From assembly GCA_963829055.1 (NCBI GenBank), contig CAWHHI010000017.1, forward strand, positions 1-64,000: DNA of 64,000 nucleotides, read 5' to 3'. The notes beneath the pieces were generated by a model. That model made no database searches. It was not told the origin of the DNA and was given only the letters and a program-made list of their open reading frames with translations. A program made the position numbers and the translations under genes. Positions within the stretch are counted from its first letter, which is position 1, and each line of letters opens with the position of its first letter. Shown piece by piece: positions 1 through 64,000 of this stretch. Source of the DNA: an uncultured Gemmatimonadaceae bacterium (GTDB taxonomy: Bacteria > Gemmatimonadota > Gemmatimonadetes > Gemmatimonadales > Gemmatimonadaceae).

Positions 1-1
1 T

Positions 2-991
2 CTACAGCTCCAACCCGAGCGCCTGGCCTAACGCCTGACGCCGACTGCGGGCAACACGCAGCACCTTGCCATCGCGAAGGATCACGGCGTGATCGCCGTT
101 CGTGAGCGGCTGCACCTCGCGGATCTTCGCGATGTGCACGATCGTCGAGCGATGGATGCGCACGAAGCGCCGCGCATCGAGTTGCGACTCCACGTCGCTG
201 ATCCGATCGCGACCCTTGTATGCGCGCGACGCCACGTGGACGACCACGTAATTATCCTCGGCCTCGACGAAGTCGATGTCCTCGACGCGAACCAGATGCA
301 CGCGGTTCCACTGCCGCACCGTGATGTGCCCGTCGATCGCCGCGGCGATGGCTGCCGCAGGCGCTGGTTCCGCGACGATCGTCGACGCGACGTCGGCGTC
401 GGCAACGGGCTGCGAGGTCGGTGCCGCTGGCGTGGGACGAACGGTCGGCTGCGCGGGCGCTGCGGGTGAACGGAACAGGAAATGTCCGATCGCCACGATC
501 ACGCCATACACCACGAGCGCGGGCGGATAGTACTCGGCCACACCCTGCATCGTCGAGCGAACCAGGGCGTCGAATCCGCCACCGTCTGCCGCGAACGCGG
601 CCGGAAGGCGGATCGCGACATTGCTCGACACGATGAACAACGTGCCAAGCATGAGGTGAGCGGCCGCGGACAGCGGCGAGAGCTGCCGATGCTCGCCGAC
701 GACGCGGAACCGCCGGGCCGAGTAGAGAATGAACGGCGTCGCCAACGCCCAGAGCGGCAGGATCGACAGCCGGTTGAGAACGGCGCTGACCACGTCTGCG
801 CGCCCGTCGAGTCGGACGAGCGCGACGGCTTGCACGGCTGCCACGACTGCGACAAGCGTCCACACACCGGCGATCGCGACGGAACCGAACAGCCGGCGAT
901 CACCGGCGAGGAGTCGGAAGGGATCCCGATTGAGCATCACGCTCCACGCTAGCAGGCGGATCGGAGCGACGAAAGGGCGTTCCAACAGCAA
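2..991 (-). CDS. Membrane-anchored LytTR DNA-binding domain protein (no receiver domain); ATG at 937 is a plausible start
   Basis: N-terminal hydrophobic helices, Pro/Ala linker, C-terminal LytTR motifs (IDFVEAEDNYVVVH; FVRIHRSTIV). Confidence 0.85.
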   Translation of the reverse strand: MLLERPFVAPIRLLAWSVMLNRDPFRLLAGDRRLFGSVAIAGVWTLVAVVAAVQAVALVRLDGRADVVSAVLNRLSILPLWALATPFILYSARRFRVVGEHRQLSPLSAAAHLMLGTLFIVSSNVAIRLPAAFAADGGGFDALVRSTMQGVAEYYPPALVVYGVIVAIGHFLFRSPAAPAQPTVRPTPAAPTSQPVADADVASTIVAEPAPAAAIAAAIDGHITVRQWNRVHLVRVEDIDFVEAEDNYVVVHVASRAYKGRDRISDVESQLDARRFVRIHRSTIVHIAKIREVQPLTNGDHAVILRDGKVLRVARSRRQALGQALGLEL

Positions 992-1041
992 GCTTGTTGC
1001 TGGGTGTGGGTGCTGGTTGCTGGGTGACGCTGGGTGCCTAC

Positions 1042-1183
1042 GTCATCCCGATGCGATGCTCGGCATCCGCGAGGGATCTTCTCGAACGTCATCGTGGGCA
1101 GTCCGGCTACGATGCCATCACAGCAGGTCCGCCCTTCGTCGCTACGCTCCTCAGGGCAGGCTCTGGCGCTCCTCGGGATGACA
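1042..1183. repeat. REP-like palindromic element, family B, nested inside GCTG-rich inverted arms (~995-1037 / 1195-1240)
   Basis: GTCATCCCGA...TCGGGATGAC termini; internal GAGGGATCTT...GTCCGGCTACGATG shared with other copies. Confidence 0.8.
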
Positions 1184-1254
1184 GATCCATCGCAGCACTC
1201 AGCGTCACCCAGCCACCAGCACGACCACCCAGCAACCAGCCGTCTTTCCTCGAG

Positions 1255-3880
1255 TCAACCTCCAGCCCGTAGCGCCACCAACGGATCGACTCGGCTCGCC
1301 CGTCGCGCCGGGAGCAGCCCCGCGACGAACGCCACGCACGCGAGCAGCAGCACCACCGCGGCGAACGTCGTCGGATCGTTAGGCTTGACGGCGAACAGCA
1401 AGGTCGAAAGCAGCCGCGTCGCCGCCAGCGCGCCCGCCACGCCGATCACGAGCCCCGGAATCACCAGCAGCAGAATCCGCCAGAGCACCAGGCGGACGAC
1501 GTTCCCCCGCCCCGCACCTAACGCGACGCGAATTCCGATTTCGTGGGTACGCTCCGCCACCGAATACGCAATGACGCCGTAAATCCCGATCCCGGCCAGC
1601 AATAATGCGAATACCGAGAACGCACCGATCAATCGGGCCTGAAACAGCGGCTCGGCGACCGTCTCGAGAATCGTGTCATCCATCGTCCTGATACTACTGA
1701 TCGCCTGGTTGGCATCGACCTCCTTCAGCGCTCGCCGCATCGCCGGGATGAGCGATCGCGGATCGCCCGTCGCGCGGACGACGAAGCTCATGTGGTTGAG
1801 AAAGAACGCCTGCGACGTCTGAAGGGTGGGCTGATACATCGCCGGCTCGCGATTCTCGTCGAGCCGCTTCTGTGTCACGTCATCCACCACGCCGACGACC
1901 GTGAGCCAGTCGCCCGGGCCGGGCCGGTCACGCATCGAGACACGCTTGCCAACGGCGCTCTCGCCCGGCCAGATCTGATCCGCCACCAGCTTGCTGACGA
2001 TCACCACGCCCGGTGCCGACGCCGCATCACTGGCAGCGAACTCTCGTCCGGCGAGCAACCGGATTCCCATCGTCGGAAAGTAGCCCGGAGTCACCACCAA
2101 CTTGGCCACGACGTAGTCCCGCGGTGGCTTGCGTCCCCCTTCGAGCTGGAAGTCGCCACGAATGAGCGATGTGCCTAACGGGCTATAGTTGACCGCGGCG
2201 GCTGACGTCGCGCCCGGCATGTGCGCGAGTCGCTCGAGCATGGCCTGATTGAACGCGTGCATCGCCGTCGCCGATCGGTACGTCGTCGCGGGAAGGTCGA
2301 CGGTCATGGTAACGAGACCGGCGGGTCGGAAGCCCAGCTCGACATGCCTCATGCGGAGAAAGCTCTGCGCCATGAGCCCCGCCCCGGCGAGAAGGATCAA
2401 CGCCAGCGCGACCTCTGCGACGACCAGGACGCCGCGCACTCCGCCATCCCGGGTCGACAGGTTGCGCGACGATGCCGCCAGCGACTCGCGCAGCGGACTT
2501 CGCGTTGCGCGAAGCGCTGGTGCGAGACCGAATACGACCCCCGTCACGAGCGACACGCCGAGCGCGAACGCGAGTGCCATGGTGTCCACACCGATCTCAT
2601 CCTGCCGCGGAATGCGCCCGGGCGGTGCGAGGGCCAACAGGGCCCTGACGCCGGCAACAGCCAGCACGGCGCCGATTGCGCCCGAGGCGAGCCACAGAAT
2701 GGCACTTTCCGTCACGAGCTGACGCATCAGGCGCCGCCGCCCGGCGCCTAACGCCGCGCGCACCGCCATCTCGCGCTGCCGGCTCGTCGCGCGCATGAGC
2801 AGCAGGTTCGCCACGTTCGCGCACGAGATGAGCAACACGAGCCCGACCGCGCCGGCGAACACGAGCAGAGACAACGTCGCATCCTTGACGATGGTGTCCT
2901 TGAGCGGCACGACACGGGCAACGAGCGTGTCGCGCTCAGCTTCACCGCCTCGGCGCGGCCCCGCACGAGCAATGGACGCGAGCTCCGCCGTCACCTGCGC
3001 CGGCGTCACCCCGTCTCCGAGTCGTCCGACGACCGTCAGGAGCCAGGAGATCGACATGTTGGGCGAGGCCTTTACTACGAGTGGCTCCCAGAGCTGCGCA
3101 TCCGACGGATACGAAAATCCCGCCGGCAGGACGCCAATCACAGTGTGGCGAATCCCGTCGAGCACGACACCGGAGCCGACGATCCGCGCGTTGGACCCGA
3201 ACCGACCACGCCACAACGCATCGCCGAGGAGCACGACGGGCGGAGCGCCTGGCGCTTCATCATCCACCGAGAACGCGCGGCCCATGGTCGGCCGGATGCC
3301 TAACGTTTCAAGAAACCCGGCGGTCACGGCGGCGCCCGGCAGTTGGACCGGGTCGCCTGCTCCGGTGAGCGTCGTCAGCAGCGTCTTCGATGCTCCGACC
3401 CGCGCCAGCAGTCGCTGACGACGACGGTATTCCACCCACTGGTGGTCCGCGATGGCCGGTGCGGAAATGAAATCGAACGCGCTTGTCTGCGGTCCGTAGG
3501 CGAGCCGCACCAGCCGATCGGCCTGCGGGTACGGCAGAGGACGAAGCAGCACCGCGTGCACCACCGTGAACATCGCGGTCGTCGCGCCAATGCCGAGCGC
3601 CAGCGTGAGTCCCGCGACGATCGTGAACGCTGGCGACCTCCGCAGCGTGCGCACGCCGTAGCGAACATCCTGCGCGAGTCGCTCGAGCCACCCGCCGCCC
3701 CGCATCTCCCGCGTCACTTCCTGAACGACGCCCAGGTTTCCGAACTCGCGGCGCGCCGCGAGCTCGGCGTCTTCACGACGCTCGCCACGCGCGACTCGCT
3801 CTTCTACCGCCATCCGCAGATGCGCGCGCAACTCCTCATCGAGCTCGCGGTCGCGACGACGACTCCAGGGAAACGATCAT
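1255..3880 (-). CDS. ADOP-type duplicated ABC permease (MacB/FtsX); indel near the start
   Basis: 858-aa ORF with [58 protein letters not shown] prefix; ATG overlaps the PadR stop. Confidence 0.93.
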
Positions 3881-4242
3881 GCCTCACCCTCCGGCGCAGG
3901 GGGCGCGAGAATGCCGGCAATCGCCTCCGACAGTTGGTCCCATCGCGACCGCTCGGCCGCGAGCTGCTTCCGTCCCGCGGGCGTGAGTCGATACACGCGC
4001 ACCCGCTGGCGATTCTCCGACAGCTCCCACTCCGCGGCTATCGCGCCGCTCCGCTCGAGCCGATGAAGCGCGGGATACAGCGATCCCGTGTCCACCTGCA
4101 ACGCCTCGCGCGAGTTCGCACGGATCATCTGCGCGAGCCCGTAACCGTGGCGCGGCCCCCAGCGCAGCGTCTGCAGGATGATCAGATCGAGCGTTCCCTG
4201 CAGGAGCTCGATGCGACTGAGACCTCGTTGCTCCTTGGCCAT
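3877..4242 (-). CDS. PadR family transcriptional regulator (acidobacterial type)
   Basis: [42 protein letters not shown]. Confidence 0.95.
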
Positions 4243-4269
4243 CGACTGTGCGTCCCTGTGGTTTGAGGC

Positions 4270-4307
4270 TGTAGGTACTCTACACCCTAGGGTGTAGGAT
4301 GCCTACA
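4270..4307. promoter_or_regulatory. Tandem TGTAG-N5-CTACA palindromes, putative PadR operator
   Basis: TGTAGgtactCTACA (4270-4284) and TGTAGgatgcCTACA (4293-4307) just upstream of padR. Confidence 0.6.
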
Positions 4308-4344
4308 TCCTGCCGACCCGTCAAGGCATGACCAACTTGCCTCC

Positions 4345-4737
4345 ATGCTTGCGACCTCCACATTCGCGCTCCAGCGCTGGGAAGAAAAACCGTACGACGA
4401 GGCCGATGGCGCGCCGAAGCTCACACGCGCCAGCGTGCTCTACACGTTCGAGGGGGAGCTCACCGGCGAAGGCCGACTCGAGTACCTCATGACGTACCTG
4501 CCTGACGGGACCGCGCTGTTCGTCGGCTTCCAGCGCTTCGTCGGGCGAGTGGGCTCGCGCGAGGGAAGCTTCATCTTCAGACACGGTGGCCGCTTCGCGG
4601 ACGGAGTCGCCAGCGATACGTGGACGGTCGTCACCGGATCGGGGACGGCGGCGCTCGAGGGTATCCGCGGGCAGGTCGAATTCTCGGCGGCACATCAGGA
4701 CGCATACGAGGTCATCTTCGAATACGACTTCGGCTGA
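4345..4737 (+). CDS. DUF3224 family protein
   Basis: WEEKPY..KLTRA..FEGELTGEG..YLM..G..GSFIF..GSGTAALEGIRG pattern. Confidence 0.85.
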   Translation: MLATSTFALQRWEEKPYDEADGAPKLTRASVLYTFEGELTGEGRLEYLMTYLPDGTALFVGFQRFVGRVGSREGSFIFRHGGRFADGVASDTWTVVTGSGTAALEGIRGQVEFSAAHQDAYEVIFEYDFG

Positions 4738-4872
4738 CCCGGACGCCGCACCGCCCGGTTCAAACGCTGCCGCCACGAGCGGCATCCTACCGCCAATCGG
4801 AACCACGAGTGGCGAGCCAGTCACGGCTTCCCGGTGGTCCGTCACGGCGGCGAGACCGCGGAGGTAGGTGCG

Positions 4873-5538
4873 ATGATCGCGAGCAATGCGCTGAGCAACG
4901 CGCGGAGCAATGCCCTACGCGTCCTGGTGCCCGGGCTTCTGCTTCCATCCCTCATGGCCCATGCCGGTGGCTGGGCCGTGATCACGGTCGATGACCTTCC
5001 CGACTACGCCGAGGCCGCGAAGCCGGTCGCACTCTCGTTCATGGTCCGCCAGCATGGCGTGACTCCGATGGAGCGACTCAGCCCGAGCGTGGAAGCGACG
5101 TCGGGACGACTCTCTGCCCGCGCGATGGCCTTGCCCGCAGGTCAGCCCGGCCGCTATGCCGTATCGCTCGACTTGCCGAGTGCGGGCGACTGGTCGATCA
5201 CGATCCGGAGCGGATTCGGCAAGAGCGACGTGACGCTGCTGCCGCTCCCGGTCGTCGACCACGGCGAGCGCCTAACGAAAGCAGTGAACGATACGGAGCG
5301 AGGTCAACGCCTCTTCATCGCGAAGGGGTGTGCCATGTGCCACCAGCAGAGCGGCGCGGGCCCGATCCTCGACGGCAAACGCTTCGATGTCGCCTACATC
5401 AGCGGATTTCTCGCCAATCCGCCGTCAGCGGGGCGCGCGCAGGGCAAGCCGACGATGCCGAACCTCGGCCTCAAACAGCGAGAGATCACGTCGCTCGTCG
5501 CTTACCTGAACAGCGATCGTCAGGTCACCGCGCGCTGA
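4873..5538 (+). CDS. Secreted YtkA/FixH-like Ig domain fused to a monoheme cytochrome c
   Basis: GAGGT RBS, signal peptide, GGWAVITVDDLP, CAMCH heme motif, distal Met (PTMPNL). Confidence 0.75.
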   Translation: MIASNALSNARSNALRVLVPGLLLPSLMAHAGGWAVITVDDLPDYAEAAKPVALSFMVRQHGVTPMERLSPSVEATSGRLSARAMALPAGQPGRYAVSLDLPSAGDWSITIRSGFGKSDVTLLPLPVVDHGERLTKAVNDTERGQRLFIAKGCAMCHQQSGAGPILDGKRFDVAYISGFLANPPSAGRAQGKPTMPNLGLKQREITSLVAYLNSDRQVTAR

Positions 5539-7541
5539 CCTGACGGTCGCGGAGCGGTACCGGACTCGACGCGCGTGCACCGGCGATGCCGGCGCGCGGC
5601 AGCTCGAGCGTGAACGTGGACCCTTCGCCGAGGGCCGTGCTCACGGTAACGTCGCCGCCCATGCCGCGCGCGAGGTCGCGGCTGATTGCCAGACCGAGCC
5701 CCACACCCTCGTTAGGCCTGTTGAGCGCGCGATGCCCCTGCACGAACGGCTCGAACAGCATTGGCAACTGGTCGGGACCGATGCCTGGCCCGGTGTCCTG
5801 GACGTGAACCCGAACCGTCGTAGCGTCCGCATCACACCGTAGGCGCACCATGCCATCTTCGGGCGTGTATTTCACGGCATTGGCGAGCAGGTTGAGCACT
5901 ACCTGTCGGACCTTGTCGCCGTCAGCGGCGGCAACGATGTCGTCACTACATGTCTCGTACGTGAACGTCAGGCGCCGCGCCGACAACTGCGGACCCACGA
6001 GCGACTCGAGACCGGTGAGCGTGTCGTTCATGTGGACGTCATGCACGGCATACTGCATCTGGCCGGCATCGATGCGCGCGAAATTCAGCACGTCCGTGAT
6101 GAGCGTGAGCAGATGCGCCTGACTCCGCGCGATGCGATTCAACGCGTCGCGCTGCGCGTCAGTGACGGGACCATGAATACCGAGCTCGATGAGCTCCGCG
6201 TACCCCGCGATCGCGTTGAGCGGCGTGCGGAGCTCGTGACTCATCATCGCGAGGAAGTCGCTCTTCGCGCGGTTGGCGGCTTCCGCTTCGCCCCGCGCGC
6301 GCTCGGCCTCGGCTCGCGCGATTTCCGCTTCGCCCATCGCGATCTGCAACCGGCGATTCGCGCCGGACAGCTCGTCGGCCACGCGCTGGGCATCGGCCGC
6401 GCGCTGCTCGAGCTCACGTCGCGCTTCCGCGACTTGCTCGGCCATCTCGTGGAAGCTGGTTGCGAGACGGCCAACCTCATCACCGCTGCGCACAGCGATC
6501 GGGTGCTCGTACGTTCCGGTCGCCACCTGCTCGGCGGCCGAGGTGAGCGCCACGAGCGGCCGCGTTATGCGGCGCCCGATCGTCCACGCGAGCGCGGCAC
6601 CCGCGGCCAGCAGCACGAGCGACATCCACGCGAGCTGCTCCACCGTCGCCTTGAGTCGCGCGAGCAGCGTACGGAGTGGCGACTCGATCACCACGACCCA
6701 TGGCGTACCGGCGACCGGTGTTTCCTCGGCAATGAGGCGACCCGAGCCCGGACGTTCGTGCCAGAGACGTCCCTCGCTGGACGTTCGACTCGTCGGCGCC
6801 GCCGCCGCGCTACCTGGCGCCGACGTCCACCCTGACCCGTCGGTGTTACGCGAGTACAGCGTGAGGTCCTCGCGCGTGAGCTCCCGTAGCATCTTCATCG
6901 CCGAGGCGGGTCCCGCAACGTAGCGCGGCTCGAGCACGTATCCGGCTCGCTGCTGGCCGATCACGACCGGAGCGACGACCCAGAACATTGTGCGGTTTCC
7001 GGCCGGCGTGAACGGACCGAAGTGCACGGCGTCCGCGGCGTCATCGTTGCTCACGGGCGCCAGGGTCTTCGGGTCGATCAGGGGGATAGCAGCGGGCAGC
7101 GGCCTGCCGACCGACGCGACGACGCGTCCATTCGCATCGGTCAACAACACCGGGAGCGAGTCGGGGCCGCCCATGAGGCCAACCAGCACGCGAGCCGCGG
7201 CGACGCTGTCGCTCGCAGCGACACGGGTCCTGGTCGCGGTGGCGGCGAGGACCCTCGACAACGACGGATGGGCGACGGCGTCGCGTGTCATCTGGCGCGC
7301 GTTGCGCGATTGCGTCTTCCATGCTCGCGGCCACGAGCTGCGTCGCATGCACGAAGCGATCGCGCACCACGGACTCCGACCGGTGCGCGAGTGCGACGTA
7401 TGTGAACGCGAGAAACGCGGCGAGGCCCGCGGCGAGCACCGCGGTGATGAGAAGCGGCAGCTTCCATTCGATGGAAAGCGCGCCTCGGAGCCGAGGAGTG
7501 TGGGCCGGCTCGAACACCGGCGGGCCTTCGCTTGAACTCAT
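5525..7541 (-). CDS. Sensor histidine kinase (TM, HAMP, HisKA, HATPase); frameshift near 7290-7350
   Basis: [38 protein letters not shown]-terminal TM lies in the 7041..7541 frame. Confidence 0.9.
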
Positions 7542-7651
7542 GGAACCCTCGCGTCGCCGCGATCATCGACGGCCTCGGACTAGACAGCCGGTCCTATCAA
7601 GAACTTACTCACGAACGCGCGAAACGCGGACGCCAGCAGCGTTGACCGGGT

Positions 7652-7830
7652 TGTCATTCCGAGCGGAGCCATGTCATTCCGAGCGCAGCCGCGAAGCGGC
7701 GCAGTCGAGGAATCGCGATTGTAAGCGGTAGAGGGGCCTCTCTGCCGGTATAATCGCGATTCCTCATGCGCCCACCTGCGGTGGGCACCCGGCTTCGCTC
7801 GCTCGGAATGACAACCCGCTCGGAATGACA
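7652..7830. repeat. REP-like palindromic element, family A (doubled termini)
   Basis: TGTCATTCCGAGCG x2 ... CGCTCGGAATGACA x2; inner GAGGAATCGCGAT/ATCGCGATTCCTC stem. Confidence 0.85.
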
Positions 7831-7852
7831 GCACTCCACTACCACCCGAGAT

Positions 7853-8956
7853 ATGTCGATCAGTTCGCTAGTCAATGCACCACAGCGTCAGGCGTTAGCC
7901 TCGCTTGTCACCTCCGTCGCAGCATACGAGGGGCCGCGGGCTACGACCTCACCGCGTTTCGGGCTGGTGGAGATGGAACTGAGCGCGATTGGGCTGCCGC
8001 ACATGCCCGCTGGCTTTCACGCGCGCGATGGTGCCGTGACAGGTCTCTCGCTTCGCGGGTGCGGACTCGCGTCGGTCCACGACGCGATCGGCGACCTCGA
8101 CTCGCTCATCGACCTCGACCTGACGGACAATGGCCTGACGACGCTTCCCCGCTCGATGGAGCGCCTGACGAGCCTCGAGTGTCTATGGCTCGACCGAAAT
8201 GCGCTCGATGTCGTACCGGACTGTGTGTGGGAGCTACCCAAGCTTCGTTCGCTGGCCATTGGCGCGAACAAACTGACATCGCTCCCGCCACGCGTCGCAT
8301 CGGCGGCGGGGCTCACGCATCTGTTCGCTCACTCGAATGCGCTAACGAGTATTCCCGATGAGATCGGCCATCTCGCGCATCTGCGAACACTCGACCTGGC
8401 CGAGAATCCCATCGACGCGCTTCCGGACGCCATTGGGGATCTGGCGGAGCTCACCATTCTGTATGTGCATCGATTGCGGCTCTCGACCCTGCCCGCCGCC
8501 ATCGGCCGCCTGTCGCGACTCGCCTACTTCAACGCGAGCGGCAACAGGATCACCGAGCTTCCGGCGACGATCGGTGAGCTCACGGCGCTCGTCGATCTGC
8601 GACTGGATGACAACGAGCTCGAGTCACTGCCTGAATCGTTAGGCAGGCTGACGACGCTCCGGCAGCTTCACGTGCGCGGCAACCGCCTCGCATCCGTGCC
8701 CCCGGCGGTCAGAGGGCTCTCCGGCCTCACGCACCTGGACGTGAGGGATAATCGACTACGAGTCATTCCGGAGTTCATCGGAGAATTGTCGCGACTAGTG
8801 TCGCTCGATCTCCGCAGCAATGCGCTCACGACACTGCCGGAGAGCATCGGCGCACTACAGCACCTTGCTCGGCTCGACCTGCGGTGGAACCGGATCGTTC
8901 CCCGACCCGTGTGGCTCCAAGCGCTCCAGGACCGCGGTTGCACTATCTGGGATTGA
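7853..8956 (+). CDS. Leucine-rich repeat protein (about 12 repeats of 23 aa)
   Basis: Repeated LxxLxLxxNxLxxLPxxIG units. Confidence 0.92.
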   Translation: MSISSLVNAPQRQALASLVTSVAAYEGPRATTSPRFGLVEMELSAIGLPHMPAGFHARDGAVTGLSLRGCGLASVHDAIGDLDSLIDLDLTDNGLTTLPRSMERLTSLECLWLDRNALDVVPDCVWELPKLRSLAIGANKLTSLPPRVASAAGLTHLFAHSNALTSIPDEIGHLAHLRTLDLAENPIDALPDAIGDLAELTILYVHRLRLSTLPAAIGRLSRLAYFNASGNRITELPATIGELTALVDLRLDDNELESLPESLGRLTTLRQLHVRGNRLASVPPAVRGLSGLTHLDVRDNRLRVIPEFIGELSRLVSLDLRSNALTTLPESIGALQHLARLDLRWNRIVPRPVWLQALQDRGCTIWD

Positions 8957-9003
8957 GTGCTCTATGTAGCATACTGAACGCTGTTAGCGTAGCGAATCAC
9001 GGC

Positions 9004-9139
9004 TGTCATTCCGAGCGGAGGCCGAAGGCCGCGGGTGCCCTCTGGGCGCATGAGGAATCCTTGTTGAGCGGCTTGCCCCTCTACCAGGACGCGAGGGATT
9101 CCTCGACTCCGCGCCTTCGGCGCTCCGCTCGGAATGACA
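9004..9139. repeat. REP-like palindromic element, family A
   Basis: TGTCATTCCGAGCGGAG...CTCCGCTCGGAATGACA. Confidence 0.85.
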
Positions 9140-9163
9140 ATCGTCTCACTCGAGGGTCGCACG

Positions 9164-10063
9164 ATGCACGACACCATTCGCCGTTCGCTCACGCTCCTCG
9201 CAGTAGTGCCGGTCGTCGCGTTCGCTCAATCAGGGGCGAAGCCCGCGGATCAGCAGGACATGATTCCGCGAGAGCTCGCCGTGGCGTTGTTGAGCTACTC
9301 GCCAGGCATGTCACCGAACGACATCAGAGTCGGCAAGGCGCCCGATGACATTCCTCCGGAGCTCGTGCCGCCTGGACTTCAGGTGCTTGGCAGCATGACG
9401 CAGTTCGAGAATTCGGTCATCGTGTTCGCGGCGCCCCAGCCGCCTGATTCCGCCGTCGCGCTGATCGAAGCGGGCTTGTTAGGCAGCGGCTGGACGAAGC
9501 CACCCATCCCGCAGAGTCGGCCACGCCAGGGCTTCGTTCCCGCGAACGACCTCTCCGGCGGTTACGAGCGCCCCGACATCGTCTGTAAGGGAGATGCGTT
9601 CGCGTCGTTCTCCAGCACCTATCGGCGTTCGGGCGGCAGCATCGTGAAGATCTCGTACAACCGAGGCGCACGCTTCTCGGCCTGCAAGATCCAGAGCCAG
9701 ACGGACGTGACGGTGTATCGGAATCCCATGGACGATGCGCCAATCCCGACGCTCCGCGCGCCTGAAGGCTCCATCACAAAGGGTGACGGTGGAGGCATGA
9801 GCGGAGGGATGAACTCGTGGACACTGTCTACGCGGCTATCGACGAAGCTCAAGCCCGGGGAAGTGATTGCCCACTACGACAAGCAGATGATCGCGGCAGG
9901 GTGGACATCGCTTACCGACGGTACCGCCGACAACGTGGCGGTGCACAACTACCGCAAGAAAGACCAGAAGGACCGTACCTGGACCGCCACGCTGTTTTCC
10001 ATGGTCATTCCCGACGCCATGGACCAGGATGTCTCGCTCCGGGTAAGTCAGAGTCGCCGGTAG
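9164..10063 (+). CDS. Secreted hypothetical protein
   Basis: Intact ORF with Sec signal (LLAVVPVVAFA-Q) and typical codon usage. Confidence 0.75.
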   Translation: MHDTIRRSLTLLAVVPVVAFAQSGAKPADQQDMIPRELAVALLSYSPGMSPNDIRVGKAPDDIPPELVPPGLQVLGSMTQFENSVIVFAAPQPPDSAVALIEAGLLGSGWTKPPIPQSRPRQGFVPANDLSGGYERPDIVCKGDAFASFSSTYRRSGGSIVKISYNRGARFSACKIQSQTDVTVYRNPMDDAPIPTLRAPEGSITKGDGGGMSGGMNSWTLSTRLSTKLKPGEVIAHYDKQMIAAGWTSLTDGTADNVAVHNYRKKDQKDRTWTATLFSMVIPDAMDQDVSLRVSQSRR

Positions 10064-10204
10064 GCATCGACCGGCAAGCGTTTGTGGCGAAAAGGGTTGC
10101 CGAGCGGCATCATCAATGCGTGCCATTGATGAAACAGCTGAAACGGCGGCCCCGACGCCGCCGTACGGGCTGAGCACCGCCGATTACCCTGCTCCAGTCG
10201 CACG

Positions 10205-10941
10205 ATGTTCCCGAGGATTCTGATGCAGGAAAGACCTCCAGCACCCGCAATTGCTCCAGCGGCCCCAGCTGCTCCCGCTACCCCAGCCGCTCCCGCTGCA
10301 CCGGCCGCTCAGGCCCCCACCATTTCCATTCCCGGTGGGACGAGCGCGTCCGCTGTGTACGAGGCGTTGAAGGCACAGCGGACCGAGCTCAGGAATCAGC
10401 TCGAGGGCCTCGAGGACAAGCGACGAGACCTGTCGCAGCGCCTCGAGGAGCCGATGGTCAATGCCGCCGATCGCAAGGGAATCGAGCAGCGCATCACGGA
10501 GGTCGATCAGACGAATCTCGGCGATCGACAAGCAGATCGCGTGAGAGCGAAGCGCGCATCGCGCAGCGCGGCGGCCGTTCCAGGAGCGGTCGTCGAACGT
10601 CGCGAGCCGCCTCGCCAAGGGCCACCTGAAGAGGTCGTTCATTCTTGGCGGAATATTCATCTTCGTCGTGCTGCTGCCGCTCAGCATCGCAATGGCGCGG
10701 CGCATCTGGCGGCGCGGAGTGGCCACGATCACGAACCTTCCCAAGCGAGCTCACCGAGCGCCTCACGCGACTCGAACAGGGTGTGGACGCGGTCGCGGTC
10801 GAGGTCGAGCGTATTGGCGAAGGCCAGCGGTACATGGCGCGGCTGGTCGGCGAGGACGGTGCGATGCGCGCGATCGCAGCCGGCGCGGCCGAGCCCGTCG
10901 AGGTGAAGGCGCGAGAGCCTGAGGCGAACTATCGACGTTAG
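10205..10941 (+). CDS. Hypothetical membrane/coiled-coil protein (frameshifted)
   Basis: Ala/Pro N-terminus, coiled coil, TM (VVLLPLSIAMARRIWRR), C-terminal RLEQGVDAVAVEVERIGEGQRY; spread over three frames. Confidence 0.7.
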
Positions 10942-11011
10942 CCAACAGTCGCGTCTCGCGGCCTGATCTCTGCCTTTTGCGCTAGGCAGACATTCGAATG
11001 GAGATGCAAGC

Positions 11012-11761
11012 GTGGCCGCGAGCGAGACAAAGATGGGAAGAGCGGATCGTTCTGGCGACCGACCGAGAAGCGTCGCCAGTCGACCCGAGCCCAAGCTTAC
11101 GATCCCCGCCTCGGCACTTCGGTGCCGTCGCAAGTTCCTCCGTTTCTTCCCGGGCGGCTTCGCCGACGAGACGTACATCGACTGGGAGCGCGGCTACAAG
11201 TGGGAGGCGCACGAGCGCTGGATGGACGTGCTCGCGCCCGTCGCCTTTCGTGATGCTGCTGCGGCAACGACGGTTCGCGGACATCGCGTCCCACGCCGTG
11301 TCGATCGAGTCGCGGACGAACCTGCTGTTCTCGTTCGAGAAGATGGCGTTGCGGGACGCTGTGAAGCTGCCGGCCGGCGCAGAAGCGTTCGCCGACCGGG
11401 CTCTACGAGTTTCTCCATGGTCGAGCGGGTGACGAGCGACGCTTCGAGCAGTGGTGCGAGATGGTGCGGATCGCTGCCGCGTCGACAGACGCGCGTGCTC
11501 ACGTGGCCGATCGTGACGGTGTTCGGCTTCATCGCCCAACCGGACCGCCACATGTTCCTCAAGCCTAACGTGACGCGCGTCGCCGCCGGCGAGTACGACG
11601 TCGAGTTCACGTATGCTTCGCGGCCGAACTGGACGACGTACGCGAGCCTGCTCGACTTCGCGATGCGCGTCCGCGCCGACCAGCGCGACCTCGGACCGCG
11701 GGACATGATCGACGCACAGTCGTTCATCTGGGTGCAGGGCTCGGACGAGTACGAGGAGTAA
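11012..11761 (+). CDS. Hypothetical protein (frameshifted)
   Basis: Protein-like segments RKFLRFFPGGFADETYIDWERGYKW, SRTNLLFSFEKMALRDAV, DMIDAQSFIWVQGSDEY. Confidence 0.7.
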   Translation: MAASETKMGRADRSGDRPRSVASRPEPKLTIPASALRCRRKFLRFFPGGFADETYIDWERGYKWEAHERWMDVLAPVAFRDAAAATTVRGHRVPRRVDRVADEPAVLVREDGVAGRCEAAGRRRSVRRPGSTSFSMVERVTSDASSSGARWCGSLPRRQTRVLTWPIVTVFGFIAQPDRHMFLKPNVTRVAAGEYDVEFTYASRPNWTTYASLLDFAMRVRADQRDLGPRDMIDAQSFIWVQGSDEYEE

Positions 11762-11870
11762 GCCCGGGGCATCGCAGCAGCATCGCACTGGAGTGTGGGC
11801 GCCAGTCGGGACTATCGTTCTGGCAACAGCGAGAGATCCGACCGGCTGACCTCACTCCAGATCACGTACG

Positions 11871-12723
11871 ATGCCCATCGAACACGTCTCCGATACCGCC
11901 CGCTGGGTAGCGTTCTACCGCGCGATGGAGACGGAACGCCGCGGACGCACTGTTCCGCGATCCGTACGCACGAGCGCTCGCGGGCCCCGAGGGCGAGCGC
12001 ATCGTCAAGGAGATGCCGCGCGGGCGGGCCACCTCGTGGGCGATGATCACGCGAACCGTCGTGTTCGACGAGATCATCCTCGATGTCGTGCGGCGTCACG
12101 ACATCGACATGGTGTTGAACCTCGCGGCGGGACTCGATGCGCGTCCGTGGCGACTCAAGTTGCCGGCGTCGTTGCGGTGGGTGGACGTCGACCTGCCGGC
12201 GATGCTCGAGTACAAGGCGAGCCACATGCGCAACGTGCCGCCGGTGTGCCAGTACGCGGCCGTGCCGGCAAATCTGGTGGACGCCGGTGAGCGCGCTGCG
12301 GTGTTCGGTCGACTGGGCTCGGAGGCGACGGAAGCCCTGGTGGTGACGGAGGGGTTGCTCATCTACCTGACGGATGAGCAGGTCGCGGCGCTCGCGACGG
12401 AGTTGCACACGCAGCAGAGCTTTCGCTGGTGGCTGCTGGACCTGGCGAGCCCCGACCTGCTCAAGCTGCTCGCCCGGAGCTGGGGGAAGACGCTCGAGAA
12501 GGGCAACGCGCCGTTCAGGTTCGCGCCGCCTAACGGGACGGACTTCTTCCGCGATCTCGGGTGGCGCGAGGTGTCATATCGCTCCGCGATGGAGGAGGCG
12601 CAGCGAATCGACCGCGAGATGCCGATGATGTGGCTGTGGCGGTTGCTGGGCCGGATCTCGTCGCCGGAGCGCCGGGAGGGCGCGCGCCGGATGTCGGGCT
12701 TCGTGCTGCTCGAGCGCGTGTAG
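11871..12723 (+). CDS. Class I SAM-dependent methyltransferase (LCM/TcmP-like); one frameshift
   Basis: VSDTARWVA.YRAMET, VLNLAAGLDARPWRL, WVDVDLP, TEGLLIYL. Confidence 0.88.
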
Positions 12724-12756
12724 GCGATTCGCTAAGCTGCGACAGCAGAATCTGCA

Positions 12757-13083
12757 AACTGCTATTGACCGCACGAAGGACGCGAGGACTGCCTTCGGCA
12801 ACCATCTCAGACGACAACGCGAACGGATTCGTCTGATCTGGCGGATTGACTCCTCGCACGCGAAGAACGCTACCGCAACGAGCCGAAGCGAAAGAGGAAC
12901 GACCTTGGGGCACCAGTGCGTCCCGAGGCCGTCCCAAAAAATCCCGGCCGCTTGCGTGACCATCTGTCCGCGGTCGCGATCGGATCAGGCCCTTTCAGTC
13001 GTTTCCGGCCTTTTCTCTAAAACACCTTCGTTCTGGATGGCTGCCGAAGCCGTCCTCGGCGTCCTCTGCGGTAAATAGCAGTT
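12757..13083. mobile_element. MITE-like element with ~55-bp imperfect terminal inverted repeats; core related to family C
   Basis: AACTGCTATTGACCGCA..GGACG..GAGGAC..CTTCGGCA.CCATC mirrored at the right end; core GTCCCGAGGCCGTCCCAAAAAATCCCGGC. Confidence 0.65.
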
Positions 13084-13105
13084 GCTGTTGGACGCGGCGA
13101 CCACG

Positions 13106-14901
13106 TCAGGTCCCGCGGCGAACGAGGCGCAAACTCGCCGGGTCGTACCGCCACTCGACGTCACCGCCTAACGGGGCCGTGAGGTGAACGCCGCCCAGCC
13201 AGCGATCGTACCCGTTGAGGCGCACCGCGTCCGCCGCGCCGGCGAGAACCGCGCGGCCCGTATCGGTGATCGAGACCGTACCGACGGGAAGGCCCGGGTC
13301 GCCCCGCTCCTCCACGTTCAGCGACACGAGCGGATGCGCACCGGACGCCAGCCCGCGAACGCGGCACCAGACCGTCGAGTCGCCCATGAACACACGCTCC
13401 TCGCACCGTTGCTCGGCCAGGAACAGATCCGCCGGAGACAGCGGCTCTTCGCCAGAATCTCCAGGAGGTGGCGCTCGGTGCGCGGCAGCCCCGTCGCGAC
13501 CGACGGGATACTCCTCGAGGAATCGCCGCAAGCGCACCCTGAAGGAACGGGAGCGCCTCGCGTATCGCCCGCGTGCACGACGGCGTCGAGCGCGAGCGGA
13601 TCCGGGCCGTGAACGCGCGCCACACCCGCACACCTAACGCGATCTGATCGGGAGACACCGTCTCGCGCGTACCGAGCAGCGACGCGAGCTGGTTCGGCGT
13701 TCGAGCTGGCCGAGTCCGTGGAAAGGCTCGAATCCCGGGAACTCGCCGACGCAGATGAGACTGAGCGCGGTGCGCCCGAGGTCACGTCGAGAGAACCAGT
13801 CCAGATGCCTCACGAGCAGCAGCTGATCGAACAGATCGTGCTCGAACCAGAGCACGACCTCGTCGTAGTCGGCGAACGCCGCGAGCTTCGCATCCCATTC
13901 TCCGGAGATCCGCAGCGCCTCGGCGTACGACACATAGCCGCTCGCGGCTACGTACCGCGCGCGAACCTCGCGCGTTGCCGCGCGTTCCCGTCGCGGCGGG
14001 CACCGGCCCTTCGTGCAGGACATCCGCGTAGACGGGCGAACGCGCCGGGCACGTACGATTGCTCGAGCGTTCCCGTCACGCTGTCGCCGTTCAGCACGTG
14101 CAGCAATCGCGGTGTCTCTTGCGCTCGGCGTCGAGGACGTCCATCGGCGTCCCCTGACGATGCTGAAGTGTCGACCATGTCTTGCACCTCGGGTGTGTTG
14201 GCGAGCAGGCGCGCGAGCTTCTTGCGAGCGCGCGCGACGAGCGAGCGCACAGTGGCTTCGGGGACACCAAGCGTGCGGGCGACCTTCGCCTGGCTCAGAC
14301 CGTCGATGTGATAGAACGTGAGCGGAACCCGGTAGCGCGCCGGCATGCGTTCGAGCGCCGCGCGAACGTGAGCCGCCACCTCGTTCTGCTCGATTCGCTG
14401 CAGCGGCGACAGCGCACCGTCCACCGCTTCCATTTCTTCCCCGCCCTCACTTTCCAGACCGGACCCGCCGACCGATGCGACCGGCCGACCACGAGCGCGG
14501 TCCGTACGAACGTGGTCGATGGCCACGCCGAACGTGATGCGCCGGAGCCACACACCGAACTTGGCCGGGTCGGCCAGGAGGTCGAGATTGCGGAACGCTC
14601 GCAGGAACGCGTCCTGGGCGACATCGTCGACGTCGTCCGGCCGAACGAGCGACAGGGCGAGCGCGTACACCATCCGCTGGTATCGTCGCATCAGCTCTGC
14701 GAACGGCTCCCCGGATGACAGCTCCGATGTTCGCGCGGCGACGACCAGATCGGCGTCAGTTGGTCGTCCGATGGATTGGCCGGCGTCGGTCTGTGGCTTT
14801 GGATTCAAGTGGCTGGGGCTCGGAGACCGGGATCCTTGATATGGAGCGTCGTGCGATATGGAGCGTTGTGCCTCGCGCCCCGTTGTGGACGGCCCTCTCA
14901 T
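13106..14901 (-). CDS. ECF sigma factor fused to a DUF1835 domain (frameshifted; start uncertain)
   Basis: Sigma region 2 (DDVAQDAFLRAF..FGVWLRRI) and region 4, then LHVLNGDS, VVLWFEHDLFDQL, DRWLGGVHL. Confidence 0.8.
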
Positions 14902-14952
14902 CTACAGTCGTGACACGCGTGAAAAACGTTGCAGAGGTGAAAGGGGGTAGCC

Positions 14953-15504
14953 ATGGCCATTCGCATTCCGCGTCCGCACCCCGATGAATATCATCCGCGA
15001 TTCCATGCGGAGATCAGCGGCGTTCCCGACGCGAATGACTTCGGCGAGCTGTTGCGGCAGCAGGCACGTGACACCGCCCGCTTCGTCACGCAGCAGTTCG
15101 GTGAGGAAGGCGCGAGCGTCCGGTATGGGCCGGACAAGTGGACCGCGCGCGAGGTCATCGGCCATCTGAGCGACGTCGAGCGGATCCTGAGCTACCGAGC
15201 GCTGCGCGTCGCGCGCGGCGATGCGACCGTGCTGCCTGGGTTTGATGAAAACGCATACGTCCCCGCGGCGGAATTCGAGCGACGCACCCTGCAGTCGGTG
15301 CTGGACGAGTTCCTCGGTGCTCGCTCGGCGACGATCGGCTTCGTCGAAGGGCTCACGGACGGTTTCGCCGCCCGACAGGGCAACATAGGAAGCGGAACGA
15401 TGACCGTCCGGGCGTTGCTGTATCTCATCGCCGGTCACGAGATTCACCACCGTACGCTGCTGCGCGATCGCTACCTCCCGCTGGTCGCGGGCGGCACACG
15501 TTGA
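14953..15504 (+). CDS. DinB family protein
   Basis: YGPDKWTAREVIGHLSDVERI, LPGFDENAY, IAGHEIHH. Confidence 0.9.
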   Translation: MAIRIPRPHPDEYHPRFHAEISGVPDANDFGELLRQQARDTARFVTQQFGEEGASVRYGPDKWTAREVIGHLSDVERILSYRALRVARGDATVLPGFDENAYVPAAEFERRTLQSVLDEFLGARSATIGFVEGLTDGFAARQGNIGSGTMTVRALLYLIAGHEIHHRTLLRDRYLPLVAGGTR

Positions 15505-15540
15505 GCACATTTCGTTAGGCATTTCGAGGAGACTGAACTC

Positions 15541-17671
15541 ATGGAGCACCGGATCGCCGCTGTCGTGACCGCCCGCGCCGCGCTTGGCCTTTCGCTCGTA
15601 CTCACGGCACTGCCGTCCGCGGTCGTCGCGCAGGACCGGCTCAAGACGATGCCGGGGTACGATCAGTACTCGCGCGTCGCGCCGCAGATTCCGGCGTCCG
15701 TAAAGCCGGGCGCGCTGCAAACGTTCTGGGTCGACAGCGGCAAGGCGTTCGAGTACCAGCAGGGCGGCAAGTGGTATCACTACGACGTCGCGTCGCGAAA
15801 GGCGGCCGAGGTCGCGACGCCGACAGTGCCGGACTCGCTGCGTCGCGGTCGGTTCGGCGGACGAGGCGGGCCGGAGCGAGGGCGGCAGTCCGCGTCCGCG
15901 GATTCGCCCGACGGCAAGCACAAGGCGTACTACCGCGACCGCAACCTGTGGGTGAGCAACGCCGACGGCAGCGAGGCGTCGGCTGTCACGACCGACGGCA
16001 GCGAGAAGGATCGCATCAAGTACGGCACCGCGAGCTGGGTGTACGGCGAGGAGCTTCGGCAGACGACGGCCATGTGGTGGTCGCCGGATGGGACGAAGCT
16101 CGCCTACTATCGGTTCGACGAGAGCAAGGTGCCCGACTACTTCCTGCAGATGGATCAGACGAAGATCCAGGACGCAGTCGACACCGAGGCGTACCCGAAG
16201 GCCGGCGCGCCGAACCCGATCGTCGACCTGTTCGTGTACGACGTCGCGAGCGAAGCAGTCGGTGAAGATCGACGTGCGTGACGGCAAGCCGTTCGACAAC
16301 TCGGTCGTCGGGCCATTACGTGTACGCGGTCGGCTGGTCGCCTGACGGACGTGAAGTCACGTTCAATCGCACGAACCGCCGGCAGAACGTCATGGAGTTC
16401 ACTGCGTGCGCGCCGGCGACTGGTGCGTGCCGAGTGGTGGTGCACGAGGAGTGGACGCCGAGCTGGGTGAGCAATCGTCCGGCGATGCAGTTCCTCGCCG
16501 ATAACAAGCGCTTTCTGTGGGAGTCGGAGCGGACGGGGTGGCGGAATTACTACCTGTACGACATGAGCGGGAAGCTGCTGTCGACGGTCACGAATCACCC
16601 GTACGAGGTCGCGGGCATCGTCAGGGTCGACGAGAAGGCGAACGCGCTCTACTACATGGCGCGCGACGGCGACAACCACATGAAGCTGCAGCTGCACCGG
16701 GTCGGTCTGGACGGCAAGGGCGATCAAGCGACTGACCGATCCGACGCTCAACCACGCGGTGACGTTCTCGCCTAACGGGAAGTACTTCGTGGACGTCGTG
16801 CAGACGCACGACAAGCCACCCGCGACCGTGCTCGCGACGTGCGGATGGCAAGCAGATCGCGGAGCTCGCGACCACGGACATGTCGAAGTTCCAGCAGATG
16901 GGACTTCGTCCGGTCGAGCTCTACACGTTCACCGCGGCCGACGGGAAGACGCAGCTGCACGGGATGCTGCAGAAGCCGTCGAACTTCGATTCGACGAAGA
17001 AGTATCCGGTGCTCGTGACGGTGTACGCCGGGCCGGCGACGAATGGCGCGCGCGAGACGTTCACGACGCCGTCGCCGCTGACGGAGTACGGCTTCATCGT
17101 GTTGTCGATCGACTCCCGAAGCGCGGCCGGTCGCGGCAAGAAATTCCTCGACGCGATCTACCAGAAGCTCGGCACGGTGGAGATCGATGATCAGGCCGAG
17201 GGCGTGAAGGCCCTGTGGGATCGTCCGTACATCGATCGCAATCGCGTGGGGATTTTCGGGACGTCGTACGGCGGGTACGCGTCGGGACTCGCGCTGCTCC
17301 GGCATCCGGATGTGTTCGCGGCGGCGTCGTCATCGTCACCGGTGACGGATTGGCGGCACTACGACTCGATCTACACGGAGCGCTACATGTGGCTGCCTGA
17401 CGAGAACAAGTCGGGGTACGATGCGGGCTCGCTCATGACGTACGCCGACAAGCTCAAAGGTCGCCTGATGCTGTACTACGGAACCGCCGACAATAACGTG
17501 CATCCGTCGAACATGATGCAGTTGATCACGTCGTTGCAGAAATCGGGGAAGAGCTTCGATGTGCAGGTGGGTCCGGATCGCGGACACTCCGGGATCAACG
17601 TGGAGCGGATGATGGAGTTCTTCATCGAGAACCTGGTGATGAGAAATCCTGGAACCGCGACGGCCTTCTAG
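15541..17671 (+). CDS. S9B dipeptidyl-peptidase IV-like secreted peptidase (frameshifted)
   Basis: WVYGEEL, YPKAG..NP, GTSYGG nucleophile motif, DNNVH, GH. Confidence 0.92.
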
Positions 17672-17691
17672 GTTTGGGATTTTCGCGAATG

Positions 17692-18070
17692 GTTCATCGC
17701 GCCGGATACGGCTGTGCATTGAGGCATCGTCGCACCGGGCCGGTGGGAACGACGATTTTGCGGATGACACGGAAAACGGCCGGATACGGCTTTGCATTGA
17801 CGCTGGCTCTCGCCGGACCATGATCGAAATGGGAACGGCCGCTCGGGAGACTCCTGCGTCCCGAGCGGCCGTCCCCAAAGTTCCCGGCGCGTGGCGCGAG
17901 GAGATCGGCTCGCCGTTAGGTACTATCCGGCTTCTTCCGCGTCATCCGCCCGATCGTAGTTCCCACCGGCCGCAGCGCGACGATGCCTCTGCATGCAAAG
18001 CCGTATCCGGTAGTTTCGCAGTACAGATCCGCCCAATCGCAGTTCCCACCGGCCCCGGCGCGATGAAGCC
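17692..18070 (-). repeat. Family C ~280-380-bp palindromic element, copy 1 (inverted relative to copies 2 and 3)
   Basis: Reverse complement aligns with 21744-22085; central GGGAACGGCCGCTCGGGA..TCCCGAGCGGCCGT hairpin. Confidence 0.85.
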
Positions 18071-18075
18071 CGCCC

Positions 18076-18633
18076 CTACCGCGGCGTGAAGGGGCCCGCC
18101 TCCTCCCCGTCGGCTGACGTTAGGTACAGGCCTGCCGCATCACCGCCCCCCTGCTCTACCCGCCAGCTGTAGCTCGACGGATCGAGCTTCAGTTGTTCGT
18201 CCGTACTGCGACCGCACGTCTTCGTGACCTGGTTGCGCGCCGACGTCGGCGTCAGCGTTAGGCGCTGGCCGTTGACCACGAGCGTGCCGGTCGCGTAGAG
18301 GTACGTCTTGATGATGCAGCCGTAGAGGTTCGCCTCCAGCAGCTGCGAGTAGACGAACGTGCCGTTCGCCGCGAGTGCGTACGATTCGCTGCCGCCGTAC
18401 GCGCTCGTGCACCCGCCGCCGTTCGGATCGCAGTATTGCGAGCCGCTCGCCGCTGCCTGTCCCCAGGTGCCGACCAGCACCGTTGGGATCCGCGTGTCGC
18501 CTGACGGCGCGGTGGTCCCGCTGTCCCGCGCGCCGCAGGCGGTCTGTACGACAATGCCAAGGAGAACCGCGATGCCGCCGAGGCGGCGCGCGCCGGTCAT
18601 GAACCGAATGGATGCTCGAGTGTATGTGCGCAT
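18076..18633 (-). CDS. Putative lipoprotein (lipocalin-like beta protein)
   Basis: Lipobox-like VQTAC, LVGTW motif, paired cysteines. Confidence 0.65.
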   Translation of the reverse strand: MRTYTRASIRFMTGARRLGGIAVLLGIVVQTACGARDSGTTAPSGDTRIPTVLVGTWGQAAASGSQYCDPNGGGCTSAYGGSESYALAANGTFVYSQLLEANLYGCIIKTYLYATGTLVVNGQRLTLTPTSARNQVTKTCGRSTDEQLKLDPSSYSWRVEQGGGDAAGLYLTSADGEEAGPFTPR

Positions 18634-18659
18634 GTGAGTATCGTTAGGTGGAAGTGTGG

Positions 18660-19226
18660 TCAGGCTGGGTCGCGAACGATCACGCCACAGGCGACGCGAG
18701 CGCCGCTATTGCCGCTCGGATCCGTCAGTTGATCGTCCGAACCGGCGTGCACCACGAGCGCGCTCCCGTCAGCGTCGAGCAACGAGGCCGCGCCGGGGCT
18801 CAGCGTGACGCGAGACGTCACACCCTGATATCGCCCGACACCGTTCGACAGCACGTCGAGGTTCGGCAGATCGCCGGCATGCGGGCCCGTCGCGTTCGAC
18901 AGGCCGTGGTGTGCCGCGGCGGGGTTGAAGTGTCCGCCCGCATCGGCGAACGCGGCGCCGGAGCATGCGCCGACCGAATGGATGTGGATGCCGTGCTGGC
19001 CAGGCGTGGTGCTCACCACCGTGACGTCAATGTGGACCGCGCCCGTGCGGTCCTCCCGAAGCTCGGCGGTGCCAACGCGGGCTCCTGTGGGGTCAGTGAG
19101 CTGGGCGTGCGCTACGACGACGCTCGATGATCCGGCGGTCGGGGCGTTCGACCCCGCACTGCAGGCGAAGCCAATGGTGGCCACGAGGGCTACCAGGGCG
19201 ATGGGGCGGGCAATGAACGTGAACAT
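18660..19226 (-). CDS. sodC: Cu/Zn superoxide dismutase, lipoprotein
   Basis: HGIHIH, GGHFNP, PHAGDLPN, VVHA, PSGNSGARVACG; GGAG RBS; FAC lipobox. Confidence 0.95.
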   Translation of the reverse strand: MFTFIARPIALVALVATIGFACSAGSNAPTAGSSSVVVAHAQLTDPTGARVGTAELREDRTGAVHIDVTVVSTTPGQHGIHIHSVGACSGAAFADAGGHFNPAAAHHGLSNATGPHAGDLPNLDVLSNGVGRYQGVTSRVTLSPGAASLLDADGSALVVHAGSDDQLTDPSGNSGARVACGVIVRDPA

Positions 19227-19394
19227 CTGGAATCTCCGTTGAGTGAGGCAGTGTGGCAGCGCCGGCGGTTGGCCATTTCCACCCGTGGGCGCCATGTTCT
19301 CTGTTCGCGCCACGCTAGCCGCCGATCCGGAATTCCCTCTTACTCGGCGCTCAATTCCGCCTTACTTCGCGGCCGAATCGCACATGCTGCGCAC

Positions 19395-21716
19395 ATGTTG
19401 AGGCTTCGAGCGTTCGGAGGGCTGTCCCTGGAGCGCGACGGAGTGCCGGTCGACGCCGCGACGGGGCGCCGGCGCGCGCTCGCCGTGCTGGCGCAACTCG
19501 TCGTCGCGGGTCCGCGGGGGTTGAGCCGGGCGAAGCTGGTGCACCGCCTCTGGGCGGAGAGCGATGAGGAGAAGGCGCGCAACGTCCTCGCCCAGACGCT
19601 GCACAAGCTGAAGCGCGACGTTGCCGGCGAGGAGATCGTTGTCGGCGCCGCCGAACTGCGTCTGGACGATGCGCTCATCTCGAGCGACGTCGGAGACTTC
19701 GAGCGACACATCGCCAGTGGCGCGCTCGAGGACGCGGCCGCGCTCTATGTCGGTCCGTTCCTCGACGGCTTCTATATCAAGGGTGCCGACGAGTTCGAGC
19801 GGTGGACGGAGGATGAGCGGACGCGGCTCGCGCGCATGGCGGGCGAAACGTTCGAGGCGCTCGCCCGGAGCGCTGATCAGGCGGGCGACCCGTCTGCCGC
19901 GGTCGTCTGGTGGCGGCGCGTCGCCGCGGTGGATCCCTCGAGCACCCGGGCGACGCTCGGGCTCATGAGCGCGCTCGCGGCGACGGGCGATACCGCCGCA
20001 TCGATCAGGGCCGGCGAGGTCCATCAGGCGCTGCTCGAGAGCGAGCTCGGTGCACCGCGCGACGCGGCCGTCGATCAACTGGTGAGGGCGATCCAGCGTG
20101 GCGAGCTGTCGCCGCCAGTACGCAACGTCGCGCCACGAGCTGAGCCGGCTTCCGTGCCGGTCCGTCCGTTCGTCGAGCGAACCGAGGCGGTCGAGGTGAC
20201 TGGTACCCCAGGCGACGCAACGCGCTCTCCGCGTCCCCGTCGCCGGTGGTACGGGGCAGCCGTCGCTGCCGCTGCCGTCCTCCTGTTCTCGTATGTCACG
20301 ACACGTCGCATGCACGCGGTTCCCCCGGCGGAACCGCCGACGACGCCCTCCGTCGCCGTCGGCTCGATTGCCGTGCTGCCGTTCGTGAACCTGAGCCAGG
20401 CGCCGGCCGACGAGTATCTGCTGGACGGCGTGGTCGACGAGCTCACGACGGCCCTGTCGCGCGTCCCCGGCCTGCGGGTCGCCGCGCACACCTCGGCGCT
20501 GGCGTTCAAGGGAGCCGGCGACGACGCGCCGCACATGGCGTCGGCGTTAGGCGTGCAGACGCTGCTGGAAGGCAGCGTGCACCGCACCGGCCAGCGCGCG
20601 CGGATCGCCGTGCGTCTCGTGAGCGGCACCGACGGCTTTCCACTCATGTCCGCGGCATTCGACTGGGACGTGAACGACCCGCTCGCGCTCGAGCGACAGG
20701 TCGCCGCCGCGATCGCTGACTCGCTTCGCGTGACGATGCCCACGCTTGGGCGCGCGACCGGCACTCGCGGAACGGCCGACGCGTTGGCGCACGACCTCTA
20801 CCTGCGCGGCCGCTTCGAGTGGAACAAGCGCACGACGGCCGGCCTGTCGCAGGCAGTGACGTACTTCCGTCAGGCGATCGCGCGTGACGGCGAATACGCG
20901 GCGAGCTATGCAGGACTCGCGGACGCGCTCATCAGCCTGTCGATGTACGCGACGTCCCCGGACATGCTCACACAGGCCGAGGACGCGTCGGACCGTGCGA
21001 TCTCGATCGATCCGTCGTTAGGCGAGGCCCACGTGTCGCGGGCGATGATTCAGGACATCCAGGGCAAGGGCGAAGCGGCCGAGCGCGAGTACCAGCTCGC
21101 GATCGCACTCGGGCCGAGCTATGCGCCGGCGCACCACTGGCATGCGTTCGAGCTGGCGGCTCGTGGGCACCGCGCCGAGGCGATGGAGGAGATGCGCACT
21201 GCGTACGCGCTCGATCCGCTGTCGCCGTCGATCGGCAACGCGTACGGCGCGTTCCTCTACTTCGACCACGATTGGGCACACGCCATCGAGGTGCTGGAGA
21301 AGACGCTGCTGCGCGCGCCGGAGCGCTTACCGGTGGTGCTGAACCTCGCCGCGACGTTGAGCGCGTCCGGCCGTGACACGGCGGCGGTCGCGTTGCTGAG
21401 ACGGCTCTCGTCCGAGGACCTCGCGCGCCCTGACCCTCAGGCGGGGCTCGCGATTGCCGAATGGCACCTCGGAGCCCGCGACTCGGCGCAAGCGATCATC
21501 CAGAGACTCGAGCAAGGAGGAACGACGCGCGCAGACGGGATGCTCATGGCGAGCGTGTACGTGCAAACGGACCAGCGCGATTCCGCGTTCGCGGTGCTCT
21601 CGCGGGTCGACTGGCGGAGGGACGAAGTATTGGCGCTTCGGAATGAACCGATGCTCGATCCTGTCAGGGGCGATCCGCGGTTCGCGAAGCTGCTCGGTCG
21701 GGTCGCGTCGCGCTGA
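19395..21716 (+). CDS. BTAD/SARP-like transcriptional regulator with TM, TolB-like and TPR domains
   Basis: LRLRAFGGL, LYVGPFLDGF, SIAVLPFVNLS, YLRGRFEWNKRT, RGDPRF. Confidence 0.9.
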   Translation: MLRLRAFGGLSLERDGVPVDAATGRRRALAVLAQLVVAGPRGLSRAKLVHRLWAESDEEKARNVLAQTLHKLKRDVAGEEIVVGAAELRLDDALISSDVGDFERHIASGALEDAAALYVGPFLDGFYIKGADEFERWTEDERTRLARMAGETFEALARSADQAGDPSAAVVWWRRVAAVDPSSTRATLGLMSALAATGDTAASIRAGEVHQALLESELGAPRDAAVDQLVRAIQRGELSPPVRNVAPRAEPASVPVRPFVERTEAVEVTGTPGDATRSPRPRRRWYGAAVAAAAVLLFSYVTTRRMHAVPPAEPPTTPSVAVGSIAVLPFVNLSQAPADEYLLDGVVDELTTALSRVPGLRVAAHTSALAFKGAGDDAPHMASALGVQTLLEGSVHRTGQRARIAVRLVSGTDGFPLMSAAFDWDVNDPLALERQVAAAIADSLRVTMPTLGRATGTRGTADALAHDLYLRGRFEWNKRTTAGLSQAVTYFRQAIARDGEYAASYAGLADALISLSMYATSPDMLTQAEDASDRAISIDPSLGEAHVSRAMIQDIQGKGEAAEREYQLAIALGPSYAPAHHWHAFELAARGHRAEAMEEMRTAYALDPLSPSIGNAYGAFLYFDHDWAHAIEVLEKTLLRAPERLPVVLNLAATLSASGRDTAAVALLRRLSSEDLARPDPQAGLAIAEWHLGARDSAQAIIQRLEQGGTTRADGMLMASVYVQTDQRDSAFAVLSRVDWRRDEVLALRNEPMLDPVRGDPRFAKLLGRVASR

Positions 21717-21743
21717 CTGTCGATTCGGACGGATCGATCACCA

Positions 21744-22085
21744 GGCTTCGGTGCGCTGGGGCCGGTGGGAACTGCGATTGGGCGGATCTGTACTGCGAAA
21801 CTGCCGGATACGGCTTTGCACTCCCGGCATCGTTGCGTGGGGCCGGTGGGGACCGCGATTGGGCGGATGACGCGGAAGAAGCAGGATTGTTCGCGGCAGG
21901 GACGGCTCCTCGCGCAACGAGCCGGGATTTTTTGGGAACGGCCGCTCGGGACGCAATGGTGTCCCGAGCGGCCGTTCCTCTTTTCAATCAGGGTCCGGTG
22001 AGGGCCAGCGTCAATGCAAAGTTGTATCCGGCCGTTTTCCGTGTCATCCGCAAAATCGCAGTTCCCACCGGCCCTGGCGCGATGG
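21744..22085 (+). repeat. Family C element, copy 2
   Basis: Terminal IRs GGGCCGGTGGGAACTGCGATT / AATCGCAGTTCCCACCGGCCC; central hairpin. Confidence 0.85.
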
Positions 22086-22160
22086 ACCCGAGCGATTGGC
22101 CATGGCTGGGCGTACAATTGACAGTCGCTTCCAAGCCTGACTTCTCATCCGCGCCAATCA

Positions 22161-23940
22161 ATGCCCCGCATCGCAAAACTCGTCCTCGCCGGCCTGTTTG
22201 TTTCCGCGTCATCGCTGTCCGCGCAATCGTTCCCCACCGACGATCCCATCATCAAGCGGATCTACGCCACGGGAATGGACAGCTCGCGTCTCACGACCCA
22301 GGCCCACGTGCTGTTCGACTCGCTCGGTCCGCGCCTCATGGGCACGCCGAACATCAAGCGCGCGCAGGACTGGCTCGTTTCCACGTACAAGTCGTGGGGC
22401 GTCGACGCCAAGGAAGAGCAGTACGGCACCTGGCGCGGGTGGGACCGCGGCCACTCGCACATCGATCTCGTCTCGCCTCGGCGACGTACGCTGCAGGGGC
22501 AAATGGTCGGGTACAGCCCGGGCACGGGCGGACGCGACGTCACGCTCGAGACAGTCGTGCTCCCGCGCTTCGCCGACAGCACCGAGTTCGTGAAGTGGCT
22601 CCCGAAAGCGAAGGGAAAGCTCGTCATGATCTCGGCGCCGCTGCCGACGTGTCGGCCGCAGGATGACTGGGCGGCCAATGCGACACCGGAATCCAAGGCG
22701 CGCATGGATTCGCTCATGGTGAGCACGCAGCGCGAGTGGGCCAGCCTCCGCGTGAGCCCGAACAACCCGTCGGTCGACCGGCGCGAGCGCCGGCGTGCGC
22801 GGCACCGGGTACTCGTCGGCGTTAGGCGGCGGCGAGCTCGGGTTGCGGCTCGAGAAAGGCGGCGCGGCCGGCATCATCACGTCGCGGCCCAAGCTCGCGT
22901 GGTCGATGGGCGGCGGGCGCACACCGCAACAGGTCGTCGACGCGGCGCAGAATCCTAACGCCGCTGGTCGCGGCGGCTTCGGGTTCGGCGGTGCGCTCAA
23001 CACGGGCTGGGGCGCGATGGAGGTCTTCGAGACGTACAACCTCACGACGCCGGCCATCGCGCTCGACTGCGAGGACTACGGACTCGTCGCTCGGCTCAGC
23101 GAAGCGGGCGACCGTCCGAAGCTCACGCTCAACCTCGACGGCAAGCTCCTCGGCGAGCAGCCAGTCTACAACGTCGTCGCGAGCATCAAGGGCACCGAGC
23201 ATCCCGACGAGTACGTGATGCTCTCGGCGCACTTCGATTCGTGGGACGGATCGTCCGGCGCGACCGACAACGGCACGGGCACGCTGACGATGCTCGAGGC
23301 GATGCGCATCCTGCGCACGGTGTATCCGAAGCCGAAGCGTACGATCCTCGTCGGCCACTGGAGCGGCGAGGAGGAAGGCGAGGTCGGCTCGAAGGCATTT
23401 ACCGAGGATCATCCGGATGTGCTCAAGGGCCTGCAGGCGCTGTTCAACCAGGACAACGGCACGGGCCGGATTCGCAGCGTCGGTGGCGGCGGTCTGGTGC
23501 ATTCGCCGGAGCACATCAACGACTGGTTAGGCAAGATCCCGAACGGAGTTCCGGTCGCAGATCAACGGCGGGAATCCGGTGCAGTCGGGGAGACCGGCCG
23601 GCGGCGGCAGCGACGACTTCTCGTTCGGATGCGCGGGCTATCCGGCGTTCGGACTCGGTGCGACGCCGTGGGACTACGGCACGGTCACGTGGCACACCGA
23701 GCGCGACACGTACGACAAGGTCGTGTTCGATGACCTCAAGTACAACGCGACGCTGACGGCGATGCTCGTCTATCTCGCGTCGGAGGATCCGACGAGGATT
23801 CCGCTCGATCGCGTGGACCTCGCGGCGGCAGCGAATGCGGCGGGTGCTCGCCCCGGTGCCGGCGGTGGCCGCGGATTCGGGCCACGACCTGGCCCGAGTG
23901 CGAGAAGGCGCCGCGGAAGACGAGTCCGAGACTGAAATAG
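22161..23940 (+). CDS. M28 family metallopeptidase, secreted (frameshifted)
   Basis: SAHFDSWD, GATDNGTG, GEEEG, NQDNG, TWHT. Confidence 0.92.
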
Positions 23941-23956
23941 TTGATTGGGGTGGATG

Positions 23957-24234
23957 TTTCGTCGCGCCGGGGCCGGTGAGAACTACGATTGGCTGCGGAA
24001 TGGAACGTTCGCAGAAACGGCCGGATAGGAAGCGTAGCGTGCGGAGATCCGGCTCCTCTCGCAACGAGCCGGGATTTCTTGGGAACGGCCGCTCGGGACG
24101 CATGGAGTCTCCGAGCGGCCGTTCCCATTTTCAATCGGTCCGGCGAGAGCCAGCCTCGATGCAAAGCCGTATCCGGCCGTTTTCCGTGTCATCCGCGAAA
24201 TCGTAGTTCTCACCGACCGCGGCGCGACAAAGCC
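23957..24234 (+). repeat. Family C element, copy 3 (shorter)
   Basis: GGCCGGTGAGAACTACGATT / AATCGTAGTTCTCACCG termini; same central hairpin. Confidence 0.85.
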
Positions 24235-24343
24235 TGACGATCGATCCGTCCCAATCCAGCATCGCTCGACTTGAGCGCGGGGTATCCAACGCCCAAGTTC
24301 GGGACAGTCGTTCACGATCGTCACCCGCCCAATCGCTGCTCCT

Positions 24344-27147
24344 ATGAAACACCGCCTCCTGTTCAGCCTCGCGGTGCTCGGCATCGTTCCCATCCGTGCT
24401 CATCAGCCAGCCCCGGCAGACCGTACGCCCATCGGATTACGGCAAATGGGAGTCGCTCGGCCGCGGCATCGCTGTCGCCCAACGGGCAGTGGCTCGCGTA
24501 CGTCGTCAACCGCGTCAACGAGGAGAACGAGCTCCGACTCGGCGGCGTCGCCCGCGACACGACCGTCGCCATCCTCTACGGGTCGGCCCCCGCGTTCACC
24601 GGCGACTCGAAGTGGATCGCCTACGCGATCGGCGTCTCGCCGGCGGAACGCGATCGACTCACGAAAGACAAGAAGCCGATTCACAACTCGGTCGGCGTTC
24701 CGCAATCTCGCGACCGGCGCCACCGAGATCGTGAAGGACGTCACGCAGTTCCGCTTCAGCGGCGACGGCCGATTCCTCGCCATGCGACGCTACCCCGCGG
24801 AAGGAAAGCGCTCCGCCGATCTCATCGTGCAGGACCTCGAGCACGGCACGAAGATGACGTTCGGCAACGTGAGCGAATTCGCGTGGTCGGAACGGGCGCG
24901 CGTTGCTCGCGTTCACCGTGGACGCGATGGCGGGCGCGGGCAATGGCGTGCAACTCTACGACGCGAACGACCGGCGACGACGCGCGTACTCGACTCCTCG
25001 CCGTCGCTCTACCGCATGCTCGCGTGGCGCGAGAAGAGCGAGGATCTCGCCGTGCTTCGATCGCGCACGGACAAGGAGTTCCGGGACACGACACACGTCG
25101 TGATCGCGTGGACGCGCGTGAGCGGAACGCAACGCCCCGCGGCGCGAGCTCGATCCGGCGAAGGCGAGCGGCTTCCCGGCCGCGATGCGCGTCGCGGAGC
25201 ATCGGCGTCCGGAGTGGGCGAAGGATGGGTCGATCGTGTACGTCGGCCTGCGACCTCGTGAGCGCGCGACGCGACGCACGGATTCCACGAGCCGCCACGG
25301 CTCAGGCAACGACAACGGCGGCATTATGCAAGACTCGCGGCGACAGCACAGAGCGCGAAGACCGACGACAAGCCGTCCGACGTTCAGGTGTGGCACGCGA
25401 AGGACGTTCGCATCATGCCGATGCAGAAGGTTCAGGAGCAGCAGGATCTGCAGCGCACGCTGCTCACGGCGTGGCACCTCGGCGAACGGGCACGTCGTGC
25501 AGATCGGCACGGATCTCGTGGGAGACCGCCCGCGTGCTGCGAGGCGATCGCTTCGCGACGGAGACCGATCGCAAGCCCTACGCGTTCGGCGCGAAGTTCG
25601 GGCGGCCGTACAGCGACGTGTACGTCGTCGACGTGAAGAGCGGCGAGCGACGCAAGGCGCTGGAGAAGGTGCGCTTCTTCTACGGCGCCAGCGCAACCGG
25701 CCGCAAGCTCGCGTGGTACGACGGTAAGGACTACTGGACGCATGGATGTGGCGACGGGCGCGCGAACGAACCTCACGGCGAAAGTCTCGGCGAAGTTCAG
25801 CGATCCACGACTACGACTATCCCGGCGACATGAAGCCGCCGGCGGATTTTCAGGGCTGGGCGAAGGATGACCGCGCCGTGCATCGTGGCCGACGAGTACG
25901 ATCTCTGGAGTCTCGAACCCGGATGGCTCCGGTGGACGTCGCCTAACGAATGGCGCGGCCGAGAAGATCGTCTACCGTTATGCCCGCACGTCGCGCCGCG
26001 ACGATGACGGCATCGACCTCGCGCAACCTGTCTACGTGTCGCTGTTCGGCAAGCGCACGAAGCAGAGCGGGTACGGCCGCGTGCGTGTCGGCACCGTCGA
26101 GCGGCTCGTGTTCGACGACGCGGCCGTCAATCGTCTAGCGCGCGCTGATTCGCACGGACACGTTCGCGTTCACGCGCGAGCGCTATCGACGACTCGCCCG
26201 ACTGGTTCGTCGGCGCCGGCGATCTCGAGAGCGCCGCGCCAGGTCTCCACCACGAACCCGTTCCAGAAGGACTACGCGTGGGGGCGAGCGGAGCTCGTGA
26301 ACTATCGGACGGTCGCCGGGCATGACCTGCAGGGTGTGCTGATCTATCCGGCGAACTACGACGCGTCGAAGAAGTACCCGATGATCGTGAACCCGTACGA
26401 GCTGCTGTCGCAGACGCTGCATCAGTTCATCGTGCCCACGGAGCGCAGCTACTACGACGCCGACGGTGTGGACGTCAGAACGGGTACTTCGTGCTCAAGC
26501 CGGACATCGTGTTCCGCGGTCGCGACCCGGGCATCTCGGTGCTCGAGGCGCTGCGAGCCGGCGGTTCGCAGCGTCACGTCACGCGGGCTCGTGGACTCGA
26601 CGAAGGTCGGTCTCGTCGGCCACTCGTGGGGCGGATACGAGGCGACGTTCGTGCCCGACGCGCACGAACATGTTCGCCGCGGCGGTTGCCGGCGCGCCGA
26701 TCACGAACTTCCTGAGCTTCGCCGGCGCGATTCACTGGACGCCGGGCATCGCCGAGTTCGATCACTGGGAGACGGGACAGGCGCGCATGGACGTGCCCGT
26801 TCTGGGAGGACATGGAGGCGTACGTGCGGAATTCGCCCGGCGGCGAAGGTGAACGAGCTCAAGACGCCGATGCTGATGGAATTCGGCGACGCCGACGGCA
26901 CGGTCGATTGGCATCAGGGCATCGAGTTCTACAACTTCGCGCGCCGCGCCGGCCGCGATGACTTCGTGATGCTCGTGTATCCCGGCGAGGACCACGGTCT
27001 CCGGAAGAAGGAGAACCAGATCGACTACCACCGCCGCATCAACCAGTGGTTCGGTCACTGGCTCAAGGGCGAGCCGGCGCCGACGTGGATGACGGAGGGC
27101 ATGACGTGGCTCGAGCGGAAGTCCGTGTTGGACTCGGGCCGAAGTGA
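24344..27147 (+). CDS. S9 (prolyl oligopeptidase family) secreted peptidase; heavily frameshifted
   Basis: Propeller repeats (SPNGQWLAY), GHSWGG, DGTVDW, YPGEDHGL. Confidence 0.88.
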
Positions 27148-27155
27148 CTGTCATC

Positions 27156-27258
27156 TGTCATCCCGAGCGACAGCGAGGGACCTTTGTGACGTACTGTGGC
27201 CGGACTGGCTACAATGACTTCACAAGGATCCCTCGCCGCTGCCGCTCCTCGGGATGAC
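27156..27258. repeat. REP-like element, family B
   Basis: TGTCATCCCGAGCGACAGCGAGGGACC...CTCGGGATGAC. Confidence 0.85.
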
Positions 27259-27273
27259 GCTAACGACCCGCAA

Positions 27274-27955
27274 ATGAACCACACGCGCTTCCTACCATCC
27301 GTCGCGCTTTCGCTTCCTCGCCGCCTGCTCCGGCACCGGCGCTTCCGCCGACAAGGAGCCGAGCGATTCGGCAGCAACGACGAATGCCGCCGTGCACATC
27401 CGGCGCGAGAAGGACGTCGCGCTCGACCCGAAGATGTCACCGTTCCATCTCGTGCTCGATGCCGCCGGGCCTAACGTGGATTCGCTCACGGTGAAGCTGC
27501 AGATCCACGACCCCGACAAGAAGCTCGTCTACGACCGCGCGTGGCCCTCGGCTGGCTACCTCGAGTGCGAGTGCGATGACTCGCAGCGCCCCGGGCAGCT
27601 GCCGGGCCTGCGGGCGGACGCGCAACGCTACCTCGAGACCTTCTTCGACAGCGCATTCGTGCCACCGGTTGCGGCAGACAGCGGCCGCTATTGGGAGCGA
27701 CCGGATCATCGCATGAGCGAGTTGATGCAGCTCGTGCCACAGTTGTGGGACGTCAAACAAGTGCGCGACACCACCGCCGTGTTCGACTCCATCATGGCCG
27801 AAAAGCCCACGTCGTACGACGAGCTCGCCGATCGTGTGCGCGCCGGAATTCGCGCGCGGCCGGCAATCATCTACCGTACAGCGCTCGAGGGCTACTGCAT
27901 CGCGGCGTGGTCGCCGGAAGCCGGGCGCGTCGTGGACGTCCTGTGCGGTCCCTGA
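27274..27955 (+). CDS. Hypothetical exported protein (frameshift in signal region)
   Basis: 187-aa ORF 27392-27955 with coding-like composition; signal-like N-terminus in the adjacent frame. Confidence 0.55.
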
Positions 27956-27977
27956 ACCCCGAGCGATAGACGCCGCG

Positions 27978-30691
27978 TTAGGGGCGCTTCGGGGCCAGCG
28001 AATCGAATCGCGCCTTGTCCTCGGGCACGAGGTACGACGACGGCGCGACGGGCGTGAACGGCTTCGCGTCAGGCGTCGTCGTGAACGCGTTGAACATTGG
28101 CGCCGCGAGCGCGTCACCGAGGTGCATCGGGTCGAGGCCGAGGATCAGCTCCACCGTGCGCAGTGCGCTCAGCTGGTCGAATCGATCGGACACGACCACG
28201 CCGCGCTTCACCGACGGACCGATGAGCAGCGCCACCTCGCGCGTGGCGTCGACGTGATCGGGCCCGTTCTGGGCGTCGTCCTCCATCACGATGATGAGAC
28301 TCTCGTTCCAGATCGGGCTGCTCGAGATCGCCGAACGATCTGCCCGAGCGCCGCGTCGTTCTGCGCCACGAGCTGGTACGGGTTGAGGAAGCTCGGGTTG
28401 ACGCCGGCCGTGTGATCGTTAGGCAGCCAGAGGTACGAGAACGCCGGCACGCGGTTCTCCCTGACGGCCGCCTCGAAGTCGCGACGCCAGATCGCCGACC
28501 GGTCGAGGTCGGAGAACGCGAGGTTCCACGTCGGGTAGCCGAGCGTGTAGTGCGTGAGGAAATCGGCGACGCCGGTGCTTGAACGTCGCGTCGGAGCGAT
28601 ACGGCGCGCGTCAGGCTGTTGTCGCCGGTGAACAGCGTCGACAGGCCGGCCGGAGAACTTCGCGTCGGCCAGCAGCTTGAGCGCATCGGCACGGTTCGTT
28701 CGCGCGTCCCATGAACGGCGTCGACAGCGCGGTGAAGCGCGAGCCACGATCGACGGAGTCGGCGAGCGCCATCGAGTGCGCGTAGAACCGCTTCGCGAGC
28801 GCGTGGTCCGCGCCGAATCGCTCGGTGATCAGCCGATACATGCGCGTGAACAGGTAGTACGGCTCGCCGTAGATGCGATAGCTCACGTTCTTCGCCTCGA
28901 GCGCGTCCCAGAGGTACGTCGGCGAGTACGCGCCCGGGACGGTGCCGAACGGGTAGCCACGATAGCGCGCGGCGTACGTCGTGTTCCCGAGCCACTCGAG
29001 GAATGGGCTCGCGTACCCACTCGTCGTGAAGCTGTGCCCGAGGACGCTGATCTCGCCGTCGGCGTAGAAGTGGTCGAGCGTGACGAAGTCCCGCGCGATC
29101 TGATGCGCGACCGGCGTGACCCGCTCACCGAACAGCGTTAGGCTCGAGTCCGCCTCGCCGCGGCCGAGGTCGCCCATCACCTGATCCCACGACCGATTCT
29201 CGCGCACGATGTAGAACACGTGGCGAATCGGGAAGTCGCAGTCCGTCGCTCGCGCTGTAGAGCGGCGTGCCTTGCGCGACCTGCTTCGTCCAGTCGGCGA
29301 GCCGCCCCGGAATGACGGAATCGGGCAGCACCGCGACCGAGCCGCGAAGCAGCGTGAGGACGTAGTCAGGCCCGCTCGTGCGCGTGTCGGCGATCGGCTG
29401 CGGCCCGTGCGGATTCGGACGGCGCGCGCGGATGCCCTTCGCGCTCAGCATCACGAGCCGTCCGCTGTCGGCGACGACCTTGGTCGGATACCACGCGGTC
29501 GGGAAAAAGCCGACGGGCTCGACGCCGGTGGCGGATGGCGGACGCACCGAGGTCGAAGACGGCGACCGCGTTGAGCCCCGCGGCGGTGACGTAGAGCTTG
29601 CCCTTCGAGACCGCGCACGACGTCGGCGCGCTGCCGAATTTCGCGGTCGCGCCCTGCGGGCCGGGAAACCGAACGCGGTAGCTCGCGACGACGGAGTCGG
29701 ACGTGAGCGACACGGCCGACACGTCGTCGGAGCCGGAGTTCACGACGTACACGTCGAGCGTCGTCCGCGCAGAGACTCTGCGGCGCGCGCCCGGTGGCGA
29801 TCGTGCGTCGCAGCCGCGGCTGTCCGCCGGAGAGATCGTACGCGAGCAGCTTGTGCTCGCCGACGAGCGACATGTACAACGTTCGCCCGACGACTCGCAT
29901 CGCCGACGGGAAGAAGCCGGCGTTGACGGTCGACTCGATGCGCCCGTTCGTCACGTTGAGGATCGCGAGCTGTCCCGGCGCCCGAGGCACCCACGCTGTC
30001 CGGCGCGGTCAGAAGCGCGACGGCAATGCGATCGGCGTCGATGGCCGCGACCGGGCCGGCGTACCCGCCGACGCGAAGCGCGCGAGTGACCTGGAACTGC
30101 CGGTCGATCTGGAAGACGCTGTCGCTCGATCCGCCGCTGACGTAGAGGTTCCCGTTAGGCGATACCGCGGCACTCGGATAGAGCGACGCCACGCGAAGGG
30201 TGCGGGTGACGCCGCGGCCTCGCGACATCGACGATCGAGATCTCCGGGTCTTCCAGGCCTTGCGGGTAGTACCCGTTGTTGAGCACGACGACGCGGCCGC
30301 CGAACGACACGGCTTCGTACGGCAGTGCGCCCGAGCTCGACCTGAGCGCCAGCGGGTGCGAGGACCCAGCCGGTCGGGAGTCGCAGCTCGCGGCGCCTGC
30401 GCCGCGAACTTCGCCGCCGACGCATTCGCCCGGCGCACGGCTCGGTCGTAGCCCTTCGCCGCGCGCGAACTTCCAGAGCTCGCGCGTGAGGTCTTCCATC
30501 TCCTCGGGCTCGTCGGGCCCCGAGCGCTCGGACATGATCGGCCGCTTCCCGCCGCGCTCGCGCTCTTCTTCGCGCTCTCGTTCCCGCTCGCTCGGCTGGC
30601 CGAGTCCGTTTTCGACTGGGCAGTCGCGACGCTGCCGGCAAACGGGACGGCAGATCGCGAGGGCTACAACGAGGGAGATTCGATAGCGCAT
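27978..30691 (-). CDS. Bifunctional YncE beta-propeller / alkaline phosphatase (phosphoesterase) family protein (frameshifted)
   Basis: RLPTGW, YVVNSGSDDV, FYIVRENRSWDQVMGDL, WLPNDHT, EDDAQNGPDHVD. Confidence 0.85.
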
Positions 30692-30789
30692 GCGTGACGT
30701 CCAGCGAGGCGGTGAGGAGTCGAACGCCGAGACGCTGGAATCTGGCCACCGTCTACGCCCATCGGCAAGCAACACGCTTCGTTGCCGAC

Positions 30790-30900
30790 TGTCACGCCCG
30801 AGGAGCGCCAGCGACGAGGGACCTTCTGTGAACAGTTCGTGGCCGGACTAGCCACGATGACATCGCACAAGGTCGCCTCGCTGTACGCTCGGCGATGACA
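30790..30900. repeat. REP-like element, family B
   Basis: TGTCA..CCCGAGGAG..GAGGGACCTT..GTGGCCGGACTAGCCACGATGAC..GATGACA. Confidence 0.8.
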
Positions 30901-30901
30901 G

Positions 30902-33569
30902 TTACTCCGACCTGAGCGCCATCGCCGGATCGACCCGCGCCGCGCGACGAGCTGGGACGCCCGACGCCAGCAGCGCGACCAGCGACCAGCACGACCGCCA
31001 CCGCCCGCGAACACCACCGGGTCCGTCGGGCTGACCTCGTACAGCTGCGCGCCTAACAAGCGCGACAGCGCCAGCGCACCCGCGGTGCCCACAACGAGTC
31101 CCACGAGCGCCGGCGTCAGGCCCGTCTTGAGCGTCCATTGCACGATGTCCGCCGACCTCGCACCGAGCGCGATCCGGATGCCGATCTCGTTCGTCCGCTG
31201 GCCGACGACGTACGCGACGACGCCGTACACGCCGATCGCGGCGAGCAGCAGCGCGACGACGCCGAACGCGCCGACCAGCAGCGTCAGCACGCGCGGCGCC
31301 GCGACCGCGTCGCCAATCGCGTCGCGCATCGTACCCATCTCCGTGATCGGCTGATCGCGCTCGACACTGCGGATCGCGTCCCGAACGGACGGGAGCACGG
31401 CGGCCGGGTCGCCAGACGTCCTCGCGATCACCGTGAATATCCGGCGCGTCACGATCCTGTTCGGCACGTAGACCATCGGCGTCGGATCGCCCTGCACGCT
31501 CGTGTAGCGCGCGTCTGCCGGCCACGCCGACGACCCGCATCCGCCGCCCCTGAAACTCGATCTCCTCGCCGACGGCGAGACGGCCCGGCCAATGCTTTCG
31601 CGCGAGCGCCGGCACTGATCGACCACGCCGAGTCGCGGCCGAGTCGGCATCCTGCTCGGTGAGGTCGCGGCCCGGCATCGAGGCGCATGCCCAGCGCCCG
31701 AACGATCCCGTCAGACGACGGCAGGAAGTTCGCACGCGGCTCCGCCGACGACGCATTCGCCGCCTGCGCCGGGATCGACGAACGAGCTTGGCTCACCGCC
31801 CGCGCGCATGGGCCCGTCCTTGGCGAGCGCGGCCGCCGTGACACGCCGGGCACTTGCGCGCACCGCTGCCAGCATTCGGTACGCAACGGGCACGTAGTTC
31901 GCCGGCCGTGCATAACGCGAATGCCGGAATCGTCACGCGGACGATAGAGCGTTCGCTCGGCATCGAAGCCGAGCGACACCTGGCTCAGACGCGAGAAGCT
32001 CTTCACGAGCAGCCCAGCCCCGACGACCAGCATCATGGCCAGGCCGACCTCGAGCGCGACGAGCGCGCGACGCAGCGCGTGCGTCGCCAGCGGCACCGGT
32101 GTTCCCGCGGCCGCTCTCGCGCAGCGTCCCGGCGACGTTGCCCACGATCGCCCATGACGGGGATCAACCCGAAGACGAGTCCCGTGAGCGCGGACACCCC
32201 GAGCGCGAACGCCAACACCGTGCCGTCCACGCGCACGTCGCCGACGGCGGGCAGCCACGGACCGATGAGCGTTACCAGCGCGCGGACGCCCCACGTCGCG
32301 AGCAGCACGCCGAGCACGCCGCCGGCGAGCGAGAGCGCGACACTCTCAGTGAACAGTTGCCGCGCCAGCCGCGCGCGACCGGCACCTAACGCGGTGCGCA
32401 CGGCGAGCTCCCGCGACCGGCTGCGACGCACGCGCCAGCACGAGGTTCGCCACGTTCACGCACGCCAGCACGAGCGTGAGCACTACTGCGCCGAACAGGA
32501 TCCAGCACGCCGCCCTCGGGAGTTGCCGAGGATCTCGTCGCGCAGCGGGACGACGTCGCGCGCGGTCCAACCCGGCGTTCGTGTCGCCGTACTCGCTCGC
32601 GAGCCGATTCGTGATGACGGACATGTCGCGATCGCGCACGCGCCGCGGTCACGCCCGGCCGCGAGGCGCGCGATCGCCTCCAGCCACCGCACTCCGCGCG
32701 TCCGCGGAATTCCGCTCGCCGGCACGACGGAGATCGGAGTCCAGACTTCCGTATCGCGCTCGGGAAACCGGAAATCCGCCGGCATGACCCCGACGACGGT
32801 GAACGGCTCGTCGTTCAGGCGGAGTGTACGCCCGACAATGTCGCGCGCCGACCCATAACGAGTGCGTCCACAACCGGTGCGAGAGCACCACCACGCGATC
32901 GCGCCCGTCGACGTGCTCGCTCGGCAGAATCGTTCGGCCGAGGGCGCGCTCACGCCGAGCGTCTCGAAGAAATCGGCGGCGACGAACGCGGTCTTGAGAC
33001 GAACGGGCTCTCCACCATCCACCAGCGCGAGACCGGTGGGCAGCGTGCTGTACGCGGACACGCCGGTCGAAGGCGAGTGCCAAGTCGCCGCCAATCGTCG
33101 AGATCCGGAATGGAGATTGGGCTTCGCGCCTCGTTGCGAGTCGGGATTTGCGAGCCACAGCCTGACGAGTCGATCCGGCGATGCCGAACGGCAGCTCGCG
33201 GAGCAGGACGCCACGCACGACGCTGAAGATCGCGGTCGTCGCACCGACACCGAGCGCGAGCGTCAGGACGACGACGGCGGTGAAGCCCGGGCTGCGCCGT
33301 GCCGCGCGCGCGGCGTACGCGAGATCCTGACGAAGCTGGTCGAGGAGACTGGAAGCCGTGCGCGTCACCGATCTCTTCCTTGTACCGCTGCACGCCGCCG
33401 AACGCGCGCAGCGCAGCGGTCCGGGCCTCATCCGCTCATGCCTCGCGCCACGTTCTCGGCCGTTTGACGCTCGACGTGAAAGCGCAGCTCGTCGTCGATC
33501 TCGCGAGACATGCGGCTCCGAAACACGAGCGACCGGATGCCGCAGAACCAGTCGTTGAAGCCAGAGCAT
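30902..33569 (-). CDS. ADOP-type duplicated ABC permease (frameshifted)
   Basis: [58 protein letters not shown]. Confidence 0.9.
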
Positions 33570-33629
33570 ACATTCCTCTGCACGGTGATCGCCCGCATGC
33601 GCCTAACGCGGCATTCGGGCGAGCCAGTC

Positions 33630-33677
33630 TGTAGAACGTCTACAAGAGACTGACCGGTCTCCTGTAGAATGTCAAGG
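33630..33677. promoter_or_regulatory. TGTAG-N5-CTACA palindrome plus a degenerate second copy, putative PadR operator
   Basis: TGTAGaacgtCTACA (33630-33644) and TGTAGaatgtCAAGG (33663-33677) upstream of the ADOP gene. Confidence 0.55.
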
Positions 33678-33760
33678 AGAGCGACGCCTTCTTGCGGTAC
33701 GCGGCAGAACCAGCCGGGTTTCGCGGGTGGACACGACACGTTCCGGTTGCAGAGTACGGC

Positions 33761-34122
33761 ATGACTCCAGCTGATCGCGTCGCGGGGACCGCCGCAGGCA
33801 TCGTCATGACAGGCGGGATCGCCTTCGTCATAGTGATGGCGCGCCGACCCAAGCCTCCCGGCGCCGAAGGCCCGGCGCGCCGCGATCGCTGGTCGATGCT
33901 CTGGATCGCGAACAATGCAGCGCGTGTCGTACGCCGTCGTGTGGTCGCCGAGGCATTGGGCCGGCGCGACTGGCCATCGCGGTCGCCGTCTTCACGCTCG
34001 GCACGGCACTCCGCGTTCGCGCGGAGGAGACGCTGTTACGCGCCGCGTTCGGGGCCACGTTCGACGCGTACGCGAAGCGCGTCCCGGCGGTGGTGCCGCG
34101 TCCCGGCTCGAATCGAGTGTGA
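33761..34122 (+). pseudogene. Truncated isoprenylcysteine carboxylmethyltransferase/PEMT-like gene with an apparent internal deletion
   Basis: C-terminal RAEETLLRAAFGATFDAYAKRVPAVVP is present; the central GPY..RHP motif is not seen. Confidence 0.5.
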
Positions 34123-34188
34123 GGCAGCACCCGCAGACCGCGTTGGTGGCGGGTGCGATCTACTTCCGAGAATCGTTATCGTCACGGC

Positions 34189-34865
34189 ATGACCGAGCAG
34201 ACGATGTACCTGGCGGTTGCTGGCTTCGCGGTACTGAGCATCGGGCACTGGCTGTGGCGCCGAAGGCGCGCGCGCGACATCGCGGAACGTTGGCTCGCCC
34301 AGCATCACTACCGTGTTCGGGATCTGCGCCCCGTGTACAGGAGCGGCAGCCCACGCTTTCGCGCGACTCCGTTTCGCAACAACGATTGGGCGGTCGACTT
34401 CACCGCGGAGGTCGACGACATGCGACTCGGCGGCACGGGCGAGGTGCGGCTTCGCGTGTGGACGGACGGGCTCGGCATGATCGATCGCGAACCGGAGATC
34501 TCGTGGGACCGGATGCCGACGGATGACGAGGGCGGCGCGCTGCGCCGGAGTCGCAGTGGGCGAACGCGCAGATCGCGGTGCTCCGTCGAGTAGCGGCGGG
34601 CGAGTCGACATTGCGCCCGGCGGGACGCGATGCGGCGGCGCGTGCGAAGTTCGACGAAGAAGTCGAGCACATCCTCGCGCTCAACCGTCGAGGCCTGGTC
34701 ACTTGCGCGACGCCGATCGCGGAGCTCAGGAGCGACGCGCAGTACGCGGCGATCACGGACGTGGAGCTGACGGCGGACGGCCGACGCATGATCGAGCGGG
34801 CGGACGCGTCGGCGGCAGCGGAGGCACGCGCACGCGACGTACGCACCCCCGATCCAAGCTACTGA
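34189..34865 (+). CDS. Hypothetical protein with N-terminal TM (one frameshift)
   Basis: ORFs 34153-34593 and 34578-34865 join into one protein-like sequence. Confidence 0.55.
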
Positions 34866-34886
34866 GGGCTCAGCCGAGGGTACATC

Positions 34887-35348
34887 ATGCTCGATGCGAT
34901 TCGTTCTCTGTTCAGTGCGAAGTCAGCGGATGCGAAAACGGTGGACGCCACGCCTAACGTCGACCCAGTGCACCTGGCGGCGTGCTCGCTGCTGTTGGAG
35001 GTCGCGTACGCGGACGGCGTCTTCTCTCCGGAGGAGCGGGCGCATCTCGAGCAGGTGCTGGAGCGGCACTTCTCGCTGCCGGCGGACTCGGGGCAGCTCC
35101 TGATCGAGCTCGCGGAGAAGGAGCGGGGTGGATCGATCGACCACTTCCAGTTCACGCGCGTGCTGAACGAGCGCTACGACGTCGGTCAGAAGATGGTGTT
35201 GGCCGAGGTGATGTGGGGGCTCGTGCTCGCGGACGGTGAGATCGCGGAGCACGAGCATTATCTGACGCGTAAGATCGCGAACCTGCTCGAGCTCGAGCCA
35301 GGCTATCTGTCGGCGGCCAAGGCGCGTGCAGCGGGTGAGTCTCTCTAG
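34887..35348 (+). CDS. TerB family tellurite-resistance-like protein
   Basis: LAACSLLLEVAYADG..EE; MWGLVLADG..HEHYLTRKIANLL. Confidence 0.9.
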   Translation: MLDAIRSLFSAKSADAKTVDATPNVDPVHLAACSLLLEVAYADGVFSPEERAHLEQVLERHFSLPADSGQLLIELAEKERGGSIDHFQFTRVLNERYDVGQKMVLAEVMWGLVLADGEIAEHEHYLTRKIANLLELEPGYLSAAKARAAGESL

Positions 35349-35395
35349 CTGGCTGCTGCGTGCTGCTTGCTGACATTCGGGATCGCTGTCTTGTC

Positions 35396-35538
35396 GGCGG
35401 GGGCGTCGCGTCTCCGGCGGCGTAGGCGCTTACACGCCTCGAGCCGACGGGTACCGAACTCCGTGTGAGGCTGAGCTGGCTCGGCCCCGTCGTCTCGGGG
35501 CTACGCGCTAACGCCGCCTACGACGCGACAGCCCCGCC
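35396..35538 (+). ncRNA. Candidate structured RNA/repeat element, family D, copy 1
   Basis: Closing stem GGCGGGGGCGTCGCGTC / GACGCGACAGCCCCGCC; core matches the reverse complement of 35746-35882. Confidence 0.5.
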
Positions 35539-35745
35539 TCCTGGTACGCATCCCGAACCGTCAGGACAAGCAGCGCGCAGCACCCAGCAAGTGCGCGCCC
35601 TAACGCGCGACGGCGCCCGCCCGCGAGCTGGGTTGCACGCACTTGCTGCACGCTGGTTGCTGGGCGCGCCGCTGAGCGGCGCGCGAAGCGGGGTCGCGAT
35701 GCGTGGGCGGTGACGAGCGGCCGGCCCCGGAGCGGCATGCCGTCG

Positions 35746-35882
35746 GGCGCGGGCGCTCGGCGCAGGCGGCGTCGCGCGTAGCCCCGAGAGCAACGGGGCC
35801 GAGCCACTCTCCCGACACGGAGCCGCGTGCCCGTTGGCTCGAGGCGTGCAAGCGGTGGCCGCCGGAGCCGAGTGCCCGCGCC
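35746..35882 (-). ncRNA. Candidate structured RNA/repeat element, family D, copy 2
   Basis: Different but still paired closing stem GGCGCGGGCACTCGGC / GCCGAGCGCCCGCGCC; shared core. Confidence 0.5.
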
Positions 35883-35937
35883 TAGCGCCGCGATGATCCG
35901 GACCAGCCCCGCGCGCACGGCGAGCACGCAGCAGCAG

Positions 35938-38900
35938 CTAGAGCTTCGCCTCCGCCGACTGCCGCCTGAGCTGCAGCACGCGGACGTTCGGATCGACCAC
36001 GACGCGCTCGGGCTTGAACGCACGTCCGAATCGTCACCGACTGCTTCTCCTTGCTGCCTAACGTCAACGACACGATCACGACCTGTACGGCTCGGCCGGC
36101 TTCCTGGCCTTCTTCGTCGTGTCCGACGGAAACCGCTCGCCCCGAACCGCCGCCATCTCGATGCGGCATCCGCCCCGTGCCGACGTTCTCGACCTCGGCC
36201 GTCGTCACCCAGCCGCCACCGGGCGCCGCGACGGTCTTCGCGTCGTGCACGCGATACTCCGGAACGACCACCGTGTCGAACCACTGGCGCACGAAATCGT
36301 CGTACGACGCCGTGTCGGGCGCATAACGCCGCATGTGCACCACGAAGTCGTGCAGCACCGGATGGTCCGGATTGCCGTTGTACGCCGCGATGAAGTCCTT
36401 CATGCCGCGCAGCGTCGGCTCGCGCCCCATCCGGTGCATGAGCATCCAGAACACCCAGCCGCTCTTGTCGTACGTGACCGTCTCGTCACCCGCCTTCGAC
36501 CCATCGAGCCGCAGGAGCTTGCGCTCCGCGTCCGCCTGACGCGTGATCGCCATAACGCGACTCGATGCGCTTGCGGAACTCCATCGCGTCGCGCTCGCCC
36601 TTCACCTGCTCGATCAGCAGCGCGGTCGAGAAGTGCGCCATCCCCTCGCTCAGGATGTCGCCGCTCGGTCCCTTCCCCGGCTGCAGCATGTTGCCCCACC
36701 ACTGGTGCGCCGACTCGTGCGCGGTCACGAGGAACGCCAGGTTCGTCTTCGGGTCGCTCTTCGTCAGGAAGCCGATGCCCTCCGAGAACGTGATGTTCGT
36801 CGGGAAGCCCTGCGCGTACGTCGCGAGCGCCGGGAACTCGCTGATCTTGAGCTCCTTCCACGGGAACGCGCCGAACCACTCGCCGTAGTACTTGCGCGCG
36901 GCGTCGAGCGCCTCGCTCATCTCCTTCACGTTGTACGGGTGGTCCGTCGTAGTAGTAGAGCGCCGTGCCGTTGCCGCGCTTCACCTGCCAGCGGCCGGCC
37001 ACGACGTTGAACGCCATGACCGGGTGGTCGCTCTTCCACACGACCGTGCGCCGTCCGTTCGACGTCGAGTCCGAGATCTTCTCGCCCACCGAGTTCGCCG
37101 TGAAGTCGGCCGGCGTCGTGATGCGGATCCGCGTCGTGGTCGGCAGCTCGCTGCCGAACGCCGGCTCGGTGATCCCCTCGTAGAAATCGTCGGGGTACTG
37201 TCGCGGCTCGTAGTCGTTCTTCCCTTCCTTGCGGCCGATCTCCTCGAGGTAGCCGACCGTCGGGAAGTAGCGCGGCGAGAAGCTCGTCATCACCACGCCC
37301 GACGGCACGCACGAATTCCCCCGCTCCGCCGCCGTTCTTGCGTCGCGCCCGTTTCCGTCCCCGTGTAGCTGAAGCCGAGACGCAGCGTGTCACCCGGCAT
37401 GAGCGGCTTGGGTGGCGTGAAGACGTGCAGCAGCGACGCGGTGTCGGGCGTGTACGCTACGCCGTTCATCGTCCACTTGAGATCACGCCACGACGGCGAG
37501 ATCGTGACCGGCACCTTGTCGCAGCTTCCGATCGTGCTTGTTCACGAGCACGTACGTGCCCTTCACCGTCCACGATCGCTCGTTCGGCTCGAGCACCGAG
37601 GTCCATGTCCACGTCCGGCGAGTGCGGGCACCGGGGCGTCCTTCCAGGTCGCGAGGTTCTTCTTCCAGTAGTCGCTTCGCCTTCTTGTCCGTCGGCCCGC
37701 CGTCGGGGCCATTCTCGATCTGGCGCCAGAGCATTCCGCCGGCGATGACCGGGACGAGCAGCGCCGGCGCCGCGCGAAGGAGCGACGTCCGCAGCGCCGA
37801 CGGCCGCAGTCCGATGCATGACGCGGATCGCGTCGCGGTCCTGTCGCGGGTACTGACGAATCGCGATCACGCAGGAAGAACGCGCCAAGCGCCGAGCACG
37901 AACAGGCGACTCAGCACGAGCGCGGTCCGGTCGATCTCGAGCGTGCTCATGTCGCTCCACCGCACCGCGTTCCACAGCGGCCAGTTGCCGAGCCAGTTCA
38001 GCTTGTTCGTCAGCGCGAGGTACGCCGTGTAGCCGAACGCGGCGAGCGAGACGCCGTAGGCCGAGAAACGGTTGCGCGTCACCGAATAGGCGGCGAATGA
38101 CGAACGCGGTCCACGCGAGGAACGTCGGGACGACGAGCCCACCCCAGACGAGCACGAACGGCAGCACGCTCGAAGCCGACGCGCCCCTGCACGAGCAGCG
38201 CGATCCAGCACGCGAGCAGGCACGCGACGCCGACGATGACGCCGATCGCGCACAACGCGACCACCTTGCCGATGACCAGCGCCGACGTGCGAATCGGCAA
38301 GCGCGTTGGCGATCGCGCTGAACCCGGTCGACCGCTCGCGCTCCATGCTCTCCACCGCGTAGAAGACCAGCAGGAGGCTGAGCAGCGTCGTCATGAACTG
38401 CATCTGCGTTCACGGCGAGCGTGCCCGGCGTGAGCAGCAGCGGCGTGTCGAACGCACCTAACGCCACGAGCGAGTTGCCGATGGTCTGGAACAGGATCAG
38501 CGGCACGAACAGGTAGAGACCCGGCTGGCTCCGAAGCTCGCGCATCTCCGAGCGTGCGACCTGCCACACCGTCTGCCAGAATCCGGCCGCGCGACGAGCG
38601 CATCCCGAGCTCCGCCAACGTGTCGACGCGACGCGGCACCGGCTGTCGCGAACTCACCGACGGCGGTCGGCTCGGCGACGCCCTTGCGCGGCTTTCACCT
38701 TCCCTGACTGACGCAGCGTCTGCGCGAACCGGGCGCCCGCCGGCCACCACCGCACCCAAGCCCGAGCAGCACGAGCGTCAGGCGACTGAGCAGGAACGGC
38801 GACATCGAACCCGATGCGCTGCGTGTTGTAGTAGTCCGCGCCACGATCGACCTTGAGGTACGTCTCGTTGAGCCAGCGCACCCCGCCGGGATCGATCAGC

Positions 38901-39574
38901 ATCAGCAGCCGGTTGATGCGGAGGTCCAGCCAGCTCGGCGACCAGTTCCAGAGGAAGAAGAACCCGCCGAGCACGAGCACGATCGGCAGCACGAACACGA
39001 GAATCGGCTTCCGCGTCCAGGCACCGAGCGCGAACGCGGCCCCGGAGATGAACACGAGCATCGGCAGCGCGAATCACGAGCGCCGGCCGCAGGTAGTTCG
39101 TCAGCACGAGCGGCCCGCGCGTCTCGGCCATCTCGGCGTTCGGGATCGCGTGGAAGAACAGCAGCATCAGCGCGATGACCGCGGCGAGCGAGCCCAGAGC
39201 GCCGTGACGAGCGTCGCGGCGTACTTCCCCGCAATGTACTCGCCCGGCGTGAGCGGCGTCGCGTGCAGCAGCTCGCCCGACGCGAAGCTCGCCATCGCGG
39301 ATGACGCTCATGCCCGCCGCCGCGGCGATGAAGAACGACATCAGCGTCGCGACCGTGATGGCGAGGATCTGTGCGGCGCGAACTCCGACGTGATGAACGC
39401 CTTCTTCCCACCGACGCGTCGCGTCGCCCGACGCGATGACGATCGAGACGTTGCCGGTCGAGAGGCCCCAGACGATGAAGCCGAACGACGAGACAGGCAG
39501 ATGTAGAACATCGGACGACGCGCGTTGAACGCCAGCTCGTTTCGCGCGACGAGCCACAACCGGCGGAGGCTCAT
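35938..39574 (-). CDS. ABC-2 permease (two membrane halves) fused to an M1 aminopeptidase (frameshifted)
   Basis: Two permease-like TM blocks; YAQGFP, AHESAHQWWG..LSEGMAHF zinc motif, YDKSGWVF. Confidence 0.85.
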
Positions 39575-40543
39575 CGCACCACCTCCCGGTCGGCGCCGAC
39601 GCGGCACTGACGTCCTGGAATACGCGCGCATCGCTCGGCACGGCAGAGCCGGCTCCGTTCTTCGCGTTAGGCCTGCCGTGCATGAGGACGAAGTAGGCGT
39701 CCTCGAGCGTCGGCACCGCCGGCTCGAACCCGGGCGGCGCCTCGCGACTCGGCTCGTGGATCCGGACGCGGTTCCGTCCTTCGACGAGCACGGCCTGCGT
39801 CACGCGCCGCGCGCGTCTGCAGCGTCGTCCAGCTCGGCCGCCGCGACCGCGCCCTCGAAGATCGTCCCGGCGAGCATGCGGCGCGCTTCCGTCGGTGACG
39901 TCTCCGCGACGACCTGCCCGTTGCGGATGACGGCGAATCGCGGGCAGAGCACGGCGACGTCCTCGACGATGTGCGTCGACAGCAGCACGGTGCGCTGTTC
40001 CGCGAGCTCGGCCAGCATGCGGTAGAAGCGGTGGCGCTCTTCGGGGTCGAGGCCGGCCGTCGGCTCGTCGACGATGATGAGTCGCGGGTCGCCGGCGACG
40101 GCCTGGGCGATGCCGAGTCGCTGACGCATGCCGCCGGAGTAGTCCTTGACCTTCCGCTTCGCGGCGTAGGCGAGGTTCACCCGCTCGAGCAGCGACGCCG
40201 CGAGCTTCCGCGTCTCCTTGCCGCTCGCGACGCCCTTGAGCTGCGAGCAGATACTCGAGCATCGCCTCGCCCGTGAGGTGCGGGAAGAAGCCGAAGTCCT
40301 GCGGCAGGTAGCCGAGCACCGACCACAGCGCGCTCGGGCTCGGCGAGCACATCGCGACCGTCGAGCGTGACGGATCCCGACGTCGGCTCGAGCACTCCGG
40401 CGAGGATGCGCATGAAGGTGGACTTGCCCGGCCCCATTGGGGCCGAGCAGCCCGAACATGCCGGTGCCGATGTCGAGCGAGACGCCCTGGAGGGCGGTGA
40501 CGGGGCCGGGATAGACCTTCACGAGGTTGCGAACGCTGAGCAT
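39571..40543 (-). CDS. ABC transporter ATP-binding protein (frameshifted)
   Basis: GPNGAGKS Walker A, YSGGMRQR signature, IIVDEPT, LSTH. Confidence 0.93.
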
Positions 40544-40796
40544 TGGCGGAGAGCGGAAAGGGAAGCCTGAGTCTACGGCGTGGAGCACGAGGCGCAACAG
40601 CTAGCAACTGCCGGCGCCGAGCTGACGGGTCAGACCCGAGTACGCTCGGTGCCGCGCTGTTGGTACCTGAACCTTCTGAGCCCGTCGCCTGTCTCACCTT
40701 GAAACCTTAGGTGAAGCGTCGCCGTTCTAGCCTAAGAACGTTATGTCTCGCGCCCATGCCGGCCTCCGTTCCCATGATCCTCCGATTCCGCAATCC

Positions 40797-41139
40797 ATGG
40801 CTGACCCCGATCTCGATCTGCTCCGCGGCACTCTCGATCTCCTGATCCTCAAGACGCTGAGCTGGGGTCCCATGCACGGACTCGCGGTACTCCGCTGGGT
40901 CGAGCAGGTGACCGAGCAGCCGGCTCCAGATCACCGAGGGCGCGCTGTACCCGGCGCTCCACCGGATGGAACAGAAGGGTTGGCTCGACGCGGATTGGGG
41001 TTATACCGACCGGAATCGCGAGGCGAAGTTCTACAAGCTCAACGCCGCCGGCCGGCGTCAGCTCACCGCGGAGTTCTCGAAGTGGTCGCGCTACACCGAG
41101 GCGGTGAACCTCGTGATCACGGCGCAGGGGGCGAGATGA
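40797..41139 (+). CDS. PadR family regulator (one frameshift)
   Basis: LLRGTLDLLILKTLSWGPMHG, EGALYPALHRME, FYKLNAAGRRQL. Confidence 0.9.
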
Positions 41140-43905
41140 GCGACGCGACTCGAAGGACAGGCCGGCCCAGGCTCTTTCGTCTGCCGACCGCGCGGCGACC
41201 GCCTCCGCGCGCGACATCGATCGCGAGCTGCGCTTCCACATCGAAGGGCGGATCGAGGAGCTGATCGCGCAGGGCCTACACGCGCGAGCAGGCGGAGCGC
41301 GAGGTCAGTGAACGCTTCGGAGACGTCTCGACCGTACGCGACGAGCTGCGAGGAGATCGACACGATGACACACCGGAAGACGCGAGCTCGGCGAATGGCG
41401 GAGCGCACTCGCGCGCGATTTCGGCTACGCGATTCGCGGTCTCGTTCCTTCGTCCCGGCGTTCGCCGCCGTCGTCGTGCTGACGCTCGGGCTGGGCATTG
41501 GAGCGACGACGGCCATCTACGCGCTGCTCGACGCCGTGGTTCTGCGGCCGCTGCCCTACCCTAACGCGGAGCGCCTGGTCTACATCGACCATCCCGTCCC
41601 GGGCGTCGAGACGAACGCGAATTGGCGCATGTCGCAGGCGGGCTACTTCTTCTTCCGCAAGAACTCCAAGCCGCTCGAGAACATCGCGCTCTTCAACCGC
41701 AGCGAAGCCACGTCTCGTCACGCGCGGACGCCGCCGAGCGCGTGCGGGCCGCGGCGGTGAGCGAGCAACTTCTTCGACGTCGTCGGCGCTCGGCCGTTCC
41801 TCGGCCGATCTTCACCGCTGCCGACAACCGACCTAACGCCCACCAGTCGTCGATGCTCGGGTACGACTTCTGGCGTCAGCGATTCAACGGCGATCCACGC
41901 ATCGTCGGGACGAGCGTCAACCTTGGCTCGGCGCCGTCGACGATCATTGGCGTGGCGCCGCCGAAGCTCGACCTCCCGGACTATCAGGTGCAGGTCTGGC
42001 GCCCTCTGGAGCTCGATCCGGACGCGCCGGCCGTCAACTCGCACTACCTCGACGCGGTCGCGCGGCTCGGCCCCGGCGTGACGGTGGCCGCGGCGCAGGC
42101 AGACGCGGCCGCCTGACGAGTCGGTTGCCCGAGGAGTCTTCCCTCGCGCCTACAGCCCCGGCTTCATGCGCGAGTCACGCTTCGCCGTGCTCGTCAGCGC
42201 CACTCCGTGACATCGGTGATCGGCGGCATGAGTCGCACGCTGTGGATCCTGCTCGCGGCCGTGTCGATCGTGCTGCTCATCGCCTTCGCGAACGTGGCGA
42301 ACTGTTTCTGGTGCGCGCGGAGTCGCGGCGGCGCGAGACTCGACGATTCGCACTCGCGCTCGGTGCCGAGCGCCTGCACCTCGCCGGTCACTACCTCTCC
42401 GAGAGCATTCTGCTCTCGCTGGTCGGCGGGGCGCTCGCCGTCGGCTCGCGTACGGCGCGTCCGGTTCCTCATCGTCCTCAATCCGTCGTCGGTTCCGCGA
42501 CTCGCCGAGCTCTCGTTCGGCTGGCGGCCGCTGCTCGCCGCGTTCGTCGCTGTCGTTAGGCGCCGGGATCGTGCTCGGACTGTTGCCGCTGACACGCCTG
42601 GCCGTCGACCGGCGACAGACGTGCCGACACTGCGCGAAGGCGGACGCACGCAGACGGCATCACGTCGGCCAGCTCAGCGCGCGCTCGGCGCTCGTCGTCG
42701 CGCAGATGGCGCTTGCGGTCGTGCTGCTCGCCGCGGCCGGGCTCATGCTGCGAAGCTTCCAGCGGCTCCGATCCGTCCAGCCCGGGCTCGAACGCGTCCG
42801 GGCGTGCTGACGTTCGAGGTCGCGCTGCCGTGGACGCGGTACGGCAACGCTCCGCGTGCCGGGGCCCGAGCGGCGTACCTGCCGTCGTTCCGCTTCTATC
42901 GCGAGCTCGCGCAACGCCTCGCAGCAGCTGCCCGGCGTGACGCAGCGTCGCCATGACGTCGGCGCTCGCCATCAAGGACGGCGATGGGTGCGCGCTCGTG
43001 TTCGCGAAGGGAACGCAGCTACACACGCGAGACCGCTCCCTGCGTCGGCGACTGTCATCGCTGGTCCGGGCTACTTCTCGACCTTAGGCATCCCGGTGCG
43101 CGGCCGGACGCCGACGTGGGCCGACGTCGAAGAGAAGAACGGCGCGGTCGTGGTGAGCAAGGCGTTGGCCGAGCACATGTGGCCCGGCGCAGGATCCGAT
43201 TCGGCAAGGAGCTTCGGCCTAACGGCGTCGGCTGATCCATGGTATCACGTCGTCGGCGTGACCGGCGACGTGCTGACGCGCGGCCTCGACCAACCGCCGA
43301 GCGAGATCGTGTACTACCCGATGGTGCCGATGGAGGGCGCGCCGCTCTGGTCGCCGCCGTTGCACGTGACCGTCGTGATCCGTACTCGCGCCGACGGACC
43401 CGTTGTCGCTCATGGCGCCTGTGCGTCGTATCGTGACGGCGCTCGACCGAGAGATCCCGATCGCCAACGCGCAGACGATGGAAACGATCGTCGCGACGTC
43501 GACGGCGAAGAGCGACGTTCGCGATGCTGCTGCTGGCGATCGCGGGCGGGATGGCGCTGGTGCTGAGCGCGGTCGGGATCTACGGCGTGATCTCGTACAC
43601 GGTGAATCAGCGTCGCGCGGAGATCGGCGTGCGGATGGCGTTAGGCGCGCACGCGTCGCAGGTCGGTCGGATGGTCGTGGGCCAGTCGCTGCGCGTGGCG
43701 GCTGTCGGCATCGCGATCGGACTCGCGGGCGCGCTCGCCACGACGCGCGTCCTGCAATCACTCCTGTTCGGCGTGAGCCCGACGGACCCGCTTACACTCG
43801 TCGGTGTGACGGTGCTCCTCACCACCCTCGGCGCGCTGGCAAGCTATATGCCCGGCGCGCAGGGCGACGAAGGTCGATCCGGTCGAGGTGCTGCGGAGGG
43901 AGTAA
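41136..43905 (+). CDS. ADOP-type duplicated ABC permease (frameshifted)
   Basis: [53 protein letters not shown]. Confidence 0.9.
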
Positions 43906-44045
43906 GGGACTGCACTGAGGAGCGCGGCGGCGAACGGAGGGACCTGCTGGGATGCCATCGCAGCCGTCACTCGCCGAGCGTCCGCGACTCGGAACGGCGG
44001 AACGCAGAGCGCTCTGAACGCGCAGACTACGCAGAAAACAACGTT

Positions 44046-44173
44046 TGTCATCCCGAGCGACAGCGAGGGATCTTCTCCAACGTCCTCATGGCCGGTCCGG
44101 CCACGATGACATCACAGAAGATCCCTCGCTGCGCTTCGCTGCGCTCGGGATGACACGCGTCCTCGGGATGACA
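44046..44173. repeat. REP-like element, family B
   Basis: TGTCATCCCGAGCGACAGCGAGGGATCTT...GCTCGGGATGACA plus an extra half-site. Confidence 0.85.
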
Positions 44174-44177
44174 CCAG

Positions 44178-44807
44178 CTAGAAACTGAACCCGAGCACCA
44201 CCGGGATGAACTTCGTCCTGTCCGGCGTCGTCGCGACCGAGACGTAGCGCGCCTCGAGGAAGAACGACGGACCAAGGCCGCCGATCGACAGGCCGATACC
44301 GCCGTTGTAACCAACGTCGGTTTGCTCATCGCGGAGATTCTGGAACTCGTCGATCGTGCCGCCGACGTCTTGCGACACACGACGATTGTACACGCCCACT
44401 CCGCCGATCAGGTATGGCCGAACGACCGACTGCATGAGCGGCAACACGAGATTCGCCGCCGCGCCCACGAGGTTCACGTTGCCCGTCACCGTGCCCAGGC
44501 CTTCAGACGGCAGCACGTCGTTCCCCACCTTTCGGATGAACGGGTTGTCGAGATCGCTCCGGCTCCAGAACAGCTCGCCGCGCAAGCCGAATCGACCCGT
44601 GCCAACGCCGACGAACCCGTTCGCCACGAGCCCGGTTTTCGCGCCGTCGGCGAATTCGCCATTGGGAAGATTCGCCCCAATCGATGCGCCAAAGCCGATG
44701 CCCGTCTTCTGCGCGGCGAGCGGCGACGTCGCCGTGACCAGTGCCATCAGCGCGACGCCGAACGTCGCGGCCGAGATGCGTGTAGGTATGCGTGTGCGTG
44801 CGTCCAT
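44178..44807 (-). CDS. Outer-membrane beta-barrel (OmpA-like/OMP_b-brl) protein
   Basis: Signal peptide, amphipathic strands, RPYLIGGVG, C-terminal Phe. Confidence 0.85.
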   Translation of the reverse strand: MDARTRIPTRISAATFGVALMALVTATSPLAAQKTGIGFGASIGANLPNGEFADGAKTGLVANGFVGVGTGRFGLRGELFWSRSDLDNPFIRKVGNDVLPSEGLGTVTGNVNLVGAAANLVLPLMQSVVRPYLIGGVGVYNRRVSQDVGGTIDEFQNLRDEQTDVGYNGGIGLSIGGLGPSFFLEARYVSVATTPDRTKFIPVVLGFSF

Positions 44808-44976
44808 GAAACTCGAGCTCCGGTATGCTGGGTGTAAAGGTGCGTCGTCCCGCGAGTGCAGCAACCACACCATCATGACCCCGGAGCGTCAAGTTGGTTC
44901 GGTCATCAATATGATCATCGAATGGCAGCGGTTGTAGTGTGACGCACCTCACATCGATACGGCCGTGCTTGCACCG

Positions 44977-45349
44977 TCACGGTCGCTGACCCGCCTCTTT
45001 CTCGCTCATCGCGGCGAGCGTTGCTGTGCCGGCCGATCGGATCATCCGCGCATAAACACCGAACATCGCGCAGATCTCGACGACCCGAACGGCTCGGCCT
45101 GCGTCAGCCTCAGCTCCGAAGCGGTCGTCGTCCGACACGCGGCACGGTGACGTTAGGCACGTCGGCGCCGATGAGCCGCGCGCCGCGCCGAGCAGCGGGA
45201 TGCGTCCATGGTCCCTCGAGCGAGATACAGATGCCGGACGGGCATTCACGTAGTACCCTGCCGTGGCGCCGCGCGTCACCCGACTCGGACCCGATCCGGA
45301 ACGGCTCGTCCCAGACATCTGCCCACGTCGTGACCAGGCATTGCATCAC
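44977..45349 (-). CDS. Possible small hypothetical protein (frameshifted)
   Basis: Two short overlapping ORFs that could join; no recognisable motif. Confidence 0.3.
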
Positions 45350-45437
45350 CGAGGTTCGGCAGTCAAAGTGAGACGAAGCGTCGCCGCGCGGCGACGCCTG
45401 ATCAGTCTATGCACGCCGCCCGGTCGGAGAGCGCCGC

Positions 45438-46723
45438 ATGTCGAACGGATCGAAGCGATCGAACGGATCGCATAGGGTGGCCTCGCGCATCTCGCATCGG
45501 ACGCTCGGGGTCATGGCGTGTCTCGTCGCCACACTCGGATGCGCGCACGCGCTGTCGGCACAATTCGCGTCGGCGATCGATCTCTCGTCGCGCGCCGCGC
45601 GGCCCGGCGCGGGCGAGTGGCAGAGCCAACTCGCCTTGTCGCCGTTCGCGCGCTTCGATCATCCACGACTGACGGTCGACGGGCGCTGGACGGCCATCGG
45701 CGGCGATGGACAGCGGTTGAACGGCTTCGGTAACCTTGGCGCCACCTACTTCTCGCCGACGCGCGGCGGACTCCAACTCTCGGTCGCCGGGTTCGCGGAC
45801 CGCGCGATGCTGAACGAGACATTCGCCGTCACGAGCCTCGGCGCGGACACTCGGCTCTCGTACCGCGCCGGAGCGTCCGGCGCGTGGCTCGGACGCGAAG
45901 TCATGCGGGACAACAAGCCTACACCCGTTTCGCCCGTGCCTCGAGTGTCGGCAGGCGGCTGGCATCAGTGGGGCGCCACAGTGTTGACGGTTTCGTTGTC
46001 GTCGTTCGAATCGCGCGAGGGCGCACGCGGACCGAGAACGTGGCAGGAGGTCAGAACGACATCGAGACCGTCGTCCAATCCGGGCGTCTCCGACAGCGGT
46101 CGCACGCTCGACACACTGACGTTCGGCGACAGCGGGAGCACAGGCACGCCACGCCGACTGGAACGACGCCGAGGTCGCGCTGCACTGGAGCGCGGGCCCG
46201 GTCGCGCTACGTGGCGTGGTCGGCACGCGTGTGTTCACGGCCCGTCAGCCTAACGAGACGTGGGGACAGGTGCAGGGCTCGCTGGCGTTCGCACGCGACT
46301 TCGCGCTCATCGCCGCAACAGGCGTGCATCCCGCGAGCGCCGCGTACGGCATCTCCGCGAGCGCGCTTCCTCGAGCTCGGATTTCGAGTAGCGCCAAGCG
46401 TGCTCCGGCGCCCGCGTCTGCCAACGGGCGTGCGTCCGGTCGCGGTGGCGTTCGCCGTGGAAGATCGCGCGAGCGGCCAGCGAACGCTGCGCATTCGCGT
46501 GCCGAGCGCACGAAGCGTGGAGCTGAGTGGTGACTTCACAGGCTGGAAACCGATCACGCTCACCCACGCGGACGACGATCACTGGGAAACGACGCTCGCG
46601 ATCGCACCCGGGATGCACCGTGTCGTTATTCGCGTCGATGGTGACGCGTGGACACCGCCGCCTGGTGTCTCGTCGGTGCCGGATGAGTTTCAGGGGACAG
46701 TCGGCGTCATCGTCATCAAGTAG
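45438..46723 (+). CDS. Exported beta-strand-rich protein with a C-terminal glycogen-binding (CBM48/AMPK1_CBM-like) domain (frameshifted)
   Basis: Signal peptide; C-terminal ARSVELSGDFTGWKP..W..L..APG.H....VDGDAWTPPPG..DEF. Confidence 0.8.
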
Positions 46724-46949
46724 ACGGCGTGCAGCGCGTATAGCTGCACGCTGGGCACATCTGCCGACGGCTGCATGCTGCGGCCGCACGCCGCGCAGCT
46801 ACCAGCCGTCGGTACATCACGCGCTGCCCGCCGTGCGAAAGCACCCAGCGTCACCCAGCAACAAGCACGAGCACCCAGCCACCAGCGCAGTTCTCAGTCC
46901 CCAGTTTCTCGTGACGATGCGATGGCATGCGGGGTTCAACTCCGTACCA

Positions 46950-47503
46950 ATGACGGATGCCACGCTCGTGCGCCGGGTGCTCGAGGGCGACACGGCCGCG
47001 TTCACGACTGCTCGTGGACCGGCACGCCGCGGCATGCACGCGGTTCGCAACGCGGATGCTCGGCAACCGCGAGGACGCCGAGGACGCGACGCAGGAGAGC
47101 TTTCTCCGAGCGTATCGGTCGCTCGCGCGCTACGAGGAACGACAGGCCTTTCGAACGTGGCTGTTCCAGATTCTCGTGAATCGATGCCGCACCGCGGCCG
47201 TTCGACGACAGCGCCGTCACCGTATGTTCCTCGTGGACGACAACGCGATCGCGTCGGCCAGCGTGCGACCGGCCGCCGACTCCACCGAGCTGCGCGCGGA
47301 GTTGCAGCGTGCCATCGACGCACTCGACCCCGACCAGCGCGAGGCGTTTCTCTTGAAGCACGTCGAGCAGCTCAGCTACGATGAGATGGCGGAGGCGACC
47401 GGGGTCGGCGTGTCGGCGCTGAAGATGCGCGTGAAGCGCGCGTGCGATCGAATGCAGTGGTACTGCTGGCGGCGAGGGAGAGGTGAGCGATGTCGGAACC
47501 TGA
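46950..47503 (+). CDS. ECF RNA polymerase sigma factor (frameshifted)
   Basis: DAEDATQESFLRAY, FRTWLFQILVNRC, LSYDEMAEATG..ALKMRVKRA. Confidence 0.92.
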
Positions 47504-48150
47504 CGACCCGCGCTGGCTGGACGAGATCGGCGATGAGCTGCGCGAAGAGGTGCCGGTGCGCGCCGCGTGGCGCTCGCGTCTGCTGGACGATGTCGCACGC
47601 TCGCGCCGCCCAGCACTGGGTGACGACGTACGATGACCGCGTTCGATGACGCGAGCGCCGCGATAGCGGACGCTACTCCGCGTCGACGCCGCATCGTCCT
47701 CACAGCCGATCGCCAGCGTCGCGGCAGCGCTGCTCTTCGTGGCACTCGGCGCGGGCGTGACGTACGTGGCGCTGTCAGGTCGCGAGCCAGCACGCTGGCG
47801 CCGATCGCGTCAGCCTCTCGGGACAGCGCAACGCGCACGACGACCACACTCGTGTCGACTCACGACGCCCGCGGAGCGCGAGGTCGTGCGGTTCGAGCTC
47901 TCGGCCCCGAACGCGTCGCGCGTCGCGCTCGTCGGCAGCTTCAACGAATGGAATCCGGTCGCGACGCCACTCTCGCGCGATCCGGCGACGTGGAACGTGG
48001 ATGGTCTCGTTACGTCTTCCACCGGGTCGCCACGTGTACGCGTTCGTCGTCGATGGTGACGTGACGGCCGATCCCGCCGCTCCGCGCGCGGCCGACGACG
48101 ACTTCGGCTCGGCGAACTCGGTCGTGCTCGTGTCGGGGAACGCGTCATGA
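47490..48150 (+). CDS. Putative anti-sigma factor with TM and C-terminal CBM48-like domain (frameshifted)
   Basis: Overlaps the sigma stop; short cytoplasmic N-terminus, TM (AAALLFVALGAG), VRFELSAPNASRVALVGSFNEWNP..PGRHVYAFVVDG. Confidence 0.75.
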
Positions 48151-48802
48151 TCGCTCGGATGCCGTCGGCCATCTCCACGCGCATCGGTCATGGTGTCGCT
48201 CATCGTGGCGTTCTCGGCTCGCCACGAGCGCGACACGGCCGTGCGCAGGAGAGTCGATCGTACACTTCCGTGCGCAGCTCTCGGCGCGACGCGCGCGACG
48301 CTCGAGCGCCTGATCGACTCGGCGCGCGTCGCGGGCCTGCCGGTCGACCCGCTGTACTCGAAGGTGCGCGAGGGTGTCTTTCGCTCGGCGGACGAGGCGC
48401 GCGTCGTCGCCGCCGTGCAGCGACTCGCGCCGCGATCTCGGCGACGCCCGTTCGGCGTTAGGCGACAGCGCCGGCGCCGAGGAGATCGCGGCCGGAGCGA
48501 ACGCGCTGCGCGCCGGCGTCCGACCGGCTGACCTGTCGCGACTGCGCGATTCGCGCGGCCGGCGTGGCGATCATCCGCTGACGGTCGCGCTCGTGGTGCT
48601 CGCCGATCTCGCGACGCGCGGCGTCCCGCCGGCGATGGCCGCGGCGTCCGTGAACGAGCTCGTTGCGCGCAACGTGTCCGACGGCTCGCTGCTGTCGTTC
48701 CGTCAGAACGTCGAGCGTGACCTCGTCGGCGGCCGTTCGGCGGCGTCCGCGCTTGATGCGCGAACGAAGTCCATGATCGACGACGAGCGACGACGGCCGT
48801 AG
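48147..48802 (+). CDS. Hypothetical helical exported protein (frameshifted)
   Basis: ATGA-coupled to the upstream gene; IDSARVAGLPVDPLYSKVREG, VVLADLATRGVP. Confidence 0.7.
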
Positions 48803-49050
48803 GGAATCGGCGCAGCTGGGCCTCGGGACTGGGGCCTGGGGACTCGGCACTGCAGACAGAGGACGCCAACCAGCCATCCCGGTCGGACTCGTTGCGACAA
48901 TAGCAGCAGCTCGCAGCTCGAAGCAGTAGCCCGCAGCCGTCGGCAAACAGCAAGCAGCTGCGGCAGCCCCAGAGTACCATAGCGCAACCGCGCTGGTACC
49001 CGCTCTGCACGCTCCATACATTGCGCTCGGCCATGCGACGACGACGCGAG

Positions 49051-52000
49051 ATGACCGAGCTGCGAGACCGCCTTCAGGCCAGTCTCGGCGAGAGCTACCG
49101 GCTCGACCGTGAGCTTGGCGGCGGCGGCATGTCGCGCGTGTTCGTCGCCCAGGACACGCGACTCGGTCGCGAGGTCGTCGTCAAGGTGCTGTCGCCCGAC
49201 CTCGCCGCAGGGGTCAACAGCGAGCGGTTCCATCGCGAGATCCTCGTCGCGGCGCAGCTGCAGCACCCGCACATCGTGCCCGTGCTCGCCGCCGGCGAGA
49301 CCGATGGGCTGCCGTACTTCACGATGCCCTACGTCGCCGGCGAGTCACTGCGTCGCCGGCTCGACGGTGGGAAGCCGCTGCCGGTCGTCAACGCCGTCGC
49401 CGTGCTGCGCGACGTCGCGCGCGCGCTCGCGTACGCGCACGAGCATGGCGTCGTCCATCGCGACATCAAGCCGGACAACGTGCTCGTCGCCGGCGGTTCC
49501 GCGGCGGTCACGGACTTCGGCATCGCGAAGGCGCTGTCGTCGTCGCGCACGTTCGGCGCGGCGAGAACCTGACGCGCGATCGGTAACTCACTCGGCACAC
49601 CGGCGTACATGGCGCCCGAGCAGGTAGCCGCCGACCCGAACGCCGATCATCGCATCGACATCTACTCGTTCGGCGCGATGGCGTACGAGCTCCTCACCGG
49701 GCAGTCGCGCCGTTCGACGGGCGACCGCCGCACGCGGTGCTGTCCGCGCACCTGACCGAGTCAGCCCGCGCCCCTCGAGACGCGAGCGCCGGACGTACCG
49801 CCGGCGCTCGCGGCGCTCGTGATGAAGTGTCTGGCGAAGAATCCCGCCGATCGTCCGCAGACCGCCGACGAGATCGTGCGCGCGCTCGAGCGCGTCGACC
49901 TCTCGGGCGACTGGCGTGCGCCGCCGGCCGAGACGGCCGCGACAGGCGGCGTCACGCACGTCGTACGGCGGCGATCGTCGCGGCCGTCGTGATTGCCGTG
50001 GCTGCTGGCGGCTGGGCGATGCTGGGAGCGGTTTCGCACGCGCGGCACCCGCCCCCAATCGCGACATGGTCGCGGTCGTTCCGTTTCGCGTCGCGACGGC
50101 CGACCCCGCGCTGCACTACCTGCGCGAAGGGATGCTCGACCTGCTCGCGGCGAAGCTGACCGGCGAGGGCGGGCTGCGCGCGACCGACCCGCGGCAATTG
50201 CTCGACGCGTGGCGAACGGCCGGCGGAACCGAATCGTCGGAGCTGCCGCGCGATGACGACGCTCGCGCTCGCGCGCCGCCTCGGCGCGGGACGTCTCCTG
50301 CTCGGCGACGTCGTCGGGACGCCGAATCGGATCGTGCTCACGGCGTCGCTGCTCGGCTCCGCGCGCGGCGACTCGATCGCGAAGCTGAGCGTCGAGGGTC
50401 CGCCCGACAGCCTCGCGTGGCTGGTGGACCGACTCGCCGCCCGACTGCTCGCCGAGACGTCGGCGGAAGGCGCGAGCCGGTCGCGCGAGCCTAACGAGTA
50501 CGTCGCTGCCCGCGCTGCGCGCGTACCTGGACGGCCAGACGAAGATGCGACGCGTGGATGTCGTCGGCGCGGCGAAGGACTTCGAGCGCGCGCTCGACGC
50601 CGACTCGACGTTCGCGCTCGCCGCGCTCGGGCTGCGCATGGCGTCGTCCTGGTACGGCGACGCGACGCTGCAGCAGCGCGGGCTCGACATCGCGTGGCGC
50701 GAACGCGCGCGACTCAGCCAGCGCGACCAGGCGCTGCTGCTCGCCGTTGGCGGGCCCTCGCTACCCCGAAGCGCCAACGGCGCAGGAGCTGCTCGAGGCA
50801 CGCGAGCGCTACCTCGCCGTCGCACCGGACCGCGCGGACGCCTGGTACTTGTTAGGCGACCACGTCTTCCACTACGGCTGGGTGCTCAACGTCCCGAACC
50901 CGGAGGAGCGCGCGCTCGAGTCGTTCCGCCGCGCGTCGGAGATCGACTCGAGCTACGTCGTCGGCTACCTCCACGCGCTGCCGCTCGCGCTCTCGCTCGG
51001 CGACACGGCCGCGGCGCGACGGTTCGAGCGGCTGCGACTCGCGTCGGACACGTCGCGCTACTGGTACGTGCTGCACCGCTGGCAGAAGGCGTACGCGCTG
51101 GGCGATTCCGCGCGCGGCCGCGCGATCGCCGACTCGATCGATCTGTCGCAGTACGTCTACGGGATGGATCAGATCGCGTTCTACGACGGCACCGGCGCGC
51201 CTGACGTGCAGGCGCGGCATCGACACCGCGCTGCAAGAAGGCGACCGGACGATCCGGCGCGCCGCGGGATCGAGCGGCTGGCTCACGATTTCGAGCTCGT
51301 GGCGGGACGCCGTCGGCGGCGCTGGCGCACCTCGTCGCGTCGGCGGATAGCGCCGACCGACGTGAACATCCCGATCCTCGAGGTCCGCGACGCCCTCATC
51401 GCCGACGGCGACACGACCGCGGCGCTGGAGGGCGCGCGCGCGCTTGCAGCGCTGGGAGGCGGCGTCCCATCTCGAGCGACTCGGCGCGACGCGCCAACCA
51501 GCGCGCGGCGACGCGCGTGCTCGAGCCGTGGCGTCTCTCCCACGGCGATACGTCGCAGACGCGCCGAAGCATCGATCGCCTTCGCTCCATCGCGCGCCCG
51601 CTCACGGGCGCGCGCAGAGTCGACGCCGAGGTCGAGATCGCGGCGATCGAGGCGATGCATGCGGATGTCGACGCGCAGCCCGGACCTTCGTGCGGCGACG
51701 TTGCGACTTGACTCACTGCTCCGCGTGCTCGACTACGCCGACAGCGAACCCGGGGCGAACGTCGTTCGCGAATCTCGTCGCGGCGCGATTGCTGGAGAAG
51801 CTGGGCGACATGCGCGGGGCGCTCACCGCGGCCCGCCGCCGCACGGACGCGTGGGTGCAGAACAACCCGTATCTCGGCGACGCAGCTCCGCGAGCAGGGT
51901 CGCCTCGCGGCGCTCGCCGGCGAGCGAGAGGAGGCGATCAGGGCGTATCGGCATTACCTCGCGCTACGAGCGCGATGCGGAGCCCGCGATCAGGCCGCAG

Positions 52001-52057
52001 GTGGAAGCCGTTAGGCGAGAGCTCAAGCAGCTCGAGAAGTCGAGCGGCGGGAAGTAA
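49051..52057 (+). CDS. Ser/Thr protein kinase with TM, TolB-like and TPR regions (frameshifted)
   Basis: [34 protein letters not shown]. Confidence 0.92.
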
Positions 52058-52310
52058 CGTCCGAGCCGCGAGCCGGGAGCGCTGGCGAGACGCGCGAGGA
52101 TCGCAGAGTCATCCCCAGTCGCTGAGCACGCGGACCGGCGTCAGCATGGATCCGCTCGACTCGCTGTCGCTCGCTCGGCATGCAGAGCCGAGCGGATACG
52201 GGGACTGAAACCTGATGACTCGACTGAGTGACTGGCCCACTTGGTACTGGCCATGCCGTCGCCGGATTCCAGCCGTCTCGGGCCGCTCACCCAGTCTCTC
52301 CAGCGACTTC

Positions 52311-53969
52311 CTAACGCGGACACCGCCGCAACAAGTCGCTTCGGCTGCGGCGCGTTCGGGTAGAGCTCGCGCGCCGCGCCGGCGTACTGACGCACGTGCT
52401 TGCAGTCCGCCTCGCGCCGCGTACGACTCCGCCAGTCGCATGTTGATCCGGTAAGCTGCCCGGATCGAACAGCGCCGCCCGCGTCGCCTGCGCCGTCGTC
52501 GTGGCCGACGTGTAGACCGACATCGCGGCGATCTGGCCGCTCGCGCGCAGCACGATCGAGCACCGCGATCACGACTGCCGCGCCAACGACTGGACCGCGA
52601 ACTGTCGCCGGCAAGCGTGGCTCGCGGTCTTGCCCGGCGGGGACAGCGCTCCGACGATCGACCAGAGAAACAGACTCGGGATCGCGATCAGCACCACCGC
52701 GTCGAACGCGCCGACGATCGCGGCGATCACCACCGTCGCCGCGAGCGCAACGGCACCGAGCCGTTCGTGCGACGTCGACGCTGCACGCGCGCGCATCCAC
52801 GCGCCGACGAGCGAGTCCGAACAAGCGCGAACGCGTACATCACGACCGCGGCGAACCCGCGCTCCGCCACGAACGCGACCCAGTCGCTGCTCGGCCACGG
52901 GTTCGACGTCATGCCCTTCGTCGTTGAGCGACGGATCGTTGCGCGACGCGAACTTCGGGTATTCGACCGACCAGTTGCCCGGCCCAACGCCTAACAGCGG
53001 ATTCGCGACCGCCATGCGGAGCGAGTTGCGATACTGCACGAGCCGGCCTGCGCCGCTTCCTTCCTTGTAGTTCACGACGCCGCGGACGGAATCGAGGTAC
53101 GGCGAGTCGCTCTTCCACTCGAGCGCGTTCGGGAGCACGAGGGCGCGCGACGACCGCCAGCGCGCGACACCCCGGCCAGCACGACGAGTCGGCGACGTCG
53201 CACCGCGTCGGCTCCAGGCATCGCGCATGCGCCATCCGAGGAGCACCATGAGCGCGCCGCCGACCATGAGCGCCAGCCACGCTGCTCGCGAGCGCGACAG
53301 CACGAGCGCCGCCGCCACGAATGCCATCCCCGCGGTACCAAGTGAAAAGCCCCACGTCCGTCGCGCCTCGATGGCGCACAGGAGCACGATCGGCGTGCCG
53401 ATCGCCGACAGGTGCGCCATGAAGTTCCGATTGCCGAACGTCCCGCCCGGCGCTCGACTCAGGCTCATGTACTCCGGCTCGACGCCGTACGCCTGAAGGA
53501 GCGCGGTCATCGCACCGGCAACGATCGCGACCGCCAGACCGGTAACGAGCGCGCGCTCGTAGCCGGCGCGGCGAGTGCGCGCGCGACCCAGAAGACGTCA
53601 GGCCACTGCGCCGTGATCGCGAGCGCTCGTGTCGCCAGCCACCAGTTCGTGGCGAACAGCGCCAGACACGACGCTCAGCACGAGGAACGCGACGAGGAAC
53701 GTGTCCACGCGAGAGAGTACGGGACGCGGCCGCTTCGCCAGCGCGATGAGCCCGGTGATCGCCGCCGTCGCGTGCAGCGCGAGCTCCTTCGGCACGAAGA
53801 AGCGATCGAGATCGAACGACTTGTACGGCAGCGACAGCAGAACGACCGCGAGCGCACCGATGATGACCGTCGTGAGAGCAACGACATCAGCCGCCGAGCG
53901 TGTGGAAACGCTCGTCGTCGTGTGCTTCACGCGGATGTCATCGATCGCGAGGACCGAGTTTGCTGCCAT
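52311..53969 (-). CDS. O-antigen ligase (Wzy_C) family membrane protein with a TPR-like tail (frameshifted)
   Basis: Many TM helices; GTFGNRNFMAH, SRSRAAWLA, NPLLGVGPGNW. Confidence 0.8.
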
Positions 53970-54112
53970 GTCGTCCACCAGTGCCAAGCGCAGTGCGACG
54001 GTTCGACGGGGAATCGCGCGCCCGGGTAACTTATCCGCGCTCGCGGGTTGCCGCCGCTGCGGGGCCTGAGGAAGGAGCTGGACGGCGGACTGGCGGATGG
54101 CGGTGAAAAGCG

Positions 54113-54245
54113 TGTCATCCCGAGGAGTGAAACGACGAGGGACCTTCCATGATGTCATCGTAGCCAGTCCGGCCACGAGTACTTCATAGGAGGTCCCTCG
54201 TCATGCACCCGCCTGCGGCGGGTTCCCGCGCTCCTCGGGATGACA
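54113..54245. repeat. REP-like element, family B
   Basis: TGTCATCCCGAGGAG..GAGGGACCT..AGGTCCCTC..CTCCTCGGGATGACA. Confidence 0.85.
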
Positions 54246-54261
54246 ACCTGCTTCCTACGGC

Positions 54262-55731
54262 CTAGCTCATCCCCCACAACGACGCGGTTTGCTTCCGCAC
54301 CGGCTGCGGGATCAGCTCGGACTCGACGTCGCCGCGCGGGAGCGTCAGCGTGAACGTGGAGCCCTGACCGTACACGCTCGTCACTGCAAGGTCGCCGCCC
54401 ATGGCGCGCGCGAGCTCACGGCTGATCGACAGGCCGAGGCCAGTGCCGGCGGACGCCCGCGTTAGGCCGTTGTCGAGCTGCACGAACGGCTCGAAGATCG
54501 CATCGAGCTTCTGCGGCGGAATCCCCGGACCCGTGTCGGTCACGCGGATCTCGATCGCATCGATCGAGTCGAACGCAATCGACGTCGATGGCGCCGTGGC
54601 GCGGCGTGAACTTGCACGCGTTCGACACCAGGTTCACGACGATCTGTCGCACCTTCTCGCGATCGGCGCGGACGATCAGCTGATCCGCGGCCGCACGCCA
54701 ACCGTACGTCGAGCTCCTTCGCATCGATCAGCGGGCGACAGAGGGGGTCCACCGCGAGGCGAATGTCGCGGACCGGCAGCGGCCGTGATCCGCAGCTCGA
54801 CCCGGCGCGCGTCCACTCGCGCGAAGTCGAGCAGGTCGTTGATGATCGCGAGCAGGTGACGCTCGTTCGACTCGATGCGCTTGAGGATCGAGAGCTGCTC
54901 CTCGCTCAATGCCACCGTAGATCCCCATCTCGAGCAGCTCGAGGTAGCCCTGGATCGCGGTGAGCGGCGTGCGCAGCTCGTGGCTCATCATCCGCAGGAA
55001 GTCCGTCTTCGCGCGGTTCGCTTCCTCGGCCGCTGTGCGCGCCGTCTGCTCCTGCTCGAGGACCGCGGTGCGCTGCAGTTCGAGCTGACGCCGATCGGCG
55101 ATGTAGCGACGAATGTTCGCCAGTGCGAGCGCGGCGGCAATGAACGAGACGAGCAACCCGATCGCGAGCAGGATGCCGGCGTCGCTCGCACGCGCAGCCT
55201 GCTCGCGGGACCGCGCGGCGAACAGGATTCGCTGGTCGTCGCGGAACTCACGAAGCAGCGCGTCGACACGATCGTGCATGTCGGTGATGTCCTCGATCTC
55301 GCATCGCGATCGCCGCGGAGTCCAGTCCGCGCTGCTGCCGGAGGTTCGCGATGCTGCTCGAGATCATCGAGATGGGCCGCAAGCACGGGCGCGAGTGAGT
55401 CCGCGCGGGCGCTCGAGGCAGCATCCATAGTGCAGCAGCAATGGCGCGGAGCCGCTCGACGTTGCGCTCCGCGCTGCACGCGCGCCTGCTCGAATCGATC
55501 GCGGTCGTCGACGTTGCCGCCTAACACGTAATCACGCTGCGCGATTGCGGCGTCATCGATGCTGGCGCGCAGCATGTCGACCTGCTCGATCACGGCCTCG
55601 GTGTCGCCTGCGCTGCGCGTCGCCACCGCGAGCTTGCCCAGGCTGACGTATGAGAGCGTACCAATCAACGCGACAGCGACGACGCCGGAGCCGAAGTTGA
55701 GGCTGACTTTTTCGTAAAGCGTGAGCGTCAT
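54262..55731 (-). CDS. Sensor histidine kinase with CHASE3-like periplasmic domain (frameshifted)
   Basis: [45 protein letters not shown]. Confidence 0.88.
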
Positions 55732-56199
55732 GTGCGCTTACCCGTTTCAGACGCCGAGATGCATTTCAGCGACGTCTACCACAGGAGCGGTGAGACGATC
55801 GCGTTCATTGTCGCTGACAGAATCAGTCGTGGTCCGCCCAGCGCTGTATACGTTTGCCCCGGGCGCCGGACTATGCAACCCTCGGTCGCAGTGACCGAAC
55901 TACGGAAGTCGCCCAGCCGGCCAGGAGAATTCTCTCATCTAACCAACCGACGTGCGAAAAGTCGCTGCGTCACAAATTAGGATAACGTGGACGGCACGCT
56001 AGTACCGTGATGTACGTCGCAAGGTGGCTCCAAGCACACTGATGCAACGGATGCGGAATACTTGCTAACCACGGCCTAACTCTGCCGAACCCGGGCTCTG
56101 CGACCATCATTGCGCCTGATCATTGCAAGCGCGTTGTCGCGTTTCGAGCCGCCTGGTATCGATTGGGTACCGGCGGCGCCCACTAGCGAGGAGCAGCCA

Positions 56200-56367
56200 A
56201 TGCACGCACGCACTGACCCCAATCCGTGGCCCGAGCCGGACCCGAATCCGACCCCAATGCCCGATCCCCGTCCCGATCCAGTCCCTTACCGGGGCGACCC
56301 TCCGGTGCGGATCGTCGACCTTCCGCCTAACACGCCCACCCCCGGCATCCCCGTGGAGCCGACGTAG
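56200..56367 (+). CDS. 55-aa Pro-rich small protein
   Basis: GAGGAG RBS; MHARTDPNPWPEPDPNPTPMPDPRPDP... Confidence 0.55.
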   Translation: MHARTDPNPWPEPDPNPTPMPDPRPDPVPYRGDPPVRIVDLPPNTPTPGIPVEPT

Positions 56368-56373
56368 GGTGAC

Positions 56374-56407
56374 CAGTTGGGGTCAGACTCGAGTCTGACC
56401 CCAACTG
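56374..56407. repeat. Perfect 34-bp palindrome (REP-like or terminator)
   Basis: CAGTTGGGGTCAGACTCGAGTCTGACCCCAACTG. Confidence 0.8.
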
Positions 56408-56500
56408 CGACCAGAACCATCAGCCCGGACGCCCTGTCCAAGCCTCTGACCTGACCGGCACGTCGCCGATCCAGACTCGAGCACCTCGGACGAGGGAGTC

Positions 56501-58951
56501 ATGCGCGACATCCTGCACGACCTTCGCTATTCCGTTCGGAGCCTCGCCCGGACGCCCGGCTTCGCCCTGCTCGCCATCCTGACGCTCGCGCTCGGCATCG
56601 GCGCCAACAGCGCCATCTTCAGCGTCATCAACGGCGTCATCCTCAAGCCGCTCGGCTACCCCCAGTCGGACCAGCTCGTGATGATCACGAGCCAGTTCCC
56701 TACCCTGGGGTTCGACAAGTTCTGGGTCTCACCACCCGAGTATTTCGACCTCCGCGAGCGCGCAAAATCGTTCAGCGAGATCGGCGCCTACCGATCGACC
56801 GCCGTGAACCTCAGCGAGGGGGATACGCCGGAGCGGGTCAACGCCGTCAGCGCGAGCTCGTCCCTCTTCAAGGTGCTCGGCGTCCCGGCCTACCGCGGGC
56901 GTGTGTTCAACGAGCAGGAGGACCTCCCGAACAGCGAACCGGTCGCGCTGGTCTCGTACGAACTGTGGCAGCGCGCGTTCGCCGGGAATGCAGGGTTGGT
57001 TGGGAAGCAGATCGATATCGAAGGCCGCAAGGTGCTGGTCCTCGGCATCATGCCCCGCGGCTTCGACATCCACGATGCCAAGGCCGAGGTCTGGTTTCCG
57101 CTGGGGCTCGACCCCGCGAACCGCCAGAATCGAGGCTCCCACTTCCTCTATCTCGTAGGACGGATGAAGCCGGGGGTGGGACTCCGTCAGGCGAACGCCG
57201 AGCTGAATCCGATGCTCGCGCAGTGGGGGCAGATCACGCCCAACACGCACGTACCGGATCCCGTGAACCATCGGATCCAGTACGCGTCGCTGCAGAGTGA
57301 CGTCGTCGGCAACATCGTGCGCGCACTGTGGGTCCTGCAGGTCGCCGTCGGATTCGTGCTGCTCATTGCCTGCGCGAACATGGCGAACCTGCTGCTCGCT
57401 CGCGCCGAATCCCGGCACCGCGAGTTCGCGATCCGCACGGCGCTAGGCGCGGGTCGTGGCCGTCTGCTGCGACAGTTCATGGCGGAAGGCGTGACGCTCG
57501 CGGTGCTGGGCGGCGCGGCTGGTCTCGCACTCGCGTACGGCGGGCTCAAGGCACTGATCGCGGCCAACCCGAACAGCCTTCCGCGATCCGCGGACATCGG
57601 GCTCGATGGGTCGGTGGTGCTGTTCACGGTGCTGACCGCCCTGCTCACGGGCGTCGTCTTCGGCCTCGCGCCACTCCTTCACGTTGGACAGCGTGCCGTG
57701 AGTCTCGCGCTCAAGGAAGGGGGGACGCGCACGACGGCGACCATCACGCGCAATCGTGTGCGTCGAGGTCTCGTGGTGACGGAGGTCGCGCTGGCGGTGA
57801 TGCTGGTGGTCGGCGCGGGGCTCATGCTCAAGAGCTTCTGGAAGCTCATGCGCTTCGATTCCGGCTTCGATCGTGCGAACGTGTCCACCTTCGGGCTCGT
57901 ACTCCCGGCGTCGAAGTATCAGGACCAACAGCGACGCGTCGCGTTTTTCCGCGACCTCACGAACCGGCTCAAGGAGACGCCCGGCGTGCAGGCCGCGGCG
58001 GCAATGCAGGGGCTGCCGCCGTTCCGCCCGGTCGACGCGAACGACACGCAGTTCGAGAACTACCAGCATGTGCAGGGTGGGCCGCCCGCGAACGTCGACT
58101 ACTACCAGTCGGCGACAGTCGACTACACGACGGCGATGAAGATTCCGGTGCTGGAAGGGCGAACGTTCGGGCCGCAGGACGGTGCGACGACGACACCGGT
58201 GGTGCTCGTCAACGAGACGCTCGCGAAGCTGTACTGGCCCAAGGAGAGCGCGCTCGGACATCGCATTCGCACGTGCTGCGGCGACAAGATCCCGTGGGCA
58301 ACGATCGTCGGTGTCATGAAGGACGTGAAGCAGGGCGGTATCGATCAGAAGACGGGCACGGAGCTGTACTTCCTGTACGATCAGACGGTGGCACTCTTCG
58401 GCGCCGCGCCGCGCAACATGAACGTCGTCGTGCGGTCGACGCTCCCGCTCGAATCGCTCGGCCGCGTGGTGCGTGAGCACGTGAACGCCATGGACCGCAC
58501 GCTTCCGATCGTGCAACTACGGACGATGGACGACGTGTTCGCCGATTCCGTGGCGCGGCAGCGGTTCCTCGCGCAGTTGCTCGCGATCTTCGGTGGGCTC
58601 GCGCTCGTGCTCGCCGCGGTCGGGACGTACGGCATCCTGTCGTATCTCGTGACCGAGCGGCAGCGAGAGATCGGCATCCGGATGGCGTTAGGCGCGGATC
58701 GTGGTCGCGTGCTGTCGATGGTGCTGCAGCAGGGTTTGTCGACGACCGTAATCGGTCTCGTGCTCGGCGTCGGCGGCGCACTCGGCCTCACGCGCCTGGC
58801 ATCGTCGCTTCTGTTCGAGGTCAAGCCCTCGGATCCGCTCACGTTCGTGGCAGTCGCGGGGATGATCACGCTCGTTGCCTTGCTGGCGTGTGTGGTTCCA
58901 GCGCGCCGAGCGACGCGGGTGGACCCAATGGTGGCACTGCGCGAGGAGTAG
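56501..58951 (+). CDS. ADOP-type duplicated ABC permease (intact)
   Basis: 816 aa; LALGIGANSAIFSV, LLIACANMANLLL, EIGIRMALGA, RATRVDPMVALREE. Confidence 0.95.
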   Translation: MRDILHDLRYSVRSLARTPGFALLAILTLALGIGANSAIFSVINGVILKPLGYPQSDQLVMITSQFPTLGFDKFWVSPPEYFDLRERAKSFSEIGAYRSTAVNLSEGDTPERVNAVSASSSLFKVLGVPAYRGRVFNEQEDLPNSEPVALVSYELWQRAFAGNAGLVGKQIDIEGRKVLVLGIMPRGFDIHDAKAEVWFPLGLDPANRQNRGSHFLYLVGRMKPGVGLRQANAELNPMLAQWGQITPNTHVPDPVNHRIQYASLQSDVVGNIVRALWVLQVAVGFVLLIACANMANLLLARAESRHREFAIRTALGAGRGRLLRQFMAEGVTLAVLGGAAGLALAYGGLKALIAANPNSLPRSADIGLDGSVVLFTVLTALLTGVVFGLAPLLHVGQRAVSLALKEGGTRTTATITRNRVRRGLVVTEVALAVMLVVGAGLMLKSFWKLMRFDSGFDRANVSTFGLVLPASKYQDQQRRVAFFRDLTNRLKETPGVQAAAAMQGLPPFRPVDANDTQFENYQHVQGGPPANVDYYQSATVDYTTAMKIPVLEGRTFGPQDGATTTPVVLVNETLAKLYWPKESALGHRIRTCCGDKIPWATIVGVMKDVKQGGIDQKTGTELYFLYDQTVALFGAAPRNMNVVVRSTLPLESLGRVVREHVNAMDRTLPIVQLRTMDDVFADSVARQRFLAQLLAIFGGLALVLAAVGTYGILSYLVTERQREIGIRMALGADRGRVLSMVLQQGLSTTVIGLVLGVGGALGLTRLASSLLFEVKPSDPLTFVAVAGMITLVALLACVVPARRATRVDPMVALREE

Positions 58952-59025
58952 GGGCTCAGGAAGGAGGCCGGAGGCCTCAGGAAGGAGGAGGGCGGAAGGC
59001 GGGTGGCGGCGGCGGTGAAGCAAGC

Positions 59026-59163
59026 GTCATCCCGAGCGACAGCGAGGGACCTTCTCGAACGCTCTTGTGGCCGGCAGACCTACGATCGCGTCACAGCAGG
59101 TCCTCGCTTCGCTCGGGATGACACGCGGTCGCTCGGGATGACAACGCTTCCGCGAGGATGACA
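59026..59163. repeat. REP-like element, family B, with extra half-sites
   Basis: GTCATCCCGAGCGACAGCGAGGGACC...GCTCGGGATGACA x2. Confidence 0.85.
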
Positions 59164-59212
59164 TATTGGGCGCGGGAGCCATATTGGAGTAATGCCCAAA
59201 CCCCGGTGCGTC

Positions 59213-60449
59213 ATGCCCATCCGTCGGTCCTTCCGGTTCGTCGCTGCCGTGCTGCTGACCCTCCTCGTCCCGAGCCGAGTCCGGGCGCAGGAACCCGTGA
59301 CCGTCATCCGCGCCGCGCGCGTGCTCGACGGGACCGGGCGCGCCGTCCCGAACGCCATCATCGTCGTCCGCGGCTCGCGCATCGTCGCGCTCGGGCCTAA
59401 CGCGAGCATTCCCGCCGGCGCGCGCGTGTACGACCTCGGCGCGCTCACCGTGCTGCCCGGCATCATCGACGCGCACGACCACCTGGCGTGGCACTTCAAT
59501 CCGCAGGGCCGCTACCACGCCGGCAACGACGGCGAGACCGAGTTCGAGGGCGCGCTGGCGATTGCCGGCAACGCGAACGAGACGCTCCGCTCAGGCATCA
59601 CGACCGCCCAGAGCCTCGGCTCGCGTGAGGACAAGGCGCTGCGCGCCTCGATCGCGAGCGGCGCGATCCCCGGACCTCGACTGCTGACGTCACTCGTTCC
59701 GCTCACCGAGCGGAGCAGCCCGGACACGCTCCGCCAGCTCGTGCGCGAACGAAAGCAACAGGGCGCGGACGTGATCAAGCTGTTCGCGTCCAAGAGCATT
59801 CGCGATGGCGGCGCCCAGACCATGACGGACGAGCAGCTCGCCGCGGCCTGCGGTGAGGCGAAGAGCGTCGGTCTGCGCAGCGTCGTTCACGCCCATAGCG
59901 CGGAGAGCATGCGGGCGGCCGCGCTCGCCGGGTGCTCGCAGATCGAGCACGGTGTATTCGCCACGCCAGAGGTTCTCAAGCTGCTGGCCGAGCGGAAGGT
60001 GTACTTCGATCCGCAGGTGTGTCTCGTCTTCCGCAACTACCTCGACAACCGCGCGAAGTACAACGGCATCGGCAACTACAACGATTCCGGGTTCGCGTCG
60101 ATGGAGCGCGCGCTGCCACTGGCGGCGAAGATGTACAAGCAAGCGATCGCCACACCGGGGCTCGACGTCGTGTACGGCACCGACGCCGTCGCGGGCGCGC
60201 ACGGCCGGAACGTGGAGGAGCTGGTCTGTCGCGTACGCGACGGTGGCCAGAAGCCGATGGACGCGATCGTTGCGGCGACGTCGCTCAACGCGCGCGCGAT
60301 GGGAATGTCCGACTCGTTAGGTACGATCGCCGTCGGGCAAGCTCGCCGACATCATCGCCGTCGATGGCGATCCGTCGCGCGACATCGAGGCGTTGAGGCG
60401 CGTCCTGTTCGTGATGAAGAATGGCCGAGTGTACCGGAACGACCGTTAG
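59213..60449 (+). CDS. Secreted amidohydrolase family protein (frameshift near 60340)
   Basis: [30 protein letters not shown]. Confidence 0.9.
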
Positions 60450-60461
60450 GCAGGCCGCACA

Positions 60462-61441
60462 ATGCCACTGAGCGGCTACAACTTCACCGAGCGAGTGAGA
60501 AAGGTCCTCGCGATGGCACGCGAGGAGGCGGCTCGTCTTCACCACGAGTACGTGGGGACCGAGCACATCCTGCTCGCGTTAGTCCGCGAGGGCGAGGGCG
60601 TCGCCTCGACCGTCCTGCAGAATCTCAGCGTGCGATCTCGACGAGGTTCAGCAGAAGGTCGAAGACATCGTCAAGACGGGGAGAGCGTCGACGCGACGAC
60701 GGGGCCCGACTTGCCGTACACGTCGCGCGCCAAGAAGGTGCTCGAACTGGCCATGGCGAGGCCCGCGAGCTGAGTCACAGCTACGTCGGCACCGAGCACC
60801 TGCTCCTCGGTGTCATCGCCGAGGACAAAGGGATTGGCGCGCAGGTGCTGCAGTCTCAGGGGGTGACGCTCGAGCGTGCGCGCGCCGAGACCGTGAGGCT
60901 TCTGGGCCCCGAGCTGGCGCCGGCAACGTCTCGCCGATGCCGGCCGCGGCGCACCCGGCGGCGTCCAGGGTACGCGCGCTCGCGCAGTCCGTACGGCGTG
61001 GCGATCGTCGAGGACTTCACGGGCCGCGCACGCGACGCGCTCCGCGCGGCGTACGACGAGGCGAACAGCCGCCACCACGACGCGGTCGAGCTGTCGCACG
61101 TGCTGCTGGCGCTCGCGTCACGCGAGGACGGCATGGCGGCCGTGCTGCTCGATCAGGTCGATGGGCTCGCGGAAGCGGCGTCGTCGAGGCGCTGGTCGAG
61201 CGTCTGCCCGACAAGGAGAAGCCGCGCCGACCGCCAGCCGGTGCAGCTGTCGCCAGACACGCAGCAGGTGCTCGACAACGCGCTGGTCGAGGCGAGCAAG
61301 GACGGCCATCGTCGCGCGGGAACGCAGCATCTGCTGCTCGCGGCGCTCGATGCACTGCCGATTGCTCTGGCCGCCGCGTGCGCTCAGCTCGGGCTTACGG
61401 CGAAAGCGACGCGTACGGTGTATGAGAGAATGAGGGAGTAG
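60462..61441 (+). CDS. Stand-alone Clp N-terminal repeat protein (two Clp-N domains, no ATPase; frameshifted)
   Basis: FTERVRKVLAMAREEA..HEYVGTEHILL, YTSRAKKVLE..YVGTEHLLL, a second degenerate pair, stop at 61441. Confidence 0.85.
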
Positions 61442-61446
61442 AAGGC

Positions 61447-61570
61447 CGGGAACGGGGAACCGGGAGACGGGAACGGGGACTGGACGTGAAAACCCTCGGG
61501 AGGCTCACTCTCGCGAGAGAAGCGTCCCGAGGGTTGTCCCGTTCCCCGTTCCCAGTCTCCCAGCTTCCCG
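61447..61570. terminator. Heptamer-type inverted repeat between convergent genes
   Basis: GGGAACGGGGAACCGGGAGACGGGAACGGGG ... CCCGTTCCCCGTTCCCAGTCTCCC. Confidence 0.55.
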
Positions 61571-61572
61571 TC

Positions 61573-62504
61573 TTACTGCTCGACCAGAATCAGATACTTC
61601 GATCCGCCCCAGAAGGCGTTCGGGTCCGAGATCTTGAGCGAGCCCTTCACCATGCCCTTCTTCGGATCCATGCGGCTCGGCGAAGTGCATGTCCTGCCGA
61701 GTCACGATGCGGTAGGTCTTGTTCGGATTCGGCAGGCTCGATGCGTGAGGTCCTTGAGCTTCGAGATCGTCTGGAACTGCGCCGGCTCGAGGTGCCGAGC
61801 GGCGACGATCGTCTTGCCACGGCCGAACATCAGCTTCGTGCCGCCTTCCTTCTTGATCACGCCGCGCTTGATCAGATCCTTCTCGGAACCGATCGCGACG
61901 AAGACCGAGTCCTCACGCGCCGTCATCTCGGTCGTGCGGGCGATGAGCACCGTGTTCGCGCCGGTCAGGCTGTCGACGCGCTGCGTGAGCGACGACGATC
62001 TCGGCCTGCTGACGCTCGACGGTCGCCTTCATGTCCTGGATCGAGCGCTCGTACTCGGCGAGCCGCTGAACCTGCTGCGAATCGACCTGCGCGTGCGCGA
62101 GCTCGTCCTGGCGCATCTTGCGGACGCGCGCTTCGCTGGCGTTGAGCCGCGAGATGAGCGCGCGGACCTTACCCTGAATCGTCTCGAGCTTGCTCGAGGC
62201 GTTCGCTTCGGTCTCGGCGACGTTCGAGACGGTCGATTTCTTGCTGGCCTTGATGCCGCGGACGGCGGAGAGGTCCTTGTCGATCTCGCTGATGAGGCGC
62301 GCGCTCGTGGCGGCGTCGCCGATGATCGCGCTCTGCTCGCTGAGCTGGCGCGTCTTCTCGGCGATCAGGCTGTCCTTCTGCCTGAGCAGTGAATCCTGGC
62401 CGGCGTAGCTGAGGGCGGGCGTGCCGTCGGCGTTGCTTACGGGGTTGCTCCTTGCACGCGACGGCCGTCGCGGCGAGAGCGAGGGCGAAAATTCGTCGGT
62501 TCAT
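61573..62504 (-). CDS. Coiled-coil lipoprotein of unknown function (frameshifted)
   Basis: AVAC lipobox, long coiled coil, FVAIGSEKDLIKRGVIKKEGG, DPNAFWGGSKYLIL. Confidence 0.7.
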
Positions 62505-62690
62505 GCGGTCTCCACGATTAGTGCCTGTATTTGATCGATCGAGACGACGAGGGCTGCGAATCGCGCCCAGGTCGATATTGTGACGATCGAAGCCTGAGTT
62601 GTGATACCAAGGTTGCTGTTTCGGCGCCGCAAACGGAGTGACGGCGGTCACAGCCGAATGGCTGAAATTTGTTAGGCGTGGCTAATCGGC

Positions 62691-62847
62691 TGTCATTCCG
62701 AGCGGAGCCATGTCATTCCGAGCGAGCGCCGGAGGCGCGGAGTCGAGGAATCGCGATCGTCCCGGTAGAGGGCCCTCTACCGGGACGGTCGTCGATTCCT
62801 CGACTGCGCTGCTCGCTCGCTCGGAATGACAACCCGCTCGGAATGAC
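62691..62847. repeat. REP-like element, family A (doubled termini)
   Basis: Termini nearly identical to 7652-7830. Confidence 0.88.
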
Positions 62848-63003
62848 CCTCTGCCTAACGAACAGGTCAGGTCGACCGGTCAAGCTTGGCTGAGCCGGAC
62901 GGACCGACCACGAATCGCGTAGCTCCGATCACCGCCTGGTGAGCTCGAGCGGTGGCATCGTCAACGATACTCGCGTCGACAGTGCCCTGATCCGGAGCTC
63001 CGC

Positions 63004-63460
63004 ATGCGCTCGATCATCCAATGCGGCGGCACCATAACGCTGCTCGCAACGCTGCTCGCGATCCCAACTGTCGCCCGCTCACAGGCGACCACCGCGCCAC
63101 ACACGCCGCGGGCACCGGTGTGGGCCACGCTCTCGCTCGGACGGGGCGACCTCAAGGTGAACTGTGCGATCTGCCGCACCACGGACCAGACCTCGTGGGC
63201 CGCGGATGTCACCGTTGGCGGGTGGATCAATGCGCGGACGACCCTCGGCGGCGAGCTCGGGGCATGGCGGCTCGCAGGCGACGAAGCCACGCAGCGGGTG
63301 ATGATGGTCAGCGCGGTGAGCCAACTCTATACGTCGTCGTGCCTCACGCGACACTCGTGCAGGGCTTCAACAGGCGCCTGTACCTCGACGACGAGAAGGT
63401 GACGAGCGGCTCGCAGTTGAAGCTCGTCCGCTTCGGTCTTGGGGTGGGGTGCGTCGATGA
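63004..63460 (+). CDS. Exported hypothetical, probable small beta-barrel (frameshift or deletion)
   Basis: Signal peptide, CxxC loop, amphipathic strands. Confidence 0.5.
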
Positions 63461-64000
63461 GCCGCGCTGTTCGATGGGCTGTCACCGCCGTGGCCGTGTT
63501 CACTGGTGCCGTCGCCTGCGCGAGCGACGAAGTCGCCGCGCCAATGCCCGCGGTCGCAACCGATCCGTCCCGCGCGTTCAGCCTCTGGGCGCCAGGGCCT
63601 AACGACACATGCACGAAGGAGCAGCACGATGCGTACTCCGTCGTCGGCCCCGACGGCAAGCTGTATCCGACGTGGCATCCACCGGTCGATCCGGCATCCG
63701 GGTGTTCGTTCGGCCACGAGCATGGACGCGATCCGCACGGCTCGCATCTCTACCGACTCGTCGGTGACATGCCGTTAGGCGTCGCGAACGAGGCGCTGGA
63801 GACGTTCGACCCCGCGAATCCCCGCCGCGAGGACCACGTCGGTCACAAGATCGAGTGGGAGAACGACGTCCCAATGCGCGTGAACGCCGGCGTCGCGTCG
63901 GCCATCCTGCAGGTGACGTGCGACGTGATGATCAAGCTGCACCAGGGCACTCATTCGAAGGACGCATTCACGAACAACCTGCACGAGATGGTCTATCACA
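63457..64000 (+). CDS. His-rich lipoprotein, partial (runs off the window; absent from the ORF track)
   Basis: MSRAVRWAVTAVAVFTGAVAC lipobox; YPTWHPP..CSFGHEHGRDP, EDHVGHK, LHQGTHS..NNLHE; frame open to the window end. Confidence 0.75.
   Translation, partial: MSRAVRWAVTAVAVFTGAVACASDEVAAPMPAVATDPSRAFSLWAPGPNDTCTKEQHDAYSVVGPDGKLYPTWHPPVDPASGCSFGHEHGRDPHGSHLYRLVGDMPLGVANEALETFDPANPRREDHVGHKIEWENDVPMRVNAGVASAILQVTCDVMIKLHQGTHSKDAFTNNLHEMVYH

What the first reader, a model, noticed from the sequence alone, without database searches (positions are those of the whole stretch)
27..63780. Non-palindromic motif (G)CCTAAC(G) written into genes through rare codons, about once per kb
Seen: by hand I count about 64 CCTAAC/GTTAGG sites (about 34 on +, 30 on -). 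About 41 are the full 8-mer GCCTAACG/CGTTAGGC, e.g. 27, 1378, 2174, 2747, 3299, 5271, 8638, 11564, 12529, 16771, 20546, 22821, 30154, 43640, 50490, 58687, 63598, 63774. A rough base-composition estimate at ~69% GC gives only 2-3 such 8-mers. In CDS the motif is made by codons that are otherwise rare here: Leu-Gly as TTA-GGN (RMALGA at 43640 and 58687; minus-strand ALGA at 1517, 2747, 32385) and Pro-Asn as CCT-AAC (KPN 11564, SPNG 16771, GPND 63598). It also overlaps stop codons (60445, 52310). There is no strand bias, unlike Chi or KOPS, and it is not palindromic, unlike HIP1. Inference: a selected DNA signal such as a DNA-uptake sequence, a nucleoid/SMC or partition protein site, or a modification-linked motif. 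I know of no description of it for this lineage.
Basis: partly seen in the sequence, partly recalled or inferred. Interest (0 to 1): 0.85.

Follow-up and report, generated by a model that had tools for sequence, protein, structure and literature searches.

The report
Genome-wide GCCTAACG word in Gemmatimonadaceae
This soil bacterium and a scattered set of its relatives have written one exact eight-letter DNA word thousands of times into genes, stop codons and spacers against their own codon habits, much like the DNA-uptake self tags of Neisseria and Haemophilus, and the word is the same as the recombination core of the integrons carried by this bacterial family.

Summary
The whole 7.78-Mb genome holds 5004 copies (2457+/2547-), one per 1.56 kb. 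A synonymous-codon shuffle gives 134 against 3012 observed in 5163 genes. Even a null that keeps dicodon counts gives 1583. It is no basecaller artefact, because short-read assemblies carry it.

The word is exactly 8 bp. It shows no strand or replication polarity and is spaced more evenly than chance. It fills 10-46% of all peptide contexts that can encode it. Within the genus it is kept four times better than other 8-mers.

Of 68 genera of the family, 22 are rich, and these are interleaved with poor sister lineages that show ordinary Leu codons at the same rpoB sites. The word equals the R box (RYYYAAC/GTTRRRY) of this family's own integron attC sites.

Best reading (about 0.4): a transfer-biased self tag like USS/DUS. 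Its reader is unknown. I found no gene that tracks the trait. A cultured carrier exists, Gemmatirosa kalamazoonensis, so the idea can be tested.

The parts
26..33 (+). GCCTAACG copy
1377..1384 (-). GCCTAACG copy, in the ADOP/MacB-type permease gene 1255-3831(-); one-mismatch forms in 3 congeners
2173..2180 (+). GCCTAACG copy; kept in G001, G002, G005
2746..2753 (+). GCCTAACG copy; kept in G005, ACCTAACG in G001 and G002
3298..3305 (+). GCCTAACG copy; kept in G001, G002, G005
5270..5277 (+). GCCTAACG copy; kept in G002, G005
5710..5717 (-). GCCTAACG copy
8637..8644 (-). GCCTAACG copy, in the LRR protein gene
11563..11570 (+). GCCTAACG copy; kept in all five congeners compared
12528..12535 (+). 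GCCTAACG copy; kept in G001, G005
13166..13173 (+). GCCTAACG copy; absent in congeners, G004 has one at 13321 instead
15513..15520 (-). GCCTAACG copy
16770..16777 (+). GCCTAACG copy in the DPP IV/S9 peptidase gene, which the assembly breaks by single-base errors
18256..18263 (-). GCCTAACG copy
20545..20552 (-). GCCTAACG copy
21016..21023 (-). GCCTAACG copy
22820..22827 (-). GCCTAACG copy
25941..25948 (+). GCCTAACG copy
27469..27476 (+). GCCTAACG copy
28417..28424 (-). GCCTAACG copy
29136..29143 (-). GCCTAACG copy
30153..30160 (-). GCCTAACG copy
33601..33608 (+). GCCTAACG copy
34952..34959 (+). GCCTAACG copy
36056..36063 (+). GCCTAACG copy
39665..39672 (-). GCCTAACG copy
42554..42561 (-). GCCTAACG copy
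43217..43224 (+). GCCTAACG copy
43639..43646 (-). GCCTAACG copy, read xCG TTA GGC (Leu-Gly) in an FtsX-domain gene
45151..45158 (-). GCCTAACG copy
46248..46255 (+). GCCTAACG copy
48456..48463 (-). GCCTAACG copy
50489..50496 (+). GCCTAACG copy
52009..52016 (-). GCCTAACG copy
54460..54467 (-). GCCTAACG copy
58686..58693 (-). GCCTAACG copy, read xCG TTA GGC in the ADOP/MacB-type permease gene 56501-58951(+)
59395..59402 (+). GCCTAACG copy
60444..60451 (-). GCCTAACG copy
62853..62860 (+). GCCTAACG copy
63597..63604 (+). GCCTAACG copy
63773..63780 (-). GCCTAACG copy
27..63779 (.). 23 further CCTAAC cores with one flank changed. Genome-wide the enriched one-mismatch forms are ACCTAACG 827, GCATAACG 583, GCCTAACA 435 and CCCTAACG 428.

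Best explanation
GCCTAACG/CGTTAGGC is a real word that is read as double-stranded DNA by some protein. A directional force working on the whole 8-bp word has pushed it to near saturation in this genome.

The most likely force is a transfer bias of the USS/DUS type. DNA fragments that carry the word are taken up, or otherwise passed on and recombined, more often than fragments that lack it. Any mutation that creates the word therefore spreads, and any that destroys it is replaced. The word fills the places where the protein sequence allows it, one per kb-sized fragment being enough.

The specificity of the unknown reader matches the R box of the family's integron attC sites. This sequence is older and more widespread in the order than the genome-wide enrichment.

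Shown: the abundance, symmetry and spacing of the word, how it is written through codons, its conservation and turnover, its patchy phylogeny, and its identity with the attC core. Inferred: that the force is biased transfer, and that uptake is the step at which the word is read.
For: 1. Strength. There are 5004 copies. Relatives without the trait have 17-28 copies, which equals their Markov expectation of 9-66. As far as I recall, only USS/DUS and HIP1 reach this scale.

2. The whole word is the target. At the same rpoB/rpoC sites, poor relatives have CGCTCGGC, CGCTGGGC, GTCTGACG or GCCTCACG. The changes needed are therefore C>T, C>A, T>C and G>A at different positions, which no single mutational bias would give.

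3. Saturation of permissive contexts. The word encodes 1224 of 5279 [APST]-L-G, 834 of 1803 x-P-N-[GAVDE], 554 of 2722 [GSRC]-L-T and 402 of 4020 x-V-R-[LPHQR]. It also holds 168 of 670 TAA stops and 124 of 1336 TAG stops. Pro-Asn is 1.39 times more frequent than expected, so amino acids are bent to fit as well.

4. Strand symmetry. The split is 2457/2547. GC skew is informative on the large contigs, yet there is no link to it: 1071+/1145- in windows with positive skew and 1324+/1344- in windows with negative skew, Spearman -0.06.

5. Even spacing. Gaps under 200 bp number 213 against 611 expected, in all four pair orientations; gaps of 500-2000 bp number 2776 against 2245.

6. Maintenance with turnover. 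At about 72% nucleotide identity within the genus, 16 of 29 word sites are kept, against 4431 of 33755 (13.1%) background 8-mers. Sites shift nearby, for example 26 here against 14 in G001 and G002.

7. Three stretches without the word (49.6, 46.8 and 31.5 kb) carry second copies of FtsK, chorismate synthase and FolD at 47-59% identity. They are foreign or chimeric DNA.

8. A DNA uptake apparatus is encoded. ComEC is in 31 of 31 relatives; ComEA, a secretin and type IV pilins are present.

9. In the family's integrons each cassette carries the word, so cassette DNA would be tagged for such uptake. Published work links natural transformation with cassette traffic (PMC12614218 and PMC3410848; abstracts only, in the search listings).
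Against: No reader was found. The ComP_DUS family has no match above its cut-off in any of the 5 genomes searched.

ComEC, ComEA and the secretin are present in poor genomes as well.

An orphan pilin family is full-length in only 6 of 15 rich genomes, and remotely in 1 of 12 poor.

Unlike DUS in Neisseria, close inverted pairs are depleted, not enriched.

Unlike DUS dialects, all rich clades use the same word, and two poor genomes have no alternative word.

Natural competence is not documented for this phylum in the papers I could search.

The match to the integron core (about 0.4% by chance for a random 8-mer) is left as an unexplained add-on under a pure uptake model.

Even spacing and conservation would also follow from direct selection for a chromosomal binding site.
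Confidence: 0.4

Rival explanations
1. A chromosomal binding word kept by direct selection, like HIP1 of cyanobacteria in that the function is unknown. A nucleoid, SMC-loading, repair or replication-associated protein binds GCCTAACG, and each site gives the cell a small benefit.
For: Hyper-abundance, even spacing, conservation above background and presence on megaplasmids at chromosomal density all fit a structural role. No uptake receptor was found.
Against: Selection per site would have to beat codon bias at 10-46% of all permissive sites and change amino acids. The trait is fully absent from close sister lineages that share the same biology. No strand or replichore pattern exists. No candidate protein tracks the trait.
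Confidence: 0.2
2. An integron-linked function. The integron integrase or a related tyrosine recombinase reads the double-stranded R box, and the genomic copies serve as secondary (attG-like) landing or exchange sites for cassettes, or as decoys.
For: The word fits RYYYAAC/GTTRRRY (passages of PMC3053210). It is the R''/R' box of attC sites in G021 (26 of 27 sites on one strand), G053 and G064. IntI over the curated cut-off is in 145 of 251 family genomes. G000 keeps an intI N-terminal stub at C4:2922-3170.
Against: IntI does not track the trait. In my hand tally of one genome per genus (E <= 1e-85 as a stand-in for the cut-off), IntI is in 12 of 22 rich and 25 of 46 poor genomes. The genomic copies are lone 8-mers: the attC HMM gives 0 hits in G000, and 0 of 88 inverted R-box pairs have inner complementarity. 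Insertion sites inside essential genes such as rpoB would be harmful. As I recall, IntI needs little beyond GTT, whereas all 8 positions are constrained here.
Confidence: 0.15
3. A modification-linked word. A non-palindromic adenine methylase (type IIG or BREX-like) marks CCTAAC, and a coupled repair or discrimination step favours the marked word.
For: CCTAAC has the shape of the 6-bp non-palindromic sites with A at position 5 that BREX-type enzymes use (recalled). An Eco57I-domain protein of about 1060-1400 residues is encoded.
Against: That protein is present in rich and poor genomes alike, 5 of 5. Vsr and C5 methylase were found only in the poor G046, and PF01555 in none of 5. The strong PF02384 match is in G053 only; G062 and G253 have weak matches inside their Eco57I-type gene, and G000 has none. 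Several different substitution types create the word. Restriction-type sites are usually avoided, not enriched (recalled).
Confidence: 0.1
4. A Chi-like recombination signal that protects broken or incoming DNA from a helicase-nuclease.
For: It is an 8-bp non-palindromic word, like E. coli Chi (recalled). A protective signal on incoming DNA would be driven in the same way as an uptake tag.
Against: There is no polarity with replication. RecC was found in 0 of 15 rich genomes and only in the poor G046 and G064. The enrichment is far above that of known Chi sites (recalled). AddAB or AdnAB were not surveyed.
Confidence: 0.04
5. A sequencing or assembly artefact (systematic basecalling at a modified site), or a by-product of codon or dicodon usage.
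For: G000 is a long-contig assembly with many single-base errors. rpoB is split, and one-base differences against short-read contigs appear in 3-4 independent runs.
Against: MEGAHIT and SPAdes short-read MAG loci carry 5-9 copies per 4-8 kb. Logan contigs of four studies cover window 1-20000, and none of the 40 listed differences (of 525) falls in a copy. The finished genome of a cultured strain carries it. No neighbouring word is frequent enough to be the source. The shuffle and dicodon nulls both fail to explain it.
Confidence: 0.01

Closest known systems
Uptake signal sequences of Pasteurellaceae (USS) and DNA uptake sequences of Neisseriaceae (DUS)
   Same: A short non-palindromic word at about one per kb, equal on both strands, inside genes in the frames that allow it, evenly spaced, shared by related species and lacking from foreign DNA. 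The organism encodes ComEC, ComEA, a secretin and type IV pilins.
   Different: A different phylum and a different word of 8 bp without flanking consensus. No ComP-type receptor. Close inverted pairs are depleted. One word serves all carrier clades instead of dialects, and poor sister lineages have no word at all. Biased uptake is untested. The word coincides with the integron core site.
HIP1 (GCGATCGC) of cyanobacteria
   Different: HIP1 is a palindrome and has been linked to methylase sites. This word is not a palindrome, and no methylase tracks it.
Integron attC/attI core sites (inverse core RYYYAAC, core GTTRRRY)
   Same: GCCTAAC/GTTAGGC fits the consensus (PMC3053210 passages). It is the actual R''/R' box of attC sites in this family and order.
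   Different: The 5004 genomic copies are lone double-stranded 8-mers without the attC hairpin partner. They sit inside conserved genes, and their abundance does not follow the presence of IntI.
Chi and KOPS/AIMS (polar chromosomal words)
   Same: Over-represented 8-bp words read by DNA-processing motors.
   Different: Those are skewed with replication direction. This word is not, and RecC is missing from the carriers searched.

Membership tests
USS/DUS-type uptake sequence | Hundreds to thousands of copies, about one per kb, far above chance | tested here: met
   5004 copies, 0.64 per kb. The shuffle null gives 134 against 3012 in genes.
USS/DUS-type uptake sequence | Both orientations equally frequent, no replication polarity | tested here: met
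   2457/2547; no link to GC skew.
USS/DUS-type uptake sequence | Spacing more even than random | tested here: met
   Gaps under 200 bp: 213 against 611 expected.
USS/DUS-type uptake sequence | Shared and positionally conserved among related species; lacking in foreign DNA | tested here: met
   16 of 29 sites kept against 13.1% background. Three word-free foreign or chimeric stretches.
USS/DUS-type uptake sequence | Preferential uptake or transformation by word-bearing DNA | not testable with these tools
   Needs an uptake assay in a cultured carrier.
USS/DUS-type uptake sequence | Competence machinery encoded | tested here: met
   ComEC 31 of 31; ComEA, secretin and pilins present. They are present in poor genomes too, so this does not discriminate.
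USS/DUS-type uptake sequence | A dedicated receptor (ComP in Neisseriaceae) | tested here: not met
   PF16732 has no match over its cut-off in 5 genomes. The orphan pilin family does not track the trait.
USS/DUS-type uptake sequence | Inverted pairs acting as terminators (Neisseria) | tested here: not met
   Close pairs are depleted in every orientation.
HIP1-type iterated palindrome | Palindromic word | tested here: not met
   GCCTAACG is not its own reverse complement.
Integron attC site | Core fits RYYYAAC / GTTRRRY | tested here: met
   GCCTAAC / GTTAGGC; consensus from PMC3053210.
Integron attC site | Imperfect inverted repeat of 57-141 bp with paired R and L boxes after a cassette ORF | tested here: not met
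   Met in G021, G053 and G064 arrays. Not met for the genomic copies of G000: the attC HMM gives 0 hits, and 0 of 88 pairs have inner complementarity.
Integron attC site | Dependence on an integron integrase in the genome | tested here: not met
   IntI in 12 of 22 rich and 25 of 46 poor genomes, one per genus (hand tally).
Chi | Orientation bias with replication, and a RecBCD or AddAB reader | tested here: not met
   No bias. RecC in 0 of 15 rich genomes. AddAB not searched.

The most novel reading that the evidence does not exclude
A third, independent origin of sequence-tagged DNA exchange, the first outside Proteobacteria. In it the tag was taken over from the integron recombination core. 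Every gene cassette of the family's integrons would then be a pre-tagged parcel for uptake, and whole genomes of the carrier lineages have been rewritten with the cassette mark. That would couple natural transformation and integron cassette traffic mechanistically in one of the commonest soil phyla.
Probability: 0.2. Interest if true: 0.9.

Novelty: new variant of a known kind. Interest (0 to 1): 0.8.

Why it matters
Hyper-abundant genome words are known from only a few lineages: USS, DUS and HIP1. Their origin and spread are long-standing questions. Here the trait occurs in about a third of the genera of an abundant soil and rhizosphere family. It switches between very rich and baseline in close sister lineages, and it uses a word with an independently known biochemical meaning, the integron core.

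It also gives a cultured carrier for experiments.

If the uptake reading holds, it would show sequence-biased transformation in soil Gemmatimonadota. It would also give a handle on how integron cassettes travel.

Practically, the word is a strong marker for binning and for spotting chimeric or foreign stretches in these MAGs, as the three word-free blocks of this assembly show.

Tried and rejected
Strand polarity in genus g51. The first places listed were all on the + strand. Fetching the DNA showed mixed strands, so this was an artefact of the listing order.

Giant repeat gene as the cause of the one-strand clusters in G021, G019 and G029. There is no tandem repeat and no ORF of 400 aa or more. 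They are integron cassette arrays.

Dialects. 200-kb samples of the poor genomes G064 and G008 show no other over-represented 7- to 10-mer.

Prophage or island nature of the word-free blocks. They hold housekeeping genes that duplicate single-copy genes elsewhere, and they lie at contig ends.

Hunt for a gene that tracks the trait, all negative or non-discriminating:
- ComEC, ComEA, secretin, ComP_DUS.
- Tex: present in 3 rich and 4 poor genomes.
- RecC: only in 2 poor genomes.
- IntI N-terminal domain.
- Vsr, PF02384, PF01555, C5 methylase and Eco57I.
- An orphan pilin next to eno-ftsB. It is frameshifted in G000. It is full-length in G000, G080, G100, G129, G190 and G371, and remotely in the poor G012. 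G371's copy lies on a 2.3-kb contig without the word.

Whole-proteome phyletic profiling could not be done, because only the window's own genome can be laid in the script box.

Literature. The word as a string returned only primers and unrelated sequences. Gemmatimonad plus 'uptake sequence' returned 0 papers. One search required only 2 of 3 terms, and none of its 15 listed papers holds the word. One search required only 2 of 5 terms, and none of its 12 listed papers holds the term Gemmatirosa. Neither search turned up a description of the word.

Read laying used contigs only, so it gives no information on base modification or on allele frequencies.
Full report
OBSERVATION. The window holds 41 GCCTAACG (20 on +, 21 on -) where 100 dinucleotide-preserving shuffles give a mean of 1.11 and at most 4. 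It holds 64 CCTAAC (34 on +, 30 on -) against a shuffle mean of 6.31. The window is G000:C17:1-64000 of a 7,784,024-base, 20-contig, 67% G+C assembly. By the titles of the nearest loci it is an uncultured member of the Gemmatimonadaceae.

Genome-wide there are 5004 copies (2457 on +, 2547 on -), one per 1.56 kb. That makes it the 14th most frequent 8-mer although it is only 50% G+C. It is by far the strongest outlier against an order-3 Markov model (expected 257.5, z = 296). Aligning all 7103 CCTAAC cores shows information only at the two flanking G positions and almost none beyond, so the word is exactly 8 bp. A few one-mismatch forms are also enriched: ACCTAACG 827, GCATAACG 583, GCCTAACA 435, CCCTAACG 428.

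IT IS NOT AN ARTEFACT. The assembly does contain many single-base errors. rpoB is split into two frames, and the DPP IV/S9 peptidase gene at 15541-17671 into three. Contigs of four independent public runs differ from the window by one-base gaps at 16252, 16309, 16724, 16838 and elsewhere.

The word itself is independent of this. Gemmatimonadaceae loci from MEGAHIT and SPAdes short-read MAGs carry 5-9 copies per 4-8 kb (L008-L017, L025, L027). Near-identical sequence is held by runs of 17 studies of rhizosphere, soil and sediment. None of the 40 best-supported base differences shown (of 525) lies in a copy. The finished plasmids 1 and 2 of the cultured Gemmatirosa kalamazoonensis KBS708 carry 36 and 30 copies per 50 kb, against 0 and 1 for the reversed control word. 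No neighbouring 8-mer is frequent enough to be a mis-read source.

HOW IT IS WRITTEN. I used a crude gene caller of my own (7160 calls, 77% of the bases, weakened by the assembly's frameshifts). The copies fall as follows:
- 1317 as xCG TTA GGC (Leu-Gly, gene on the opposite strand).
- 926 as xxG CCT AAC Gxx (Pro-Asn).
- 614 as xGC CTA ACG (Leu-Thr).
- 451 as xxC GTT AGG Cxx (Val-Arg).
- 398 across a gene boundary.
- 1298 outside called genes.
- None in the two frames that would read TAA or TAG.

In 5163 higher-confidence genes, a within-gene synonymous shuffle gives 88.6 + 45.2 copies against 1381 + 1631 observed. An expectation that keeps all dicodon counts, and so already contains the word's own dicodons, still gives only 1583 against 3012.

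1229 of 2634 TTA codons lie in the word. The word occupies 1224 of 5279 [APST]-L-G contexts, 834 of 1803 x-P-N-[GAVDE], 554 of 2722 [GSRC]-L-T and 402 of 4020 x-V-R-[LPHQR]. It also holds 168 of 670 TAA stops and 124 of 1336 TAG stops. The Pro-Asn dipeptide is 1.39 times more frequent than expected, about the number of word-encoded Pro-Asn. So the word overrides codon preference and, to a degree, amino-acid choice.

LAYOUT. There is no strand bias per contig and no relation to GC skew, although cumulative skew is monotone over the large contigs and therefore informative. Gaps shorter than 200 bp are three times rarer than under an exponential model (213 against 611), in all four pair orientations; gaps of 0.5-2 kb are in excess.

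Three long stretches lack the word: C6:5441-55038, C6:591809-623330 and C11:1-46790. They are not prophages. They hold housekeeping genes (trp and aro genes, FtsK, FolD, GroES). Several of these exist a second time elsewhere in the genome at only 47-59% amino-acid identity. All three lie at contig ends and two have a higher G+C. They are foreign DNA, most simply assembly or binning chimeras.

DISTRIBUTION. All seven genomes of the genus hold 2501-5112 copies. In a sample of 251 genomes of the family, counts range from 1 to 7821. Taking the first genome listed for each of the 68 genera, 22 have 400 or more. (This tally includes the genomes G013 and G048, and the 251 include G094, G241 and G256, all flagged as unpublished.) Poor genomes have 5-50 copies, which is what their own Markov statistics predict. 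Two of them have no other over-represented word.

Outside the family, in 127 genomes of the phylum, only genus g102 of family f2 (181-726) stands out. G030 of family f3, seen in the relatives search, also stands out at 345.

A quick maximum-likelihood tree of RpoB (26 rows; the careful search was not finished) interleaves rich and poor lineages in at least four well-supported places:
- G062/G152 (3896, 4141) with G253 (8).
- G061/G068 with G008/G044.
- G053/G083 with G046 and G064.
- An all-rich clade of G000, G014, G100, G080, G129 and G190.

In rpoB the 14 rich genomes hold 51 copies and the 11 poor ones none. At one Leu-Gly site 12 of 14 rich genomes have CGTTAGGC, and 0 of 11 poor genomes do; the poor ones have CTC, CTG or once CTA for the Leu codon, with varying neighbouring bases (for example CGCTCGGC, CCCTGGGC, CACTCGGC) (also for rpoB-rpoC in genus g52). 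The substitutions needed differ by site (C>T, C>A, T>C, G>A), so the target is the whole word and not a mutational bias.

Within the genus, at about 72% nucleotide identity, 16 of 29 orthologous word sites are identical against 13.1% of all 8-mers. Misses are mostly one-mismatch forms, and some sites have moved a few bases.

THE INTEGRON LINK. In motif-poor relatives the few copies cluster on one strand every 550-650 bp behind short same-direction ORFs (G021:C95, C80, C43; G019:C3). These are textbook cassette arrays. Each spacer is a 95-100-bp attC with GCCTAACA (R''), an L''/L' palindrome and CGTTAGGC (R'). The consensus RYYYAAC/GTTRRRY is taken from passages of PMC3053210.

The same boxes flank cassettes next to intI in the rich G053 and the poor G064. 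IntI above the curated cut-off is present in 145 of 251 family genomes. Integrons in Gemmatimonadota are mentioned in PMC8618304 (passage).

Yet IntI does not follow the trait: 12 of 22 rich and 25 of 46 poor genomes, in my hand tally. G000 has only an intI stub and no attC-like structure. Because the R box is found across two families of the order while the genome-wide enrichment is confined to parts of one, the box is probably the older of the two.

MECHANISM. The size of the effect, the whole-word target, the strand symmetry, the one-per-fragment spacing with local turnover, the absence from foreign DNA and the on/off pattern among sister lineages all point the same way. They are what a molecular drive through sequence-biased DNA transfer produces, as proposed for USS and DUS (established knowledge, recalled). 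I hold this at about 0.4.

It stays unproven for three reasons. The uptake genes are present in rich and poor alike. No ComP-type receptor exists. None of the families I could test tracks the trait.

The rivals are:
- A HIP1-like chromosomal binding word under direct selection (0.2).
- A recombinase or integron-linked role (0.15).
- A modification-linked word (0.1).
- A Chi-like signal (0.04). There is no polarity, and RecC is in 0 of 15 rich genomes.

COMPARISON AND NOVELTY. It works most like USS/DUS. It fails the membership features of a known receptor, of terminator pairs and of dialects. It is not a palindrome like HIP1, not polar like Chi or KOPS, and the genomic copies are not attC sites.

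I found no paper that describes it. Supplements were not consulted. Notes of earlier agents of this scan on other genomes report the same word and the same reading. They are not independent evidence. One of them named the cultured carrier, which I checked on two 50-kb stretches of its plasmids.

Noticed in passing
window 15541-17671; G000:C19:47991-52509: The assembly carries many single-base errors. A DPP IV/S9 peptidase gene is split into three frames and rpoB into two. Contigs of 3-4 independent public runs lack one base at 16252, 16309, 16724, 16838, 13561, 13697 and other places. This explains the fragmented genes of the window and the 86% completeness.
   Followed up: partly
G000:C6:5441-55038, C6:591809-623330, C11:1-46790: Three word-free blocks at contig ends hold housekeeping genes (trp/aro operon, FtsK, FolD). 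These duplicate single-copy genes elsewhere in the genome at 47-59% identity. They are probably chimeric joins or mis-binned DNA of another organism, or else large foreign inserts.
   Followed up: partly
L089+L090 (G021:C95:1-24000); also G021:C80, G021:C43, G019:C3, G053:C2 near 857 kb, G064:C1 near 4.147 Mb: Chromosomal integron cassette arrays with very uniform attC sites of 95-100 bp. Integron integrase above the curated cut-off is in 145 of 251 Gemmatimonadaceae genomes sampled, a far higher share than the 10-20% quoted for proteobacterial groups in PMC8618304.
   Followed up: partly
window 7669-9119: The LRR protein gene (7853-8956) looks strain-variable. Contigs of several runs jump from about 7669-7832 to about 9004-9119. 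Many contigs break at 7830 and 9097, where depth is also very high, which suggests repeated flanks.
   Followed up: no
window 1255-4242, 30664-33094, 43524-44153, 56501-58951: Several paralogous MacB/FtsX duplicated permeases (ADOP type), one next to a PadR regulator. The family has 28-32 matching places on each Gemmatirosa megaplasmid.
   Followed up: no
G000:C16:947580-948095 (L155:7580-8095): An orphan type IV pilin-like gene lies beside eno and ftsB and is frameshifted in this assembly. Intact 155-163-residue relatives are in G001, G005, G080, G100, G129, G190 and G371. It does not track the word across the family.
   Followed up: yes
G046:C4:461064-463555; G046:C1:115684; G064:C1:3760827: Among the 5 genomes searched, a C5 methylase-Vsr pair was found only in the word-poor G046. 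Among the 27 searched, RecC was found only in the word-poor G046 and G064, the sisters of the rich G053 and G083.
   Followed up: no
L084-L088 (G151:C1): A second, unrelated repeated word family (TAGGGGCTAG and relatives, 6-9 copies in 96 kb) in a rich genome of genus g51.
   Followed up: no
window 14 and 26; 13166 and 13321: Local turnover of copies between congeners. G001 and G002 have the word 12 bases upstream of the copy at 26, which they lack. G004 has one at 13321 instead of 13166.
   Followed up: partly
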